Shown here: one piece after another, positions 1 to 55,118 of the stretch
Layout of the letters: every line of letters starts with the position of its first letter
Numbering within the stretch: position 1 is the first letter of the stretch
Assembly: GCA_964014485.1 (NCBI GenBank)
Contig: CAXHAT010000023.1
Span: 1-55,118 of the forward strand
DNA length: 55,118 nt
Origin: an uncultured Deferribacteres bacterium
GTDB taxonomy: Bacteria; Zhuqueibacterota; Zhuqueibacteria; Zhuqueibacterales; Geothermadaptataceae
Reading direction: 5' to 3'
Program-made: the position numbers and the translations under genes
The notes under the pieces: generated by a model
What the model was told of the DNA's origin: nothing
The model's input: only the letters and a program-made list of their open reading frames with translations
The model's database searches: none

Positions 1-55
1 CGGCATACGCGATGCAATGGAGTATCGTGGGCTCGGAGATGGGTATAAGAGACAG
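1..55 (+). other. Illumina Nextera adapter remnant (P7 end + 8-nt i7 index + mosaic end); sequencing artefact
   Basis: cggcatacgcgat-gcaatgga-gtatcgtgggctcggagatgggtataagagacag matches CGGCATACGAGAT-[index]-GTCTCGTGGGCTCGGAGATGTGTATAAGAGACAG with 3 substitutions. Confidence 0.95.
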
Positions 56-376
56 ATTGAAGGGAGCGCGGCAAGAGTGTCTCGGCAAGAATCGCAGGAG
101 TATTTTTCCACCCGTCCGAGGGGCAGCCAAATCAGTGGAATCGCTTCTCCGCAAAGCCAGGTTCTGGAACACAGGCACATTCTCGAAAAGCGCACCGCCG
201 AGTTGGAACGAGAACTTGCCGGAAAAACAATCGAGTGCCCTGATTTTTGGGGCGGTTATCGCTTGAAGCCAGACTACTTCGAATTTTGGCAAGGCCGCCT
301 GAATCGTTTGCATGACCGAATTTCCTATAAACTCGAGCAAGAGGGCAAATGGTTGATTCAAAGATTAGCGCCGTAG
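56..376 (+). CDS. pdxH: Pyridoxamine 5'-phosphate oxidase, C-terminal part (5'-truncated)
   Basis: Motifs YFSTRPRGSQI, WGGYRLKP, EFWQGRLNRLHDR, RLAP. Confidence 0.93.
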   Translation: MEGSAARVSRQESQEYFSTRPRGSQISGIASPQSQVLEHRHILEKRTAELERELAGKTIECPDFWGGYRLKPDYFEFWQGRLNRLHDRISYKLEQEGKWLIQRLAP

Positions 377-448
377 CTCACAGCTCGAACTCAATTCTTG
401 AGAAGATTTCGCTTTTTCTTTCGGTAAACTCATCAGGAGAGACAAATA

Positions 449-1858
449 ATGAGACAACGATGTATTTTGCTAAGCTTTTTTATCACAATAGCTCAACTTC
501 ATGCGCAGGACAAACCGGCCGACCTTTCCCCCATCGTTTTTATTTATGATGCAAGCGGTTCGATGTGGGGACAAATCCAGGGGAAAACAAAAATGGAGGT
601 GGCCGCAGACGTATTGTCCAATTCGATTAATAATCTCCCGGAAGCTCAAAAAATTGGTTTTGTGGCATACGGACATCGAAAAAAAGGCGATTGTCAGGAC
701 GTTGAGTTTTTGATAGACATTGACAACGCGTCGAAGCCCAAAGTCATCCAATCATTAGAAAAAATTAAACCGCTTGGGAAAACTCCGCTGGCTTTTTCTG
801 CTTTGCAAGTGATAGACAAATTGCGAGCGACGAAACAGAAGGCAACGATTGTCCTGCTGACCGACGGCATTGAATCATGTGACGGGAATATCTGCGACGT
901 AGTAGAAGCGGCGAAAGAAGAAGGCGTTGAATTCAAACTGCACATTATTGGCTTTGGACTCAAAGCCGGGGAAACCGAGCAGCTTAAATGCGCCGCAAAC
1001 GCCGGTGACGGAAATTATTATGACGCAGCAGATGCGGAAGGATTGAGCGATGTGCTTGATGAAGTGATGACATCCACCATAGACAAGCCGGAAGGAAATT
1101 TCTCGGTGTATGCAGATAAAAACGGGAAGCCGGTCGATGCGTATGTGAGAGCTCTTTTGGCCGGAACGGGAACAGAAATCGACATCGTTCGAACTTATGC
1201 AGACACTGCCTTGCTGTACCTGCCCGCTGGAAAATACGATTTGTACGTGAAGCCCTTGGCGGGCAGCGACGTCAACGCAATCACTGTATCCAATGTACAA
1301 AGCTTTGAAGATAGCATCGCGCATCAAACTGTTAGCTTTGACGGCGGAAAAATCAAGGTGACCGCTTTAAACAATGGGCAGGGTTGGGACGCGGCGGTCA
1401 ACGTCAACTCGGAAACGGATGGAAAACGTGTTTCCGGCGGCCGGACGTATGGGAGATCGAAGGCGTTTGAATTGAACCCGGGGATGTATCAGGTAGAAAT
1501 AAAGGCGCTGGCGATGAAAGGGGCGAAAATATCGCATCTTTTTGAAAATGTGGAAGTCAAGGCTAACGAAGTCAACGATATTGAGCATAATTTTAAAACC
1601 GGTATTGCGATGATTGGCGCAACAAGCGCCGCCGGGTTAGTTGACGCCAGCATCAATATTGTGGAGGTCGGCGCCAAAAGAAGCATTGCAGGCGGCAGAA
1701 CCTATACGAGAGAAACCAGTAATCCCAAAAAGTTCGTTCTTACGCCCGGAACTTATGAAGTCACCCTCGTCGCGCTTGGAGCGCATAAAGGGAAAAAAGA
1801 AACGTTTACTATCGTTGTGAAAGAAGGCGAAACCATTTCAAAAATAACAACTTTTTGA
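449..1858 (+). CDS. Secreted VWA-domain protein with C-terminal Ig-like repeats
   Basis: Signal peptide; MIDAS DASGSM, GKTPL, LLTDG; three repeated GGRTY/RTY-containing beta modules. Confidence 0.85.
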   Translation: MRQRCILLSFFITIAQLHAQDKPADLSPIVFIYDASGSMWGQIQGKTKMEVAADVLSNSINNLPEAQKIGFVAYGHRKKGDCQDVEFLIDIDNASKPKVIQSLEKIKPLGKTPLAFSALQVIDKLRATKQKATIVLLTDGIESCDGNICDVVEAAKEEGVEFKLHIIGFGLKAGETEQLKCAANAGDGNYYDAADAEGLSDVLDEVMTSTIDKPEGNFSVYADKNGKPVDAYVRALLAGTGTEIDIVRTYADTALLYLPAGKYDLYVKPLAGSDVNAITVSNVQSFEDSIAHQTVSFDGGKIKVTALNNGQGWDAAVNVNSETDGKRVSGGRTYGRSKAFELNPGMYQVEIKALAMKGAKISHLFENVEVKANEVNDIEHNFKTGIAMIGATSAAGLVDASINIVEVGAKRSIAGGRTYTRETSNPKKFVLTPGTYEVTLVALGAHKGKKETFTIVVKEGETISKITTF

Positions 1859-1972
1859 GGTCGCAGCCAAAGCATTAGCGGGCAAAAAGTAATCGAGTTT
1901 AGCCTTTTCCTTTGACCTTGCTATGCAAAGCGCACTATCTGAATTTGGCGCGCTTTGTTTTTGGGGCAACTT

Positions 1973-3475
1973 TTATCGCGACAAAACCATCTTTCGCATT
2001 TGACGGAAAAGCGGAATGTTGTTTTGGCCGCGGACTTCGAGTTCGTAGAAATACATGCCGGAAGAGACGCTCCGACCGTAATCGTCGCGGGCGTCCCATT
2101 GAATTTTGTATTCGCCGCCATTAAACACGCCGTCCACGAGCGTGCGTAATTGGCGTGCGAGCACGTCGTAAATGCGAATTTTGACGCGGCTATTGTTCGC
2201 GCCGTACGGCACTTGAAATACAAAATTCGTTTCGGGGTTGAATGGGTTGGGGTAGTTTGCGCTGAGATGAAAGCGTTCCGGCAATAAGCCGTCCGCTGGT
2301 TGAACCGAAGTCGTCATTGGGTCGAATTCAAAAACGCCGACATCCGGCGCGTCTCCCAGAAACGGCAAGCCAACGTCTATTCCGCCGTCAATTCCCACGC
2401 TCCCCTCCGCTAAATGAAAATCGCCGCTGTCCGCTGCAACAAAAACAGGATCGTCATTAACGATTCCGCCACCAGGGGTGTAGTTGCCGCTTGGAAATTC
2501 TGAAATTTCTCCAATAATTGAATGACTGGCTTGCAAGGTCACATTCCACAAAAGACGAACGTCGCCGTGTAAATTAGTCAATTCATTACCGCGAACAATC
2601 GAGTTTTTCATAACCACGGAAATCGCCGCCGGATCACTTGACGAAAGCGTGGCGAAATCCAATCCGGGCGCAACCTGGCCGAAGTTTTTGGGGCGGTTGT
2701 TGGTCGAAATGCTATTGAGTACGCGAGCCTCAACTTGCGCCGCATCGGTTGCGATTATATCGAGGCTCACTGCGTTGTTATAGAAAACCGTCTTGATGAC
2801 GTCAACGCCGACTTTCGCGCTGTCGCCGGCTGAAACGGGTACTGCCCCGGGTAGAATCACCTGATTCAAAAAGCCGCTGACTGAAGATTCGAACATGCTC
2901 AATTGCGCCGTCGCAGAATCTCGCGCCGATACGTTCAATGCGATTCCGTCGCCCGCGCTTCGGAAATGCACGTCGTCGAAAATGAGCGTGTTCTCGCCCT
3001 TGGAAAAACTGAAATCGAACATGCGCCCGTCGTCTTCTTTCATGAAAATCGTCGGCTCGCCTAGCGGATCGCGGCTTGTGAAGTCAGCATTCCATCCGCC
3101 TTGAATCATCATTTTTAGCGGCAGTGAAATGAGCCACAGAACGTCCGGGACGTTCACGCCGCTTTGCACGCGCAAAACGGTCGGAATTTCGATAGAATCG
3201 ATTGCAGCTTCAAGATTATCGTCAATCGCAACGTCAATGGTTCGCGGCGAGGCGCCGTCATTCGGATTGCCGCCCAGTTGATATTCGAACAAATTGATCA
3301 CAAAATCTCCGTCAAGATCAACCCAGGCGTCTGTGGCGCTGTTTGAGTCGAGGCTGTTGGCCGTCTCCCATTCGTCCGGCATGCCGTCTTCATCCGTATC
3401 CGTTTGGGCAAGCGCGAAAATCGGGAAACTGTTCAAAAGCGCGCCTAAAATCAATTTTACCAAATGCTTCTTCAA
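1973..3475 (-). CDS. Secreted protein with Ca-binding (TSP3-like) motif, beta-helix-like region and FlgD/T9SS-like C-terminal domain
   Basis: Likely TTG start at 3475 after GGAGG; signal peptide; DTDEDGMPDEWE; DFHLAEGSVGID; NYPNPFNPET...WDARDDYGRSVSSGMYFY. Confidence 0.8.
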   Translation of the reverse strand: MKKHLVKLILGALLNSFPIFALAQTDTDEDGMPDEWETANSLDSNSATDAWVDLDGDFVINLFEYQLGGNPNDGASPRTIDVAIDDNLEAAIDSIEIPTVLRVQSGVNVPDVLWLISLPLKMMIQGGWNADFTSRDPLGEPTIFMKEDDGRMFDFSFSKGENTLIFDDVHFRSAGDGIALNVSARDSATAQLSMFESSVSGFLNQVILPGAVPVSAGDSAKVGVDVIKTVFYNNAVSLDIIATDAAQVEARVLNSISTNNRPKNFGQVAPGLDFATLSSSDPAAISVVMKNSIVRGNELTNLHGDVRLLWNVTLQASHSIIGEISEFPSGNYTPGGGIVNDDPVFVAADSGDFHLAEGSVGIDGGIDVGLPFLGDAPDVGVFEFDPMTTSVQPADGLLPERFHLSANYPNPFNPETNFVFQVPYGANNSRVKIRIYDVLARQLRTLVDGVFNGGEYKIQWDARDDYGRSVSSGMYFYELEVRGQNNIPLFRQMRKMVLSR

Positions 3476-3654
3476 ATTTTCCTCCGCTGGGTTTCCGTCA
3501 TTTCCTGTCAATAAAGAGGCTGCGGTCTCTTTGTTTTGTTTAAAACCAAGTCTATTTTTTTATGTCTCGATTTCAAGCGTTGCATGACAAACCGGCAACG
3601 ACGGTTACTGGTTGAGTTGGAGGAAACCATTCATATTCGCGAAATAGAATCATC

Positions 3655-3683
3655 TTGCTTTTGAGCCGATTGGGGTTTATATT
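3655..3683 (+). promoter_or_regulatory. Putative sigma70 promoter
   Basis: TTGCTT-17 nt-TATATT. Confidence 0.5.
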
Positions 3684-3850
3684 CCGCCTTCCTTTTCGAG
3701 AGGAAAGCGGTCTTTAAAAGAAAAAATTTAGCAAGTTATGCCAAGTCGAAGGTCTTATGTTTAAATTAGCTGTGCAAAAGCGATTGCCCCACTCACTCCG
3801 TGAGGAGAATTTGCAAACAGCAGGGTTTAAGACTAAGCGTAACGATACTT

Positions 3851-3885
3851 AATGCACTTTCAATTTGGAAGTGCATTTTTGTTTT
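3851..3885 (+). terminator. Intrinsic terminator or attenuator upstream of the zinc-ribbon gene
   Basis: aatgcacttt...ggaagtgcatt hairpin followed by tttgtttt. Confidence 0.6.
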
Positions 3886-3930
3886 AGGGGCGGCGTCAAC
3901 CAACGCCGGGCGCATAAAAAGGAGATAAAC

Positions 3931-4677
3931 GTGGATTCCAAAGTCAACAATCTGATACTGCTGCAATCGCTGGATGAAAAGCTGGCCGTCATTGAGAGAG
4001 CAAAAGGAGATTTGCCCGCGCGCGTTACAGCCGCAAAAGCACAGGTTGCAGAGCAAGAGTCGCAATTGGCTTCGCATAAAGAAAAAATTAGCGAAACCCA
4101 ATCAAGCAGACGCAGTCTTGAGGGGCAGCTTGAGCTTATCAAAGCCAAGCAGAAGGATTACCAGGAAAAACTTTACGCCGTTACGACCAACAAGGAATAC
4201 GACGCCGTCGTCGCGGAAATTGACACAGTCACCGAACAAATAGACAAGCACGAAACTGAGATTCTGCAATTGATCGAAGAAGAAGAGACTTTGCAGACGG
4301 AATTGGGCGAATTGGAAAAAGACTTGGCCGAGGTTAAAGAGCATCAGCAGACTCAGGAATCCGAATTGAACGCGATTTTGGCGCAAAACGCGGAAATGGA
4401 AAACAAGCTTTTGGACGAACGCGAAACATTAATCGCGGATATTCTTCCTCAGAATTTGCGCACCTACGAACGGATCCGCAAAGGGCGCGACGGGTTAGCG
4501 ATGGTTCGCATCGTTCGCGGGGCGTGCAGCGGCTGCTACACGCAAATTCCGCCTCAGCGCGTTATGGAAGTGCGGATGGGCGAACGCTTGTACGCTTGCG
4601 AATCTTGCGGCAGGCTCTTGTTTTGGGAAGAAGAACCAGAAATGGAAGCGGAGACTGCGGAAGCGGTTGAAGCATAA
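3931..4677 (+). CDS. Coiled-coil C4-type zinc-ribbon protein (DUF164/CdsZ-like)
   Basis: GTG start after GGAGA; long coiled coil; CSGC...CESCGRLL; adjacent to rnpB. Confidence 0.88.
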   Translation: MDSKVNNLILLQSLDEKLAVIERAKGDLPARVTAAKAQVAEQESQLASHKEKISETQSSRRSLEGQLELIKAKQKDYQEKLYAVTTNKEYDAVVAEIDTVTEQIDKHETEILQLIEEEETLQTELGELEKDLAEVKEHQQTQESELNAILAQNAEMENKLLDERETLIADILPQNLRTYERIRKGRDGLAMVRIVRGACSGCYTQIPPQRVMEVRMGERLYACESCGRLLFWEEEPEMEAETAEAVEA

Positions 4678-4694
4678 ATTATAACAAAATATCC

Positions 4695-5109
4695 GAAGTA
4701 TGCCGGACGGCCGCTGTCTCGCTGCTTGCGAGAGAGAGGAAAGTCCGAACTCCACAGGGTGGAACGGTCGCTAACAGCGACTTCGAGTGATCGAAGGAAA
4801 GTGCCACAGAAAACAGACTGCCGTCTCCCGATTTCCGGAAGCCGGTAAAGTTGCAACGGCGAGGTAAGAGCTCACCGCCCCGACGGCGACGTCCGGGGGC
4901 ACGGTAAACCCCGTTCGGAGCAAGACCAAGTAGTTTCCGTTTTCCTCGTTTGCGAGGAAAGAGGGTAGCCCGCCCAATCTTTCTGATTTTTCGGAAAGGA
5001 CGGAACGGGTAGGTCGCTCGAGCCATAGGGCAACTTATGGCCTAGATAAATGGCCGTCGTTCTCCCGTTTACTCGGGAGAAAACAGAATTCGGCTTACAG
5101 GCATACTTT
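4695..5109 (+). ncRNA. rnpB: RNase P RNA (class A)
   Basis: GAGGAAAGTCCG, GGAAAGTGCCACAGAAA, GGTAAACCCC..GGAGCAAG and ACAGAATTCGGCTTA; P1 pairing aagtatgcc/ggcatactt. Confidence 0.97.
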
Positions 5110-5143
5110 GGATATTTTTTGAGTACAGGAGAATCAATTCTGA

Positions 5144-6841
5144 ATGTACGCAGAATGGAATATTTCAGATACAGCCCCGGCGGAAACGATTACACAACTC
5201 TCGCAAGAGCTTGCCTTGCCCGAAGTTATGGCAAGAATTCTCTACAACCGAGGCGTTGAAACCCGCGAAGACGCGACCTATTTTTTTAACGCCGGTATAG
5301 AAAAACTGCACGATCCCTACCTCATGGCGGACATGGAAACCGCCGTTGAATGCGTGCTCGACGCCATTAGAAACAAGAAAAAAATCCTGATCTACGGGGA
5401 TTATGACGTCGATGGCGCCACGTCCACTTCCATGCTCTACCTCTTCTTCAAGCAACTGGGATTTTTCGCCGATTTCTACATTCCGAATCGCGTTCGCGAC
5501 GGCTATGGCCTGAACGTCGAGCAAATGCAAATCGCCCACGAAAAAGGCGTCGATCTCATCATAACGGTGGATTGCGGCATAACGGCGATTGAAGAAGTTG
5601 CGCATGCAAAACAACTTGGGATGGACGTTATCGTCTGCGACCATCACCAGCCCGGCCCGGAAATGCCTGCGGCAAATGCTATCCTGAACCCGAAACGGGC
5701 TGATTGTCCCTTCCCTTTCAAAGAGCTTGCGGGAGTCGGGGTTGCATTTAAACTCGCTCAAGGCATTATGCAAAGCCTGGGGCAATCCCTTGAAGATTTC
5801 AAGGGATTGCTGGAACTGGTCGCCATTGGCAGTGCAGCGGACATTGTCCCCCTTGTCGGCGAAAATAGAATTCTGGTCAAAGCCGGCCTTGAACAACTCA
5901 ACCAAACGGAAAACGTTGGCTTGCAAGCGCTCATGCGCAAGACCGGTTTGCTGGGCAAGAAAATCGGCACTGGACAAATCATCTTTATGCTCGCGCCGCG
6001 CATTAATGCGGTGGGACGCATGGGCGACGCCATGCGCGCCGTCCGCCTTCTTGTCGCGAAAGACTTTTATGAAGCCGCTTCCGTGGCCAGCGTCCTTGAG
6101 AAAGAAAATCAGCAGCGTCGCAACCTTGACGAAAAGACGTTTCGCGAAGCGGTCAGCATTATCGAAAAAGAATATGATCCGGAAACATCAGCCGCTTTCG
6201 TGCTCGCTTCTGACAAATGGCATCCCGGCGTAATCGGCATAGCCGCCAGCCGTCTCGTTGAAAAATACTATCGCCCAACCGTGATGATCGCCATCGACAA
6301 TGGCGTTGGCAAAGGTTCCGCTCGCAGTATTTCCGGCTTCAATATTTATGAAGCGATGGAATCGTGTGAAGATTTGATGGTAGCCTACGGCGGACACAAA
6401 TACGCTGCGGGCATGAGTATTAACAGCGAAAATATTGACGCTTTCAGACAACGCATAAATGCTTATGCCAGTGATCTGCTGACTGAAGAACTTCTCACCA
6501 AAACCTTGAATATCGAGGGCGAAATCAAGCTTGTCGATATCACGGAACGCTTCAAAAACATGTTGAAGCACCTCGCCCCTTTTGGGCCGCAAAACCTGCG
6601 CCCAACCTTTGTGTCGAAAAACGTAGAAATCGTCGGAATGCCCGCCATCGTCGGCAAAAATCACTTGCGTTTTAAAGTACGTCAAGACGATGTTTCCTTC
6701 GACGCCATTGGTTTCAATCTCGGCGGCATGATGCACCGCGTTCGCGCCAGCGACGGCAATCTCAGCATCGCTTATGTCATCGATGAAAACACTTGGCAAG
6801 GCCGCACAACCACCCAATTGAGAATCAAAGACATTCAATAA
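5144..6841 (+). CDS. recJ: Single-stranded-DNA-specific exonuclease RecJ
   Basis: YGDYDVDG, TVDCG, DHH, APRINAVGR, GSARS, GGHKYAAG. Confidence 0.97.
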   Translation: MYAEWNISDTAPAETITQLSQELALPEVMARILYNRGVETREDATYFFNAGIEKLHDPYLMADMETAVECVLDAIRNKKKILIYGDYDVDGATSTSMLYLFFKQLGFFADFYIPNRVRDGYGLNVEQMQIAHEKGVDLIITVDCGITAIEEVAHAKQLGMDVIVCDHHQPGPEMPAANAILNPKRADCPFPFKELAGVGVAFKLAQGIMQSLGQSLEDFKGLLELVAIGSAADIVPLVGENRILVKAGLEQLNQTENVGLQALMRKTGLLGKKIGTGQIIFMLAPRINAVGRMGDAMRAVRLLVAKDFYEAASVASVLEKENQQRRNLDEKTFREAVSIIEKEYDPETSAAFVLASDKWHPGVIGIAASRLVEKYYRPTVMIAIDNGVGKGSARSISGFNIYEAMESCEDLMVAYGGHKYAAGMSINSENIDAFRQRINAYASDLLTEELLTKTLNIEGEIKLVDITERFKNMLKHLAPFGPQNLRPTFVSKNVEIVGMPAIVGKNHLRFKVRQDDVSFDAIGFNLGGMMHRVRASDGNLSIAYVIDENTWQGRTTTQLRIKDIQ

Positions 6842-8506
6842 ATGAAGCCGTTCGAATCTCGGATTGACGTTCGTTCTGAAGATTTCAAAACGCGCAAAAA
6901 CGGCATGCTCGATCTTATGCGCGTTTTGAATGAACGTCAAACGGAAATTAAGACGCCGCGCGAAAAGGCCGTTGCAAAATTGCAAAAACGCGGGAAGTAT
7001 CCCGCGCGCATCAAGGTCGAAAAAATCATCGATCCTGGCTCAACGTTTCACGAAATCGGGCTTTTCGCGGCCTACGGGATGTACGAAGACATTCCGGGCG
7101 GCTACCCCGCCGCAGGCGTCATTACCGGCATTGGCACGGTTTCAGGTAAAAAAGCCGTCATCATTGCCAACGACCCCTTGGTGAAATCCGGCGCATGGGT
7201 GGAAATTACTTGCAAAAAAAACCTGCGCGCGCAAGAAATCGCTATGGAAAACCGGCTGCCAATCATTTACATGGTCGATTCAGCGGGCGTGAACCTTGAA
7301 CGGCAAGCGGAGATTTTCCCGGATCGTGAACATTTTGGCCGCATTTTCCGCAATAACGCGAAAATGGCGGCGATGGGAATTCCTCAGATTTCCTGCGTTT
7401 TTGGATTTTGCGTGGCAGGCGGAGCGTACTTGCCGGGCATGTCGAGCGATCTCGCCATGATCACCGCCAACTCCAGCATGTTTCTCGCCGGGCCGTTCCT
7501 GGTCAAATCCGCCGTCGGGCAAGAAGTCGATATGGAAACGCTTGGCGGCGCAACCATGCACCATCGCGTCAGCGGCGTGGCCGATTATCAATTCGATTCC
7601 GAAGACGACGCTTTCGCCTGGATTCGCGACCAAATGGCGGCGGTTCAGCTCCACCCTTCGCCCAAAAGCGCAAGCGCCTCCGCCGATTCCCCGCTTTATG
7701 ACGCCGATGAACTGCTTGGAATCCTGCCCTCTTCGAAATCCGGAGCTTACGATACACGAGAAATCATTGCGCGCTTGGCGGACGGCAGTCGATTTGAAGA
7801 ATTTAAGCCGGAATACGGCGCGACCATTGTGACGGCGTTTGCGGAGATGGGCGGCTTTCCAGTCGGGATTGTGGCGAATCAAGGCAAAGCGGTCAAAAAA
7901 GACATGCCGCCGGATCATCTTGGCCGCCCGCAGCCGCCGCAACTCCAGATGGGCAACGTCATCTACAGCGATTCCGCCAACAAGGCGACGCATTTTATTA
8001 TGCTTTGCAATGAGCGCCGCATTCCCCTCATATTTTTTCATGACGTGACCGGCTTCATGGTCGGCAAGCAGGCGGAAAACGGCGGAATTATTCAGGATGG
8101 TTCGCAGTTTGTCAATGCGCAGGCCAACGCCATTGTGCCGAAATTTTCCGTGGTGTTGCGCAATAGTTTTGGCGCCGGGAATTACGCCATGTGCGGCAAA
8201 GCTTACGATCCGCGCCTGATTTATTCCTGGCCGACCGCCAAACTTGCGGTGATGGACGGCGGCGTCGCGGCGGACACGGTTTTGTTGACCAAGCGAGATT
8301 TGTCCGACGAAGAACGCGAGGCTTTTCGCCAAAAACTCGTCGAAAAATATGCGCACGAAGCGTCGCCCTATTACACCGCCGCACGCATGATCGTCGATGA
8401 TATTCTTGATCCGCGAAAGACGCGCGAGTCGCTCATCAATGGCCTCGAAATCGCCGCCTACAACCCGCCGACGGAACAATACATCACCGGCGTTATGCGG
8501 ATGTAA
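6842..8506 (+). CDS. Acyl-CoA carboxylase carboxyltransferase subunit (methylcrotonyl/geranyl-CoA carboxylase beta-like)
   Basis: RAQEIAMENRLP, DSAG, CVAGGAY, LGGATMH, SFGAGNYAMCG. Confidence 0.92.
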   Translation: MKPFESRIDVRSEDFKTRKNGMLDLMRVLNERQTEIKTPREKAVAKLQKRGKYPARIKVEKIIDPGSTFHEIGLFAAYGMYEDIPGGYPAAGVITGIGTVSGKKAVIIANDPLVKSGAWVEITCKKNLRAQEIAMENRLPIIYMVDSAGVNLERQAEIFPDREHFGRIFRNNAKMAAMGIPQISCVFGFCVAGGAYLPGMSSDLAMITANSSMFLAGPFLVKSAVGQEVDMETLGGATMHHRVSGVADYQFDSEDDAFAWIRDQMAAVQLHPSPKSASASADSPLYDADELLGILPSSKSGAYDTREIIARLADGSRFEEFKPEYGATIVTAFAEMGGFPVGIVANQGKAVKKDMPPDHLGRPQPPQLQMGNVIYSDSANKATHFIMLCNERRIPLIFFHDVTGFMVGKQAENGGIIQDGSQFVNAQANAIVPKFSVVLRNSFGAGNYAMCGKAYDPRLIYSWPTAKLAVMDGGVAADTVLLTKRDLSDEEREAFRQKLVEKYAHEASPYYTAARMIVDDILDPRKTRESLINGLEIAAYNPPTEQYITGVMRM

Positions 8507-8524
8507 CGATTTTTAACTAATTTT

Positions 8525-8559
8525 TAACTCTGACAGGGTTTAAAACCCTGTCAGAGTTA
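8525..8559. repeat. REP-like perfect palindrome
   Basis: taactctgacagggttt-a-aaaccctgtcagagtta. Confidence 0.8.
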
Positions 8560-8565
8560 GGTAAT

Positions 8566-8805
8566 CCGACATTCCGCACACAAGAATTGGAGATGGAAAT
8601 AATTTCTTTCTCTCATTAGCGCCGTCCTTCAGGGCGGGGAGAAGAAAAGTGTGATTTTACCAAAACCCCGGCTTGAAAGCCGGGGCTAATGAGAGGCAAA
8701 ATCTCATCAGGCGCAAAAGAAGTCTTGCAGCCGAACTAAAATTGTCGAAAAAGCGCTCTTTCAACAAATGATTTCAAATGCGACAATTGACGTGCAGAAT
8801 CTCGG
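8566..8805. mobile_element. MITE-like element (240 bp) with 14-bp imperfect TIRs and 5-bp target duplication
   Basis: Left end ccgacattccgcac, right end gtgcagaatctcgg (12/14 complementary); GTAAT at 8561-8565 and 8806-8810. Confidence 0.75.
8610..8695. repeat. Inverted REP doublet (ctcattagc...gctaatgag type) inside the MITE
   Basis: ctctcattagc/gctaatgagag ends with internal hairpins ccgtccttcagggcgg and ccccggcttgaaagccgggg; the same family occurs at 22943-23078. Confidence 0.75.
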
Positions 8806-8821
8806 GTAATCTAAAATTCTG

Positions 8822-9235
8822 ATGAAAAAAGAACGTCCGATCTTCCTTCAACCAAACGAAGGCCGAGAATATGATTGCGGCCCAATGCGCAGCATCTTCA
8901 AAGCGGACGGCGATGAAACGAACGACCGTTATTCGGTCTCAGAATGGTGGCTTGAGCCGCACCAGCCGGGTTCGGGCCCGCACTCGCACGAAGCCAATGA
9001 AGAGCTTTTTTATGTCATCGAAGGCACGATGTCTTTTCGCATCGGCGATGATTGGGTCGACGCGTCGCGCGGTTCTTTTATTCGCATCCCCGCTGGCGTC
9101 ACGCACGATTTTGAAAATCGCACAGATTCTCGCGCTGGGGTGCTCAATATTTACATGCCGGGCGGCTTCGAAGCCGAGTTCATGCCGAAAATTGTTTCCT
9201 GGTTTGAATCGCAAGAAACAGCCAAGGCCGTATAG
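8822..9235 (+). CDS. Cupin-domain protein
   Basis: PHSHEANEELFYVIEG and IPAGVTHDFEN cupin motifs. Confidence 0.9.
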   Translation: MKKERPIFLQPNEGREYDCGPMRSIFKADGDETNDRYSVSEWWLEPHQPGSGPHSHEANEELFYVIEGTMSFRIGDDWVDASRGSFIRIPAGVTHDFENRTDSRAGVLNIYMPGGFEAEFMPKIVSWFESQETAKAV

Positions 9236-9288
9236 ACGCTTTCTCGAACTTCTTTTTCTTTGCGAGTTTTGGCTTTTAGAGTAATTTT

Positions 9289-9318
9289 TGTAGGGGCGTA
9301 TTCCGATACGCCCCTACA
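9289..9318. repeat. GTAG-type REP palindrome
   Basis: tgtaggggcgtat-tccg-atacgcccctaca. Confidence 0.8.
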
Positions 9319-9359
9319 CATTTTGACCTAAACTCAAGCCCAATAACATTCAACAAATC

Positions 9360-10733
9360 ATGAAAAACAACGCCAAAAAAGTGCTGATTGCTAACGGTCA
9401 GGGATTCTGGGGCGATTCGATTTTGGGGCCGATTCGCCTGATTCGCGAGGGCGATTTGGACTACCTTACCCTCGACTATCTCGCCGAAGTCACCATGAGC
9501 ATTATGCAGAAGCTCAAAAGCCGCAATCCAAACGCAGGCTACGCGACGGATTTTATCCGCATGTTGGAGCGTATTCTCCCGGAAGCGCACGAAAAAGGCG
9601 TGAAAATTATCGCCAGCGCTGGCGGCGTGAATCCGGAAGCATGCATGGCCGCGACCGGCGAGGTCATTCGCAAGCTGGGGTTATCCGGAATCAACGTGGC
9701 GACCGTCGCCGGGGATGATATTTTTCACCAGATCGATTCGCTGCTGGGCAACGGCGAACCGCTCAAAAACATGGACGACGGCGAACCGCTAACAAAGGTC
9801 AGAGAGCGTATTCTTTCTGCAAACGCCTATCTCGGCGCTTTTCCGATTGCAGACGCACTCGGTCAAGGCGCGGACATCGTTATTTGCGGACGTGTCACCG
9901 ATCCGTCGCTAGTGCTCGGCCCCATGATTCACGAGTTCGGCTGGCAGGAAACGGATTTTGATCGATTGGCGGCAGGGACGGTTGCCGGACACATTGTAGA
10001 ATGCGGCGCGCAATGCACCGGCGCCAATTACACCAATTGGCGTGAGATCGAGGATTTGGCGCTCGTCGGCTATCCGGTGATTGAAGCGGGCGCAAACGGC
10101 GAATTCACGATTACCAAGCATGAAAAAACCGGCGGCAAAGTTTCGGTTGAAACCGTCGCTTCGCAATTGGTCTACGAAATGGGCGACCCGCAAAATTATA
10201 TGACGCCCGACGTCATCGCTGACTTTACGACGATCAACCTATCCGAAGACGGCGAAAATCGCGTGCGCATCATCGGCGTTAAAGGCAAGCCCCCGACGGA
10301 TTTCTTGAAAGCTTCGATCAGTTTTCTAAACGGCTACAAAGCGCTTGGTCAGCTCACAATCGCCGGGCCGGACGCTTTGGAAAAAGCAAAATTGTGCGCT
10401 GAGATTATCTGGGATCGTCTGGCTTATGACAACGTCACGTTTGACGAAGACAACAAACTGGTCGAGTTTGTCGGCACGAACGTTTGCCACGCCGGGATCG
10501 CTGAATCGCCGCCTGAGCCTGCTGAAATCTTGTTGCGCATTGGCGTGAAAGATGCGGACAAGGCAAAAGTCAATCGTTTCGGCATGGAGATCGTGCCGTT
10601 GGTCACCAGCGGTCCGCCGGGCGTGACGGGTTTTGCCGGCGGCAGACCCAAAGCGACGGAAATCGTGAGTTACTGGCCGGCGCTTTTGCATAAAAAATTC
10701 ATTTCGCCACAAATCAAAATACAAAAGTTTTAA
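9360..10733 (+). CDS. Acyclic terpene utilisation AtuA-like protein (DUF1446), N-terminal part
   Basis: GFWGD, DYLAEVTM, SANAYLGA, GRVTD, GHIVECGAQCTG. Confidence 0.9.
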   Translation: MKNNAKKVLIANGQGFWGDSILGPIRLIREGDLDYLTLDYLAEVTMSIMQKLKSRNPNAGYATDFIRMLERILPEAHEKGVKIIASAGGVNPEACMAATGEVIRKLGLSGINVATVAGDDIFHQIDSLLGNGEPLKNMDDGEPLTKVRERILSANAYLGAFPIADALGQGADIVICGRVTDPSLVLGPMIHEFGWQETDFDRLAAGTVAGHIVECGAQCTGANYTNWREIEDLALVGYPVIEAGANGEFTITKHEKTGGKVSVETVASQLVYEMGDPQNYMTPDVIADFTTINLSEDGENRVRIIGVKGKPPTDFLKASISFLNGYKALGQLTIAGPDALEKAKLCAEIIWDRLAYDNVTFDEDNKLVEFVGTNVCHAGIAESPPEPAEILLRIGVKDADKAKVNRFGMEIVPLVTSGPPGVTGFAGGRPKATEIVSYWPALLHKKFISPQIKIQKF

Positions 10734-10764
10734 TTCAGAAAAGAGGAACTGAAGCGAGAAAGAC

Positions 10765-10840
10765 TGGATTGATGGATTATTGGAATTATGGAGTGTTTTG
10801 GGAATCCAGTACTCCAAGATTCCATTTTTCCAACACTCCG
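10765..10840. repeat. Inverted array of 8-bp TGGA/TCCA units
   Basis: tggattga-tggattat-tggaatta-tggagtgt, then tccagtac-tccaagat-tccatttt-tccaacac-tccg. Confidence 0.75.
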
Positions 10841-10877
10841 AGAAGGCTTGCTTTGCAAAACGTCAGGAGAGGACGCC

Positions 10878-12416
10878 ATGTCAGACATTGAAAAAAACAT
10901 CGATGAATTACTGCAAGAATTGTCGGATGAACTGAATTACAACGACAAAACCCTGGCCATCATTCTGGCCGCCGGACACGGCAAACGCATCAAGTCGGAA
11001 ACGCCGAAAATGCTGCACGAGATTTGGGGCGTGCCGACGGTTTTGCGCGTTTCAAACGCCGCTCGCGACGGTTTGAACAGCGCAAATCAGATTTTGGTGG
11101 TTGGGATCAAAGCCGATGAAGTTGCGTCTTCATGCGGCGAAACGGCCAATCGCGCTTTCGTTTATCAAGCCGAGCAAAAAGGCACCGGCCATGCGGTTCG
11201 GATCGCGCTGGACGCCGTGACGGACGCTAATTACGACGGCGCGATTTATGTTTTTCCCGGAGATGCGGGTCTGCTGAACAAGGAAGTTGTCGCGGAGTTT
11301 CGACAAGCGTTTGATGAAAACAACTGCGACATGATGGTACTCACCAGCCTCTTCCACGGGCCTTCGGAAGAGAATTATTATGGCCGAATCGTGCGCGTTC
11401 CCGAACGTGACGCTGAAGGCGTTTCTTCCGGCGAAGATGCAGGAAAAGTTATTGAGATTAAAGAACATAAAGACATTCTATCTCTGAGCGAAAATGAATC
11501 TTACTTGACGAAATTCGGCAATCGCACCTACCGTTTTTCGCGGCAAGAATTGCTGGAGACCAGAGAATTCAATACCGGACTATACGCTTTCAGCGCGGCG
11601 TCCTTGCGCGAAAACATCAACGCGCTCAGCGTAGACAACGTCCAGGGCGAATTGTACGTCACGGATTTGATTGCGATTTTCAACCAACGCGGTTTGAGCG
11701 TTCGCGCCTTTGCAACACAGGACGAAGACGCCGTGCTTGGCTTTAACGTCAAGAGCGTTTGGAAGCAAATGGACAGCATTGCGCGCGCAAAAGCATACGA
11801 GCAGCTCAAGGACACCATCACCGTCGCCGACCGGGAAGATTTTTTCATCGCCGATGATGTGATTGAAGATTTGCTTAAAATGGATCGTGAGTTCGGCCCG
11901 CTGGATATTGAAATCGGCAAGGGCGTTCATATTGGCTCCGGGGTGAAATTAGCGCGCAAGGTCAGCATTGAGAGCAATGTTTACGTCTCCGGCAACGTCG
12001 AACTCAGCGACGGCGTGGTTTTGCAGCGCAGCGTTCATTTGAGCACATATCCGCATCAAAAGATGAAGATCGGCAAAAACTCGCGGATATTCAAAAACAA
12101 CATCATCAAAGGCGATCTGGTCATCGGCGAAAATTGCAGCATCGAATCCAGCGTCAACATGACCGGCTCCGACGAATACCCGATTCGTATTGGAAACAAT
12201 GTTTTGATCAAGGGAACGTCCTATATTTTCGGCTGTGTGATCGAAGACGACATTTGGGTTGAGCACTCAATTCTGAAACACAAGTACGTTGAGCGCACGC
12301 TGCGCAAGGACGGCACGGTTCAGCCGGTCAAATGGGTTCTGCCGCAGCCGCAGGGTCTGGACACGATCCGCACCGTCGCGCCGAACGTGGCGGAAGATTT
12401 GGAAGATCAAGAGTAA
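10878..12416 (+). CDS. GlmU-like nucleotidyltransferase with left-handed beta-helix C-terminus
   Basis: ATG after GGAGAGG; ILAAGHGKRIKSETPKMLH, QKGTGHAV, YYGRIVR, NVQGELYVTD; hexapeptide-like repeats. Confidence 0.85.
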   Translation: MSDIEKNIDELLQELSDELNYNDKTLAIILAAGHGKRIKSETPKMLHEIWGVPTVLRVSNAARDGLNSANQILVVGIKADEVASSCGETANRAFVYQAEQKGTGHAVRIALDAVTDANYDGAIYVFPGDAGLLNKEVVAEFRQAFDENNCDMMVLTSLFHGPSEENYYGRIVRVPERDAEGVSSGEDAGKVIEIKEHKDILSLSENESYLTKFGNRTYRFSRQELLETREFNTGLYAFSAASLRENINALSVDNVQGELYVTDLIAIFNQRGLSVRAFATQDEDAVLGFNVKSVWKQMDSIARAKAYEQLKDTITVADREDFFIADDVIEDLLKMDREFGPLDIEIGKGVHIGSGVKLARKVSIESNVYVSGNVELSDGVVLQRSVHLSTYPHQKMKIGKNSRIFKNNIIKGDLVIGENCSIESSVNMTGSDEYPIRIGNNVLIKGTSYIFGCVIEDDIWVEHSILKHKYVERTLRKDGTVQPVKWVLPQPQGLDTIRTVAPNVAEDLEDQE

Positions 12417-12446
12417 ATTGAAATCAATAGTTTTGTGGAGGAGGGT

Positions 12447-12671
12447 ATGATTCAATCTGACCCCAAAATTATGATGGGAAAACCGGTTATAGCCGGTACG
12501 CGTATTACCGTGGAACTCATACTGGAAAAACTGGCGGCGGGAGAATCAATTGAACAAATTTTGGCGGCACATTCGAGGTTAACAAGAGAAGCGGTTTTTG
12601 AAGCCCTCGATTTTGCCGCGAGAAACACGCTGAAGCGTGGACTACAAGCGCAAAGCTGTCATAAAATATGA
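12447..12671 (+). CDS. DUF433 antitoxin-like protein; C-terminus overlaps a REP element
   Basis: IQSDPKIMMGKPVIAGTRITVELIL...EALDFAA. Confidence 0.85.
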   Translation: MIQSDPKIMMGKPVIAGTRITVELILEKLAAGESIEQILAAHSRLTREAVFEALDFAARNTLKRGLQAQSCHKI

Positions 12672-12714
12672 GCGTAAATAGAGAACGGTCGTTTGTAGTC
12701 CAGCCTTCAGGCTG
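12626..12714. repeat. Inverted GTAG-type REP pair
   Basis: cacgctgaagcgtggactac and gtagtccagccttcaggctg; a related unit caaacgctgaagcgtttgactcc lies at about 14072-14094. Confidence 0.7.
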
Positions 12715-12824
12715 TCTTTCAAGCGCACTTATTTGTAGATTTCGTCGGTATTGATGCCGGATTAACGGTTATCGCATTAGTTATGTGAAAGCGACAATAA
12801 CCCCATTAAAAACAATCTATCGAT

Positions 12825-13145
12825 ATGAGCCAAATTCAATTAAAAGACATAGCCTACGCCCGCAGCGGCGATAAGGGCGACGCCAGCAACGTCGGCGTTG
12901 TCGCTTATGACGACGCCGGGTATGAATTCTTGAAAAAGCATTTAACGCCGGAGCGCGTGAAAGCGCATTTCAGCGAGATTTGTCACGGAGATGTTGAACG
13001 TTATGAAATTCCCAACATTCGCGCGCTCAATTTCATCCTGCACGACTCCCTCGGCGGCGGCGGCTCCGAAAGCTTGAAGACGGACGCTCAAGGCAAGACG
13101 CACGGTCTCGGCTTGCTTTATATGGAAATCGACGTTCCAAGTTAA
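12825..13145 (+). CDS. Stand-alone AtuA C-terminal-like domain protein
   Basis: ARSGDKGD, VERYEIPNIRALNF, LGGGG..SLKTDAQGK. Confidence 0.85.
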   Translation: MSQIQLKDIAYARSGDKGDASNVGVVAYDDAGYEFLKKHLTPERVKAHFSEICHGDVERYEIPNIRALNFILHDSLGGGGSESLKTDAQGKTHGLGLLYMEIDVPS

Positions 13146-13216
13146 ATTCGCTATAGCTATATTCATATGTTCAGCAATAGGGTGATCGATTCTTTAGCAT
13201 ACACTGCAGACCTTAA

Positions 13217-13540
13217 ATGAAGCTCTCGAAGAATGCTACAATTGCTCCTGAAAAACTGTATGGTTACTTGCTTTTATGGCGACCAGTAAACGACAAATCC
13301 AAATTTTTATCATCTGCGGGCTATACGAATGAAAATTGGCAAACTCTAAAGCGAGATTTACAAGAGCAGATTTTGCCCTTAGAAGCAGAAGAGATTGAGC
13401 GAACAAAGTATGGCGTCGTTTATAAGATTAGCGGCGCTCTGAGAGGGCCAAACAACAAAGTTCTGTTGATAAAGACCATTTGGATGAAAGAAACCGTTTC
13501 GGGAGAAACCAAGTTTATCACTCTTTATCCAGCGAAGTAA
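13217..13540 (+). CDS. DUF6883-like protein (putative toxin/nuclease)
   Basis: IAPEKLYGYLL, KSKFL..AGYT..NW, LRGPN, TIW, KFITLYP; typical partner of DUF4926. Confidence 0.7.
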   Translation: MKLSKNATIAPEKLYGYLLLWRPVNDKSKFLSSAGYTNENWQTLKRDLQEQILPLEAEEIERTKYGVVYKISGALRGPNNKVLLIKTIWMKETVSGETKFITLYPAK

Positions 13541-13547
13541 AGAAATC

Positions 13548-13799
13548 ATGAACAAGTACAAAATTTTTGACCGCGTGGCGTTAGCGCGCGATTTTCCCGA
13601 GAAGGATTTGCTGCAAGGCGACGTGGCAACAATTGTTGACGAACATCCTGACCCGGACGGCGGCGAAGCCGGTTATTCTCTTGAAATTTTCAACGCCCTC
13701 GGCGAAACCTTGACGGTTATCGTTGTGTCTGAATCTGACCTGCAACCATTAAACGCAAACGAAATACTTAACGCGCGTTCTTTGTCTTTTTCAGCATAA
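13548..13799 (+). CDS. DUF4926 family protein (putative antitoxin/immunity)
   Basis: DRVALARDFPEKDLLQGDVATIV, GYSLEIFNALGET. Confidence 0.8.
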   Translation: MNKYKIFDRVALARDFPEKDLLQGDVATIVDEHPDPDGGEAGYSLEIFNALGETLTVIVVSESDLQPLNANEILNARSLSFSA

Positions 13800-13852
13800 T
13801 CTTCTTTTAATAACTTCAAAAACAACAGCCATTTATTGCTCGTCCCGCCTGC

Positions 13853-13881
13853 TTGACATGCGACGCTAATCTTTGTATATT
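13853..13881 (+). promoter_or_regulatory. Sigma70 promoter upstream of the nuclease/ATPase operon
   Basis: TTGACA-17 nt-TATATT. Confidence 0.7.
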
Positions 13882-13929
13882 GCGCCGTTTTCCCGTATCG
13901 CGTTCTTCAGAGCGACTTCGCCCGAAGCT

Positions 13930-14047
13930 GGGTTTTCCAAAAACATGTCTTCTGAATGAAAGACATACCGCATGTAGGGGTTCAAAATCTTGAACCCCTA
14001 CGACATGTTGTGTATCGTTTTAAAGATTTTATGTTTTTGGACAGCCC
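13930..14047. mobile_element. Small MITE-like element with central GTAG REP palindrome
   Basis: Ends gggttttccaaaaacat / atgtttttggacagccc (15/17 complementary); internal gtaggggttcaa-aatc-ttgaacccctac; no clear target duplication. Confidence 0.6.
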
Positions 14048-14141
14048 CCTGTGAGTGTGAAACTGCTCGACCAAACGCTGAAGCGTTTGACTCCAGTTAA
14101 AAAAGCGAATCAACGATTCTCAAGATCGCTTCCAAACTTTT

Positions 14142-15269
14142 ATGAAAATTCTCCACTTCTCCGACTTGCACTTGGACGTCGGTTTTTCTGAAAGTCACCT
14201 CCCGCCCAAAGTCGCGCGCGAATGCCGGATGCGATTACGCCAGACTTTTTTGCGAATGATTGATCTGGCGATAGAACGGCAGGCGGACGTCGTCACAATC
14301 GGCGGCGATCTTTTTGAGCACGACCGCGTCTCGAAAGACACGATCAATTTTGTGATGGAGAATTTGCAGCACTTGGCGCCAAAGCCCGTTCTTATTGCGC
14401 CGGGGAATCATGATTATTACAGCCCCGCCTCGCCTTACGCTCGACTCAAATGGCCGGGCAACGTTTTCATCTTCAGAGATTCTGCGATCAAACCGTTTTT
14501 TGTCAACTCTGATTTCGCCGTTTGGGGCATGGCCCATTGCTCTCCAAGCGAACGGAAGAACCCGCTTGAAGCTTTCACGCGCACCGAAGCGGCCAAGACC
14601 AACATTCTTTTGATGCACGGCTCCGAAGTCGGCAATTTTGTCGAGAATCGCGCCGCGCACGCACCGTTTCGTTTGGACGATATTGAAAACGCCGGGTTCA
14701 CTTTTGCGTTGCTGGGCCACTATCACGGCATGAGAATGCTCGACGAGGACGAACCGCTGGCGGCTTACCCCGGCAGTCCCCAACCGCTCAGTTTTGGCGA
14801 AGACGGCAGGCACGGCGCCATATTTTTAAACATCGTCGATCAATTTGTCGAATGCGAATTTATCCCGACCGCGACGCAGGCGTTTCTTACCGTTTCACTC
14901 AGCCCGTCTTCGGAAGCGACCGACGCGCATACTCTGGCTGAAGAAACGCTGCTTGCCGCCGGGAGACGCGCGCAAGACGCCAATTTCCTGCGTCTGCAAT
15001 TATCCGGCATTCAGCAAAGCGACGCCCACCTCGACAAGGAATACCTCAAAGAATACTTGCTGCAATACTTCGAACATGTCGTGATTGTCGACCGAATGCG
15101 TTCACAAATCGACGTGGACATCATTTCTCAAGAACAAACGGTACGCGGCGCTTTTACGCGAGAGTTGCAGCGCGTTTTGATGGACGCCGACGAAGATCAG
15201 GAAATCGTTCGCATGGCGCTGAAGTACGGCCTGGACGCTTTTGAAGAAGGCAAGCTGTTAAAACAATGA
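14142..15269 (+). CDS. SbcD/Mre11-like metallophosphoesterase (YhaO-like exonuclease)
   Basis: SDLHLD, GGDLFE, PGNHD, LMHG, ALLGHYH, YPGSPQ. Confidence 0.9.
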   Translation: MKILHFSDLHLDVGFSESHLPPKVARECRMRLRQTFLRMIDLAIERQADVVTIGGDLFEHDRVSKDTINFVMENLQHLAPKPVLIAPGNHDYYSPASPYARLKWPGNVFIFRDSAIKPFFVNSDFAVWGMAHCSPSERKNPLEAFTRTEAAKTNILLMHGSEVGNFVENRAAHAPFRLDDIENAGFTFALLGHYHGMRMLDEDEPLAAYPGSPQPLSFGEDGRHGAIFLNIVDQFVECEFIPTATQAFLTVSLSPSSEATDAHTLAEETLLAAGRRAQDANFLRLQLSGIQQSDAHLDKEYLKEYLLQYFEHVVIVDRMRSQIDVDIISQEQTVRGAFTRELQRVLMDADEDQEIVRMALKYGLDAFEEGKLLKQ

Positions 15270-18094
15270 AGTTGAGCCGATTACATATCGACGGTTTTGG
15301 CGCACTTGTCGAGGAAGATTTTGAGTTTGGACCGAATTTGAACATCGTTCTCGGGCCAAACGAAGCGGGGAAATCCACGTTGCAGCAAGCGTTGCTGACG
15401 ATGCTGTACGGTGTTTACCAGGGCGGACGCTCCTCGCCGCTTGAAAAACGGACACACGCACGGTTCCGTCCATGGAGCGGCGCCAAGTACGGCGGCAGTC
15501 TTTACCTTGCGAGCAATTCGGGGGAAGAATTTTTAATTACCCGAAAATTCGACTATCCGGAGCCGGAAACGCATATTTTTGATGCAAAAACGGGGCGCGA
15601 GATCACTGATCAATTTACGCGCAAGCGGCGCGGTTTCGTGGATTTTATTGACCGTCATCTCGGCATGTCGAAGCCGGTTTTTGAAGCCGTTGCATGTGTC
15701 AAGCAAGGGGATTTAACCACGCTTTCCAAGCATGAAGCTCAGGAAATCGCCGATACGATTATCCGCCTTGTCGACAGCGCCGCCACTGACGTTTCCGCAC
15801 GCATGGCGCTGAATCGTCTCTCGGCTGCGATTCGCATGTTCGGCACGGAACGCAGCAAGTCCGGCCCGTTGTTTCGAGCTTATCAAACGATGAACGACTG
15901 CAAACGAAAAATCGATGAACGTCAAAAACTGAGCGAATCGCTTGCCGAAGATTATGCACGGTTGCACGAGATTACCGAAGAGATTTCGTTTCTTGTTGAG
16001 CGGGAATCTGCGCTCAAGAAAGATCTGCAAAGCTGGAATTATCATGCGCTGAAAAACCGCTTCGAGCGCTTTCAAAAGCTCTCCGTGGAAAAACAGGCGT
16101 TACAGAGAAAAGTCGACCAAACTTCGCAATTGGCGGTCATTTCCCAGCATGATCGCGACCAGGTTTTGAAATGGATGACGCTGCGCAAACGCTTGAAACA
16201 TGATCGCGACATGCGCATGAAGGAGCTTGAAACGTCGGAAAAAACGCTTGCGGAAAAGACGATTGAAATCGAGGCGATTCCGGTAGACAAAGAATTTTGG
16301 CAAAAAAATCAGGACGCATCCTTTTTCGAAATTCAGCAAGAATGGGAAAAACTCGACGCACAAAAAAGCGACCGTGAAAGAGACGCTGGAGAACTCGAAA
16401 AAATATATGACCGCGAGGGATTGACGCCGGAAGTGCGCAAGGCGTTGGACGAATTGGGCGGCGAAAAACATGATGATATTCGGAAAAACGCGAACGCCGT
16501 AGCCGAACGCAGCGAAGAGATTCACGCGCTGGAAGAAAGCCGAATCAAGCATCGGAAGATTTCAAGCTTTCTGCGCGGAGCGACTGGTTTGATTTTGACC
16601 GCGATTTTGCTGCTCTCATCCACTGCTTCAACGACGGTTCAGGAAAACATTTTAGCGATGACTCAGGCGGCGGACTGGCTTGAATACGTCGTCGGAACGA
16701 TCATTTTGCTTTGGCTGACGTTCGAATATTTGCTTGCCAATTCCGTTCGCCACATTGAGGAGAGTTTGAGCGGCGAAAAACAGGCGCTGCTCATCGCGCA
16801 GTCGTTCATGAAAAAAAACCTCCAACCTTTTCGCGTCACTGTTTATGAAGAGCTTCTCGATCTGCAAATCAAGTACACGAAACTGCAATCGCTTCATTCG
16901 CAGGCGGCTGCAAACATGCGTGATATTGAAGCGCGTGAAGAGCGTCTTTTAGACTGGTTCAAAAAATTTCATTATGACGCTTTTAGCAAGGAACACCTGC
17001 AGGCCATCAAACAACAGCTTAAGATCGGGCGCAAATCCTGGGATGACATTCGCAGCCTGAAGGAGCGCATTTCCGGGATAGAACAATATTTGAGCGAACG
17101 GGACGACAAGCTGGACGAGGCGACCGACCAAATCAAAAAGACTCTGGAAAAGGCGGACTGTTGGAGCGGCGTTTTCGAAGAAGACACGACACGCTTCCTG
17201 GAACTGGCAAATTCGACACAAAAATTAGATCTATTGCACGGCGAGCTCAAGCATGTTTCCGCTCGGGAACAAGAGCTGATTGACGGGACGACGCCCGAGG
17301 CGCTTGAAACCAATGTTTTCGAGCTCAGAAAACTGCTCGGCGACGGCGCAGCCACGCCGCCGACTACAAGTCAAAGCGAGTTGAGCGAATCGCTTTCGCA
17401 AGCACAGAGAAAGCTGCAAAACTTAAAGGTAGAGCACGCCGCGCTGCAGGAACGGATCGCAGAGCGTGAGACGAAGCTCCCGGACTTGTCGGAGCTGGAA
17501 GAGATGCTAGCGACGACGGAGACTGAAATTGAAGAGATGACGACCAAACGTCAGGCGTTGGAGCTGGCCTACGAAACACTGCGAAACATTGCCGCCGAGG
17601 CCCACAAGGATTTTGCGCCCAGACTTGCCCAAAACATCAGCAATCGCTTGGCCACAATAACTGACAATCGCTACCAGGAACTTTACATCGATCCCGCCGA
17701 TTTCACGATACGCGTTGCGCACGGCGAGGCGCGCACATTGACGGAACTGGAATTTCTCAGCTTCGGCGTTCAGGAAATCGTCTATCTGCTCATGAGATCG
17801 AGCATTGCTCAACTGTTTTCAAACGCTTCTGAAAGCGTCCCCCTGTTTTTCGACGACCCGTTGGCCCACGCTGACGACAAACGAAAGGGCAACGTCCTGC
17901 TGCTTCTTTCCCGCTTGGCGGAGCAGCAACAACTTTTCTATTTTACAAAAGACCAGACCATTGCAGATGAACTCGCCGAGTATAAAATCGACTACAATCT
18001 CATCACTTTGCGTCGTTCGGACGAAACCAAGACTTCTCGGAACGCCTGGAGAACCAGCAGGGATGAGGACGAAAACGACGATTATTCCTTTTAA
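15266..18094 (+). CDS. YhaN/Rad50-like SMC ATPase with internal hydrophobic segments
   Basis: Walker A GPNEAGKST; long coiled coils; LSFG signature; FFDDPLAHAD Walker B/D-loop; overlaps the upstream nuclease gene. Confidence 0.88.
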   Translation: MKLSRLHIDGFGALVEEDFEFGPNLNIVLGPNEAGKSTLQQALLTMLYGVYQGGRSSPLEKRTHARFRPWSGAKYGGSLYLASNSGEEFLITRKFDYPEPETHIFDAKTGREITDQFTRKRRGFVDFIDRHLGMSKPVFEAVACVKQGDLTTLSKHEAQEIADTIIRLVDSAATDVSARMALNRLSAAIRMFGTERSKSGPLFRAYQTMNDCKRKIDERQKLSESLAEDYARLHEITEEISFLVERESALKKDLQSWNYHALKNRFERFQKLSVEKQALQRKVDQTSQLAVISQHDRDQVLKWMTLRKRLKHDRDMRMKELETSEKTLAEKTIEIEAIPVDKEFWQKNQDASFFEIQQEWEKLDAQKSDRERDAGELEKIYDREGLTPEVRKALDELGGEKHDDIRKNANAVAERSEEIHALEESRIKHRKISSFLRGATGLILTAILLLSSTASTTVQENILAMTQAADWLEYVVGTIILLWLTFEYLLANSVRHIEESLSGEKQALLIAQSFMKKNLQPFRVTVYEELLDLQIKYTKLQSLHSQAAANMRDIEAREERLLDWFKKFHYDAFSKEHLQAIKQQLKIGRKSWDDIRSLKERISGIEQYLSERDDKLDEATDQIKKTLEKADCWSGVFEEDTTRFLELANSTQKLDLLHGELKHVSAREQELIDGTTPEALETNVFELRKLLGDGAATPPTTSQSELSESLSQAQRKLQNLKVEHAALQERIAERETKLPDLSELEEMLATTETEIEEMTTKRQALELAYETLRNIAAEAHKDFAPRLAQNISNRLATITDNRYQELYIDPADFTIRVAHGEARTLTELEFLSFGVQEIVYLLMRSSIAQLFSNASESVPLFFDDPLAHADDKRKGNVLLLLSRLAEQQQLFYFTKDQTIADELAEYKIDYNLITLRRSDETKTSRNAWRTSRDEDENDDYSF

Positions 18095-18319
18095 CTGATG
18101 TTACGCACCAACCAAGATAAAATTCTGTGCTTCGGCTTTTGTATAAGCTGAGTACTGCAGATTGAAACTGGAACTGCCCGCCCTCCCAGACACATTTGTT
18201 TCAGTCATTCCCGCGCAGGCGGGAATCCAGAAAATGGCGCCCACCCACTGGATTCCCGCCTGCACGGGAATGACTTTGACAAAAGTTTCTATCGCGTCGC
18301 GGCTGTAGCGTAACATCAG
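18095..18319. mobile_element. MITE copy A (CTGATGTTACGC family), 225 bp
   Basis: TIRs ctgatgttacgc/gcgtaacatcag; 7-bp target duplication CTTTTAA at 18088-18094 and 18320-18326; cargo gtcattcccgcgcaggcgggaatccag...ctggattcccgcctgcacgggaatgac. Confidence 0.88.
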
Positions 18320-18540
18320 CTTTTAAAACAAAATGGCGATTTCACCGCTTTGTTTAGCCATTTCACCAATTTGTTTCTTCTCACATCCGAGCTAACCTGC
18401 CGCAAAAAGCGGCCAAACCTAAAGCAAACTAATTGACCGCTACATGGCAAAGACCACATACAAAAATCTGTTTTTTAGGACTTTACACCAGGAATAAAAT
18501 TCTCCGTCTGAAAGCCGAATGTTGAATTTCTTTCACATTC

Positions 18541-18556
18541 TGGCACGCGTCTTGAG
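18541..18556 (+). promoter_or_regulatory. Putative sigma54 -24/-12 promoter
   Basis: TGGCACG-CGTC-TTGA; candidate enhancer repeats tggcgatttcaccg (18334-18347) and tagccatttcacca (18355-18368), 21 bp apart. Confidence 0.6.
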
Positions 18557-18583
18557 AATGCGTTGTTTGTTTTTCCACGCATT

Positions 18584-18686
18584 TCAGATGATTGATCAAC
18601 ATCGTTCTCCATCTCGTTTTAGCAATCATCTGACGATCAACCGGCGAGGCAGGGATGTGACCAGCGCCGAGCCGGTTATTTTTTTA
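18584..18686 (+). ncRNA. Candidate sRNA or structured leader upstream of mscS
   Basis: 11-bp stem tcagatgattg/caatcatctga with CU-rich loop, then aaccggc...gccggtt followed by a T-tract. Confidence 0.45.
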
Positions 18687-18763
18687 TTCAATATATATTA
18701 TTTCTCACACACTTTAAGAAGCATTCACTTCAATTCATCAAGTTCACCATGGAAGGAGGAACA

Positions 18764-19621
18764 ATGGAAAACGTGCAAGATTTTGGCGCTTACGTGAAGA
18801 ATCTAATCATTCAATATGCGCCAGACGTTGTGTTAGCGCTCGTGACTCTTATCGTCGGTTTCTGGATTGTCGGTCTCGTCGTTAAAGCGATAGACCGAGC
18901 TATGGAAAGAGGAAACCTCGACATGGGAATCCGAGGTTTTCTGCGCAGCATTGCATCCGTTTTGTTCAAAGTTCTTGTTCTGTTCAGCGTCGCCGGGATG
19001 TTGGGTATTCAAACGACGTCATTTATTGCAATTCTTGGCGCGGCAGGTTTGGCGGTTGGTCTTGCATTGCAAGGCAGCTTGGCAAATTTTGCCGGCGGCG
19101 TATTGATTTTGCTCTTTAAGCCCTACAAAGTCGGCGATTTCATCGACGCACAAGGCCATGCCGGAACGGTAAAAGAGATTCAGATTTTCAATACAGTTTT
19201 GAAGACGCCTGATAATAAAAATGTTATCATCCCGAACGGCGCGATCTCAAACGGCAGCATCACCAACGCTTCCGTCGAAGCCACTCGCCGGGTCGATATG
19301 GTCTTCGGCATCGGCTATGACGACGATATTCAGCAATTCAAGGATTTGTTGAATAGACTTATCGAAGGCGATGAGCGCATTTTGCGTGAACCGAAATGGC
19401 AGGTCGTCGTTTCGGAATTGGCCGACAGCTCCGTAAACTTTACGGTTCGCGTTTGGTGCAATCGCAGCGATTATTGGGGCATTTATTTCGACATGCACGA
19501 ACGCGTCAAGATCGAATGCGACAAGGCGAACATCTCGATTCCTTACCCGCAGCAAGACGTTCACATGTATAGTCACAGCCAGGAAGACCTTGGCGTGATT
19601 AGCGTTAAATCAGAAGCCTAA
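18764..19621 (+). CDS. mscS: Small-conductance mechanosensitive channel
   Basis: GAAGLAVGLALQGSLANFAGG, KPYKVGD, IPN, RRVDMVFGIGY, ISIPYPQ. Confidence 0.95.
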   Translation: MENVQDFGAYVKNLIIQYAPDVVLALVTLIVGFWIVGLVVKAIDRAMERGNLDMGIRGFLRSIASVLFKVLVLFSVAGMLGIQTTSFIAILGAAGLAVGLALQGSLANFAGGVLILLFKPYKVGDFIDAQGHAGTVKEIQIFNTVLKTPDNKNVIIPNGAISNGSITNASVEATRRVDMVFGIGYDDDIQQFKDLLNRLIEGDERILREPKWQVVVSELADSSVNFTVRVWCNRSDYWGIYFDMHERVKIECDKANISIPYPQQDVHMYSHSQEDLGVISVKSEA

Positions 19622-19705
19622 ATTTGAGACAAACAACAGTTTACACGACTTCGACGCGCAGGCGTTCTCGCGTGTCATAGGTTTTCGCATTCCACTCCTA
19701 ATTGA

Positions 19706-19759
19706 AAGGCCGATTATGAAAGCGCATCCATTCCGCGTTATCATAAATCGGCCTTCTTT
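19706..19759 (+). terminator. Probable terminator hairpin after mscS
   Basis: aaggccgattatga...tcataaatcggcctt followed by cttt. Confidence 0.55.
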
Positions 19760-19949
19760 GTTACATTGAATCGTTGCTGTACGGTGCGAAAGCGCCGAAC
19801 CGCAAACACGTTTTGAAATTTTCGGGGGAGCAATCGTCCTCCGCATCTCCCGGCGGACGTTTTTCTTTGGACAAGCATCAACCGCGACTTACTTTGCGTT
19901 TGGCCATCGAGGCCGCAAAGTCCTACCAGATTTTTTCACGGAGGTTTAG

Positions 19950-20336
19950 ATGAAATTTTTGATTAACCGAAGCGCTTTCTCTCGCTTTGCGCAAATTTTT
20001 GTTGCGCTGGCGTTTGTCGGCCTTTTCTCGTGCGCCAACGAAGGCGAGCAGAAATTGAAGGCCAAAATCACCTACTACGCCATCCCTGGCTGACCGCACT
20101 GTGCACAAGTGACGACCATCGTGAATGGTCTTGCGGAAGAGTATGAAGGGACGTTGGAATGCAAGGTGCTTGACGCCACCGCCGAAGAAAGCGTCGCCAA
20201 AATCAAGGAATACGGTTTTGGCAACCACGGCCTCGTCATTTTTGATGCTGAGGACAATGTGAAGTGGAAGAAAGACGGGCACATGATGCGCGAGCCGGAA
20301 ATCCGCGCTGCATTGACGGAAGTGCTGCAAGAATAA
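19950..20336 (+). CDS. Predicted selenoprotein: thioredoxin-fold lipoprotein with U-P-H-C motif (TGA 20091-20093 read as Sec48), 128 aa
   Basis: GGAGG RBS; ATG 19950 in frame with TGA 20091 and with the downstream ORF 20109-20336; lipobox LFSC; ITYYAIPG-U-PHC. Confidence 0.8.
20094..20136 (+). promoter_or_regulatory. Bacterial SECIS-like hairpin
   Basis: Lower stem ccgca/tgcgg directly after the UGA; upper stem gaccat/atggtc with loop cgtga, 26 nt from the UGA. Confidence 0.65.
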
Positions 20337-20864
20337 ATGCAAGACGCACAATTTATTCTGAAAACGGAGCGGCTTGTCCTGCGAAAAATGTCGTTCGACG
20401 ACGCTCCGTTTATTCTTGAACTCCTGAACGATCCCGCGTTTCTGCGCAACATCGGCGACAAGAGCGTGAGGACGTTAGAAGACGCGAAAAATTATATCCT
20501 GACCGGCCCGATGGCTAGTTACGAAAACTTTGGTTTCGGGCTATACTTGACAGAATTGCGAGAATCGGGCGTGCCGGTCGGCATATGCGGGCTGGTGAAA
20601 AGAGAAACGCTGGAGCACGCCGATGTTGGTTTTGCGTTCATGCCGCAATATTGCGGGAAAGGTTTTGCCACGGAATCGGCGGCAGCCGTTCTAAAACTCG
20701 GCAAGACGAAGTTTCGCCTCGAACGCATCGTCGCCATCGTCTCTCCAGACAACGAGGCTTCGATTAACGTGCTTCAAAAACTGGGGATGTGTTTCGAAGA
20801 GATGATCCAAATGTCGCCAAACGCCGAGCCTTGCGCACTCTATGGACCAAGCCCGGCGTCTTGA
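20337..20864 (+). CDS. GNAT (RimJ/RimL-type) N-acetyltransferase
   Basis: ETERL-like start, DVGFAFMPQYCGKGFATE, NEASINVLQKLGM. Confidence 0.9.
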   Translation: MQDAQFILKTERLVLRKMSFDDAPFILELLNDPAFLRNIGDKSVRTLEDAKNYILTGPMASYENFGFGLYLTELRESGVPVGICGLVKRETLEHADVGFAFMPQYCGKGFATESAAAVLKLGKTKFRLERIVAIVSPDNEASINVLQKLGMCFEEMIQMSPNAEPCALYGPSPAS

Positions 20865-20908
20865 TGGTGTTGTTCGATTTCTCATGCCATAATTCAGACT
20901 TGCTCAGA

Positions 20909-21589
20909 ATGAAAAAATACACGATACCAATCTTGCTGCTATCCTTCCTCTTCTCTTGCTCCTCAGGAAATGATGCGACGAGCCTATTCAACGGGACTGA
21001 TTTGAGCGGCTGGCACGTCGACGTCCCGGCAATGGATGACGACTCGACGATCAAATCGCCGTTCATTGTGCGTGACGGTATGCTCGTCAGTTTGGGAGAA
21101 CCGCGCGGCCATCTGATCACCGACGCGACTTTCCAGGATTATCGTCTCGAGGTCGAATATCGTTTTGCCGGAGAGCCGGGCAATTGCGGCGTTCTTGTGC
21201 ATGCCTCAACGCCGCGTGCGCTTTACTCAATGTTTCCCAAATCGCTTGAAGTGCAAATGGCGCACGAAAATGCGGGTGATTTTTGGTGCATTGTTGAAGA
21301 TATAACCGTGCCGGATATGGAATCCAGGCGCGGCCCGAAGCAAGAATGGGGCGTCACGGAAGGTAAAAAGCGGCGCATCCTCAACCTGACCGACGGTTCA
21401 GAAAAACCACTGGGCGAGTGGAACAAGATGGCGGTTGAGTGCCGTGGCGACGAAATCAAAGTTTGGGTCAACGGCGATTTGGTGAATCACGGTTTTGACT
21501 GTACGGCAAGCGCTGGGCGCATCGCCTTGCAAGCTGAAGGCTCGGAAGTGGAATTTCGAAAAATCGTCCTGACTTCGATTGCAAAATAG
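20909..21589 (+). CDS. DUF1080 (3-keto-disaccharide hydrolase-like) lipoprotein
   Basis: Lipobox LFSC; LFNGTDLSGW, GNCGVL, GEWN, IALQAEG. Confidence 0.88.
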   Translation: MKKYTIPILLLSFLFSCSSGNDATSLFNGTDLSGWHVDVPAMDDDSTIKSPFIVRDGMLVSLGEPRGHLITDATFQDYRLEVEYRFAGEPGNCGVLVHASTPRALYSMFPKSLEVQMAHENAGDFWCIVEDITVPDMESRRGPKQEWGVTEGKKRRILNLTDGSEKPLGEWNKMAVECRGDEIKVWVNGDLVNHGFDCTASAGRIALQAEGSEVEFRKIVLTSIAK

Positions 21590-21604
21590 CACAAAATCGC
21601 CAGA

Positions 21605-22735
21605 CTATTTGCTGAAAGGCGCTTCGACAAGCGCGCCGTAGGGACTGCCTCCTGTCTCGGCGTCCAGGTCCAAAATTTTGGTAAACTTCTTTCCGTCTTT
21701 CGTCAGCGAAAAAACAACGCCGTCGTTAGAGTCGCCGCCAAATCGCGTCATGCCCCAGAGCAGGCCGTTACATTCAACCAAATTTCCTTCAGGGAAGCGT
21801 CCGTTTACGATGTCAAAATCATGGATCTTCCTGTATTTTGAATCGTCCTTGTCGATGTAAAAAATGACCCCTGCGTTATTTTTACCTCGGGAAGCCGTCA
21901 TGCCCCAAAGTTTATCGTTACTTTCAATCAAATCTCCCAATGCCGGATAGTCAAGATCGTGAACTTTTTTGAATCCGTTTCCATCGATATTGACGCTAAA
22001 AACGCCGCCCTCGTTATGCGCGCCCCCTCGCGTCGTCATGCCCCAGAGTTTTCCACTGCTCAAGATCAGGCCGCTTTCCGGCTGGCCTCCTTTGCTTCCT
22101 CCAAAGTCGAAAATTTTGGTAAATCGGCTGCCGTCAATGTTCAGGCGAAAAATGACGCCCACGCCCTGAGAGCCGCCGTCGCGAGTCGTGCCATAGAAAT
22201 TGCCGTCGTTTTCCAGTAAAGCGTTGCGCGGATGACTGCCGTTTACACCGTCAAAATCATGCACTTTTTTAAAGCCGGAACCGTCAAGGTTAAGGCTGAA
22301 AATAACGCCGTGATTGTTTTTGCCGCCGGTACGCGCCATACCCCAAAGTTTGCCGTCGCTTTCTATCAACTCGCCAAACGGGTTTCCGCCGTTATCGCCG
22401 TCAAAATAGTGAATTTGGGTAAAACCGGAACCGTCTGTTTTGATGCTAAAAATGACGCCGTGATCGCCTTTGCGCGCCTTGTGGTCTTTGCCGGAGGTCA
22501 GTCCCCAAAGCTTGCCGTTACTGAAAGTTAAACTCGCAAAAGGATATCCTGAGCCGCCGTCAAAGTCGTGAACTTTCTTAAAATCGCCGTTTTCCGGGTT
22601 TAAGTGAAAAATCGTTCCGAAACCGTAAGCGCCCTTCGTCGAAGCGACTCCCCAGAGTCTCATCGTTTGGCCAAGCGCCGCACTTACGCTGGCGAGGAAA
22701 ACAACCAGGCTCAAAACATGTTTAAATTTTTTCAT
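21605..22735 (-). CDS. Secreted tandem-repeat (GloVer/TIGR03803-like) beta-propeller protein
   Basis: Signal peptide; about 7 repeats of P.G.L.E..GKLWGMT..GG....GVIF......G..F.K.HDF. Confidence 0.85.
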   Translation of the reverse strand: MKKFKHVLSLVVFLASVSAALGQTMRLWGVASTKGAYGFGTIFHLNPENGDFKKVHDFDGGSGYPFASLTFSNGKLWGLTSGKDHKARKGDHGVIFSIKTDGSGFTQIHYFDGDNGGNPFGELIESDGKLWGMARTGGKNNHGVIFSLNLDGSGFKKVHDFDGVNGSHPRNALLENDGNFYGTTRDGGSQGVGVIFRLNIDGSRFTKIFDFGGSKGGQPESGLILSSGKLWGMTTRGGAHNEGGVFSVNIDGNGFKKVHDLDYPALGDLIESNDKLWGMTASRGKNNAGVIFYIDKDDSKYRKIHDFDIVNGRFPEGNLVECNGLLWGMTRFGGDSNDGVVFSLTKDGKKFTKILDLDAETGGSPYGALVEAPFSK

Positions 22736-22887
22736 GGAAAAATTCTGTTTTCGGTTGGGAGAGAATGGTTAGAGCTTCATTAACGGCACCATAATCTCAT
22801 GCTCTTAATGAAGTAGCAATCACAAATGGTCTCAGCAGCAATGCTCTTTGTAAGTACGTGCTCATCCCCAAAATATTGTGTTTATAA

Positions 22888-23210
22888 CTGATGTTACGGT
22901 TGCGCGCGGCAACGCACAACCTAAATCTTGGAGCAAACATCGTCTCATTAGCCGCGCGCTTCAGCGCGTGGACCCGGTCGGGCGCTCTTCTTTTTCTCCC
23001 GCCGAGTCAACTCGGCGGGAGAAAAAGGGGAATGCGCTTGTACTCATGCCTACGCGCTGAAGCGCGCAGCTAATGAGAGTGTCGCGTCATTTGCATTTCC
23101 CGTGAATTGTGACTTCGCCAACAGTATCCTTCAGAGCGGAGCTAATGAGAATCAAAAGTTGATCTCAGGCTCTGATCGAGCGCGCTAAACGACGCGTGCG
23201 TAACATCAAG
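22888..23210. mobile_element. MITE copy B (CTGATGTTACG family), 323 bp
   Basis: Ends ctgatgttacg / cgtaacatcaag; 7-bp target duplication TTTATAA at 22881-22887 and 23211-23217; cargo is a ctcattagc...gctaatgag REP doublet (22943-23078). Confidence 0.82.
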
Positions 23211-23308
23211 TTTATAAACTAAAAAATAACCATCGTGACGGCGAGTTCTCTGATGGAAATCTCAAGCGAACGGCAGGTAGAGTTTAAACATTCCTCAAAC
23301 GCGAACGC

Positions 23309-26300
23309 CTAGGCACGTGCGTTTTCCGTCGCTACATCGTTAAGCACATCATGAATCACTCCGCCTAACTCTTCAATATTGAATGGTTTGGAGATGTAAG
23401 CCGCGAAACCGAAATCGCCGTATCTCGCCAAAATCTCATCGTCAGAATATCCGCTGGCGACGATGGCTTTTACCGCCGGATCGATGCGTCGAAGTTTTTC
23501 AATGGTTTGCGCGCCGCCCATGCCGCCAGGAATCGTTAAATCCAGCACGACAATGTCAAAAGCGTTTTCCGTGTTCATCTTTTCCTTGAAGCTGCGAAGC
23601 GTTTCATGACCGTCTTTTGTCGTGTGAACCGTGTAGCCGACATCGCTCAACATCGTCTCCACTACACTGCGAATCATAGGATCGTCGTCCATGTACAAGA
23701 CGTGCGCTTTTCCTTTGATGATTTCTCGAACGCGTCGCGGAGTTTCCAGACGCCGCTTTTGAGTGGCGGGCAAGAAGATGTGCATTTCCGTCCATTTCCC
23801 CGGTTCGCTCTCCGCAAATATGCATCCGCCGTGTTTCTGTATAATCGAATGCGCAGTCGCCAGGCCAAGGCCGCTGCCCTTTTCTTTCGTTGTGAAATAG
23901 GGATCAAATATCTTTCTAAGATTCCTTGCTGAAATGCCGCGTCCGCTGTCACGAATGGAAATTTCAATGTACTTGCCTTGCTTCAATGGCGTCTTTTTTT
24001 CATCTATAGCGGAAACGTTGCGCGCTTCAACTCTTACAACGCCGCCGTTCTCCATCGCTTGCTTGCTGTTCAAAACAATGTTGTTGATCGCTTGATTGAG
24101 CTGTCCTTCGTCAACTTCAGCGCACCAAAGATCGTTCGGTAATGAAAATTGAGAATCCACGTTGCTGCCGCGCAAAGAGAATTTCGTGGCGTTTTTGAGG
24201 AGCTTGCGCAGCGAAACAATGCGTTTTACCGGCGCCCCGCCTCTGGAGAAAGTCAGCAATTGGTTGGTAAGACCTCGGGCGCGGTAACAGGCTTTTTCCG
24301 CCTCATCGAGAAACGCCGACGATTCGCCGCGAAAATCTTCGTGCATTTTCGTGATCGAAATATTGGCGAGAACGCCGGTCAGAATATTATTAAAGTCATG
24401 AGCAATGCCGCCGGCAAGCAAGCCCAGTGATTCCAGTTTTTGCAGCTTGAGCGCTTCCTGCGCCATTTTTTCAAGCTCAGTTGTGTCGCGCAAAACTGCG
24501 ACAGTACCTACAATTTTTCCCTTCACGTCGCGAATCGGCGCAATGCTGAAAGCCATTCGCTTTGACGCGCCGTTCAAATCGACAAAAGACCGGCTTTGGG
24601 CGGACTCCAGCAGCTCGCCAGACTCAAGAACCGTTTTGACCAACCCCCCAAAGTCATTTTCGTTTTTTCCTTTTTCGGAAATGAAAACTTCGTCCAATGT
24701 CCTTGCAAAAGCGTCTTCTTCCGATACACCGGTAATCACTTCTGCGTTGCGGTTCATCAGCGTAATTTTGCCGTAAAGGTCGGTCGCGATCACCCCGTCG
24801 GCAATCGAACTCAGCGTAACCGACAAACGTTCTTTTTCTTCCAAAAGAGCGTCTTCGGCCTCTTTGCGCTTGGAAATATCGATGGCGATGCACAACGCCT
24901 GCGTCGCCTCGCCGTCATCATTCACAATCGGGCGTTTAACAACATGGAGCCAGCGTTGTTCTCCCGCCGCGTTCACAAAAGGCGTTTCAGAAATAAGCTT
25001 CTCTTCCCCGGCCGCCATAATTTCCAAGTCGTCCGCGGAGCCGTCGAATCTTGAAATCGCGCTAAAAATGGTTGAACTTACGTTTTGACCAAGCATCTCT
25101 TCAACAGTTTGGCCATACTCCTCCGCCGTCGCCTTGTTTACCAGCGTGAATTCGCCCCGTTGATTGGTGGCGAAAATATAATTCGGCTGAATATCCAAAA
25201 CCTGCCGCAAAAAGGCGCGCTGCCGGTCAATTTGCTTTTGCGCCTTTCTCTGAGCGCTGATAGCGTTGATCCGCTCAAAAGCCGCCGACAAGTGATCCGC
25301 GAGACCGTTCAAATAGTCGGCTCTCAAACTCGAAGGCGCGCTCGAAACCTTGGAAGAAAAGGCTCCCATCCCCAAAGTTCCATGGATCGCATCGCCGTGA
25401 CGAATCGGAACAAACCAGAGGGTGTGGTTGCCCAATTTATCAACGATTTCTTGGGGAAAATCCACAGGAAACCGCGATCCTGAATAACAAACGACCTTGT
25501 CTTTTTTCGCAAATGCTTCGAGTGCTGAACAGCTCTTTTTTCTGATTGGAAAACGCTCCGGCGAGGCGTTCCCTGAATTTGACGAACAAACTATTTCAGC
25601 TTTTTCACTTTCCGGATTCAGTAGAAAAAACGCATAATTTTCAAAAGGAAGCTGCTCTCTCAGCTCGCTAAACACGCTCTGAAAAATATCATCCTCGTTT
25701 TGAGCCAGTTCGAGCTTTTCAGAAACGCGCAAGAGCGATTGCATATGTTTTTGGCGTTTTTGCAGCGCATTTTCGGCGTTTTTCCGGTCAGCCACTTCCG
25801 CTTCAAGTTTAGTGTTCAAAGCGCTCAAGGCGTGGTTTTTCGATTGCTCTGCAAGAACCGTTTTTCTTTTCAAGCGCGTCGAAACGTACAGAAGCCCGAC
25901 AATCACGAGAGCAAGCGCCAAAGTAAAAAACAGAGCGTTGTTCAATTTGGCTTCTTGTTCCAGCGCCTTTTGTTTCTGTCGCGTTTCATACTGCGCCTGC
26001 AAATCAGCGAATTCTTCATCTCGCTCCTTGCGATGAATCGAATCCGCAAGCATCGCTGATTTTGAGAGATGGTCGTAGGCAAGCGAAACGTCACCTTTTC
26101 TTTCAAAAATGAGCGCCAATTGCTGGTTGAAGTCGCGCAATTGATACAAAGAATTTAAGCGCTCGGCGATTTCAAGCCCCTGTGTAAGCTGCGGCAGCGC
26201 AGCGGCGTCATCGCCTTGTGCGACGTAAATCGCGGCAATTTCCGCCAGCGTGTTGCAGAGTTCCAGATCGTTCTTGGCCGCGATCAACTTTTCCTTGGTT

Positions 26301-26998
26301 TGCAACAGGAAATCGAGCGCTTTCTCATTCTCACCAAGCTTTCGGTAGGCTTTCCCTAAGACGCCCAACGTAAAAGCGATGTTATGCTCGTCTCCGATAC
26401 GTTGCTTGATTTCAAGCGCCTGGAGTGCAAATTTCTTGGCGTTATCGTAGTCTTCCTCGGCTTCATAAATCGCCGCAATATTGTTCAATGTTTGCGCGAC
26501 GCCCACTTCATCGTTGAGTTCTCGAACGATTTTCAGACATTGGAACGCCCAGTCCAGGGCCAGGCTGTCTTGCTCATTGTAAAAATATATGTTCATGATG
26601 CTGAACAGCGGGCCGACCATCCCCCGCTTGTACCCAATTGTTTCACATAAATCGAGCGAACTATGCGCAGCAGCGAGAGCTTTATCAAAAGACCCCTGAA
26701 TGCCGTGCGTCCGGCTAAGATTATTACAGGCAAGAATCCGCAGCATCGTATCGCCGTTCTTCTCGGCGATTTCTTTCGCCTGTTGCGCAAAATCCAACGC
26801 GCGCTCAAAATCGTTGTAGGCGAATTTTCGGCTTAGCTTTAACAGCACATCGATTTTCTGGGAATCGGTTGCAGCACTTTTCAACACATTGATCAGGCTG
26901 TCAGGGGCGGGCTTTGCTTCAGAAGTTTGTTGCGGCTGCGCCTGAATGGCGGCGTGGCTGGTAAGAAGGAACAGAACGATTAAAGTAGTTTTGCGCAT
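23309..26998 (-). CDS. Hybrid sensor histidine kinase (TPR sensor, TM, GAF, 2x PAS, HisKA, HATPase, receiver)
   Basis: ATG 26998 after GAGGAG; signal peptide; AGGIAHDFNN; FDPYFTTKEKGSGLGL; MDDD/LDLTIP/KPF. Confidence 0.93.
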   Translation of the reverse strand: MRKTTLIVLFLLTSHAAIQAQPQQTSEAKPAPDSLINVLKSAATDSQKIDVLLKLSRKFAYNDFERALDFAQQAKEIAEKNGDTMLRILACNNLSRTHGIQGSFDKALAAAHSSLDLCETIGYKRGMVGPLFSIMNIYFYNEQDSLALDWAFQCLKIVRELNDEVGVAQTLNNIAAIYEAEEDYDNAKKFALQALEIKQRIGDEHNIAFTLGVLGKAYRKLGENEKALDFLLQTKEKLIAAKNDLELCNTLAEIAAIYVAQGDDAAALPQLTQGLEIAERLNSLYQLRDFNQQLALIFERKGDVSLAYDHLSKSAMLADSIHRKERDEEFADLQAQYETRQKQKALEQEAKLNNALFFTLALALVIVGLLYVSTRLKRKTVLAEQSKNHALSALNTKLEAEVADRKNAENALQKRQKHMQSLLRVSEKLELAQNEDDIFQSVFSELREQLPFENYAFFLLNPESEKAEIVCSSNSGNASPERFPIRKKSCSALEAFAKKDKVVCYSGSRFPVDFPQEIVDKLGNHTLWFVPIRHGDAIHGTLGMGAFSSKVSSAPSSLRADYLNGLADHLSAAFERINAISAQRKAQKQIDRQRAFLRQVLDIQPNYIFATNQRGEFTLVNKATAEEYGQTVEEMLGQNVSSTIFSAISRFDGSADDLEIMAAGEEKLISETPFVNAAGEQRWLHVVKRPIVNDDGEATQALCIAIDISKRKEAEDALLEEKERLSVTLSSIADGVIATDLYGKITLMNRNAEVITGVSEEDAFARTLDEVFISEKGKNENDFGGLVKTVLESGELLESAQSRSFVDLNGASKRMAFSIAPIRDVKGKIVGTVAVLRDTTELEKMAQEALKLQKLESLGLLAGGIAHDFNNILTGVLANISITKMHEDFRGESSAFLDEAEKACYRARGLTNQLLTFSRGGAPVKRIVSLRKLLKNATKFSLRGSNVDSQFSLPNDLWCAEVDEGQLNQAINNIVLNSKQAMENGGVVRVEARNVSAIDEKKTPLKQGKYIEISIRDSGRGISARNLRKIFDPYFTTKEKGSGLGLATAHSIIQKHGGCIFAESEPGKWTEMHIFLPATQKRRLETPRRVREIIKGKAHVLYMDDDPMIRSVVETMLSDVGYTVHTTKDGHETLRSFKEKMNTENAFDIVVLDLTIPGGMGGAQTIEKLRRIDPAVKAIVASGYSDDEILARYGDFGFAAYISKPFNIEELGGVIHDVLNDVATENARA

Positions 26999-27327
26999 TG
27001 GTCGGCGGTCTCCTCTCTCATGTGCGTAGCTGCGTCTCAAGAGTGAATGAGGGTAGAACGCGCCCAAGCAATGCTTGCCGCAGTCTCTCTCAACGCTCAC
27101 GCCTTCCGCGGGATGGAAGTGAGTGAATGACTTTCCTGTCTTCCTATAAATTACGATTGAAAACAGAAAATGCAAAACTTTACGCCGGAAATAAAATCAG
27201 GCGCTCTCAACACGCCGCTGCGCTTGCACAGATTCATGAGTCAGGATTTGCATCTGCGCAGTATTTTTTTTACCGTTGTTTCACCAAGAAGACTATTTCC
27301 AACGATCATCAACCCGGGTTTCTGAGC

Positions 27328-28710
27328 ATGGCTGCAACGGAACAAACCATTCTTTTTGTGGACGACACAAAAGCAATGCGCGAGCAATTTGCGTATGACA
27401 TACGTCGAAAAACCGGGCATAAGGTTTTGACGGCGGCCAACGGCAGAGAAGCGCTGCAAATACTCGTCGGACAGGTTATTGACGCCGTCATCCTCGACCT
27501 TGAAATGCCGGTTATGGACGGCTTGACGACGCTTGAAAAAATGGTCGAGAAGAACATGGCGAATATTCCCGTCATCGTTTACACCGGGCGAGGGAACTTT
27601 CAGAGCTGCGTGCGTGCGGTGCAATTGGGCGCTTATAACTTTTTCGATAAAAATGAAACGACGCTCGATCAACTCGTTCGTGCGCTTGAAAACGCGCTCG
27701 CCCACCGACGGCTTTTGGATACAAAAAGCGAGAAGAAGAAAGGCGCACAGCAAGACTCTCCGCTAATCGGAGAAAGCGCCGCGATGGTTGCATTGAAAGC
27801 GCATCTCGCACGCGTTGCTGAAGCGCCGAGCAATGTTCTCATCCACGGGGAAAGCGGCACGGGCAAGGAATTGATTGCGCACGAAATTCATCGTCTTAGC
27901 CCGCGTTCGAAAGGGCCGTTTGTCGCCGTCAACTGCGCGGCCATCCCGGAAAATCTGGTTGAAAGTGAATTGTTTGGTTTTGAAAAAGGCGCTTTTTCCG
28001 GCGCAGGCAAAACGACGAAAGGCAAGTTCGAGTTGGCTTCCGGCGGGACGCTTTTCTTGGACGAAATCGGCGACATGCCGCTTTCGGTGCAAGCCAAATT
28101 GCTGCGCGTTTTGCAGGAGGGCGAAATAACCCGGATCGGCGGAGAAGCGCGGGTGATTCGAATTGACGTACGCGTTGTTTCGGCGACGCACCGAGACCTG
28201 GAACGAGCGGCGGAGCAAGACGAATTCCGCATGGATTTGTTTTATCGCATCGCCACACACATTGTCAAAGCGCCCCCGCTGCGCGAGCGTATTTCTGACG
28301 TTGAAGAGTTGTCTCTATTTTTGATTCAACGCATTTGTAAACGCTTCAAGACCCCGAGAAAAATCATTCACCCCGCAACACTCGCATTGCTGAAAAACTA
28401 TAACTGGCGCAAAAACAACGTACGTGAACTTGAGAATGTCCTGGAACGTGCGCTGGTGGCGACAAACGGTGATGAAATTCTGCCGGAAAACCTTCCTGAT
28501 GAAATCGGCGGGCGAGAGAATTTGAACAGCAGCGGCGAGCAAAAATCCTTTCAAGAGCTTCGGCGCACGGCGGAACGCGACATCCTGCTACAACACTTGG
28601 AAGCCAACCATTGGCACATCACCAATACCGCGAAAGCGCTGGGCATTGCCAACCACTCCAATCTGCTCAAAATGATGCGAAGGCTGGGAATCCAAAAGCC
28701 GGGAGCTTGA
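27328..28710 (+). CDS. NtrC-family sigma54-interacting response regulator
   Basis: Receiver domain (VDD, LDLEMP); GESGTGKE; ESELFG..KGAFSGA; FLDEIG; NVRELEN; C-terminal HTH. Confidence 0.93.
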   Translation: MAATEQTILFVDDTKAMREQFAYDIRRKTGHKVLTAANGREALQILVGQVIDAVILDLEMPVMDGLTTLEKMVEKNMANIPVIVYTGRGNFQSCVRAVQLGAYNFFDKNETTLDQLVRALENALAHRRLLDTKSEKKKGAQQDSPLIGESAAMVALKAHLARVAEAPSNVLIHGESGTGKELIAHEIHRLSPRSKGPFVAVNCAAIPENLVESELFGFEKGAFSGAGKTTKGKFELASGGTLFLDEIGDMPLSVQAKLLRVLQEGEITRIGGEARVIRIDVRVVSATHRDLERAAEQDEFRMDLFYRIATHIVKAPPLRERISDVEELSLFLIQRICKRFKTPRKIIHPATLALLKNYNWRKNNVRELENVLERALVATNGDEILPENLPDEIGGRENLNSSGEQKSFQELRRTAERDILLQHLEANHWHITNTAKALGIANHSNLLKMMRRLGIQKPGA

Positions 28711-28804
28711 ATCACGATTCTTAGCGAATAAGGTGAATAAAACCAAAGCCCCCGTGGGAAGGTTTGATAAAATTGGTTGCTGCATCCCCATCCCTTCTGA
28801 GTCA

Positions 28805-29085
28805 CTGATGTTACGCGCCATCTTCATAATACAGCAACTGTTTATCAACGCCATTCCGCAGAAGCGCACTACCGTCAACCTGATTTCGGGACGTCCGAAT
28901 TCTCGTTCCCAATCTCTGGATTGGGAACGCAATTGCACCCGAAACTCCAGTTTCGAGTGAATACTTTGGCTCGAAACCGGAGTTTCGAGCCCATCTCCAT
29001 TCCCAAACCGGAGTTTGGGAACGAGCCGCAATGAGGCGCTGTTTTCGGTTTGGCTTCAGAAATGCTTTGCTGCGCGTAACATCAG
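28805..29085. mobile_element. MITE copy C (CTGATGTTACGC family), 281 bp
   Basis: TIRs ctgatgttacgcgc/gcgcgtaacatcag; target duplication TGAGTCA/TGAGTAA; cargo of gttccca..tgggaac and cgaaac..gtttcg hairpins; highly similar to 51936-52217. Confidence 0.9.
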
Positions 29086-29281
29086 TGAGTAAATCTTTTT
29101 CAGAATGCGACGATTCATCGTCGTCGGCAAGGCCCACTCAAACACTGAAGCGTTTGACGCCGGGGTTATTTCCTGGAGACCGTGAAAGCTGGCGGGAAGC
29201 TCTAAAGGCGGGGCCCGTTCGCAACGGCGTTTCGTGACATGTATTTAGATACAAATTTCCATGCTTTTTTTTTCTTGAAAA

Positions 29282-29638
29282 TTGGACGCGTTTATGACTC
29301 AACTGTCGCAAACCACGCTGCTTTTCGGGGCGCTTTTGCTCATGTTCGGGGTTCTTTTTCTATTGCAAATTTGGGCAATCTTGCGTATTAAGGAAATGTT
29401 ACAGCAAGTTACTGAAATTCTGAGATTTGTCAAGGCAAGTACGCGTGTTGTCAGGCGCTTGCCCGCGCCCCAAAAACATATGCAGGCGGTCTGTGAGAAT
29501 TGCAAATTTCGCAGTACGTTTTTGTCCAACGAAAAGCCGCCGCGTTTTCTTTACAAATGCAAAAAAAACAATTCAGAAATTGAATTGACCCATACTTGCC
29601 GGCTCTTCAAATTGGATCCTCAAAGCAAAGAAACCTAG
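29282..29638 (+). CDS. Membrane-anchored hypothetical protein with a 4-Cys motif
   Basis: N-terminal hydrophobic helix; CENC...C...C; start may be the ATG a few codons downstream. Confidence 0.6.
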   Translation: MDAFMTQLSQTTLLFGALLLMFGVLFLLQIWAILRIKEMLQQVTEILRFVKASTRVVRRLPAPQKHMQAVCENCKFRSTFLSNEKPPRFLYKCKKNNSEIELTHTCRLFKLDPQSKET

Positions 29639-29639
29639 C

Positions 29640-30008
29640 ATGGAAAGCTCGAATTTTGAAACTTTCACCGTCCATCTCTACGAAGATATTGCCATCCTGA
29701 AGCTCACCGAAAAACGCATCTACATGCAAACTTCCGACAAATTTGGGGACGAAATCATACGATTCTTTGAATCCGCCGTAAACTCAGTGATTTTTGATTT
29801 ATCGCAAGTCAGCGTCATGAACAGCGCCGCGTTAGGCGTGCTTATCGGCGCACAGAACGAGATCGAAAAACGCGACGGCAGGCTTTCAGTCGCCGGATTG
29901 CAGCCTTTAATGAAGGATATTTTCGAAAGGATGCGTTTGGAATTGTTGTTTGAAATTGACGACTCCGTACAAGTCGCGCGTGAAAGGTTGGAAAAACCCC
30001 AAAAATAA
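29640..30008 (+). CDS. STAS-domain anti-sigma-factor antagonist
   Basis: IFDLSQVSVMNSAALGVL, IFERMRL..LF. Confidence 0.88.
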   Translation: MESSNFETFTVHLYEDIAILKLTEKRIYMQTSDKFGDEIIRFFESAVNSVIFDLSQVSVMNSAALGVLIGAQNEIEKRDGRLSVAGLQPLMKDIFERMRLELLFEIDDSVQVARERLEKPQK

Positions 30009-30011
30009 AAA

Positions 30012-30186
30012 GCCCCGCATCAGCTTGGTAATCAAAGAACCTTTATTGACACAGTGGGCGCCGCCTCAACGCTTTTTACGTCCACTGAATCCCGCAACAG
30101 CCGGGATGAGGCATGTAATACACGCTCAGAGCTAAGCTCCCTAAAATTAGGTATTGGTCTTTGATTTACGCTCGCTGGTGCAGGGC
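30012..30186 (-). ncRNA. ssrS: 6S RNA
   Basis: Minus strand gccctgca...tgcggggc terminal stem; aatcaaagacc/ggttctttgatt stem; ACCAATACC..AGGGAGC and CGCCCAC central-bubble motifs; upstream TTGACA-17-CATTAT. Confidence 0.85.
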
Positions 30187-30214
30187 GTGAAGGCCTTCAT
30201 AGTGCGGGAGAATA

Positions 30215-31456
30215 ATGATGATTAATCAGCAGAATGTCAAGCTAAAATTGCGAGCCCGCTCGAATAGTTTTATATGTTTTTCCATCATTTTCCTTATGGC
30301 CAAACCCGACCTTTTAAGCTCACAAACTCCAAGTTCTGACCGTATTCGCGCTCGAGCCGCAGGCGTTGAAATCGGCGTTTTTCAGCCTGGAAAATTTAAT
30401 GGAATTACGGACGTTTCCGGCGTTTTAATTGGTCAGGAAACCGTGACTCTCGGTGATTCCGTCAGGACGGGCGTCACGGCGATTTTGCCGCACGCAGACA
30501 ACCTTTTTCAAGAAAAAGTTCCCGCCGCCGTTTACGTTGGCAACGGGTTTGGTAAGCTCATGGGATCGACCCAAATCGAAGAGCTTGGCCAGATCGAATC
30601 TCCGATTCTGCTCACCAATACCCTCAACGTTTCGCGCGTCGCGGACGCACTCATCGGCTACATGCTGAATCTCCCCGGAAACGAAAACGTTCGTTCTATC
30701 AACGTCGTTGTCGGCGAAACCAATGACGGTTATTTGAATGACATTCGCGGCAGACACGTTAACGAGCGGCACGTCTTGGCGGCAATTCAAAACGCCGCGT
30801 CAGGGCCGGTCGCTGAAGGCAGCGTGGGCGCAGGCGCCGGGACGCGCTGTCTTGGCTTCAAGGGCGGAATCGGCACTTCATCGCGCGTTTTGCCGCAAAG
30901 TCTAGGCGGCTATACTGTTGGCGTCTTGGTGCAGAGCAATTTCGGCGGCGCATTAGTCATCAACGGCGCGCCGGTTGGGAGAGAACTGAATTCTTTCGCT
31001 TACAAGAACGCCCTGCCATACCCGGACGGCGACGGCTCGATCATGATGGTTGTCGCGACGGACGCCCCGCTTTCCTCGCGAAATCTGAAACGTTTGGCCA
31101 AACGCGCCATGCTCGGCATGTCGCGAACCGGCGGTTTTGCCTCGAACGGCAGCGGAGATTACGTGATTGCTTTTTCAACGGCCAATCGAATTCCGCCGTC
31201 TGAAAATGAGCGGACGCTTACGAGAACGACTTTACGAAACAACGCTATGTCGCCGCTTTTCCTTGCCGTTGTTGAAGCGACTGAAGAGGCGATTATCAAT
31301 TCATTGTTCATGGCGACTTCCGTCACGGGTTTTGATGGTCGCACGACCAAAGCGCTGCCAATTCAGGAAACGATTGACATTCTCAAGAAGTATAATGTAT
31401 TGCATCAAAATGAAAAACTGCCTTCGTGGAAATCACCAAAGGTTAATCAGCAATAG
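30215..31456 (+). CDS. DmpA-family (P1/S58) aminopeptidase
   Basis: RTGVTAILPH, NGFGKL, VGETNDGYLNDI, GDGS autocleavage site, NGSGD. Confidence 0.92.
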   Translation: MMINQQNVKLKLRARSNSFICFSIIFLMAKPDLLSSQTPSSDRIRARAAGVEIGVFQPGKFNGITDVSGVLIGQETVTLGDSVRTGVTAILPHADNLFQEKVPAAVYVGNGFGKLMGSTQIEELGQIESPILLTNTLNVSRVADALIGYMLNLPGNENVRSINVVVGETNDGYLNDIRGRHVNERHVLAAIQNAASGPVAEGSVGAGAGTRCLGFKGGIGTSSRVLPQSLGGYTVGVLVQSNFGGALVINGAPVGRELNSFAYKNALPYPDGDGSIMMVVATDAPLSSRNLKRLAKRAMLGMSRTGGFASNGSGDYVIAFSTANRIPPSENERTLTRTTLRNNAMSPLFLAVVEATEEAIINSLFMATSVTGFDGRTTKALPIQETIDILKKYNVLHQNEKLPSWKSPKVNQQ

Positions 31457-31514
31457 CGCCGAGAAATTTAGCAAAGACCAGATTTTATCTTGACCTTCGC
31501 AAATTGCCTGCTGT

Positions 31515-31793
31515 ATGATCAAATCCTTCAAACACAAGGGACTCAAAAAGTTTTTCGAAAAGGACGACGCATCGAGGATTCATCAAAACCACATAAAACG
31601 TTTACGCCTTATTTTAACATTGCTTCATGGCGCCAAAGAAACTAAAGACATGAATTTTCCCGGATCGAATTTGCATAGGTTAGTCGGCGACAAACAAGAT
31701 CTATGGTCTGTACGGGTAAGCGGAAATTGGCGTATTGTATTTCGTTTAGAATATGGCGATGTTTATGATGTAGATTATTTGGACTACCATTGA
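31515..31793 (+). CDS. higB: HigB-like RelE/ParE toxin
   Basis: MIKSFKHKGLKKFF, LHRLVG, WSVRVSGNWRIVF, DYLDYH. Confidence 0.92.
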   Translation: MIKSFKHKGLKKFFEKDDASRIHQNHIKRLRLILTLLHGAKETKDMNFPGSNLHRLVGDKQDLWSVRVSGNWRIVFRLEYGDVYDVDYLDYH

Positions 31794-31805
31794 TTTTCAA
31801 TAAGG

Positions 31806-32117
31806 ATGAATGGAATGCAAATGGAGAAACCGGTGCACCCGGGAGAAGTTTTAAAAGAGTTGTATCTTGAACCTTTGCAATTAACCTTGGCCTTAGCCGC
31901 TAAGGGTCTCGGCATTTCTCGCAAAGCATTATCGGAATTGGTTAATGGAAACGTAGGAATAAGTACGCAAATGGCTTTGCGCCTTGGCAAGGCTTTTGGG
32001 ACTACCCCTGAGTTGTGGCTCAACATGCAACAAAACTACGATTTGCGGCTGGCTCGAGATAAAACCAGTTTATCGAAAGTTCAAGTTCTTTTTCATCAAA
32101 AAGCGTCAATGCATTAA
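31806..32117 (+). CDS. higA: HigA antitoxin
   Basis: PVHPGEVL, HTH, MALRLGKAFGTTPELWLNMQQNYDL. Confidence 0.92.
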   Translation: MNGMQMEKPVHPGEVLKELYLEPLQLTLALAAKGLGISRKALSELVNGNVGISTQMALRLGKAFGTTPELWLNMQQNYDLRLARDKTSLSKVQVLFHQKASMH

Positions 32118-32174
32118 TTTGTGCCAAATTTACAAAAAAATATAGCTTACCGATTTAAATTTAAGGCAAATGCT

Positions 32175-33482
32175 ATGAAACACAAAACTCGCTGTTTAAT
32201 ATCGTTCGCCGCCTTCCTTGTTTATTTAACTAGCTCAGTACAAGCTCAAGATTCTCGCGTGCTTTTGCTTGACGTTAACGGCGCCATCAATCCAGTTGTG
32301 GCTGAATACATCGTCGACGGCGTTAATCGCGCTGAAGACGAAAAATTTGAAGCTCTGATTTTGCAATTGGATACGCCGGGAGGCTTGCTCGAATCGACGC
32401 GCGACATCACCAAGCGCTTTCTACGGGCCAAAGTCCCGGTTATCGTTTACATCGCTCCTGACGGCGCGCGTGCGGCGTCAGCCGGGGTTTTTATTTCCTA
32501 CGCGGCCCACTTCGTCGCCATGGCGCCTTCGACGAATATTGGCGCGGCGCATCCCGTCAATTTGGACGGCAGTTCCGGCGGCGACTCAACGCAAACCGCG
32601 ATGATGGAAAAAGTGACCAACGACGCGGTCGCACAGGTTAAAGGAATGGCGGAAAAGCGCGGGCGAAATGCCGAGTGGGCTGAAGACGCCGTGCGGAACA
32701 GCGTTTCGATCACTGAAACGGAAGCTCTGTCTAATAACGTGATCAACTTCATCGCCGAAGACGTCAGCGACTTGCTGGAAAAACTGGACGGGATGAAAGC
32801 CGAGACGGAAAGCGGCGAAAAAATCCTGAGCACCAGGAACGCTGAAGTGATCAGCAGCCCGATGTCCTGGCGCGACCGCGTGCTCTACCAGCTTTCCAAC
32901 CCCAATCTCGCTTACATTTTGCTGATGATCGGTTTTTACGGCATCTATTTCGAATTGTCGAATCCGGGAGCGATCCTCCCAGGGGCGGTCGGTGCAATTT
33001 GTCTTATTCTGGCGTTCTATGCCATGCAAACGCTGCCGGTTAATTACGCTGGGTTGCTTCTGATTGTCGTCGCGATCATTTTGTTTATCTTGGAAGTCAA
33101 AATTCAAAGTTACGGCATGTTGACGCTGGGCGGCGTCGCAGCGATGATTATTGGATCATTGATGCTTTTCAAGTCGCCCGAAGATTTGTTAAACGAAGTC
33201 GAGGTTTCGTTGGAAATTATCATCATTTTCACGCTGCTGACGGCTGGATTTTTCGTTTTCGCTCTCGGTCTTGCGTTTCGCGCCCACCAAAAGAAAGTTG
33301 CCACCGGAAAAGAGGGTTTGGTGGGTGAAATCGGCAAGGCGCAGTCGGACTTGGATCCGCAAGGAACCGTCCTGGTAGACGGCGAATTATGGGACGCCTA
33401 TACCGACTCCGAAATTCACAAGGGCGACCGCGTTAAGGTCGTAGCCGTTGAAGCCATGCGGCTCAAAATTAGTAAGGCATAG
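32175..33482 (+). CDS. nfeD: NfeD membrane-bound serine protease (ClpP class)
   Basis: LDTPGG, RAASAG, NIGAAHPV, TM region, C-terminal GELW OB fold. Confidence 0.92.
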   Translation: MKHKTRCLISFAAFLVYLTSSVQAQDSRVLLLDVNGAINPVVAEYIVDGVNRAEDEKFEALILQLDTPGGLLESTRDITKRFLRAKVPVIVYIAPDGARAASAGVFISYAAHFVAMAPSTNIGAAHPVNLDGSSGGDSTQTAMMEKVTNDAVAQVKGMAEKRGRNAEWAEDAVRNSVSITETEALSNNVINFIAEDVSDLLEKLDGMKAETESGEKILSTRNAEVISSPMSWRDRVLYQLSNPNLAYILLMIGFYGIYFELSNPGAILPGAVGAICLILAFYAMQTLPVNYAGLLLIVVAIILFILEVKIQSYGMLTLGGVAAMIIGSLMLFKSPEDLLNEVEVSLEIIIIFTLLTAGFFVFALGLAFRAHQKKVATGKEGLVGEIGKAQSDLDPQGTVLVDGELWDAYTDSEIHKGDRVKVVAVEAMRLKISKA

Positions 33483-33583
33483 ATAGGCTTAGGCCTAAGG
33501 CTGTCGGCTAAAAGCTTTTTTACATATTGCTCAGCAAACAGCCTGAAATCTTCAGCCTAAACACCCAAAAAAAGGAGGACAGG

Positions 33584-34345
33584 ATGAGTACTTTCACGAC
33601 GCTTTTTCCAATAGTCGTTTTTCTCATCATGCTATTGGCCAGCGCGATCAAGGTGATTCGTGAATATGAACGCGCCGTTGTTTTCAGACTAGGACGCTAT
33701 ATCGGCGATAAGGGGCCGGGAATCATTTTTCTCATTCCCCTTATCGATAAAATGGAGCGCGTGAGTCTGCGCGTTGTCGCGATGGACGTGCCGCCGCAAG
33801 ACGTTATCACCAAAGACAACGTTTCCGTCAAAGTGAACGCCGTACTCTATTTTCGCGTTCTCGATCCCGGCAAGGCCGTGCTCAAAGTTCAAGACTTCCT
33901 GTTCGCCACTTCACAGTTGGCGCAAACGACCTTGCGCTCGGTTCTGGGACAAGCTGAACTCGATGAAATGCTGTCACAGCGCGAAAAAATCAACGAAAAG
34001 CTGCAAAGCCTGATTGATGCTCAATCCGATCCCTGGGGCGTCAAAGTCTCACAAGTTGAGTTGAAGCATGTGGATTTGCCTAGCGAGATGCAGCGCGCCA
34101 TGGCAAAGCAAGCGGAAGCGGAAAGAGAGAAGCGCGCCAAAGTTATTCACGCGGAAGGCGAGTTTCAAGCGTCCAAACAATTGGCGGAAGCTGCTAAAAT
34201 CATCAGTCAAGACCCGGCGACTTTGCAATTGCGCTATTTGCAGACGCTCTCGGAAATTGCGACGGAAAATAATTCTACGACTATTTTCCCAATTCCAATC
34301 GAAATTCTCAAGCCGTTTTTGGAGAAACAAGCCGCAAGCAAGTAA
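33584..34345 (+). CDS. SPFH/slipin (stomatin-like) protein
   Basis: [42 protein letters not shown]; downstream of nfeD. Confidence 0.95.
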
Positions 34346-34356
34346 TCTCTGATTGA

Positions 34357-34430
34357 TGGAATGCTGGATTCCTGGATTGTTCGGAAGCTCAATTTCGATC
34401 AAGCCACGATTCCGGCATTCCACTATTCCG
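34357..34430. repeat. Inverted array of 8-bp TGGA/TCC units
   Basis: tggaatgc-tggattcc-tggattgt ... tccggcat-tccactat-tccg. Confidence 0.65.
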
Positions 34431-35487
34431 CGAGTTCATCCATCCTTTTTGTCCCAGCAATCTCCATCACAAAATTCGCCCCAAAAGCCTGCGCCGGCGT
34501 TATGGCGCCAATAATTCCCCCGGTAAGCACTTTTTCAATCGAGAGTAAACTGGCGACAGCAGTAAGCTGGTAAGCTTCCATTGTTTCGAGCCACGCTTCC
34601 GCGGAATCGCCGTTTTCGTTCCAGACTTTCGCCCAAAGATGGCATCGCGCCGTCTCGCGGATTTTCGCATTTGGACCGTACACGTTTTTTTCGACCCACT
34701 TTTGCGCTAATCTTCGGATTGGCGTAATCGCGAGCAGTTTTTGCCCGAGGCCGCCAAAGCGACGCATTTGTTCGATCTGCTTTTTCGGAAAAGCCATGTA
34801 GACGGTGATGCTTGGAATGCCCGTCGATGCGTGAGCCGTCACCAAATCGCCCCAAGTATTCGCGGTGCAAAGCCGCTCTCGATCATTGTAGCGAATTTGC
34901 CGAACATCTGATCCCATTTTGATATTCTCAAGCTTGCCGTTGCGCCGAATGAAAGCGCCTTGGTGCATATGCTCCAAAGCTGTTTTTGTCGTTCCGGGAC
35001 TCAAGCCGTTCAACGCCGCTACGCCTAGCTCCAAATGCGTTGGATTTTCTACTTTTTTCGCCACATAATTCGCCAGACAATCGGACGGCACAACGTCGAA
35101 GCCTGTGCCGGAAATCAGGGCGACTTCAGCGGCTTTTGCTTTTTCATCCAAAGACAGCGTGTGCTCGAAAACACTCGTTTCGCCGGTAACGTCGAGATAG
35201 TGCGTTTTGCTTTTCAAACAAGCGTCCACCATCGGCGCACTCGTGTGGACGTAAGGCCCCGCAGCGTGAAAAACAAGATCAACGTCTTCCAGCGCGCGCG
35301 TTAGAACTTCGTGATCGTTCAAGTTGAGAATCCGGGATTCCAACGCGAATTTTTCGGCGATTGGGGCGAGTTTTTCGCGTGATCGTCCGGCCAGCACAGG
35401 ACGATGTCCGCGCTTGACCGCTTCTTCCACAACCAGTGCGCCCGTATAGCCGTAAGCGCCGTAAATCATCCATTTTTTGTCTGTCAT
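34423..35487 (-). CDS. Saccharopine dehydrogenase-like oxidoreductase
   Basis: IYGAYGYTG, AGPY, HYLDVTGE, GFDVVPSD, TPAQAFG. Confidence 0.9.
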   Translation of the reverse strand: MTDKKWMIYGAYGYTGALVVEEAVKRGHRPVLAGRSREKLAPIAEKFALESRILNLNDHEVLTRALEDVDLVFHAAGPYVHTSAPMVDACLKSKTHYLDVTGETSVFEHTLSLDEKAKAAEVALISGTGFDVVPSDCLANYVAKKVENPTHLELGVAALNGLSPGTTKTALEHMHQGAFIRRNGKLENIKMGSDVRQIRYNDRERLCTANTWGDLVTAHASTGIPSITVYMAFPKKQIEQMRRFGGLGQKLLAITPIRRLAQKWVEKNVYGPNAKIRETARCHLWAKVWNENGDSAEAWLETMEAYQLTAVASLLSIEKVLTGGIIGAITPAQAFGANFVMEIAGTKRMDELAE

Positions 35488-35500
35488 CCCTGCTCCTTTT

Positions 35501-36667
35501 CTATTCTTTTTCGCCGCAATAATTTATCGCCGATTCAACCAGTATTTTCGCCAGCTTTTCAACTGAATCGAGGTCAACCCACTCTACCGCGGCATGAGCG
35601 CCGGTTCCGCCGGGGCCGATCACCACAGTTTCGATGCCTGCCGACGATAGCAGCGCCGAATCCATCCAGGGCGTGTCGCCAAAATAGTTTGGCTCGTTTT
35701 TCAAGACCTTTTTCGAAGCCTGCGTCACGCCTTGCACGATCCCCGCGTCGCGGTCAACTTCAAAAGCGTCGCGCACGCAGGTAACTTTTAAGCTTGCCGA
35801 AAATGCTTCGTCTTCCCGCGCCAGCGTATCAATGATCCCCTGAATTTCGGCGACGATTTGCGCTTCCGTCTCGCTCGGGATGGTTCGGCGTTCGATCTCC
35901 AGCTTGCAATTGGCGGCGTAGGTGCTGATTCCCGTGCCGCCGTGCAGAGTCGCCGCATGGATCGACCCCGGCCCGACAAGCGCGTGCTGTCTGCTGGTTC
36001 TTAATTTTTTTTCAAGCAAATCCAGCTTTGCCAAAAAACGTCCCATGTGCATGTTGGCGTCCACGCCGTCCATGAATTTGCTGCCGTGTGCCGCCACGCC
36101 GTGTGTTTCAACTTCCAGCCAAATAAAGCCCTTGTGCGCCAGACAAACATCAAGCTGCGTCGGTTCCGTGACGATGGCGGCGGTCGTCGGGAAATGCCGA
36201 ATCACGTCGCTCGTGCCAATGCTGGTGAATTCTTCGTCCGCGACGCCAGCGATCACCAAATCTCCGTCAAGTTGAATATTTTTTTCAGCAATCGCTTTGC
36301 CCGCCGCCATGCACGCCGCCATCGCGCCTTTCATATCGAAAGCGCCGCGTCCGTACAATTTTCCATCGCGAATTTCTCCGGAAAACGGATTTTCCATGCC
36401 CTCGACGCCGACCGTATCGATGTGTGCGTTGAGCATCAATGACTTGCCGCCGCCCTTACCGCGCAACACGCCGACGACGGAATCGCGTCCCGGCGCTGTG
36501 TTGAGAATCGTGGTTTTGAAGCCAAGAGTTTCCAAGTCATGTCCAATAAACGCCGCAATTTCAGCCTCGCCCGCGCCTGTTCTATCCAGCAGCGGATTGA
36601 TCGAATTGATCTGCACGAGCTTGGCGAGCGTTTTTTCAATATAATGACGGTCGATAAGTCCTGACAT
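35501..36667 (-). CDS. ArgE/DapE-family M20 deacylase
   Basis: ATG after AAGGAG; NAHIDTV, GRGAFDMKG, DEE, TEPT, AHAAVE. Confidence 0.92.
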   Translation of the reverse strand: MSGLIDRHYIEKTLAKLVQINSINPLLDRTGAGEAEIAAFIGHDLETLGFKTTILNTAPGRDSVVGVLRGKGGGKSLMLNAHIDTVGVEGMENPFSGEIRDGKLYGRGAFDMKGAMAACMAAGKAIAEKNIQLDGDLVIAGVADEEFTSIGTSDVIRHFPTTAAIVTEPTQLDVCLAHKGFIWLEVETHGVAAHGSKFMDGVDANMHMGRFLAKLDLLEKKLRTSRQHALVGPGSIHAATLHGGTGISTYAANCKLEIERRTIPSETEAQIVAEIQGIIDTLAREDEAFSASLKVTCVRDAFEVDRDAGIVQGVTQASKKVLKNEPNYFGDTPWMDSALLSSAGIETVVIGPGGTGAHAAVEWVDLDSVEKLAKILVESAINYCGEKE

Positions 36668-36769
36668 GATACTTCTCCTTAAAATGGCTTGATTACGCAT
36701 GGGATAATTAAAAAATGAGGAGGGAGAAAAGAGGGATTTCGAACGAGAGATTACGAGCGGCCAATCCAG

Positions 36770-36817
36770 TTTTTCATACTCGTTTCCAGTTCAAAATCTG
36801 GGAACGAGTATGAAAAA
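36770..36817. repeat. REP-like palindrome related to the MITE C/D cargo
   Basis: tttttcatactcgtttccag-ttcaaaat-ctgggaacgagtatgaaaaa. Confidence 0.7.
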
Positions 36818-36971
36818 GCTTCCAGGAAGACCGGTCGCGCATGTATTGTCCAAAACAGCTGGCGCTGATTTGGGTCAGGACAATGCTACGGTTAGGCACA
36901 TTACCCTCTCGTCGAGAGAATGCGTTGTGTGTCGATGCTTATTCTGCTGTCTGAATTTGCTTCAGCAGAGA

Positions 36972-37556
36972 TCACGCAAACTCAGACAGATCATGGGCAT
37001 TGCACATGATCTCCCAAGAGTCATTGCCATGCGGGCGGCCTAGTCCATCCCAGAGTTCCCTATACGCGTCCCATCCATGGCGGTAGGATTGCGCTATAGT
37101 CTCCACGGACATACCGTCAAAAGTCGTTGAAGTAACTTGGCTCGGATGAACGAGGGGATTCCGGAACTTCCTGTATAAATCCGCTACGTAAGTGGAAATT
37201 GACGTGGTTGATCGCCCAACCTGATTCAGTGACCTTTTCCACTTATCCGCAAAGTTTCGTGGATTCAACCCCGCAAGCAATGGCTCCGTTTCCAAGGCAT
37301 GATTGATCAGTGCCTCCATCATCGCTTGATACAGAATGATGCTAGCTCCGGCCACCTTTAGGAATTTGCGTGTAAGGAATTCTCGTTCAGAAACTAGCTT
37401 GGCGTACGTAGGAGACACCAGTTCGTGATTATCGAGTTCATCCCCCTTTGACATGAACTCCACTTGATGATCGCGCGCAGTTCGTAGCAGTTCCATCGCG
37501 GCGTGGCCATGACTATGTGCTATACTCCAGTTGTCTGTCGTGTTGAATCTGAACAT
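36972..37556 (-). CDS. Hypothetical protein with HEPN-like Rx4H motif
   Basis: ASIILYQAMMEALIN helix and FRNPLVHP; bracketed by GTTAGGC/GCCTAAC sites. Confidence 0.6.
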   Translation of the reverse strand: MFRFNTTDNWSIAHSHGHAAMELLRTARDHQVEFMSKGDELDNHELVSPTYAKLVSEREFLTRKFLKVAGASIILYQAMMEALINHALETEPLLAGLNPRNFADKWKRSLNQVGRSTTSISTYVADLYRKFRNPLVHPSQVTSTTFDGMSVETIAQSYRHGWDAYRELWDGLGRPHGNDSWEIMCNAHDLSEFA

Positions 37557-37601
37557 ACAGTTGAGTCTCTCTCTTTTTGGAATTGAGCGTGATAGCCTAA
37601 C

Positions 37602-38825
37602 TCAAAAATACGTCGCCAGCCCAAATTGAATATTCGCGGCCTTCGCCAGATTATTGGCGAAATCGTTCGACCACTGTCGCCAATAGCTGATTCGCAGCGT
37701 GGTGTCGGAAGTCGGACGAAATCCGACGCCCGCCGTAATGCGACGAACGTCATCGCCAATATTTTGGGCCGTCTTGTCGAATTCGCCGACGTTGAGATCG
37801 ATGTAGTCAAATCTGGTAAAAAACGACAACGCTGCGTCCGGCATATCGAAAAGCGGGCGACGCAGGAAAGTATAATTTCCCTCAAAATAAAAGCCGCGCT
37901 GACTTTCAGCGAGAAAATCGTTGTCGACATGATCCGTCGGAATGTCGATTGAAGCCGTCGCCGCTTCTCCGCGAGCCAGCAAGCGCCGCCATCGATACTC
38001 AAAATCAAAAGCGAGAATCCGAACGTTGCGTTTGTGATCGATAACATCGCCTTCAATTGAGTAAGTGTTGTAGGCTCCGGAATAGAACGACAGTCCGAAC
38101 TCGCCGCCAAAACGCGAGTTGTAGGCCAAGCGTCCCGTCAGAGCCGGCGAGCCGTTGTTGTCTTCTGCAAACGCTTCTTCTCTTTTTCCTGCCGGGATGC
38201 GCACGCCGCCCGCATCGCCGAGAACGACGCCGTCGCCCAATCCGTTCACAGCGTAGATTTCGTAGCTGAAGCGATCATAGGGTGTAGCGTAAAGCGCTCC
38301 AAAAACGCCCACGCCGACTTCAGAAAGCGTGGCGGGAATAATCTGCGTCGAAACCAGAGGGCGGTCGATGACATTGTAGCGCGGGCTGTCGTGGGTGATA
38401 TTGAAGCGTCCAATGGGCGGGAGCAGGATTCCGGCGCGCAGATTGAATGTCGTGGAAAAAAGGATATCCGCAAGAGCAGTTTCGAGGGCGATTTCTTCCG
38501 TGCCGTGCTCAAACTCCAGCTCAGAAGTCAGTTTTACTTTCTCCGAAATAGAAGAATAGAGAAAGATGTTGAAGCGGCGCTGTTCAAAGGAAAATCCTTC
38601 GGTCAAGCCTTCCGTCTGTTCATAATTTGAATTCATTTCAGCGTAGCCGCCGACGGCGGTGTTTCCCCCGAGTTTGAGAATGTAGGGGCGGTCGTAAATG
38701 CCGCCTTGTTGGAAAGGCGTCTTGGTGGAATCCGTCGTCGAAGTTTGGGCGTTAAGCTTGCCTATTCCAAACAAGAAAAAAAGTGTCGTTACCACAACGT
38801 TCTGAAACGTTTTTTTATTGAGCAT
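37602..38825 (-). CDS. Putative outer-membrane beta-barrel (OprO/P porin-like)
   Basis: Signal peptide; SELEFEHG, LRAGILLPPIGRFN..HD; terminal Phe (ATYF). Confidence 0.75.
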   Translation of the reverse strand: MLNKKTFQNVVVTTLFFLFGIGKLNAQTSTTDSTKTPFQQGGIYDRPYILKLGGNTAVGGYAEMNSNYEQTEGLTEGFSFEQRRFNIFLYSSISEKVKLTSELEFEHGTEEIALETALADILFSTTFNLRAGILLPPIGRFNITHDSPRYNVIDRPLVSTQIIPATLSEVGVGVFGALYATPYDRFSYEIYAVNGLGDGVVLGDAGGVRIPAGKREEAFAEDNNGSPALTGRLAYNSRFGGEFGLSFYSGAYNTYSIEGDVIDHKRNVRILAFDFEYRWRRLLARGEAATASIDIPTDHVDNDFLAESQRGFYFEGNYTFLRRPLFDMPDAALSFFTRFDYIDLNVGEFDKTAQNIGDDVRRITAGVGFRPTSDTTLRISYWRQWSNDFANNLAKAANIQFGLATYF

Positions 38826-38926
38826 TTTTGAGCCGAACTCTCGCGGAGGGGCGAAATAGATTCCTCCAAGATAACATTGGGGGCGTGCGCTCATTCCGCC
38901 CTTGAAAAAAAAAATGGGTAGAAACA

Positions 38927-39358
38927 TTACTTCACCTTTATCAAAAATTCGTTTTCATTTTCAATCACTTCAAAGCGCTGCAAGGGGTCAGAAGCGGGTC
39001 CTTCGGCGACCTCGCCGTCGAGCTCGAAGGCCGAGCCGTGGCACGGACACTCAAAACCGTCGGGCATCGGGCGGACTTCACAGCCGGCGTGAGTGCAAAC
39101 GGTTGAAAACGCCGTCACGCCTTGCTCGCCGATATTGCGTACAGCGATCTGGATGGGCAAATCTTGAGCACGAACCATGAGAAGCCCGCCTTTGGTCAGC
39201 AATTGTGCGTTGTCAGCCTTTGAAATTTTGATGAAACCGTTTGCCATCTCGCCGCGATAGGACGACAGGCCGCCGGCGCAGCCCGCCATAAGCGCCGGAG
39301 ATGATACGACCGCAAGGGCTCCGCCGAGTTTCCCCACAAATTCTCTTCGTGTTTGCAT
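38927..39358 (-). CDS. Tat-exported Rieske [2Fe-2S] protein (possible lipoprotein)
   Basis: TRREFV Tat motif; MAGC; CTHAGC and CPCHGS. Confidence 0.93.
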   Translation of the reverse strand: MQTRREFVGKLGGALAVVSSPALMAGCAGGLSSYRGEMANGFIKISKADNAQLLTKGGLLMVRAQDLPIQIAVRNIGEQGVTAFSTVCTHAGCEVRPMPDGFECPCHGSAFELDGEVAEGPASDPLQRFEVIENENEFLIKVK

Positions 39359-39371
39359 TTCAGGCTCCGGT

Positions 39372-40595
39372 TTAAAGCGATTTTAAAAACGCCAGCAGCG
39401 CGCTTTTGTCGTCTTCGTTCAAATTCAAAAACATGTCTCGGCTTCGGGTCGCTTCGCCGCCGTGCAAACGGATAGCTTCAGTTAAATCAGACGTACGTCC
39501 GTCGTGCAAATAGAATGGCTCGCCGCCGAGAAGATTTTCGACGATGCCAAGCCCCCAAAGCGGCGTTGTGCGCCACTCGGTTCCGGTCGCGTCGCCTTCC
39601 GGAAAATTGTCCGCCAGCTCCGTCCCCATATCGTGGAGCAGCATATCTGAGTACAACTCAACGTTTTTGAATGCCAAAGCCGCGATTGGGCTGGGGCCGG
39701 TTTCCATGGTCGGGATGTGGCAGGAAGCGCAATAAATCTCCGAAAAAATGCGTTCGCCGTTTTGCACTTCCGGCGAATCGATGTCACGGCGCAGCGGCGG
39801 TCTCAGCGTTTGCAGATAAATAACGACATTGTTGACGACCTCGGCGGAAAGTTCCGGGTCTGTCGCATTGTCGCCGACGCGATTGCCGACGAGCGGATTA
39901 AAAATTTCTTCCGGGATAAAATCTGTGGTGATCCCCATATCATCGTGGTAGGCGTTAGCGGTTTGCTGCAACAAGTTGATAGTTGTCGCCTTGCGTCCGA
40001 AGCGGCCCAGATACTTGCCGTTACGAATGACTTTGTTTCCCTGTAACTCGAGCCATTCCGGGGCTTCAACAAAGTTGGCGCGCCCGGAAATCCCGTCGCC
40101 GTCAGCATCGGACGGATCTTCATTTGCGAGGATTGTTTCATCGGGGATGGCTTCAATCAAACCAAGTCCGACGACGATTGGGCCGCCGCGCTCGGAAAAT
40201 CCTGTGGCTTCTTGCGGCAATTGTTCAGCGGGGTAGCCGGGGATTGCTCGGTCTTGTAACTGGGGGCCGCCGCGATCGACCATGTAGTCGAACTCACCGT
40301 TCGCCGTTTCCCTGCCAAATCTGACTAAGTTTGTGGACGGGTGACCGCGCCCTTCGTCGATGTGACAAGTCACGCATGCGGCTTGATTAAAGACAGGCCC
40401 AAGGCCGGTTGCCGGGGTAAAAATTTCTCCAAACGCTTCATCGCCGGCCAGATGCGCCGAAAGTTGAATCGTCGACAAATCATCAAGCGGTGCGTCAAAA
40501 ATCTGATCGTCAGGCGGCGATTCGGTCAGGATCGAATCGCAGGAGGTTAATAAAAGCGTACCCCCAAGTACAAAAAGTAAAAATTTTATCTTCAT
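39372..40595 (-). CDS. Di-heme oxidoreductase (DHOR-family) lipoprotein
   Basis: Lipobox LTSC; CVTCH and CASCH; GLGPVFN, GRFGRKA, LLHDMG, WRTTPLWG, LHDGR. Confidence 0.9.
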   Translation of the reverse strand: MKIKFLLFVLGGTLLLTSCDSILTESPPDDQIFDAPLDDLSTIQLSAHLAGDEAFGEIFTPATGLGPVFNQAACVTCHIDEGRGHPSTNLVRFGRETANGEFDYMVDRGGPQLQDRAIPGYPAEQLPQEATGFSERGGPIVVGLGLIEAIPDETILANEDPSDADGDGISGRANFVEAPEWLELQGNKVIRNGKYLGRFGRKATTINLLQQTANAYHDDMGITTDFIPEEIFNPLVGNRVGDNATDPELSAEVVNNVVIYLQTLRPPLRRDIDSPEVQNGERIFSEIYCASCHIPTMETGPSPIAALAFKNVELYSDMLLHDMGTELADNFPEGDATGTEWRTTPLWGLGIVENLLGGEPFYLHDGRTSDLTEAIRLHGGEATRSRDMFLNLNEDDKSALLAFLKSL

Positions 40596-40624
40596 CTCAC
40601 TACCCAGAAATAGTTAAGGCGAAA

Positions 40625-40652
40625 TATATTTTTAGGCTTAGCTAAAAATATA
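40625..40652. promoter_or_regulatory. DtxR/MntR-type operator upstream of the DHOR operon
   Basis: Inverted repeat tatatttttag-gcttag-ctaaaaatata; core TTTAGG-N4-GCTAAA, 30 bp upstream of the start codon. Confidence 0.6.
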
Positions 40653-41243
40653 ATCAGATACGACTAAAGCAAGCGTTTTTTATTTTGGAATTCATTTTGG
40701 TGGATTCAGTTGGGAGAAGAACGAAAATTATGTCTTGAAATTTCGTCAGTTTTGACGAATCATTTCCTTGAGATTCAAGGATTTCCTAAAGCGCAGTTTT
40801 TTGAGGAATAGGGGTAAAAAAATTAGGCCAGCCAGGAACAAGAATTGTTTTGTTCCCGGCCGGCCTAACACAGTTATTGGAATTTTATCCGGTTTTGCCC
40901 GGATGTGAGCAAATTTGCTTGAATTTCGCTTATTTGCCCGAAATTTCGAGAGCAAAAGCAATCAACGAGCAACCGCACAAGACGAATAATACTTCAAACA
41001 TTTTGCACCCTCTTCAATTTTGTTCTTTTCATCCTTTGAGTTTTTCTTTGTACAATCCCTTGTACACCCCTGTTTTGGCAAGTACCTTGCCAAAATCGAG
41101 ATAGGTCAAAAAGACAACTATTTGAGAGCGCTTCCCGGATTTTTTTGAGTACGTTAAAAATCAGAATTCATCCGGGCGGCTTGCTTGCACAGTCGATGAA
41201 GGCGCGAGACGTCATTCATTTGTTTGCAACCAAACCGTCCAGT

Positions 41244-42449
41244 TCAAATGAAAATCTGTACGCCGGGGTACGAATCCCCTTTTCTGATTGGAGGCGCGAA
41301 CCAAACTCCGCTTGCCGCAACATGCGTGAATACCGGCGAGTTCCCATCGTCGGGGCCGCCGAAATTGACGCCGCCGAGCCAATCCTTGCGCGTCAGTAAA
41401 TTCATGACGCGGGCGGGGGTATCGACAAATGAAACGAAGTTCAAGCCGACCCGAGGCCTGCCTTCAACAACGCCTTCTGAAAACTCATAGCCTTGCCTGT
41501 AAATGCGTAGCGAATCGGGATTTTCAAAGTCAAACGAGTGATGATTCGCACGCTGGACATGACTGAGCTTGATCATATCGTCTACAGCCATCGGCGGCTC
41601 GCGAAAAGGATCATAGCTTTGGTCTTCAAAAAATTCGGGAGGTCTAGGCGGGCAAGCGGAAATCGGCGAGTAGTCCCCATCTGAATTGATTAGGCCTGTG
41701 ACCGGGCATCCGGTTGGCTTATCGCGTCCAACCAGTGCTTCCTGTTCGGCCAAACTGATCGTTTCCCAAGCTTCGAGATCGACAGGCATGCGCATGAAAA
41801 CCATGTAGCAGCCGCCTTTTGTCCAAGCGTCTTGAGGTCTGGTTTGTTTAACTTCGATTGTTTGTCGGCGCTGCTCTCCGTGACGCAAGTTTGAGATCCC
41901 GTCATGGAATCCGATCCAGCTCCTGCCGTCTTTTGGTTGAAATCCCATGTAAGAACCGTTGATGTTCAATGCTTTGAGTACGCTCTCTTCTCGCGTACAT
42001 ATTCGCCACGCTTCAACAATTCCGCGCTCAACAGCCGTTTGCGTTTTTGCGGTAAACTGGACAACGACGCCGCAGTCAGCAGGATTGCGTGCGGCCGTCT
42101 TCTCATACCCGAGCCCAGCCCCTCGAAGTATCGTATTACCGACGCGGGGCTCCAAAGTTCTGAATTGATTCTTCGGCGCCAACCCGTCCGGCTCGGCTTT
42201 TTTGACGCCGTTGAGTGCGAAAATCGCTTTTCCATATCCAATCAGGAGAGCCAGTTCCGGCGATGGGATGTTTCGTTCCGGGATTCCCAAATTCACTTGA
42301 CTTTGAAACTCTTCCAGCTTTGTCCAAAGGTCATGAATCGCGGAACCAACTTCTTTCGTCGAAGCCCCTTCCTTTATGACAAAAAACAATAAGCCAAACG
42401 ATGCGGGCGCTCTCTGCCCCTCTCCCCAATATACGCCTTGTTGTAACAT
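41244..42449 (-). CDS. Dyp-type peroxidase
   Basis: GFHDG (GxxDG), QEALVGRDK, SHVQRAN, IYRQGY, GLNFVSF. Confidence 0.85.
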   Translation of the reverse strand: MLQQGVYWGEGQRAPASFGLLFFVIKEGASTKEVGSAIHDLWTKLEEFQSQVNLGIPERNIPSPELALLIGYGKAIFALNGVKKAEPDGLAPKNQFRTLEPRVGNTILRGAGLGYEKTAARNPADCGVVVQFTAKTQTAVERGIVEAWRICTREESVLKALNINGSYMGFQPKDGRSWIGFHDGISNLRHGEQRRQTIEVKQTRPQDAWTKGGCYMVFMRMPVDLEAWETISLAEQEALVGRDKPTGCPVTGLINSDGDYSPISACPPRPPEFFEDQSYDPFREPPMAVDDMIKLSHVQRANHHSFDFENPDSLRIYRQGYEFSEGVVEGRPRVGLNFVSFVDTPARVMNLLTRKDWLGGVNFGGPDDGNSPVFTHVAASGVWFAPPIRKGDSYPGVQIFI

Positions 42450-42461
42450 GTCGCCCCCCTG

Positions 42462-43691
42462 CTATCGGTTTTTATAAGCGTTTAACAGCGGAACAACAAA
42501 CTGCGCGCATTCTTTGGCTTTGTGGCAGCCGAGCGGGTTTGTCACAGACTTAACTTCGACAAAATCATCGTCCCCCAAGGTCGGACCATCCCCAATCGCC
42601 ATCAATGGCCCGACCTCAATTTTGCTGACTACGTCAAATCCTCCAGCGACGCGGCGCTCTTCGTTTCCAGTCGCCACAAAAATTTCATCGAGAAAAACCG
42701 GATCATCATCTCTCGGCCCGAATTCCAACCGTTGATACATACCGGGCTTGCCGCGTGATAATTTGACCCATTCCGGCGGAGCAGGCTTATTTTCAAAGTA
42801 AAAACTCTCCGTCAACGCCTTCACATCGGTGTTGATATAAACGCCGAGCGGATTGGCAAAGGCAACCTGTTGGCCTAGATGAGCAATGCGAGACGCAGTC
42901 AGAGCGACGGTTGCGTCAGCATGTCGGCAGGCTCGGGCATTCTGACCAAGAATTTCATATTTTGTCGCTTCGCGGCGTTTATCATCTCCCCCCATGACGA
43001 CAAACGCCTGCGCCCCCAAAGCGACAACATCAATCAAATGCTGCAACCCGTTTATGGGAACCATCATGAAAAGATTAAATTCGGCATTCAGCGTTCCGCG
43101 AGGATGCCAGCCGAACTGCGATCGGTAGCGGCCAAATCCCGCAGTATGCGCATTAAATCGTCGTTCTCGTTCATCCCACTCAACATCGTTTGGGGACTGA
43201 AGATCAGGCCCGTAAATCTCTTGCCACCTGATCTCTCGCCCAGCTATTACCTGGGTTATTTCCTTCAGCTTTTCGGGCTGGTAAGCCGCGAGAGCCCCCC
43301 AGTACTCCCGCAATTCCGTCGAAACGATGACGCGCTTCGGGCGCATTCGTCCCTTGTCATCCTTCTTGCGAACGACTTTGTATTCTGCATATTCATTATG
43401 TAAAAACAGCCTTGCCAGCAGCCCCCAATCACATAATTCGCGCGTCAAGTCTTCATCTTCGGAAAGGCAGGCGCGAACCATGGCAGGATTGATTGGCCAC
43501 TTACAGGCGTTTGTGGTTTGGCCGTTCAATAAATCGGCCGGATCGAGTAGAAATTTGCTTTTTTTACGCCTTTTCAAAGAACGGTCGGCAAGTATTTGAA
43601 TCCGCTCGTTCCAGTCGAAAATAATCTGGTCTGAAACTTCGTCCGCGAAGCCGGGAACGTCAAATATTAGTTTAACGTTTTTCGTGTTCAT
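42462..43691 (-). CDS. Uncharacterised protein cotranscribed with the Dyp peroxidase
   Basis: Long ORF ending 12 bp before dyp; motifs HNEYAEY, STELREYW, ANPLGVYI, SRG..GMYQRL. Confidence 0.75.
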   Translation of the reverse strand: MNTKNVKLIFDVPGFADEVSDQIIFDWNERIQILADRSLKRRKKSKFLLDPADLLNGQTTNACKWPINPAMVRACLSEDEDLTRELCDWGLLARLFLHNEYAEYKVVRKKDDKGRMRPKRVIVSTELREYWGALAAYQPEKLKEITQVIAGREIRWQEIYGPDLQSPNDVEWDERERRFNAHTAGFGRYRSQFGWHPRGTLNAEFNLFMMVPINGLQHLIDVVALGAQAFVVMGGDDKRREATKYEILGQNARACRHADATVALTASRIAHLGQQVAFANPLGVYINTDVKALTESFYFENKPAPPEWVKLSRGKPGMYQRLEFGPRDDDPVFLDEIFVATGNEERRVAGGFDVVSKIEVGPLMAIGDGPTLGDDDFVEVKSVTNPLGCHKAKECAQFVVPLLNAYKNR

Positions 43692-43710
43692 TAACTTTGC
43701 ACCCCATGTT

Positions 43711-43726
43711 TTCAATCAGTATGCCA
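43711..43726 (-). promoter_or_regulatory. Putative sigma54 -24/-12 promoter
   Basis: Minus strand TGGCATA-CTGA-TTGAA, about 20 bp upstream of the ATG at 43691. Confidence 0.65.
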
Positions 43727-43843
43727 CAACTAGCGAGAATCTGACCCGCAGGCTCAAAATTGGTTTGATTTTTTTTATTGAAGGGAGTTTAAATGATTGC
43801 CCTAATGGTTTTATTCGCTCTGTTCTTAGCAACGCCCCAGCAG

Positions 43844-43945
43844 TCGTAAAATTTTGCGTACAGATATGCGTACCAAAGATCAGATCTCGCTCGCAAATTT
43901 TTACGATTTTGCATTATACGCTCACAAACTCGTAGAAATTTACGA
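43844..43945. promoter_or_regulatory. Three 16-bp palindromic candidate enhancer (UAS) sites
   Basis: tcgtaaaattttgcgt (43844), tcgcaaatttttacga (43891), tcgtagaaatttacga (43930); consensus TCGYA-N6-TRCGW. Confidence 0.7.
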
Positions 43946-45490
43946 TTTCCCGATTCCATACTTGGCCATTTTGTTCCGAATTGTGCCTTCCGTGACGCCG
44001 AGAGCAACCGAAGCGCGCGAGCGATTCCAGTTGTGACGAATGAGCGCTTTTTCGATATGCGGCGCTTCAGCCTTTGCAACAACTTCAGCAAGCGAAGCTA
44101 GCGACTCTTCCTTCGTTTTTTGTCGCTGGAAGGCGTCAAACGCTTCCTTAAAATCTTGCGGAAGGTTGGCGCGTCGAATGATGTTGACGTTTTCGGGAAG
44201 CTTGGCCGCCAAGCGCTCGACGAAGTTCCGTAATTCCCGTATATTTCCTTCCCAGGGATACTCTCTTAAGAATGTGATCACATCTTGTGCAAACTTGCTC
44301 GCATTTTTCTTTTGCGCTTCGGGAGAAATATCCAAAAAATGGTATGCAAGCATACGGATGTCTTCTCGCCTTTCGGCCAGAGACGGAATGCGAAAATGGT
44401 AGACTAGTAGCCGATACATGAGGTCTTCGCGAAACTTGCCTCCGTTGACAAGCTCTTGTAGCGACGTCTGCGATGCTGCAATAATTCTGACATTGACCTG
44501 TGTCGTTTTCGTACCTCCGACCGGACGAATCTCACGGCTCTCCAAAAACCTCAACAGCTTGGCTTGCTGAGCAAGAGGGATGTTTTGCACTTCGTCCAGA
44601 AAAACCACACCGTTGTTGGACGCCGCAAGCAATCCTTCCCAATCTTCTTCGGCGCCTGTAAAAGCGCCTTTCTTGTGACCAAAAAGCGTACTCTCCAACA
44701 AGTTCTCGGGAATAGTGCTGAAATCAATAGGCGTAAACGGAGCTTTGCCGCGATCACTGAATTTATGGATGAGTTCCGCGACAACTTCTTTTCCCGTCCC
44801 AGTAGCGCCTTCGATGAAAACGGTTGAGACGCTTTTCGCGGCAGTGTCGATTTGTTTGACGAGCTTGCGGATGGTTTCACTGCGTCCCTTCAAGCCAGCT
44901 TCGTTGTATTTCTTCAGTAGACCTTCATCATCGACATGGGCGAAGTACTCTTTGATTTTTTGGCTATTGCGCAGATGTGGAGAGATGACGCAGACGAAGC
45001 GTTCGAGCAGATCAAGGTCTTGTTTGGAGAATACGGGGCCGTTCAGCCGATTGACAAGCATTAAAGAGCCGAGGAATTGGCCTTCAGCCTCGAGAGCGCT
45101 GGCTATAATGGATTGAGCGTCATGAGTATGCGTCACTTGTTTCCGCAGTCTTTCGTCGTCTTTGGCGTCCCTACAGAAAAACGGCTTTCGATTTTGATAA
45201 ATCCAGTAGTTGACGGAGTATTGTATATGTTTGTCTTTCTCCGCCTTACTCGATTTACCTTTCCCTTGAATCATTCTGACTGTTTCGTTGGTTTGCGGGT
45301 TCATCATAAGCAGGAAGGCTTCGTGAGCCGCAAACAATTGCTTCGCTTCGTAACGGGATAAGCGAAGGATCTCTTCGAAGTCGTCGATGGCGGCGAGCGT
45401 CTTTGCCAGTTCCGTAATTCGCACCAGAGCATGAAGTCGGTTCGACTCCGGCGTTTTTGCAGTTCTCTTAAAAACATTCATTTTCGCCAC
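43940..45490 (-). CDS. GAF-domain sigma54-dependent transcriptional activator (Fis HTH)
   Basis: N-terminal GAF; GATGTGKE; ESTLFGHKKGAFTGA; FLDEV; WEGNIRELRN; HTH. Confidence 0.92.
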   Translation of the reverse strand: MAKMNVFKRTAKTPESNRLHALVRITELAKTLAAIDDFEEILRLSRYEAKQLFAAHEAFLLMMNPQTNETVRMIQGKGKSSKAEKDKHIQYSVNYWIYQNRKPFFCRDAKDDERLRKQVTHTHDAQSIIASALEAEGQFLGSLMLVNRLNGPVFSKQDLDLLERFVCVISPHLRNSQKIKEYFAHVDDEGLLKKYNEAGLKGRSETIRKLVKQIDTAAKSVSTVFIEGATGTGKEVVAELIHKFSDRGKAPFTPIDFSTIPENLLESTLFGHKKGAFTGAEEDWEGLLAASNNGVVFLDEVQNIPLAQQAKLLRFLESREIRPVGGTKTTQVNVRIIAASQTSLQELVNGGKFREDLMYRLLVYHFRIPSLAERREDIRMLAYHFLDISPEAQKKNASKFAQDVITFLREYPWEGNIRELRNFVERLAAKLPENVNIIRRANLPQDFKEAFDAFQRQKTKEESLASLAEVVAKAEAPHIEKALIRHNWNRSRASVALGVTEGTIRNKMAKYGIGKS

Positions 45491-45558
45491 TCGGTTTAAA
45501 AAAGTGTTCCGATTTCCGTTCAGTTTAAAAGTTACGACAGTCTAAAAATCTGAGCGTT

Positions 45559-45777
45559 TTACTTGGATTTTTTTCCTGACATAGCGCTGTTCATCATTGC
45601 TTCGGTTGTCATCTGCCGATCAATAACCACTTGCAGCGTATCATTGATCGTTTTCAGAAAACAATATAGATCTTCATCGAAACCTTGCAAGCGGGTCATG
45701 TCGGGCATAGGGCCGGTTAGTTTTCCGCGATTTACGGCGTTCGGATCAGAAATAACATCAGGCCAATCGTCAATCAT
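45559..45777 (-). CDS. Small hypothetical protein (72 aa)
   Basis: AAAGGAG RBS upstream of ATG 45777; MIDDWPDVISDPNAVNRG...; lies between the kinase and activator genes. Confidence 0.6.
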   Translation of the reverse strand: MIDDWPDVISDPNAVNRGKLTGPMPDMTRLQGFDEDLYCFLKTINDTLQVVIDRQMTTEAMMNSAMSGKKSK

Positions 45778-45925
45778 GGCAGACTCCTTTTGTATGGAAT
45801 TGTTAATGGATTGATTTTCAGATTCTCGGCCGGTAAGCAAACCCCAGTTCTTATCCCCCTGGAATTGTCCCCCGAAAAACTGAAACGCTTCAGAACGGAA
45901 ACCGAAACGCGCAATTAGTAGACAA

Positions 45926-48715
45926 TTATGGCGCCAATCTTTCCTTAACCTTTTGCAAGAGTCGCATTTCCGCATCAGCTTCCTTAAGAATCGCCAGGCA
46001 TTTTTGGAATTCCGCTTTTGCTCGAGCGCGATCATTTTTATTTTCAAAGATTTGGCCGCGAAGGAAATAGGCTTTTGCAGAAGCAGCATTAATCTCAAGG
46101 ATTTTGCCCGAGGCTTTCAGCGCCTGCGCAAAATCGCCTTTGAGAAACCATGCTTCGGCTATGCAAAATTCGAAAAGATCACGCTCCCAGACCCCCAATT
46201 CTAACGCCGCAATGTATTCTGCAATCGCCGCATCAAAATTCTTTGTTTTTTCAAAATACTTTCCCTTTAAAAGATAATAATACTCTTTCTCAAAGTTTAC
46301 CGCAGCATCGCTAAAATGCTCTTCCATTTCATCAAGAAGCGCCAGCGCGGCTCCAGGCTCGCCCTGCTCCAGTCGCGCCAACCCGATAGCGCATTTCATT
46401 CGTATGTTTTCGGAGGACGAGCCGATGAATGGAGTCAATTCTTCCAATGCTTTATCGATTTTATCATTTTCAAAATACAAACGCGACAAAGCCAGGGCGC
46501 CTTCTCTTTTCTTGCCATTCCCTGAAGCCATCGTTTTATATTTTTGGAACAAACCTTTTGCTTCTTTCTGCTTACCTCTTCTCAAGGCCAATCGTCCCTT
46601 AAGCAGCGTGATGGACTCAGATTTCTCAACCAGAGGCGCCGCCTTTGCAAAAGCTGAATCGGCCTCTTCATAACGCCCCGTGAGCATATACAGCCCGCCC
46701 AATCGACTATGCCCTTCTGCGGATTTCCATCCGTATTCGACAGCTTGTTTGTACGCCGTTTCCGCTTCATCAACTTGGCCCGACAAAACGAACGCATTGC
46801 CAAGATACCGGTAAAATTTCGCCTGCGATGAGTCGAGCTTTATCGCATGTTTGTAAGAATTAACGCCTCCTTCCAATTGACGTTCAATCGACGTAAGATG
46901 CCATCCCTTTTGAAACCACCACTCAGGATTATTTGGATCGAGCAAAATCAACTCTTCCAAGTTTTCAAAAACCACATCATAAAGCTTCTGAATCTTCGCT
47001 TGTTCCATTTCAAATTCAAACTTGGCGATTGGCGAGCCTTTGGGCAATCGTCTGAGCGCTTCGGCAGCATCTTTTAAAGCCCGCTCCTCATCTCCCAATA
47101 CGTTGTAAGTCTTCGCCCTTTCCAGGTAAGCTCGGGCGAACATAGGATCTAGATTTATCGCCTGATTCAGCGAATCAACCGCGTTCCCATACTCTCTCAT
47201 TTCCCTTTCGCGTTGAGCGCCGAGGTAATATAAATACGCCCGAAACGAAGAGGTCCTAACGCGCTCCCCCGAAACTTCATAACCAAGCGCTTTTGCTTCG
47301 AGCTCAAACCGGACCCTGGTGACAAAATCATCAACCATCTCATTCAAGTCAGAATCACCTAAAAAATCGAGAGCTTCAGTCAGTTTTTTTTCTCCGTTTT
47401 TAAGGTCATAAACGGTCACGGACAACCGCAAGTGATTGTCATTAATTCGAATAAACGAAGAGTGAATCGCAACCTCGATTTTCGTTTTTTCAAAAAGTTC
47501 TTTAGCCGTTTCCGAAGACATCTCGAGAAAGTTGGGCGCTTCGGCTTCATTAAACGGTGTGAGAAACTTCTCGGAAGGGATCAGATCGATGTATTTTGAT
47601 CGACTCAGACTGGCCTTGATCAACTCGGCAATAATAATTGATTTTTTTATATCTTCAGCATCAGTGCCGCCGTTAAGAATCGGCAGTACAGTGACGTTAA
47701 TTGTCGCCGACTGCCGGGGAGGGGTATCTCCAGATTCTTGGACAAAATAATAAGTAAACGACGTAGCCACTACTGCAAGCATCGCCAGCATTTTCTTGAG
47801 TATAGAAAAGCGTTTATTTTTTTTCGTCCTCTGAACTTCGTTTCTCCCATCATTCTTCTCCAAAAAACGCTGGCTGGCCGTTTCCAGCGTGACGTCATCA
47901 AGCGCATTTGATAAAGCATCTCCGTTTTGATATCGTCGTTCCGGCTCCTTCTCCAGCAACTTCATGATAATTGCACTCACGGAAGAAGAAATTTCGGGAT
48001 TAATTGTTTCCGGCGGAGCGGGGTCTTCATTGCCGATCGCATAGATGATAATTTCGTTAAACTCGCCGCGAAACGGCAATTGCCCCGTCAAAGCTTCGTA
48101 AAGCACAACCCCAAGCGCCCACAAATCAGACCGGGCGTCGGCGTCAAAACCGGCGACCTGCTCCGGCGCCATGTAGGCCGTTGTTCCGAGCGTATCTTGA
48201 TGGCGAGTCAGGCGCGTCTGAGAAGTAAAACGAGCGAGTCCAAAATCGGCGAGCTTAATCGTGCCGTCTTCGGCGAAAAGAAGGTTGGCGGGCTTTATGT
48301 CGCGGTGAATAATATCTTTCTTGTGCGCCATTGCCAAGCCTTTGGCAAGCCCTGCGGCCTGGTTGACCATATGATCTAATTCAATGTCGTCCGCTTCAAT
48401 CCGATCCTTCAACGAACCATTCTCGTAGCAGGCCATTGCGATAAAAAGACGGCCGTCGGGCGCTTGGTCAATTTCGTGAATCGTATAAATATTGGGGTGA
48501 TCCAAAGCCGAGGCTGTTTTGGCTTCCTGGATAAAGCGGAGTTTGACTTCTTCCTCAGCGGCAAGATAATGCGGCAAGAATTTCAGTGCGACAAGACGGC
48601 CAAGCGTTGTATCTTCGGCTTTATAAACCTCACCCATCCCCCCTCGCCCCAACTCTTCGATGATTCGGTACTTCGAAATCCGCTTGCCAATCATGCCGTT
48701 GGTAACTGAAAACAA
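45926..48715 (-). CDS. Transmembrane Hanks-type Ser/Thr kinase with C-terminal TPR region
   Basis: GRGGMGEVY, VALK, HRDIKPAN, DFG, YMAPE; single TM; multiple TPRs. Confidence 0.93.
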   Translation of the reverse strand: MFSVTNGMIGKRISKYRIIEELGRGGMGEVYKAEDTTLGRLVALKFLPHYLAAEEEVKLRFIQEAKTASALDHPNIYTIHEIDQAPDGRLFIAMACYENGSLKDRIEADDIELDHMVNQAAGLAKGLAMAHKKDIIHRDIKPANLLFAEDGTIKLADFGLARFTSQTRLTRHQDTLGTTAYMAPEQVAGFDADARSDLWALGVVLYEALTGQLPFRGEFNEIIIYAIGNEDPAPPETINPEISSSVSAIIMKLLEKEPERRYQNGDALSNALDDVTLETASQRFLEKNDGRNEVQRTKKNKRFSILKKMLAMLAVVATSFTYYFVQESGDTPPRQSATINVTVLPILNGGTDAEDIKKSIIIAELIKASLSRSKYIDLIPSEKFLTPFNEAEAPNFLEMSSETAKELFEKTKIEVAIHSSFIRINDNHLRLSVTVYDLKNGEKKLTEALDFLGDSDLNEMVDDFVTRVRFELEAKALGYEVSGERVRTSSFRAYLYYLGAQREREMREYGNAVDSLNQAINLDPMFARAYLERAKTYNVLGDEERALKDAAEALRRLPKGSPIAKFEFEMEQAKIQKLYDVVFENLEELILLDPNNPEWWFQKGWHLTSIERQLEGGVNSYKHAIKLDSSQAKFYRYLGNAFVLSGQVDEAETAYKQAVEYGWKSAEGHSRLGGLYMLTGRYEEADSAFAKAAPLVEKSESITLLKGRLALRRGKQKEAKGLFQKYKTMASGNGKKREGALALSRLYFENDKIDKALEELTPFIGSSSENIRMKCAIGLARLEQGEPGAALALLDEMEEHFSDAAVNFEKEYYYLLKGKYFEKTKNFDAAIAEYIAALELGVWERDLFEFCIAEAWFLKGDFAQALKASGKILEINAASAKAYFLRGQIFENKNDRARAKAEFQKCLAILKEADAEMRLLQKVKERLAP

Positions 48716-48934
48716 TCTAGCTGTGGAACAGGTCCGAATGTCAATCGCAAAGAGAGTCCTTCCTGGCCGCAGCCAATTGCTGCGTCAAGCTTGCAAGCGT
48801 TTCCCCTGAGTCGCGTTTTACAAGCAATCTCTCAAGAAAATCTATCGCGTCATGCGACGGGCGAGAGTAAATGTAATCAAATGGATTCCAGTTAACGAAA
48901 ACTGTTGTACGAAATTCGCAAAAAATTTCGAGTT

Positions 48935-50683
48935 TTAGATGCGCGCCTGGTAAGTGTAAAGCGCAAAGTAGCGCCCTTCCTTCGCGATCAACTCGTCATG
49001 CTTGCCGCGTTCGACGATCTTGCCGTCTTCGATCACTAAAATCTGGTCGGCTTTGCGGATCGTGCTCAATCTATGCGCGATGACAAAAGTTGTACGGCCT
49101 TGCATCAATTTTCCGAGGCTTTCCTGAATCAAAGCCTCGCTTTCCGTATCCAAATTGGAAGTCGCCTCGTCGAGAATCAAAATGTTCGGATCAGCCAGAA
49201 TGGCGCGCGCAATGGCAACGCGCTGGCGCTGTCCGCCGGAAAGCTTCACGCCGCGTTCGCCGATCAGCGTATTCAAGCCGTCTTCAAAACGATCAGTAAA
49301 TTCGTTGACATGCGCCGCCTTAACCGCTTCGTCGACTTCCGCTTCGCTTGCGTCAGGGCGGGGAAAAAGAATATTTTCGCGAATCGTTCCTTCAAACAAG
49401 AAATCGTCCTGCAAAACAACGCCGAGGCGGCTGCGAAAACTATCTAGTTTTACATGAGACAAGTCCAAGCCGTCAATCGTTACCGTGCCGGACTTTGGTT
49501 TGAGAAAAGAAGCCGCCAACCCGGCAATCGTCGTTTTGCCCGAGCCGGAACTGCCAACCAGCGCCGTCACCGAACCGCTCGGCGCCTCGAAGCTTATACC
49601 GTTGATTACGTCCTTACCCTCTTCATAGGCGAAAGAAACATTTTTGAATGAAATGTCGCCCTTGATTTCCGGCAGCGATTGCTCGCGTCCCGGCTCCAAA
49701 CCTTCGCGCTCCAGATTCAAGACTTCTTCCATCCTGTCAAGCCCGGCAAACGCTTCGGTGATTTGGCTGCCGATATTGCTCATTTGCACAATCGGCGCGA
49801 CCATGAATCCAAGGTAAAGCGTAAACGCAAAAAAATCGCCGATGGTCATTTGGTTGTCCAAAATCAGCGAACCGCCCGCACCCATGATGATGACCCCGGC
49901 GATTCCCATCAGCAACGTCGCGGCGCTGGTGATCAGGCTCGTTGAAGTCAGAGATTTTTTCACGTTCTCAAACAGCCGCTCAACGCCTTTCTCAAAAACT
50001 TTGACTTCTTGCTTCTCCGCATTAAAGCCCTTGATCACACGAATGCCGTTCAACGATTCGTTCAACCGCCCCGTCACTTCGGCGTTGATTTGTCCGCGTT
50101 TGCGAAAAATTGGCCGGATATAGCCAAAAGCTTTCATTGAAACAAAGCCAAACAAAATCATGGGCAGCAAAACATAAATCGTCATCCAGAAATTGATATT
50201 GATCATGATGATCAGGGAAGCGATGGAAGTCAAAACGCCGCCGAACATTTGCACCAGCCCGGTGCCGACGAGATTGCGCACGCCCTCAACGTCGGTCATA
50301 ATTCGCGAGACCAATTCGCCGGATTTTGTGTTGTCGAAATAGCTGATTGGCAGGTTGATGATTTGACGCTGCACTTTGGCGCGCAATAGCGAGATGAGAT
50401 GCTGTCCTTCAACACTCAAGAGTCGCGTCAGCGAAAAGGAAGTGATGGATTGCACCAAAACCGCCGCCGCAACCGCGAACAAAATGGGATAAAACAACGC
50501 CGTGTTGGCGTTTTGGATGACTTCGTCGATCAAGTACTTGCTCGCCCCGGGCAGCACCAGTCCCGCGACGCGGTTAAAAATGATTAGCACCAAGCCGAAA
50601 ATAATCAGCTTCTTGCGCGGCCAAATGATTTCCTTGAAGGCGTAACGAACAGTGGCCAAAGACGCTTTTTTCTTATTTTGCAT
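48935..50683 (-). CDS. ABC exporter, fused permease/ATPase (MsbA/Sav1866-like)
   Basis: TM domain; GSSGSGKTT, LSGGQRQR, LILDEATS, IAHRLST. Confidence 0.95.
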   Translation of the reverse strand: MQNKKKASLATVRYAFKEIIWPRKKLIIFGLVLIIFNRVAGLVLPGASKYLIDEVIQNANTALFYPILFAVAAAVLVQSITSFSLTRLLSVEGQHLISLLRAKVQRQIINLPISYFDNTKSGELVSRIMTDVEGVRNLVGTGLVQMFGGVLTSIASLIIMININFWMTIYVLLPMILFGFVSMKAFGYIRPIFRKRGQINAEVTGRLNESLNGIRVIKGFNAEKQEVKVFEKGVERLFENVKKSLTSTSLITSAATLLMGIAGVIIMGAGGSLILDNQMTIGDFFAFTLYLGFMVAPIVQMSNIGSQITEAFAGLDRMEEVLNLEREGLEPGREQSLPEIKGDISFKNVSFAYEEGKDVINGISFEAPSGSVTALVGSSGSGKTTIAGLAASFLKPKSGTVTIDGLDLSHVKLDSFRSRLGVVLQDDFLFEGTIRENILFPRPDASEAEVDEAVKAAHVNEFTDRFEDGLNTLIGERGVKLSGGQRQRVAIARAILADPNILILDEATSNLDTESEALIQESLGKLMQGRTTFVIAHRLSTIRKADQILVIEDGKIVERGKHDELIAKEGRYFALYTYQARI

Positions 50684-50860
50684 TTCTCAAAAAGTCAAAT
50701 TTTCGTTTCAAAAAGAATGATTTGAGCAAAAATTACGGCGAGCAATAAGAAGAAAATCAAGAATGGAATCAATCAAAAAAAGCACGGGACGGCGCCAAAC
50801 TTTTAGCTTGGGCTACACACAAATTCGAATCGGGTTCCGCTTCAAAGTTTGTTTGCCGTT

Positions 50861-51886
50861 TTAGTCGTTCTTTCCGCGAATCCGCATAATCTCTTTGTCG
50901 AAATCCGAGATGTAATCCTTGTCCTGCCTGACGCGATAACGCTCAAACTCCTTCTCCGCTTTCAGCTTCGCTTGCAAAGCGCTTATCTTCCCCTTGTTTT
51001 CCAGGATCGGGTAGTTGGACAATTCCAAGAAATTGTCGATGAATCGAGCCCAATCTTCCATTTTCATAAGGATTTGGCGCTGCGCCCGGTTTTCGGCCAA
51101 ATCAAGATAGGCGGAGATGATCTGATTCAATTCCTGAATATGCGCTTTGTTCAGGTAGTTTTTGGCAACGGCAACGTCGGATTTCAGGATTTTGCCGTCG
51201 GGCGCGCGTTTCCAGTTGGTCAAGCCCATGTACGTTTTTGCCGCGTCCGCCGAAGTGTAAACAATTTCCGCGGCGGTTTTTCCGGTAATCGCCCAGTGCA
51301 GCTTGTTTTGCACGGTCGCAAAAAATTCTTTGGTAGCAGGCGCGTTTTTATCGTAATCCGCGGAGAGCGCGTAAATATCGGTGATCTTCTGGTAAAAGCG
51401 GCGCTCGCTGGCGCGAATTTCGCGTATGCGTTCCAACAATTCATCGAAATAATCCTTGCCAAAAAGCCGCTTGCTCTGCTTGAGTCGTTCATCGTCCAGC
51501 GCAAAGCCTTTGATGATGTATTCTTTTAAGGTTTTCGTCGCCCAGATGCGGAATTGTGTCGCCTGATAAGAATTGACGCGATAACCGACGGAAATGATAG
51601 CGTCGAGATTATAGAAGTCAAGTTCTCTCTTAACCAGGCGTTTGCCTTCGGTTTGAACTGCTCGAATTTTTCGAGTAGTTGCCTTTTCGATGAGTTCGCC
51701 CGATTTGAATATCTCTTTCAAGTGATACGTAATTGTGTGGCTTTCTACTCCAAAAAGCCTGCCCATTGCTTTTTGCGTCAACCAAACCGTTTCGTCCTGC
51801 AGAAAGACTTCAATGTTGACATTGCCGTCACTGCCGGTGTAGAGCAGGAAATTGGATGAATTTTCGGGATTTTCTGTTTTATCCAT
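50861..51886 (-). CDS. RhuM family (virulence-associated/DNA-binding) protein
   Basis: VWLTQKAM, YNLDAIISVGYRVNS, QFRIWAT, IRASERRFYQK. Confidence 0.92.
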   Translation of the reverse strand: MDKTENPENSSNFLLYTGSDGNVNIEVFLQDETVWLTQKAMGRLFGVESHTITYHLKEIFKSGELIEKATTRKIRAVQTEGKRLVKRELDFYNLDAIISVGYRVNSYQATQFRIWATKTLKEYIIKGFALDDERLKQSKRLFGKDYFDELLERIREIRASERRFYQKITDIYALSADYDKNAPATKEFFATVQNKLHWAITGKTAAEIVYTSADAAKTYMGLTNWKRAPDGKILKSDVAVAKNYLNKAHIQELNQIISAYLDLAENRAQRQILMKMEDWARFIDNFLELSNYPILENKGKISALQAKLKAEKEFERYRVRQDKDYISDFDKEIMRIRGKND

Positions 51887-51935
51887 AAAATTTCGCCAAA
51901 TAGATGTTCACGATTCGCTGTGTGGATAGTGATAA

Positions 51936-52217
51936 CTGATGTTACGCGCCAGCTTCATAATACAGCAACTGTTTATCAGCGCCATTCCGCGGAGGCGCAC
52001 AATCGTCAATCTAATTTCAAGAAGCCCAAGATTCTCGATGCCAATCTCTGGATTGGCATCGCAATTGCCATCGAAACTCCAGTTTCGAGTAAATTCTTTG
52101 GCTCGAAACCGGAGCTTCGAACCCATCTCCATTCCCAAACCGGAGTTTGGGAACGAGCCGCAATGAGGCACTGTTTTCGGTTTGGCTTCAGAAATGCTTT
52201 GCTGCGTGTAACATCAG
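51936..52217. mobile_element. MITE copy D (CTGATGTTACGC family), 282 bp
   Basis: Ends ctgatgttacgc / gtgtaacatcag; 7-bp target duplication GTGATAA at 51929-51935 and 52218-52224; paralogue of 28805-29085. Confidence 0.9.
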
Positions 52218-52276
52218 GTGATAAAATAAAAGCCGTCCGACTGTGGTTTCACGATAGCAGCTAGGCGCAAACGAGC

Positions 52277-53526
52277 TTAACCAACGATGGTTTCAAGAGC
52301 GGCGACGGCTTTTTCGACCTCGGCCATCGTGTTGTAGATGTGAGGGCATAATCGCACGCCGCCGGTGAGCGCTCCGGCAATGCCGTACGATTCGTACAGT
52401 TTTTCATAAATTTTGGCGTTGTTTTTATTTTCAAATGCAAACACGCAAACGCCGCCGCTGAGTTCAGGTACTAGCGACGTCTTGAGCTTTGCGCCCGGAA
52501 TTTCGCTCACACCTTGCTTCAAAGCTGGAGCCAGCGCCAGCACGCGCTTCTCAACGCGTTCACGTCCGATCAAATTTAAAAAATCGGCGGCGGTCGCCAT
52601 CGACGAGAGCGCGGCGTCGTCTCGTTGACCGAGGGTCTCAAACTTGCGCGCGCCTCTTGCGTCCGTTTCCACATTTGCGCCCCAACCCACGCCGACATCA
52701 CTCGCCCAAATCTCATTTATCCGTTCTTTCCGTACATAAAGAGTCCCGGTTTCCTTCGGGCCCATGAACCATTTGTGACTGCTGGCGGCGTAAGAATCAC
52801 AGCCGGTTTCATGCAGGTTGACCGCAAACGCACCAAACATCCGAGCGCCGTCAATATGCGTATAAACGCCTTTGGCGCTGGCCGTCTCACAGATTTCCTT
52901 GCTGGGAAGCCGAACGCCGGTGGTGTTGGACAGTTCTGAAAAGGCGAGAACTTTCGTCTTGCTTGTGATCGTTTTCTGAATGGTCGAGAGTATTTCCTCA
53001 ACACTCCCCGGCGGGCTGGTTAAACCAAACCGTTTCACCGTAAAGCCCTGCCGGGCGGCGCTCACGTCCCACGACACATTGTTTGTTGGGTGGTTCTGAT
53101 CGAAGATGAGCGCTTCATCGCCGTCTTTGAGCTTCGGGCCGCTGGCAATGATGTTGTTCGCCTCGCCCGTGTTTCTGACCAGCGCGATTTCATCCGACGA
53201 AGCCCCGACATAATCGGCAATTTTCTCACGCGAGACTTCGCGCAGCTTGCGAAATTTTGCATGGCTCTGAAATGAAACGTCGCCGTCCAGATCATCAGTC
53301 AAGCGCGTGATCGACTCTCTCACCATGTGCGTTGCGGGTGAATCACAAACTGTTCCTTAACCAATCGCCAGAATGCTTCACCGCCTTCTTCAGTCGGAAG
53401 CAGCGTTGGCATAGACTTTTTGAGTGAACCGACCGAATTCAAACCCAAGGCGGGCGAAGCGGAAAGCGCGATGGAAGCGCCGGCGAAACGCTTCAGAAAT
53501 TGTCTGCGATTGTTACTTGCGTTCAT
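52277..53526 (-). pseudogene. Tat-exported class V aminotransferase (isopenicillin N epimerase-like), frameshifted near 53335
   Basis: Upstream ORF with NRRQFLK Tat signal and FWRLVKEQF stops at 53320; the body (RNTGEA, HIDGA, SSHKW) continues in another frame. Confidence 0.7.
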
Positions 53527-53608
53527 AGCATTCTCACCTTCTTTTATTCATGATTGGATGCTGTAAGTCTTTTCCATGAGCGCAGATCGAGTTCGCCCCG
53601 ACCTGCGG

Positions 53609-55118
53609 CTACCGCCCGATGAGCACGAACGCACTCCATTTTGACGGGAACGCGGTTGCCGGCTTTTTGATCATTTTGAGCTTGGCTTGGCGCAGCGCTT
53701 CGGCGTATGAATCGCCGGAAAGGGCGTTTTTGTAGAAGTCGACCATCAGCGTCTTGGTATGACGGTCGTAAACTTTCCAGAGCGAAACGAGCACGTTTGA
53801 CGCCCCTGCGTAAAGAAAGCCGCGCGTTAACGCCATCAAGCCTTCGCCCTTCACATATTGTCCCAGCCCGCTTTCGCAACTGCTCAAAACAACGAGATCA
53901 GCGTCCAAATCGAGATTGAACGTTTCACTGGCGTAAAGCACGCCGTCCTCACCGCCGTCATTCCCTTCGGGGGCGAACAACAAGCCGGAAAGTTTGGGGT
54001 TTTCTTCATTCAAAATACCGTGCGTGGCGATGTGAACGAATCGTCGTTGCGCCAAAGAAGATTTGAAATTGCTCTCCGTCGCTTTGCCGTGATAAAACGC
54101 CATTCCTTGTCGCCGCTTTTTCTCAAAAAGCTGCATCGCGCCGCGCACTTCCTTTTCCGAATGTTCTAAGGCTTGAAATCGTTTGCCGTCAACGATGATC
54201 GAGCGCAAGGCGGGGGAGTCGTCAGTCAGCAAAACCGACGTTGTCGCCGTTTCTTCGATGGCTCCAACCTGCGCCGTATCGCTGAAAACCGGTGCGAATC
54301 CGACAAACGAGGGCGCCGCATTATCAGCAATTGCTTTTTGGCGCGAAGCATTGATTTTTTCACTGAAGAACAGATTTGCGGAGTAGTGATAGACGATGCT
54401 GTGCGACCGAATCAGCCACGGCAGTTTAGTGAAATCGGGACGCGCATCATCGGCGGATTCTGAAGGACGAAAGAGCGCTTCAAAAGGTAAGTAATAAAGC
54501 ACGCCGTCGGGAATGATGACAAGTCGCGAGTATTTGTCCAATTCGGACTGAATCGGCGAGATCAAGGTGTCATAGAGCTTTCGATTTGCATTGAGAAAAC
54601 CAGGCGTGTCGAGCTTTTTGATCGCCGCGAGAAACGCCTTAATGTTTTTTTGAAGCGACTCACCGACTGGAACGGTTCTTAATTGAAAATCACTTTGCGA
54701 CAGCAGAAAAATCGTCAAAGACTTCTCGCTGAAAAAATACTCGATCAGCAGTTGATCCGGCGCAAGATATTGCTGCATGGTCTCCAAATCAATCGCAGAA
54801 TCTTGAAATTTGAGCGCGTGATACTTGGGGAATTCCGCTTCAAATCGATCTTGCAGCGCCTGGTATTTTCGCTTGAGATCAAAGAGTTTTTTCTCAAGGT
54901 TTGCGGTTTTCAAAGAATCAGCATTGGCGCCGCGTGCGCGCTCTTTTTGCAGCTCCGTGTCTTGAAAAATTAACCCGCCGCGCAACAGGTTTTCCTGGCG
55001 CAACAAACTGTCCGGAATGCCGGAAAATCGCCGCGCATTCGATTCCAGAAGCGCGTCTTGCAAAACGCCCGCCTTGCTTTTTTCGGCGAAGAACCAGGCT
55101 TTTTTATAAAATCCGCCG
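53609..55118 (-). CDS. CHAT-domain protein (5' end outside the window)
   Basis: IIPDGVLYYLPFEAL, VHIATHG, VVLSSCESG, VSLWKV, WSAFVLIG. Confidence 0.92.
   Translation of the reverse strand, partial: GGFYKKAWFFAEKSKAGVLQDALLESNARRFSGIPDSLLRQENLLRGGLIFQDTELQKERARGANADSLKTANLEKKLFDLKRKYQALQDRFEAEFPKYHALKFQDSAIDLETMQQYLAPDQLLIEYFFSEKSLTIFLLSQSDFQLRTVPVGESLQKNIKAFLAAIKKLDTPGFLNANRKLYDTLISPIQSELDKYSRLVIIPDGVLYYLPFEALFRPSESADDARPDFTKLPWLIRSHSIVYHYSANLFFSEKINASRQKAIADNAAPSFVGFAPVFSDTAQVGAIEETATTSVLLTDDSPALRSIIVDGKRFQALEHSEKEVRGAMQLFEKKRRQGMAFYHGKATESNFKSSLAQRRFVHIATHGILNEENPKLSGLLFAPEGNDGGEDGVLYASETFNLDLDADLVVLSSCESGLGQYVKGEGLMALTRGFLYAGASNVLVSLWKVYDRHTKTLMVDFYKNALSGDSYAEALRQAKLKMIKKPATAFPSKWSAFVLIGR

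Follow-up and report, generated by a model that had tools for sequence, protein, structure and literature searches.

Small non-coding transposons with IS701_2-like ends and REP-doublet cores in the genome of an uncultured Deferribacteres bacterium

The window analysed here, a stretch of 55,118 nucleotides from contig CAXHAT010000023.1 of an uncultured Deferribacteres bacterium, contains four short elements (A to D) with common ends, which raises the question of which transposition system moved them and how REP-type hairpins came to lie inside them. The four elements of the first-pass annotation were confirmed, with the inverted ends CTGATGTTACG and their own 7-bp duplications present in 4/4. 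The 11-mer end, with at most one mismatch, has eight matches in the window against 0.61 expected, and none of 100 shuffles reached eight. The features are as follows, with no strand assigned to any of them:

18088..18094, left target duplication of copy A, CTTTTAA; ORF 15266-18094 uses its TAA as stop codon
18095..18319, MITE copy A, 225 bp, rare subfamily F10, ends CTGATGTTACGC / GCGTAACATCAG
18204..18274, REP1 hairpin doublet within copy A, GTCATTCCCGCGCAGGCGGGAATCCAG ... inverted partner
18320..18326, right duplication of copy A, CTTTTAA
22881..22887, left duplication of copy B, TTTATAA
22888..23210, MITE copy B, 323 bp, singleton, F1/F8-like arms with a different hairpin core
23211..23217, right duplication of copy B, TTTATAA
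28798..28804, left duplication of copy C, TGAGTCA
28805..29085, MITE copy C, 281 bp, subfamily F3
29086..29092, right duplication of copy C, TGAGTAA (one mismatch against the left TGAGTCA)
51929..51935, left duplication of copy D, GTGATAA
51936..52217, MITE copy D, 282 bp, subfamily F3, right end TGTAACATCAG with one mismatch
52218..52224, right duplication of copy D, GTGATAA

Subfamily F10, represented by copy A, has three members, and F3 has 20 complete ones. Copies C and D, previously called near-identical, share 255/282 positions (90.4%). As single-stranded DNA, copy A gives a fold of -57.4 kcal/mol (z = -8.9); the corresponding values for copy C, whose core (approximately 28914 to 29024) consists of the clustered hairpins TTCCCAA...TTGGGAA and TCGAAAC...GTTTCGA, are -68.8 kcal/mol and z = -9.1. 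The right tip of copy B reads CATCAAG, with one base extra or changed, and an equally possible reading places this copy at 22888-23209 with the 8-bp duplication GTTTATAA. The interiors are indeed different, as had been noticed, but independent REP families account for only some of their hairpins.

The window elements belong to a small non-coding transposon family with roughly 260–300 copies in the host genome, an 8.40-Mb metagenome assembly (bin) of 465 contigs that is 97% complete. Exact 11-mer ends occur 372 times (184 + 188) in these 8.40 Mb and the 12-mer end 173 + 178 times, against 0 + 0 for the reversed control; in 176 of 184 neighbouring left-right pairs the two ends are less than 550 bp apart. 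Complete elements below 700 bp number 177, element sizes range from 57 to 531 bp, and the longer pairs are only those with foreign IS elements inside; no Rfam family was found within any element. Of 930 contig ends, 94 are broken within a copy, and a parent IS family can now be given for an abundant repeat that breaks approximately one-tenth of the contig ends of this assembly. Public contigs from three runs of one marine-metagenome study yielded no empty-site junction; they break at the elements and are uninformative on polymorphism. The summed word depth in three marine-metagenome runs was 144–215 in the bins with copies A and C versus approximately 7 beside them.

The 7-bp flank duplication is exact in 73 of the 177 pairs and has at most one mismatch in 107, while 70 pairs differ at two or more positions; the same test at other lengths gave 0 (5 bp), 6 (6 bp), 19 (8 bp) and 0 (9 bp) exact cases. 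The target NNNNTAA suggested earlier has to be replaced by a two-sided palindrome, TTA-N-TAA, because the logo of the 73 exact duplications reads T-T-A-n-T-A-A (38 end in TAA and 34 start with TTA; one half-site or both can be recognised in 63). Paralogous empty sites exist for five copies lying in other repeats: when their flanks are rejoined with one heptamer, they align colinearly to element-free paralogues. Copy A does use a stop codon, as had been proposed, the TAA of a 942-aa ORF being the final triplet of its left duplication, and altogether 30/173 copies coincide precisely with a long ORF's stop codon; the repeats therefore shape the 3' ends of genes. Inverted ends, a fixed-length duplication, small size, multiple copies, lack of a transposase and empty sites are features of MITEs, and the family has all of them. 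An autonomous IS with matching ends was found in other genomes, not in this one.

One such full-length element, at positions 525-1664 of contig C747 in genome G128, is 1140 bp long, has exact 12-mer ends and contains a single 360-aa ORF, which reaches 342.9 bits, against a cut-off of 250, with the profile NF049921 transpos_IS701_2 and has further matches to DDE_Tnp_1 and DDE_5 of Pfam. At 36/46 loci encoding relatives of this transposase, end pairs were found 937-1358 bp apart, and by-eye reading gave the exact 12-mer at both ends in 13 of these 36 (L001 and L002 are the same record); exact 12-mer ends are also present in three plasmid copies. Flanks of the IS loci, likewise read by eye, have exact 7-bp duplications at 16/32 testable loci and 8-bp duplications at two more; examples such as TTATTAA, TTAATAA and CTAATCA are of the TTANTAA type. 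The Acinetobacter schindleri and Polaromonas plasmid copies have the same ends, with duplications TTATTTA and TATTTAA. The terminal repeat CTGATGTTACGC(A), the 7-bp duplication and the TTA-N-TAA-like target are the same in these IS and in the window family. On the strength of this threefold agreement, the window elements are assigned to the IS701-family clade transpos_IS701_2. The clade includes unnamed copies in Polaromonas naphthalenivorans pPNAP01, Acinetobacter schindleri pHZE23-1-1, Cyanobacterium sp. HL-69, Parabeggiatoa, Parashewanella and Saprospiraceae bins. Its IS are 1.1-1.36 kb long and encode a 330-360-aa transposase, whereas the window elements (225-323 bp) have no transposase and only the first 13-19 bp in common with them. 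G128 is the only phylum-mate with a full-length copy, which lies on a 1667-bp contig and has its closest relatives in Bacteroidota bins; it may be mis-binned.

The idea of a DDE transposase acting in trans is supported as to the kind of enzyme, with the IS701-family clade now assigned, but such a gene is absent from the elements' own assembly, and the expected full-length transposase-encoding copy was found only in other genomes. The protein search of the own genome for transposase relatives was empty, profile searches with PF13546, PF13006 and PF12762 gave no match in it (PF00665 gave three matches), and tblastn of 31 clade transposases reached a best E-value of only 0.02, which is insignificant. 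Relaxed end pairs 700-6000 bp apart were inspected as full-length candidates and turned out to be only neighbouring MITEs or MITEs holding foreign IS; for instance, C25:31228-33005 is a MITE with a foreign IS4 family element inside. Since the genome is a 465-contig metagenome bin, absence from the assembly is weak evidence either way.

A resident transposase of another family, IS4 or ISAs1, could instead be the mover, given that the genome has ten PF01609 (DDE_Tnp_1) matches and that the IS4-family ORF on contig C388 sits between two family ends; in the tblastn search with the clade transposases this ORF also ranked first, at an insignificant E of 0.02. We consider this very unlikely: none of the ten genes is bounded by the CTGATG ends of the family, and the terminal repeats found at own-genome DDE genes are different (GTCACTAACTTTTCG and TAGTGTCCATCCG). 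The C388 locus, which was also examined as a full-length copy, is an F11-type MITE with ISAs1 and IS4 family elements inserted in its REP1 hairpin, and the exact ends, duplication length and target indicate the IS701_2 clade rather than either of these families.

The IS701_2 clade probably gave rise to MITE bursts at least twice, in the present genome and in that of Parabeggiatoa (G168). The latter has 409 + 392 ends, together with one intact transposase and two transposase fragments. A 355-kb sample of it contained 28 elements of 62-339 bp, 15 of them with exact 7-bp duplications, and these small elements have only 13-28 bp in common with the resident IS. TAACTGA tandem repeats occur in marine Beggiatoaceae (MacGregor 2015, PMC4679880). 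A link to them, prompted by the junction TAA/CTGA, was rejected: there are 0 tandem copies here and 0 in the 355 kb of G168.

The IS701 group makes 4-bp direct repeats. ISAba11 of Acinetobacter baumannii, the type of the ISAba11 group, also belongs to the IS701 family by NCBIfam and annotation, is of similar size (approximately 1.1 kb) and has the inner terminal repeat TTACGCA in common with the clade. At the same time, its transposase is only approximately 25.6% identical to the clade transposase, its tip is TAGGAC instead of CTGATG, and its direct repeat has 5 bp (CATAT in L050) instead of the 7 bp of the window family and the clade; the 5-bp repeats TATAG and ATTTA are given for ISAba11 in PMC7885321. 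In place of the 4- or 5-bp direct repeat of the IS701 family as catalogued, 7 bp are found both here and in the clade. The combination of a 14-bp end with duplications of 7 bp and the target TTANTAA is a putatively uncatalogued behaviour of this widespread IS701-family clade.

The whole explanation that we regard as very probable is that the window elements are IS701_2-type MITEs moved in trans by a transposase now missing from the assembly, with REP-composite cores amplified by the DDE route. An IS701_2-clade enzyme would recognise the terminal repeat of approximately 14 bp, CTGATGTTACGCRC, and move the MITEs by cut-and-paste or copy-in DDE chemistry. It would insert them at the AT-rich palindrome TTA-N-TAA by staggered cuts 7 bp apart, which would produce the 7-bp duplication. 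Its gene may be unassembled, unbinned or lost; if lost, the family would be an orphan and mostly old.

The copies do appear to be mostly old. Median pairwise identity inside subfamilies is 0.79-0.85, and a search for copies by interior sequence revealed no clear excess of conservation at the ends over the adjoining arms; recent activity is therefore not evident. There are at least five major subfamilies, each with its own subterminal arms and its own strongly folding core of REP-type hairpin doublets, and the end sequence common to them comprises only 13-19 bp. Core-less minimal elements of 57 and 64 bp exist as well. Nested insertions and deletions are frequent in the shells, as the end-bearing units are called below, so that their composite structure resembles the outcome of accretion with later amplification rather than of dedicated ferrying.

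The outer arms are shell-only, with 0 free copies (a few bins at 1-2), whereas several central modules also live free of both arms and ends. The REP1 doublet has approximately 110-120 free copies (approximately 105-120 for the module as it occurs in copy A) versus approximately 200 in shells, REP5 has 18-48 versus approximately 26-38, and REP6 has approximately 95 versus 18. When doublets were classed by location, 52 of 99 REP1 doublets were free and 39 within shells, and 66 of 101 REP5 doublets were free and 28 within shells. REP2 and REP3 motifs are mostly shell-internal, with 3 to 24 of 53-100 matches outside. Two of the modules flank RAYT genes: REP5 at C241 (101.3 bits, cut-off 80) and REP6 at C64 (86.1 bits) and C76 (79.4 bits, cut-off 80). 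No RAYT was found beside REP1, REP2 or REP3 among the seven Y1_Tnp matches of the genome.

The presence of these RAYT genes and of free cores could mean that the elements spread as REP/REPIN elements via RAYT, the inverted ends being merely incidental flanks. This reading is scarcely tenable: the free copies have neither arms nor ends, no RAYT was seen beside REP1, REP2 or REP3 among the seven Y1_Tnp matches, and the end-bearing units have 7-bp duplications and empty sites bounded exactly at the ends, which is DDE and not HUH behaviour.

The strong form of the earlier proposal, in which interchangeable ends evolved as a dedicated carrier that ferries REP clusters and couples the RAYT and DDE systems, draws on the same module counts, for shells hold 39/99 REP1 and 28/101 REP5 doublets. 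Moreover, one REP1 doublet type occurs in shells of several arm classes (0/2, 10, 11 and 13), and subfamily F5 is little beyond a RAYT-type REP5 doublet capped by the family ends, with clean, exact 7-bp duplications in 13/15 copies. We nevertheless judge it improbable. Subfamily-specific arms with 13-19 bp in common, together with the mostly shell-internal REP2 and REP3, leave no single shell with interchangeable cargo, and the minimal 57- and 64-bp elements have no core at all. Shells also contain nested insertions of unrelated IS and MITEs, as expected under accretion, and the Parabeggiatoa MITEs are equally varied in length alongside a resident IS. What stands of the proposal is that shells enclose modules that also live free, two of which flank RAYT genes. 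In a nearest-neighbour test of REP5 and REP1 doublets, the same-label fraction was 0.71 (shuffled maximum 0.66) and 0.78 (shuffled maximum 0.73), respectively, which suggests partly separate populations; capture events are not countable from it.

Under the preferred explanation of trans-mobilised MITEs, the composites would most likely have arisen from REP doublets or other small elements inserting into MITEs, or by deletion; alternatively, an end may have undergone inverted duplication beside a hairpin. The DDE route would then amplify the composite, so that the MITE in effect brings REP doublets to new sites. A joint reading, which we hold only tentatively, is that RAYT-dependent REPINs were captured between DDE ends and that doublets may make MITE subfamilies via inverted end duplication. 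If the capture is real, one non-autonomous parasite rides a second, unrelated transposition system and spreads without its own RAYT. If the hairpin-side end duplication is real, it would explain why, in two genomes distant from each other, the IS701 clade has given rise to MITEs by the hundred whose cores are unrelated.

The MITE superfamily is new, and its REPIN-in-MITE make-up is unusual. Among the literature matches listed, the end sequences occur only as chance primer matches, and the literature search returned no paper combining IS701 family, MITE and target site duplication. A metagenome contig scan with the first of two arm sequences gave no match; the second matched one unrelated locus four times, with no partner end, transposase or likeness to this genome.

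Correia and Nezha elements are bacterial MITEs mobilised in trans. MITEAba12 is another (PMC6382973). Such elements are likewise short, non-coding and multicopy, with IS-like inverted ends, target duplication and strong hairpins. The window family is unlike them in its IS701 parent family, in the absence of the parent from the genome, in its many subfamilies sharing the ends only and in its REP-doublet cores. REP5 and REP6, for their part, are dispersed inverted doublets flanking RAYT genes, as are the REPINs of Bertels and Rainey (2011, PMC3116915), but 28/101 REP5 doublets are, unlike those REPINs, enclosed by DDE-type ends with 7-bp duplications. The accessible portions of the literature on REPINs, RAYT and MITEs contained no description of REP doublets enclosed by DDE ends; these cores offer a specific case, open to experiment, in which non-autonomous DNA of two kinds is fused in one mobile unit. 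A MITE nested in a group I intron is reported for Candidatus Thiomargarita nelsonii by Flood et al. (2016, PMC4853749). The element types, ends and duplications (a 10-bp repeat, or TATAG) differ from those described here and the IS parent was not identified there, while the likeness lies in two fused non-autonomous elements that spread together in a repeat-rich marine genome.

The four elements that the first-pass annotation had proposed as a non-autonomous mobile family were confirmed in the sequence at the positions originally claimed, and their flanking heptamers are listed below.

Elements in the window and their flanks
18095-18319, copy A, flanked on both sides by CTTTTAA
22888-23210, copy B, flanked on both sides by TTTATAA, right tip CATCAAG
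28805-29085, copy C, TGAGTCA on the left and TGAGTAA on the right
51936-52217, copy D, flanked on both sides by GTGATAA

For copy B, an 8-bp duplication, GTTTATAA, is an equally possible reading. Allowing at most one mismatch, the 11-mer CTGATGTTACG has eight occurrences in the window where 0.61 would be expected, and none of 100 shuffles reached eight. As had been suggested, copy A sits at a stop codon: the TAA of its left duplication is the terminus of a 942-amino-acid ORF (15266-18094). The description of C and D as near-identical was too strong, because they match at 255 of 282 positions (90.4%). Single-strand folding is strong for A (z = -8.9) and C (z = -9.1), and no Rfam family matches either. 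Elsewhere in the window lies a full-length model match to bacterial class A RNase P RNA (4695-5113, forward strand, 294.2 bits).

The proposed genome-wide search returned hundreds of ends and paired elements from the genome of origin (G000; 8,403,271 bp, 465 contigs of which the window is C23, 50.2% G+C, rated 97% complete), and the public sequencing runs containing its sequence are marine metagenomes. The exact 11-mer was found 184 times in forward and 188 times in reverse orientation and the 12-mer 173 and 178 times, against 0 and 0 for a control with the letters reversed. Adjacent left and right ends were spaced by less than 550 bp in 176 of 184 pairs. Of the 153 unpaired exact ends, 95 point towards a contig end no more than 350 bp away, and 94 of the 930 contig ends therefore fall within a broken copy. 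When the outermost 55 bp were clustered for 670 ends, taken with up to one mismatch, eight large arm classes emerged (132, 86, 77, 60, 42, 30, 29 and 28 ends) alongside 145 singletons, the latter approximately the chance expectation. From the end counts, pairs and arm classes, the total in G000 is estimated at about 260-300 elements. When 167 genomes of the phylum, including G000, were scanned for the pattern, counts stayed at chance level everywhere but in G000; they include one match in the unpublished genome G023.

The 7-bp target duplication also held genome-wide: the flanking heptamers are identical in 73 of 177 pairs and differ by at most one base in 107, whereas exact duplications of 5, 6, 8 and 9 bp numbered 0, 6, 19 and 0, respectively. 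The logo of the 73 exact duplications reads T-T-A-n-T-A-A: 38 of them end in TAA, 34 start with TTA, 63 contain at least one half-site and nine match TTANTAA perfectly, and therefore the target is the 7-bp palindrome TTANTAA. The NNNNTAA target first suggested thus captured the TAA half but missed the TTA half of a two-sided site. Five copies are nested in other repeat families, and removal of the element with one heptamer leaves flanks colinear with paralogues that hold a single related heptamer (for example, TTTGTAA/TTTGTTA, ATAGTAT/ATAATAT and TTATTCA/TTACTCA, occupied site first). These paralogues are empty sites inside G000; no empty sites were seen in contigs from three public runs, where contigs break at the elements. 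Two MITE copies have inserted into a further repeat family, which comprises dozens of units of about 205 bp that are 75-86% identical (e.g. C6:53700-54130, C60:8034-8235 and C72:21167-21374). Perfect TTANTAA occurs 754 times in the 8.4 Mb of G000, a count that includes duplications created by the MITEs themselves, against about 2050 expected at equal base frequencies.

These data are best read as a superfamily of MITEs that a DDE transposase of the IS701_2 clade (IS701-family enzymes matching NCBIfam transpos_IS701_2) mobilises, or once mobilised, in trans. The full-length, transposase-encoding copy that had been anticipated exists in other genomes and on plasmids but is absent from the G000 assembly: its ten DDE_Tnp_1 matches all have other ends or none, profile searches with PF13006, PF12762 and PF13546 gave no matches, and tblastn with 31 clade transposases reached a best E value of only 0.02. 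In the phylum scan, a single genome, G128, carried the two ends at a spacing of 1140 bp; they lie on a contig of 1667 bp (C747) and enclose one 360-amino-acid ORF, which matches NF049921 transpos_IS701_2 at 342.9 bits (cut-off 250) as well as Pfam DDE_Tnp_1 and DDE_5. This IS, L001, the sole full-length one in a phylum-mate, may be mis-binned or recently transferred, because its nearest relatives, at 73-82% identity, lie in Bacteroidota bins. A further 45 loci encode relatives; their bins are labelled Saprospiraceae, Lentisphaerae, Neisseriaceae, Parabeggiatoa, Parashewanella, Thioploca, Gracilibacteria, Treponema and others. Ends of the form CT[GC]A[TA]GTTACGC flank the gene, spaced by 937-1358 bp, in 36 of 46 loci (two of which are the same record), and exact 7-bp duplications, with flanks read by eye, occur at 16 of 32 testable loci, including TTATTAA, TTAATAA, TTATGGA, TTACTTG and CTAATCA; two further loci have 8 bp. 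The same holds for plasmid copies from Acinetobacter schindleri (1112 bp, TTATTTA) and Polaromonas naphthalenivorans (1102 bp, TATTTAA). Thus, ends, duplication length and target agree between the window elements and the clade, whose enzyme would require about 14 bp of end and would cut TTANTAA with a 7-bp stagger.

ISAba11, with ends TAGGACTTACGCA, has the inner TTACGCA in common with the clade repeat but differs in tip and stagger, and its protein is only about 25.6% identical. Its 5-bp repeat at locus L050 is CATAT, and PMC7885321 gives TATAG and ATTTA. Assigning the first T and last A to the element could make a duplication of 7 bp look like one of 5 bp; in the CTTTTAA, GTGATAA and ATTGAAT duplications, the outer positions belong to the duplicated target and not to the element.

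The same IS clade has independently produced a burst of MITEs in Candidatus Parabeggiatoa sp. HSG14 (G168, locus L016), which has 409 and 392 ends with one intact transposase gene and two fragments; therefore, a single transposase gene suffices for hundreds of short elements. In 355 kb sampled from this genome, 28 elements of 62-339 bp were found, 15 of them with exact 7-bp duplications, and they have only 13-28 bp in common with the resident IS, so that IS-unrelated cores are normal for the clade. A Parashewanella genome, with 13 and 13 ends, has about 11 IS copies that are full or near-full, and hence no MITEs.

The 173 complete elements of G000 fell into 38 clusters (43, 28, 20, 17, 15, 6 and 4 members, six with two or three, and 25 singletons), with C and D in subfamily F3, A in a three-member cluster and B a singleton, in keeping with the differing interiors first reported. 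Only CTGATGTTACGCRC is common to the consensus sequences, apart from stretches of at most 19 bp between some arms (the subterminal sequences). The principal arm pairings are fixed (42, 35, 18, 17 and 14 elements), and each mixed pairing occurs in only one or two elements. BLAST maps of each consensus placed the outer 40-60 bp outside shells (elements bounded by the family ends) zero times, with a few bins at 1-2, whereas central modules do occur outside.

Central modules free and in shells, from BLAST maps of each consensus
REP1 doublet (inverted pair), about 110-120 free, about 200 in shells
REP5, 18-48 free, about 26-38 in shells
REP6 (module nested in F9), about 95 free, 18 in shells
F3 core, 15-21 free, about 100 in shells
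F1 core, 5-8 free, about 120 in shells

REP5 doublets flank a gene for a REP-associated tyrosine transposase (RAYT; 188 aa, contig C241, 101.3 bits, cut-off 80), and REP6 flanks two such genes (C64, 86.1 bits; C76, 79.4 bits); none of the seven Y1_Tnp matches in G000 adjoins REP1. The REP1 hairpin presumably resembles the ATTCCC-N8-GGGAAT repeats of Neisseria. It lies at 18204-18274 in the window, has about 330 sites in G000 and starts with CGTC, which may link it to the CGTC-tagged REP superfamily (PMC3733652). F5 consists of a REP5 doublet, 7-15 bp on either side and the ends, with exact duplications in 13 of 15 copies; the smallest elements are arms alone (57 and 64 bp). Among 99 REP1 doublets, 52 were free and 39 in shells, and among 101 REP5 doublets, 66 and 28; nearest neighbours carried the same label at fractions of 0.71 and 0.78, respectively, against shuffled-label maxima of 0.66 and 0.73.

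For REP1, REP5 and REP6, the proposed ferrying of REP clusters is correct as a description of the outcome, but accretion is favoured over a dedicated carrier system: the hairpin modules that form the cores, among them several independent REP/REPIN repeats, would have been enclosed between ends and then amplified. Accretion is visible in nested elements. F9 corresponds to F1 enclosing a MITE of a second kind, and an F8-type element (C25:31228-33005) contains an IS4-family IS, L079 (C25:31409-32928; 409-aa ORF, NF033592, 145.5 bits; ends GTCACTAACTTTTCG). The insert in F9 is a short derivative with these L079 ends carrying a REP6 doublet, and therefore a second MITE family also encloses a RAYT-type repeat. 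At C388:410-3681 (L075), an F11-type MITE holds ISAs1-family (377 aa) and IS4-family (440 aa) genes in its REP1 hairpin, suggesting that REP hairpins are targets of certain IS elements. MITEs as a kind of element are well known; in the literature searched, at the level of abstracts, listings and excerpts, no description was found of this family, of the 7-bp behaviour of the clade or of the REPIN-in-MITE make-up.

Copies of one subfamily have a median pairwise identity of 0.79-0.85, and those in the assembly probably represent the more divergent part, since contigs break at similar copies. Conservation of the ends is not clearly higher than that of the arms. In 30 of 173 elements, an ORF of 100 amino acids or more terminates within the duplication, compared with 67 of 753 TTANTAA sites used as controls, and in 21 elements the stop is a TAA abutting the element end.

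Follow-up and report, generated by a model that had tools for sequence, protein, structure and literature searches.

The window, a stretch of 55,118 nucleotides analysed as a whole, contains on its forward strand a single frame of 128 codons at 19950-20336 with one in-frame TGA at 20091-20093. A sequence-only reading of this DNA had proposed that the frame is a hidden selenoprotein gene, and the elements that it named (a GGAGG ahead of the ATG at 19950, a signal peptide closing on a putative lipobox cysteine, the stretch ITYYAIPG-TGA-CCG-CAC-TGT in a frame open to the TAA, and a GNAT gene whose ATG at 20337 is the very next base) are all present as described. The features of the locus, in window coordinates, are the following.

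18749-19621, + strand: upstream gene for an MscS-type mechanosensitive channel (MS_channel_2nd 75.9 bits, MS_channel_3rd 57.7 bits), context only.
19940-19944, + strand: Shine-Dalgarno-like GGAGG, 5 nt upstream of the ATG, by direct sequence reading.
19950-20336, + strand: predicted complete selenoprotein coding sequence, 128 codons including UGA48, with TAA at 20334-20336, by translation of TGA as U.
19950-20033, + strand: predicted signal peptide (residues 1-27) and lipobox Cys28 (L-F-S-C; Cys28 codon at 20031-20033), by direct reading.
20091-20093, + strand: UGA predicted to be read as selenocysteine (U48), residue 1 of U-P-H-C51; TGA in 12/12 DNA-verified homologues.
20100-20102, + strand: Cys51 codon, predicted resolving partner of U48; Cys in 73/78 aligned family members.
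20114-20130, + strand: conserved SECIS-like hairpin (stem 20114-20119, loop CGUGA 20120-20124, stem 20125-20130).
20226-20231, + strand: His93-Gly94, replacing the residue before the cis-proline and the cis-proline itself, by profile alignment (G94 on the Pro of IPT/VPA).
20280-20282, + strand: His111, a second conserved His two residues past strand 4; His in 123/136 family matches.
20337-20864, + strand: abutting downstream gene for a GNAT acetyltransferase (Acetyltransf_3, 97.3 bits), context only.

The N-terminus of the product reads MKFLINRSAFSRFAQIFVALAFVGLFSC, and the residues around the TGA form the motif YYAIPG-U-PHC. In the mechanical list of open reading frames the gene appears as two entries, 19950-20093 (47 aa) and 20109-20336 (75 aa, GTG start), and both halves are found as separate predicted proteins in public collections (P0038, 47 aa; P0001, 75 aa). 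The neighbouring genes give no functional clue because they are not conserved: no common neighbourhood was seen at the 10 loci scanned, where the MscS-type gene was likewise not conserved beside the homologues; of the 11 other distinct loci, the 10 that were scanned (all but L031, which is near-identical to L030) have no GNAT gene among their scanned neighbours; and a Peptidase_M49 gene lies upstream in only four close relatives (family f5), the remaining loci differing among themselves.

All 12 distinct homologues that were read as DNA, from nine genomes and three further metagenome contigs, carry a TGA at the same column, and the reading frame is kept on either side of it in each of these loci. 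An in-frame TGA was present in 2/2 matches among 41 relatives, in 4/4 metagenome loci and, across 167 genomes of the window's phylum, in all 9 of the strong matches (E <= 4.5e-28); 22 weak places in 21 phylum genomes (<= 32.7 bits, no TGA) were set aside as presumably generic thioredoxin-like genes. The active-site motifs across the TGA loci were UPHC, UPYC, UPFC, UPQC and UMIC, and the YY-x-x-PG flank and the signal peptide 5' of the TGA were conserved in frame. A DNA contig from a public run kept the TGA at 20091 with 0 differences, and a 195-nt contig from the RNA library of another study, which spans the TGA, showed 5 differences (E66K and 4 synonymous changes), all of them outside the TGA and the hairpin. 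These two contigs from public runs retain TGA, with no TGC, TGT or TGG at this position.

If the TGA were a true stop, the locus would be a pseudogene or two small genes, whose products would be a lipopeptide of 47 aa and, from GTG 20109, a cytoplasmic protein of 75 aa. Such a reading matches standard gene calling and the presence of both halves in public collections, and the genome normally uses TGA as a stop. However, the TGA and both of its flanks stay in one frame at 12 distinct loci, 53 full-length relatives have Cys at the column, and synonymous changes outnumber replacements by 4 to 1 in the strain variant. In addition, the 75-aa piece would be without active site and export signal, and strand 1 and the CxxC that a thioredoxin fold requires lie, in the structural model, upstream of GTG 20109. 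We consider a stop or pseudogene extremely improbable here, and already close to refuted.

A profile search of 1.84 billion representatives returned 152 matches at E <= 0.001, and the 147 shorter than 300 aa among the 150 listed matches were aligned. The aligned set includes 53 full-length CxxC proteins, 4 WxxC proteins and 68 N-truncated calls that start 1-14 columns past the Sec column; the truncated calls are putative Sec forms, DNA having been read for only a few of them. At least 130 cluster representatives belong to the family, and for about half of these the only entry seen is an N-truncated call. At the Sec column, the 62 library matches covering it carried 53 Cys, 4 W and 5 other residues, and CxxC was present in 24/24 full-length Cys rows of alignment A3, so that the expectation of Sec or Cys at this column was borne out in both the DNA-verified homologues and the library matches. 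In a FastTree of the C-terminal 67 columns (133 rows), which is short and poorly supported (12 rows have no label, and truncation is the basis for 68 of its 73 'Sec' labels), we counted 19 Sec/Cys changes as against 28-45 in 200 label shuffles; the two forms cluster, though they seem to have changed over more than once, and we place no weight on this tree.

The W at the Sec column in library proteins is probably TGA called as Trp. It could also be taken, in P0004, P0008, P0034, P0140 and P0155, as a sign that local suppression or a variant genetic code inserts a standard residue (Trp, Cys or some other) at the UGA. The W arises most simply from a translation table in which TGA is Trp, however, and two of these proteins, P0004 and P0155, are similar to L026 and L020, whose TGA was verified in DNA; moreover, the relatives carry a redox Cys rather than Trp at the column, TGA is an ordinary stop that ends 1169 of 3267 ORFs of at least 300 aa in the genome (36%), the genome has a complete Sec system, and a conserved hairpin with a G-U loop is placed where bacterial SECIS elements occur. 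Decoding as a standard residue therefore has only the slightest chance of being correct.

The Sec system of this genome consists of selA (567 bits), selB (332 bits) and selD (377 bits), each over its cut-off, together with one copy of tRNA-SeC(tca) identified by ARAGORN; selD carries an in-frame TGA of its own. The lack of this machinery had been set beforehand as a possible refutation, and all four components were found. The carrier's phylum is rich in users of Sec, with selA in 131/167 genomes. Seven of the nine genomes carrying the TGA form have selA, which was not found in the other two, G103 (94% complete) and G048 (98% complete), and co-occurrence with selA is uninformative because of the base rate in the phylum.

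According to a section of PMC1088965, a bacterial SECIS element lies a short distance 3' of the UGA and forms a stem-loop whose small apical loop contains G. The hairpin gaccat-cgtga-atggtc at 20114-20130, which begins 20 nt past the UGA, has this form. Its 6-bp stem (columns 33-38 with 44-49) makes six standard pairs in 12/12 sequences, with compensatory double changes in 5 of the 6 pairs, and the CGUGA loop is invariant across the 12 sequences. When a 7-pair structure was tested, 0 of 500 shuffles equalled the observed covariation score or paired percentage, slid controls gave only 26-45% pairing, and RNAalifold independently predicted the identical helix. The folding energy of the 66-nt hairpin stretch was not significant (-14.6 vs -16.1 +/- 2.6 kcal/mol for shuffles, z = 0.58), with 136/200 shuffles folding as well as or better than it, and an Rfam search of 19700-20500 at E <= 10 yielded no family matching the hairpin and just two chance-level matches, nuoG and mir-8512. 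As judged from these alignments, the RNA-level support for the hairpin is covariation only. The SECIS geometry first described had also included an outer ccgca/tgcgg pairing (20094-20098 with 20132-20136); the inner stem-loop holds up in all 12 sequences, whereas the outer stem is not conserved. A G-U is typical of bacterial SECIS loops, and in E. coli fdhF the loop G-U lies about 8 nt nearer the UGA than in the 20114-20130 hairpin. SelB carrying Sec-tRNA(Sec) would bind this hairpin with its CGUGA loop and, once bound, would supply selenocysteine to the ribosome stationed at UGA48. The stem sits in conserved codons (T/A-I-V-N-G), and its conservation is thus partly at the protein level.

Overall, sequence comparison shows that UGA48 is not a stop here: it is conserved, the relatives have Cys at its column, and a conserved hairpin comes after it. 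The stretch 19950-20336 is almost certainly a genuine Sec-decoding gene. The selenoprotein proposal is strongly supported in this respect: a genome lacking the Sec machinery, another codon at 20091 and homologues with neither Cys nor Sec at the column had been named as grounds for rejecting it, and when all three were examined none was encountered. The best explanation of the locus as a whole, and one that we hold with high confidence, is one gene for a 128-residue exported selenoprotein of the thioredoxin fold.

The AF2 model of the protein (pLDDT 89.2) has a helix at 7-25 across the signal-peptide region, followed by b38-44, a49-64, b69-75, a79-87, b94-99, b104-109 and a115-127. It thus contains the four-stranded sheet, the three helices and the CxxC position at the N-terminus of helix 1 that characterise a thioredoxin fold; in this model, residues 38-128 are a minimal version of that fold (strand-helix-strand-helix-strand-strand-helix), with U48-P-H-C51 opening helix 1. 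The top structural matches were thioredoxins (Z 11-14, rmsd 1.4-2.5 A over 85-92 aligned residues; Foldseek E ~7e-6), in agreement with the fold first assigned from the sequence. A Cys after G, A or S closes the hydrophobic stretch in 10/10 DNA-verified copies of the window's phylum, and two copies from high-G+C metagenomes (L021, L022) have an RR-type signal peptide without a lipobox Cys. From its N-terminal sequence, the product would be exported, lipid-modified at Cys28 and tethered to a membrane on the periplasmic side. It is very likely that the gene product is an exported thioredoxin fold.

The cis-proline of the fold is missing from the family, as had been suspected: in the profile alignment to solved thioredoxins its column is occupied by G94. 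H93 was found in 133/143 and G94 in 141/143 family matches, H93 and H111 occurred together in 118/134, and P0043 has Cys in place of H93. By fold topology rather than coordinates, the active site and both histidines would share one edge of the sheet. Thioredoxin-fold reactivity is known to be tuned at the position that precedes the cis-proline. In a redox mechanism, the Sec/Cys pair would cycle between a selenenylsulfide and a selenolate/thiol, exchanging with substrates of the cell envelope, with His93 at the reactivity-tuning position, Gly94 in place of the cis-proline, and His111 past strand 4. Thiol/selenol-disulfide exchange on envelope substrates has, in our estimate, about an even chance of being the function.

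The most likely function, we infer, is that of a selenol/thiol redox protein of the envelope, with a Sec/Cys-His2 metal site as a serious alternative. Instead of carrying out disulfide exchange, the selenoprotein could use Sec48, Cys51, His93 and His111 as ligands of a metal or metalloid, whether copper, mercury, zinc or an Fe-S cluster, which we regard as possible though somewhat unlikely. According to a part of PMC2757866 (citing Su et al. 2007), conservation across thioredoxin folds is stronger for the cis-proline than for the CxxC, from which the proline is thought to exclude metals; the loss of this proline in the family, the two conserved histidines alongside the pair and their predicted place at the active-site edge of the sheet, and the Cys for H93 in P0043 would all suit a metal site. 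The distant CxxC branch also includes a fusion to an HMA heavy-metal domain (P0070, 57.5 bits) and fusions to the Cys-rich DUF6370 (P0056, P0079, P0117), and P0053 and P0079 have His-rich stretches. These fusions are, however, confined to distant Cys members (E ~1e-7) and are absent from the Sec branch, no cox, nos, cop, mer or sco gene was seen beside the 10 loci scanned, the SCO1-SenC model gave no match at E <= 1, and histidines next to a redox pair could equally serve in acid-base catalysis. By analogy with Sco, we tentatively suggest that the protein might serve in the periplasm, on its tether, as a chaperone, buffer or sensor. Still more doubtful is the specific proposal that the four residues make up a natural selenolate-containing site on a thioredoxin scaffold for copper, mercury or another soft metal, that the lipoprotein is an envelope metallochaperone or detoxifier, and that selenium was selected for metal affinity over redox speed.

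For Sco, whose function is as listed in Table 1 of PMC2757866, the likeness lies in a thioredoxin fold predicted here, too, to be membrane-tethered and to face the periplasm, with a Cys pair and a conserved His at the functional site. Sco, however, has CxxxC and extra insertions, whereas this family has CxxC spacing, two His and no SCO1-SenC match, and metal binding is hypothetical in its case. Also close are the thioredoxins and glutaredoxins that contain Sec in a UxxC motif, listed under PF00085 and PF00462 in the selenoprotein inventory of PMC13188914, which share with the window protein the thioredoxin fold, a UxxC opening helix 1, Cys homologues, and a coding-region hairpin just past the UGA. 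In contrast to these, the window protein is predicted to be an exported lipoprotein rather than cytosolic, has no extra N-terminal strand and scores under the PF00085 and PF00462 gathering scores, and its family has His-Gly for the cis-proline and a second conserved His.

The sequence-only reading had called the active site DsbA-like, and a 'DsbA-like protein form 1' selenoprotein with UxxC (PF01323) is listed in portions of the Sargasso Sea study (PMC1088965) and of a review (PMC13188914). The likeness extends to a predicted exported thiol-disulfide protein and to the C/U-P-H-C dipeptide of this copy only; PH is not conserved, the orthologues having UPYC, UPFC, UPQC or UMIC. Otherwise the comparison fails: the folded part is of ~91 residues with only one helix between strands 2 and 3 and no helical insertion domain, there was no DSBA match at E <= 1, and the structural neighbours are plain thioredoxins.

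SaoT (NF040730), the best NCBIfam match, is described in passages of the Haft preprint (10.1101/2022.07.06.499078) as small and thioredoxin-like, with UxxC and CxxC forms and database copies typically truncated at the Sec codon, and its authors suspect a contact with metal. The window protein is likewise small and thioredoxin-like, with UxxC and CxxC forms and truncated database entries. It differs in that SaoT has ~85 residues, no signal peptide and an MJ0307-like character and belongs to a nine-gene sao operon, of which no such neighbours were seen at the loci scanned here, and in that the window protein's score, 25.7 bits, falls short of the cut-off, 65.

No Pfam or NCBIfam cut-off is reached by the family. 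The window protein stayed under the Pfam gathering thresholds (PF00085, 16.8 vs 23.5; PF00462, 17.5 vs 22.9; PF13462, 18.8 vs 23.2) and, besides SaoT, under the NCBIfam cut-off for TsoX (12.3 vs 52); NF047660, NF041383, NF045500 and NF041057 gave no match to it at E <= 1 and are absent from the 25 families listed for the A3 members. Among these 30 members, 9 matched Thioredoxin at E <= 0.01 (best E 1.2e-5), and their NCBIfam matches were weak only (SaoT, best E 7.2e-6, 7 members; TsoX, 0.013). The ESM Atlas, queried with the Cys homologue P0010, gave only generic thioredoxin clusters. Several candidates were rejected as well. Scanning the genome's contigs with the U-to-C protein gave 6 weak loci, all unrelated thioredoxin-like genes, Cys-coded patterns being unable to match TGA forms; a sample of 401 genomes of the phylum of G167 (a Gammaproteobacteria MAG) gave one match, a CPHC thioredoxin that is MJ0307-like and has its normal cis-Pro (SPG); and a sample of 301 genomes of the phylum of G169 (a Thermoflexales MAG) gave 3 lipoprotein thioredoxins with cis-Pro (GHPT, GQPQ), none of these being members.

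Thioredoxin-like UxxC proteins are the commonest kind of selenoprotein, and the surprise to a specialist of one more would be moderate. The sole name attached to the family in any source is 'hypothetical protein', with no precomputed Pfam domain, and this gene and about half of the cluster representatives are recorded as headless proteins of 70-80 residues. The GOS, deep-Sep and groundwater-MAG selenoprotein lists, as cited in a part of PMC13188914, may already include it, generically named. Once the TGA is translated as Sec, the full predicted exported redox protein is recovered, and the bacterial selenoproteome gains a family that has not been curated. With His-Gly and a second histidine in place of the cis-proline, this family departs from what is most conserved in the thioredoxin fold, and it offers a testable case of a scaffold retuned to different redox chemistry or to metal binding.

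The gene was found to be organized as the sequence-only reading had described it, and that observation was confirmed. A GGAGG ribosome-binding site is present at 19940-19944 and an ATG at 19950, followed by an N-terminus that passes from positively charged to hydrophobic residues and ends in L-F-S-C28, in agreement with the proposed signal peptide and lipobox. After a short linker, the protein continues as K-I-T-Y-Y-A-I-P-G, the TGA codon (20091-20093, codon 48) and P-H-C51, and the frame stays open until a TAA at 20334-20336, with the ATG of a GNAT gene (Acetyltransf_3, 97.3 bits) at 20337. In the mechanical ORF list the gene appears as two pieces of 47 aa and 75 aa, the latter, already noted, starting from a GTG at 20109, and both halves are present in public collections as separate predicted proteins (P0038, 47 aa, and P0001, 75 aa). 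A hydrophobic N-terminus ending in Cys after G, A or S was found in 10 of 10 DNA-verified copies from the phylum of the window, and the two high-G+C metagenome copies lack this Cys and have a signal peptide that contains RR. Judged by sequence, the product is a predicted lipoprotein facing the periplasm.

The TAA of the selenoprotein gene directly abuts the GNAT ATG (20334-20339), which suggests translational coupling; a GNAT neighbor was absent at the other homologous loci scanned. Upstream, the sequence 3' of the MscS gene (~19706-19755) contains a long, imperfect inverted repeat (AAGGCCGATTATGA … TCATAAATCGGCCTT), and at ~19840-19866, ~85 nt upstream of the selenoprotein ATG, there is a second hairpin that resembles a terminator and has a T run. 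Both are likely terminators that set the selenoprotein and GNAT genes apart as their own transcription unit. Two long minus-strand ORFs that overlap the selenoprotein gene, at 19923-20351 (142 aa) and 20075-20461 (128 aa), are probably spurious.

Independent lines of evidence, namely the Sec machinery, the conservation of the TGA, the Cys homologues and an RNA element, agree that the TGA at codon 48 specifies selenocysteine, and we hold this assignment with very little doubt. The genome of the window (8.4 Mb, 465 contigs, 97% complete) contains the Sec machinery for which the sequence-only reading had suggested a search: selA (567 bits against a cut-off of 268), selB (332 against 242), selD (377 against 125) and one tRNA-SeC(tca) out of 48 tRNAs. 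TGA is also in ordinary use as a stop codon, ending 1169 of 3267 ORFs of at least 300 aa, and the neighboring GNAT gene itself terminates in TGA. Across the phylum, selA was detected in 131 of 167 genomes (129 above the cut-off), and selenocysteine use is therefore unusually wide in this group; among the nine genomes carrying the family, seven have selA.

Homologues with TGA were sought by six-frame searches, and every strong match contained one in-frame TGA: both matches among 41 relatives, all four metagenome loci and, in the 167 phylum genomes, all nine matches at E <= 4.5e-28. The tallies for the relatives and for the phylum, like the selA survey, count in two genomes with an unpublished flag (G016 and G023), on which no specific claim depends. 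The remaining 22 places found in the phylum had no TGA and scores of 32.7 bits or less, and were set aside as generic thioredoxin-like genes. After dropping one duplicate (L020 = L025), 12 distinct loci were left, and the TGA column is identical in all 12, with YY-x-x-PG before it and x-x-C after it; the active-site motifs are UPHC, UPYC, UPFC, UPQC and UMIC. In one high-G+C metagenome homologue (L021:768-1136), TGA encodes Sec at residue 42, and the gene also ends on a TGA stop. The TGA at 20091 was also retained in contigs from two public sequencing runs. A DNA contig from run X1, which may be the source sample, spans 19674-20288 with zero differences, and a 195-nt contig from X5, an RNA library of another study, covers 20037-20231 with five (C51 tgt>tgc, E66K, and synonymous changes at Y65, L69 and A78), leaving the TGA and the hairpin unchanged. 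The X5 contig shows that another strain also carries the TGA, with purifying selection at work there, and is not in itself proof of transcription.

The hairpin 3' of the TGA was aligned across the 12 loci (TGA, columns 10-12; helix, columns 33-38 with 44-49). Standard pairing holds for all six stem pairs in every one of the 12 sequences, the CGUGA loop never varies, and five of the six pairs show compensatory double changes, with stem variants such as GACCAU/AUGGUC (window), UGCCAU/AUGGCA (G001), GGCGAU/AUCGUC (G084), AACCAU/AUGGUU (G048 and G049) and GCCCGC/GCGGGC (L021). Of 500 shuffles, none reached the covariation score or the paired percentage of the tested 7-pair structure; slid controls were 26-45% paired, and RNAalifold without an input structure returned the same helix. 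Some stem changes alter the protein (T-I-V-N-G, A-I-V-N-R, P-A-V-S-G), and pairing has therefore been maintained at the expense of amino-acid change. Of the structure first drawn, the inner hairpin (gaccat-cgtga-atggtc, 20114-20130) is conserved with covariation. Several points count against the assignment: the outer ccgca/tgcgg stem is not conserved, the folding stability of the 66-nt region was no better than that of shuffled sequence (z = 0.58), an Rfam search of the hairpin region returned no family, and the distance from loop to UGA is greater than in E. coli fdhF. The genome's selD (L009, contig C68:143-1069, minus strand) has one in-frame TGA of its own, in …LARTCG-U-AAKV…, followed by a hairpin, AGCCC-GGUC-GGGCU, that also has G-U in its loop; selD, too, is a selenoprotein gene.

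A profile from four members was searched against 1.84 billion cluster representatives, yielding 152 matches at E <= 0.001 (28 at E <= 1e-10), and the 147 matches shorter than 300 aa, out of 150 listed, were aligned. At the Sec column, where the sequence-only reading had called for Cys or Sec, the 12 loci carry TGA and 53 full-length library relatives are CxxC forms. Four full-length proteins have W there, with a fifth (P0155) outside that tally, most simply read as TGA called as Trp. A further 68 are N-truncated calls that start 1-14 columns past the Sec column, many of which open with 'M-x-C' or take the GTG of the hairpin loop as their start ('MNGL', 'MSGL'); we infer that these are Sec forms, few of them having been matched to DNA (e.g., P0006 in G001 and P0015 in G084). 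Other fragments numbered 17. The five members with a residue other than Cys or W in this column (P0024, P0051, P0057, P0060 and P0139) lack the Cys pair (AxxS, DxxG, IxxS, TxxL) and may be redox-dead relatives; His-Gly is retained in P0024, P0051 and P0057.

The proposed thioredoxin fold was borne out by an AF2 model built from the 30-member family alignment (pLDDT 89.2). The signal peptide is modelled as a helix (residues 7-25), and the folded part consists of strand 38-44, helix 49-64, strand 69-75, helix 79-87, strands 94-99 and 104-109 and helix 115-127, which in the model is a minimal thioredoxin/glutaredoxin topology. Thioredoxins were the top structural matches to model residues 34-128 (VIA-align Z 11-14, rmsd 1.4-2.5 A over 85-92 residues; Foldseek E ~7e-6). 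Comparison and modelling show that both the recoded UGA and its hairpin are conserved, that the genome's Sec system is complete, and that the protein has a thioredoxin fold with U-x-x-C at the start of helix 1.

In a profile alignment to solved thioredoxins, Gly94 falls on the cis-proline, as the claim of a missing cis-proline had it, and His93 on the residue before. The cis-proline is reportedly more conserved than CxxC across thioredoxin-fold groups and is thought to aid substrate binding, and possibly to exclude metals from CxxC (PMC2757866). The residue aligned with His93 is Ile75 of E. coli thioredoxin, described as spatially adjacent to CXXC and as tuning redox properties and substrate interaction (PMC2665069). 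Among family matches, His93 was present in 133 of 143 and Gly94 in 141 of 143. His111, which lies two residues past strand 4, occurs in 123 of 136, and 118 of 134 have both histidines; Cys51 is found in 73 of 78. By the usual topology of the thioredoxin fold, helix 1 and strand 3 begin, and strand 4 ends, at one and the same sheet edge, so His93 and His111 should flank Sec48. Two lipoprotein thioredoxins (CPFC) from the Chloroflexota sample, L056 (G619) and L057 (G595), have G-H-P-T, with His just before a retained cis-proline, which may be an intermediate state linking the His-Gly family to ordinary thioredoxins.

We propose that Sec would be inserted at codon 48 in a SelB-dependent manner, and that the exported and lipidated product would react with envelope substrates in a selenenylsulfide/selenolate-thiol cycle aided by His93 and His111. 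The lost cis-proline and the two histidines would also fit the main functional rival, a Sec/Cys-His2 metal site, as would the metal-domain fusions of distant relatives, but these fusions lie far from the Sec branch and no metal gene was found near the loci scanned, leaving a metal site possible yet rather unlikely. The fusions in the distant CxxC branch are to an HMA heavy-metal domain (P0070), to Cys-rich DUF6370 (P0056, P0079 and P0117) and to an HbpS-like domain (P0116), and His-rich stretches occur in P0053 and P0079. Distant CxxC members also occur as a tandem of two domains (P0066).

Thioredoxin-like UxxC selenoproteins are a very well known kind, of which this family is a variant. Pfam scores for the protein were below threshold (Thioredoxin_4, 18.8 against 23.2; Glutaredoxin, 17.5 against 22.9; Thioredoxin, 16.8 against 23.5), as was the top NCBIfam match (SaoT, 25.7 against 65). 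A scan of all 30 aligned members gave no more than weak matches to curated selenoprotein models (E at best 7.2e-6 with SaoT and 0.013 with TsoX), and those sources that give the homologues a name use 'hypothetical protein'. The inventory table of a 2026 review lists many thioredoxin-like UxxC families with models (PMC13188914); none of its NCBIfam or Pfam models that were tested reaches threshold on the protein, and no row for an exported thioredoxin-fold family with His-Gly replacing cis-proline was found in the table. Since members could be concealed under its generic entries ('thioredoxin', 'thiol:disulfide interchange protein', 'thiol-disulfide isomerase-like'), our claim is limited to a family that is uncurated in the libraries searched, not unpublished. 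Within the phylum, 9 of the 167 genomes carry the family, in each case in the Sec form. Two other phyla, sampled at 401 and 301 genomes, gave no member. The gene neighbors were as follows.

Window: MscS upstream, GNAT downstream
Four related genomes: Peptidase_M49 upstream
Other loci, variously: methyltransferase and TPR protein; rhodanese and cupin; ThyX and cyclophilin; LexA; alpha/beta-hydrolases

The neighbors vary by locus and, as far as they tell, the selenoprotein gene would be functionally on its own.

Follow-up and report, generated by a model that had tools for sequence, protein, structure and literature searches.

Sigma-54 activators are classically driven either by histidine-kinase relays or by direct ligand sensing. 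A different input was reportedly envisaged by Jelsbak, Givskov and Kaiser in 2005 for the FHA-domain sigma-54 activators of Myxococcus, which are thought to take it from Ser/Thr kinases. Among the GAF-domain activators, NorR of E. coli detects NO through an iron centre in its GAF domain and needs three enhancer sites, according to the accessible parts of the reports (PMC2831303, PMC2941729). The Myxococcus xanthus activator PexR senses H2O2 through a Zn/Fe site formed by H102, H120, C122 and D140, and no kinase figures in the accessible part of its description (PMC12754779). The same part describes an autoinhibitory GAF domain and the outputs katB, ahpC and sometimes ccp (PMC12754779).

The locus described here lies in a 55-kb stretch of DNA (the window, 55,118 nucleotides in full) from the 8.4-Mb genome of an uncultured Deferribacteres bacterium with about 6,200 called ORFs. 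In the order of transcription it encodes a kinase, a 72-aa protein, an activator, a 409-aa protein and a DyP-type peroxidase. All the components listed in a preliminary description of this DNA, i.e. kinase, small ORF, activator, sites, promoter and two-gene operon, were recovered on the minus strand at the coordinates given below. Its statement that the activator has no receiver domain and the locus no histidine kinase also stood, as Pfam gave no Response_reg match in the activator and no HisKA or HATPase match in the locus, which leaves no two-component NtrC-like identity by these families. The nearest histidine kinase (23309-27175) has a receiver-type activator of its own as partner. The locus, whose output is unusual, probably belongs to a phylum-wide cassette family in which a Hanks kinase is followed by a GAF activator, its sites and promoter and an output; the kinase would control the activator and a sigma-54 promoter would drive the two output genes.

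The Hanks-type Ser/Thr kinase (45926-48715, minus strand) was identified by Pfam (Pkinase, PF00069, E 1.4e-50, and TPR families). Its N-terminal kinase domain, in which the catalytic motifs GxGxxG, VALK, HRD, DFG and APE are intact (residues 23, 42, 137, 157 and 183), is followed by a hydrophobic segment and a TPR-containing C-terminal part of about 600 aa. The segment, at residues 303-327, is the single one in the hydropathy profile and constitutes a probable membrane span, although not a certain one because its KD19 value of 1.49 is below the classical 1.6. Translation likely starts at the ATG at 48695 and not at the annotated TTG at 48715, the N-terminus of the family alignment being MIGxxISxY. 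Directly 3' of the kinase stop, the consensus scan matched a terminator-like hairpin (45885-45910, minus strand; nine pairs, then a T-rich tail), a pattern match only, that may insulate the small ORF and the activator from transcription of the kinase or attenuate read-through into them.

The activator (43940-45490, minus strand) is a GAF-AAA+-HTH_8 sigma-54 enhancer-binding protein according to Pfam and NCBIfam, with the domains GAF (E 1e-7), Sigma54_activat (PF00158, E 2.9e-59), AAA_lid_14 and a C-terminal, Fis-type HTH_8 (E 1.2e-9). It carries GAFTGA at residue 275, the Walker A motif GATGTGKE at 228 and DE at 299. These domains and motifs are those of the GAF-input bacterial enhancer-binding proteins and sigma-54 activation is predicted; rpoN is present in the genome. 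The GAF domain displays the invariant hallmark hairpin of its subfamily, N64-P65-x-T67-x-x-T70. Because subfamily members with no neighbouring kinase (10 of 37 and 4 of 32 loci in the two surveys below) keep this threonine hairpin along with the other GAF hallmarks, it may be structural or ligand-binding instead of a phosphorylation site. Longer fused relatives of the GAF domain were searched for and none was found, which is weak evidence.

The 72-aa ORF (45559-45777, minus strand) codes for a cytoplasmic protein and is preceded by AGGAG 6 nt 5' of its ATG. Its best non-self match among 125,678 ORFs (phmmer E 0.047) is a homologue in genome G049 that occupies the same position, flanked by the genes of the orthologous kinase and activator. 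Among 1.84 billion proteins, a profile search returned three members of the family, whose pattern is W-P-x-V ... R-G-K ... I-V-x-D-R. The ORF is taken to be a real gene, of a very rare family. It is conserved only in the single orthologous cassette found and does not extend to the cassette family, since the kinase-activator gaps exceeding 0-136 bp hold unrelated ORFs. The sequence evidence makes the 72-aa protein a genuine additional component of one orthologous subfamily, and probably a modulator or kinase substrate.

The linkage of kinase and activator was surveyed in other genomes, and a Hanks kinase was found to adjoin the activator at most loci, as the preliminary description would require. 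The genome itself encodes six paralogs of the GAF activator; two are cut by contig ends and were left out, and three of the four assessable ones have a kinase directly upstream and co-directional. Among 37 loci from 15 related genomes, the kinase is upstream within 1.1 kb at 20, upstream at 2.2 kb at one, directly downstream at six and missing at 10. In the rest of the phylum (40 loci from 28 other genomes, 32 of them assessable), 26 of the 32 have an upstream kinase and four have no kinase nearby. With 27 kinases among the called ORFs of the genome, a kinase neighbour is expected by chance at about 0.4% of loci, and the counts overstate independence because paralogous loci are kin. The gap between the two genes is 0-136 bp in 15 of 23 cases. 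Pairwise divergences of the GAF domains and of the partner kinase domains are correlated (Mantel r 0.54, reached in 0 of 2000 permutations), with nearest-neighbour agreement in 11 of 40. Many loci of the phylum show the pairing, and the output genes differ between cassettes, as had been predicted.

Three palindromes had been placed upstream of a -24/-12 promoter, and the pattern scan confirmed them with centres 127-213 bp above it, all read here on the minus strand: site 1, TCGTAAATTTCTACGA (43930-43945), which overlaps the TAA stop of the activator, site 2, TCGTAAAAATTTGCGA (43891-43906), and site 3, ACGCAAAATTTTACGA (43844-43859). Site 3 fits the pattern TCGYA-N6-TRCGW on the plus strand only, where it reads TCGTAAAATTTTGCGT; its minus strand has ACGCA...TACGA. 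This pattern gives five strand matches in the window, all in these three sites spanning 102 bp, against a mean of 0.95 matches in shuffled controls, of which 1 in 100 had at least five. Genome-wide it occurs at 63 positions, including the three within 102 bp at the locus, and its form with an all-A/T spacer at two, both at the locus. Five of 41 cassettes, the orthologue L134 among them, have similar palindromes (TCGYA-N6/7-TGCGA) 3' of the activator. Other cassettes have TGCGAA half-sites at about -105 and -158, a geometry that differs from the range of about -127 to -213 seen here. Between the sites and the promoter, the A-tract AATAAAAAAAATCAAACC (43762-43779, minus strand) is a possible bend or architectural-protein site; of 15 promoter regions of paralogs, nine have a related AAAAACA box, there between the sites. 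A further site upstream of the kinase, TCGAAATTTTTTGCGA (48916-48931, minus strand), had been taken to suggest feedback. It has one mismatch and precedes the TTG at 48715 by 185 bp and the ATG at 48695 by about 205 bp. The feedback proposal is not supported, as one-mismatch matches in the window are at the chance level (27 versus 26.2 expected) and a site upstream of its own kinase was found in 1 of 41 cassettes.

The putative sigma-54-type promoter TGGCATACTGATTGAA (43711-43726, minus strand) has the form TGGCAT-N5-TTGAA, with GG at -24 and with GA at -12 in place of the canonical GC. With transcription predicted to begin near 43700, the leader up to the ATG at 43691 would be only about 9 nt long and the GGGG run that resembles a Shine-Dalgarno sequence would fall outside the transcript, on its upstream side, whereas paralogous cassettes have leaders of 37-212 nt with strong AGGAGG sites. 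By its own score the promoter is weak, and it rests on context because sites of the same score class are not enriched between genes genome-wide (68 of 530, versus an intergenic fraction of 14.5%). What stood of this earlier claim is the layout: TGGYAY-N5-T(T/C)GA was found on the same strand 160-580 bp beyond the stop codon of the activator gene in 14 of 23 cassettes with an upstream kinase and in 0 of 11 unlinked loci, the rate expected from site densities being about 2.5% per locus. Nine of these 23 have no such promoter, and 11 of 26 cassettes phylum-wide have one.

The first output gene (42462-43691, minus strand) codes for a 409-aa protein of family PF26676 that had no match in the local Pfam copy. 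It has no signal peptide and carries the invariant cysteines C75, C255, C389 and C395; its predicted model (pLDDT 91.7) had no match among solved structures. The second gene (41244-42449, minus strand), which begins 12 nt past the stop of the first, codes for a DyP-type haem peroxidase (Dyp_perox_C, PF20628, E 1.3e-24; TIGR01413, 102.9 bits for a cut-off of 100.5) whose nearest solved chains are of the A-type EfeB/YcdB/DtpA (E about 1e-10). At the sequence level it shows GFHDG at 180, SHVQRA at 296 and RIYRQG at 315, which we take to supply the distal Asp of the GXXDG motif, the proximal His and the distal Arg. Family score and motifs identify it as a predicted cytoplasmic DyP-type peroxidase. 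A strong intrinsic-terminator-like hairpin from the consensus scan (40822-40869, minus strand; 20 pairs, 10 of them G-C, and a T7 tail) is predicted to close the operon. The two genes are adjacent in 67 of 74 loci from many phyla, never beside regulators of the present type among these 74, and a search of 40 related genomes found the pair in none of them. By this distribution it appears to be a mobile two-gene unit that the cassette recruited in its own lineage.

These observations can be assembled into a putative pathway. The kinase, which probably crosses the membrane once and exposes its TPR sensor to the outside, would sense an extracytoplasmic signal and, to judge from gene linkage and co-divergence only, would control the adjacent activator, most likely by phosphorylation, with T67/T70 of the GAF hairpin as candidate acceptors. 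By analogy with NorR and PexR, repression of the AAA+ ring by the GAF domain would then be relieved. The activator would occupy the three 16-bp palindromes, as suggested by their local clustering and by the like sites of paralogous cassettes, and would open the promoter at 43726-43711 for transcription of the PF26676-DyP genes up to the terminator at 40869-40822.

The adjacency of kinase and activator could instead reflect co-expression only, the GAF domain sensing its own small ligand or a redox signal, perhaps peroxide, while the kinase has other targets or tunes the response. Direct sensing of NO or H2O2 by GAF activators with three 5-N6-5 palindromes is established in the accessible parts of the literature (PMC12754779; PMC2831303; PMC2941729), a DyP output would fit a peroxide signal and the GAF hallmarks of the kinase-less members are identical. 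The two genes are however closely linked in the same direction, often overlap and stay together across divergence to about 40% identity; in addition, a His/Cys/Asp cluster of the metal-binding kind of PexR was not seen in the subfamily GAF consensus, a weak point because the alignment contained no PexR sequence. We regard co-expression only as rather unlikely, yet as an explanation to be taken seriously.

The regulatory region also allows other readings of the sites. A sigma-70 promoter could read the PF26676-DyP genes, with the palindromes as operators for repression by the activator or another protein and the sigma-54-like site as a chance match. A perfect TATAAT does lie between palindromes 1 and 2, the sigma-54-like site combines its non-canonical -12 with an implausibly short leader, and PexR represses a sigma-A promoter through its own repeats, as stated in the accessible part of its description (PMC12754779). 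This TATAAT has no acceptable -35 and was not listed by the consensus scan, and it would be left unexplained why 14 of 23 paralogous cassettes repeat the TTGA form in this position and orientation. The sigma-70 reading is improbable. Hardly credible is a main target elsewhere or in the activator's own kinase operon, with autoregulation through the 48916 site and the DyP genes nearby merely because a mobile pair was recently inserted. The mobility of the pair, missing from the related genomes, would agree with it, as would the post hoc pattern TCGYA-W6-TNCGA, with five genome positions of which two are in the locus; against it, three strong sites and a promoter point toward the DyP operon, and the site upstream of the kinase has the chance-level count and the rarity reported above.

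Kinase control of the activator remains the preferred reading, and the recurring pairing points to an undescribed, histidine-kinase-free route to sigma-54 gene activation. If true, the conserved and repeatedly duplicated association of Hanks kinase and GAF activator would represent a third input route. A more specific version is tentative: in much of the phylum the Hanks kinase would phosphorylate the invariant GAF threonine hairpin of its neighbour, as a Ser/Thr counterpart of NtrB-NtrC present in up to about six copies per genome, each with its own sites and a lineage-specific TGGCAC-N5-TTGA promoter, the present copy switching on a DyP and its obligate partner of a fold unmatched in solved structures. 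The locus, where a single kinase, activator and promoter adjoin, offers a clean genetic test system, and the -12 TTGA promoter model could be used for a poorly studied phylum. The widely transferred PF26676-DyP pair provides a lead on the actual role of cytoplasmic DyPs, the predicted PF26676 model being confident and structurally unmatched.

As far as the accessible part of the PexR description goes, the likeness with the present locus comprises a GAF-AAA+-HTH protein with no receiver, three interrupted 5-N6-5 palindromes that precede, in tandem, a sigma-54 promoter, a putative one here, and outputs that are haem or thiol peroxide-handling enzymes. The repeats differ (CACCG-N6-CGGTG for PexR, TCGTA-N6-TACGA here), and pexR is divergent from ahpC whereas the activator is co-directional with its output. 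Repeats and neighbours speak against membership of the PexR family, with no CACCG-N6-CGGTG and no divergent ahpC, katB or ccp, the hallmarks given in that part. Contrary to PexR as described there, the activator has a Hanks kinase as conserved partner and PF26676 and DyP as output. NorR, in the accessible parts of its reports, is likewise a GAF-type activator, its AAA+ domain being kept inactive by the GAF domain until the signal arrives, and differs in having no kinase partner and in its sites and outputs. With the Myxococcus FHA activators the locus would share an input from Hanks kinases and not from histidine kinases; there the input domain is reportedly FHA, which reads phospho-threonine, and the kinases are said to be encoded mostly by non-adjacent genes, in contrast with the GAF domain and the kinase adjacent at most loci here. 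As in NtrB-NtrC systems, a single gene for a sensor kinase adjoins a single gene for a sigma-54 activator, and the target promoter, a putative one here, lies next to them; HisKA/HATPase and receiver are missing from the locus, and the proposed chemistry would be Ser/Thr phosphorylation in place of His-Asp transfer.

The locus at 41244-48931 consists of five genes in series on the minus strand. The first codes for a Hanks-type kinase of 929 aa (45926-48715; Pkinase E 1.4e-50) with complete catalytic motifs (GxGxxG at residue 23, VALK at 42, HRD at 137, DFG at 157 and APE at 183), a single moderately hydrophobic stretch at residues 303-327 (KD19 1.49) and a TPR C-terminal region. Its upstream neighbour gene codes for an MsbA-like ABC exporter. 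The kinase gene is followed by a 72-aa ORF (45559-45777), preceded by an AGGAG site, and by the gene for a 516-aa activator (43940-45490) of GAF-AAA+-HTH_8 architecture, which contains GAFTGA and Walker A motifs and no receiver domain. The output genes encode a 409-aa protein (42462-43691), without match in a local Pfam copy that holds no PF26676 model, and a 401-aa DyP peroxidase (41244-42449; GFHDG, SHVQRA and RIYRQG motifs) whose start lies 12 nt past the stop of the preceding gene. A computed scan placed an operon-terminating hairpin of 20 pairs with a T tail at 40869-40822 on the same strand. The closest histidine kinase, at a distance of 16.8 kb, is partnered with its own receiver-type activator. 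All the genes and DNA parts of the preliminary description were found, and its reading of kinase, small ORF, receiver-less activator and output pair in series as a circuit is supported as regards architecture.

Several features surround these genes. The stretch from the DyP stop to the terminator contains a perfect palindrome, TTTTGGCAAGGTACTTGCCAAAA (41077-41092), which scores as sigma-54-like on either strand and is followed at 40930-41001 by a hydrophobic 23-codon ORF (MFEVLFVLCGCSLIAFALEISGK). Right beyond the terminator (37602-40595), a second cluster with a putative role in peroxide or redox reactions comprises a lipoprotein di-haem oxidoreductase (DHOR, E 6e-70), a Rieske protein and a family-less 441-aa protein. 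Further away (23309-28710), two divergent genes encode a TPR-GAF-PAS-PAS-histidine kinase-receiver hybrid of 1288 aa and a receiver-AAA+ sigma-54 activator in which no HTH was detected.

The pairing of kinase and activator recurs well beyond this locus. The genome, which encodes rpoN, about 46 sigma-54 activators and 27 Hanks kinases, contains six activators of this GAF subfamily (37-43% identity), two of them cut by contig ends. A kinase is directly upstream and co-directional on contigs C23, C15 and C33, and MurJ is upstream on C149. At E <= 1e-15 the subfamily was found in 46/167 genomes of the phylum, a tally that includes the unpublished genomes G016 and G023. In related genomes (37 loci from 15 genomes, two unpublished genomes being left out), a kinase is located upstream within 1.1 kb in 20 loci and at 2.2 kb in one, a same-strand kinase directly downstream in six, and ten have a flank without kinase, two of these with less than 2.1 kb of upstream sequence. 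Outside the order, 40 further loci were collected from 28 genomes, eight with too little flank; among the 32 assessable ones the kinase is upstream in 26, divergent in one, distant downstream in one and absent in four. By chance, about 0.4% of loci would have a kinase neighbour (27 kinases for about 6,200 called ORFs); the gap between the two genes is 0-136 bp in 15/23 cases. The identity matrices of GAF and partner kinase domains are correlated (Mantel r 0.54, reached by none of 2000 permutations), against r 0.70 for GAF and AAA+ domains within the activator. Since the surveyed loci are kin, the linkage counts are not independent. The predicted linkage of kinase and activator in other genomes is nevertheless borne out, and the pairing has outlasted divergence to about 40% identity.

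The candidate -24/-12 promoter of the output operon, TGGCATACTGATTGAA (43726-43711, minus strand), carries GA in place of the canonical GC. Sites of its score class show no enrichment between genes (68/530 intergenic vs 14.5% of the genome), and the chance of an equally good site in the 224-bp spacer is about 3.5% as estimated from genome densities; taken alone, this promoter is weak. The other cassettes strengthen the claim. TGGCAC-N5-TTGA(C/A) occurs on the same strand, 160-580 bp past the activator stop, in 14/23 cassettes with an upstream kinase vs 0/11 after unlinked activators, and such a promoter is present in 11/26 cassettes from genomes outside the order. Alignment of 15 promoters gave the consensus TTT.TGGCAC...CTTTGA.TT. 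Because the TTGA form recurs in cassettes, and several of the intergenic sigma-54-like sites that rank best in the genome also have it, GA at -12 is regarded as the local norm of the cassette family; strict TGGCAC-N5-TTGCW has no occurrence in the 8.4-Mb genome. The site at 43726 occupies the usual promoter position of the family, and the paralog survey supports both the candidate promoter and the kinase link. The predicted leader ahead of the ATG at 43691, a start fixed by the conserved family N-terminus (F/Y)DVPG, is about 9 nt long; leaders of paralogous cassettes measure 37-212 nt and contain AGGAGG. In the sigma-54-type promoters of this lineage (L099-L168, contigs C16 and C247 of the genome, and the locus), the -12 element is often TTGA instead of TTGC. 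Another good sigma-54-like site, TGGCACGCGTCTTGAG (18541-18556), precedes an MscS-like channel gene by 193 bp.

The three TCGYA-N6-TRCGW palindromes described near the output operon are also present. All lie within 43844-43945, with no other site in the window (5 strand matches vs 0.95 expected). As the pattern has only 63 positions in the whole 8.4-Mb genome, and its form with an all-A/T spacer only two, both at this locus, the cluster of predicted sites is far beyond chance. Feedback on the kinase through a similar site upstream of its gene (48916-48931) was also proposed; this sequence matches only at one mismatch, a level at which the window contains 27 matches vs 26.2 expected, and neither these counts nor the cassette survey support that idea. 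Full TCGYA-N6/7-TGCGA palindromes are found in 5/41 cassettes. Paralogous promoters have TGCGAA/TTCGCA elements upstream at about -105 and -158 and an AAAAACA box at about -137, whereas the sites of the present locus are at about -127 to -213, with an A-tract at about -52 and a short leader. This box, conserved as AAAAACA(A/G) and perhaps the site of an architectural protein, lies between two TGCGAA-type elements ~128-141 bp upstream of cassette promoters (loci L101, L106, L108, L110, L114, L130 and L132, and contigs C33 and C368 of the same genome; 182 bp in L106).

That the small ORF is a third component common to the whole cassette family was considered and rejected, because elsewhere the kinase-activator gap is very short or occupied by unrelated ORFs (a hydrolase-like ORF, a toxin-antitoxin-like pair and, on C15, a 108-aa ORF). 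Locus L134, from genome G049 of another class of the phylum, is by sequence comparison a true orthologue of the cassette: its kinase is 35% identical over 924 aligned residues, its activator 42% identical, and its promoter TGGCATTCTTTTTGAA lies at +166. Its kinase-activator gap contains a 113-aa ORF that can be aligned with the 72-aa protein (shared W-P-x-V, R-G-K and L-x-x-V-x-D-R) and is the best non-self phmmer match to it (E 0.047 among 125,678 ORFs). In this orthologous cassette, the first gene past the sigma-54 promoter (G049:C46, 6844-7086) encodes a second, 80-aa copy of the small protein, which suggests a feedback component; an output-encoded copy would resemble regulators such as PspA, which act back on their activator. 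The small-protein family is very rare, being found in 2/167 genomes of the phylum. Among 1.84 billion representative proteins, a profile search retrieved three members, of which P0107 (E 1.8e-13) is new, a word-based search matched only the query itself, and two metagenome scans with the family alignments gave no match.

Output genes were proposed to vary between cassettes, and comparison of the downstream genes confirmed it: many encode exported proteins, and among the outputs are BTLCP peptidases, a GDSL lipase and a methyltransferase-desaturase set. In a related genome, the first output of a paralogous cassette is an encapsulin-like gene (L132, 7669-8655; Linocin_M18, E 2e-19); DyP enzymes are a known cargo of encapsulin shells. 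On C33, a paralogous cassette (L090, 10003-14445) precedes a HEAT-repeat protein, a PatG-like subtilase with PatG_D and PatG_C domains and a phospholipase A2-like protein, which may form a peptide-maturation cluster. A literature search, with most subscription journals outside its coverage, found no description of kinase/GAF-activator cassettes, no paper on sigma-54 control of a DyP and none naming PF26676.

This last family is assigned (precomputed) to each of the 104 relatives found for the 409-aa protein. In 67/74 loci (L003-L076), a same-strand DyP homologue lies just downstream of the PF26676 gene; among the seven others, six are cut or partial and one, L063, lacks a DyP despite ample flank. 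The loci span cyanobacteria, actinomycetes, Bacillota, Bacteroidota, Myxococcota, other Pseudomonadota, Acidobacteriota, Chloroflexota, Planctomycetota and one archaeon, an ammonia-oxidising Nitrosocosmicus MAG (L033). Past lineage-level synteny, the 74 loci share no third conserved neighbour, and the kinase-small protein-activator trio is absent from all of them. The 409-aa protein was found in 0/40 related genomes, its closest named relative (46% identity) belonging to a Pyrinomonadaceae MAG. Broad spread, conserved adjacency and absence from related genomes mark the pair as a mobile unit, which a resident regulatory cassette has captured here. The 409-aa protein has four invariant cysteines and a confident AlphaFold model (pLDDT 91.7, pTM 0.90). 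Searches with the whole model found no solved match (Foldseek against PDB, best E 0.69; VIA-align wide search, best Z 3.4 over 48,161 chains), a PDB sequence profile search gave none and a protein atlas search nothing at or above 0.9, making it a candidate new fold only. The DyP is closest to A-type EfeB/YcdB/DtpA (E about 1e-10) and has no export signal.

Overall, architecture, linkage, promoter and variable outputs support the circuit, of which phosphorylation of the activator by the kinase is a candidate, unproven step. In the GAF subfamily N64-P65 are invariant and T67, T70 and T73 nearly so (M at 73 in the locus activator). The model predicts a beta-hairpin there (strands 57-63 and 70-74, tight turn), put forward as candidate phospho-acceptor; unlinked members retain it too. 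A search for proteins in which the GAF region is part of a longer fusion gave no match, which is weak evidence. That Hanks kinases feed sigma-54 activators is an existing idea for the FHA-type activators of Myxococcus. Acidobacteria, TTGA and threonine are unmentioned in PMC12316311. The repeats and gene order of PexR (PMC12754779), which controls peroxide enzymes, are not those of the locus. PexR and NorR have in common with the locus a GAF-AAA+-HTH build and three 5-N6/7-5 sites, and autoinhibition by the GAF domain, known for both regulators, would apply here by analogy; unlike the circuit proposed here, both work without a kinase.
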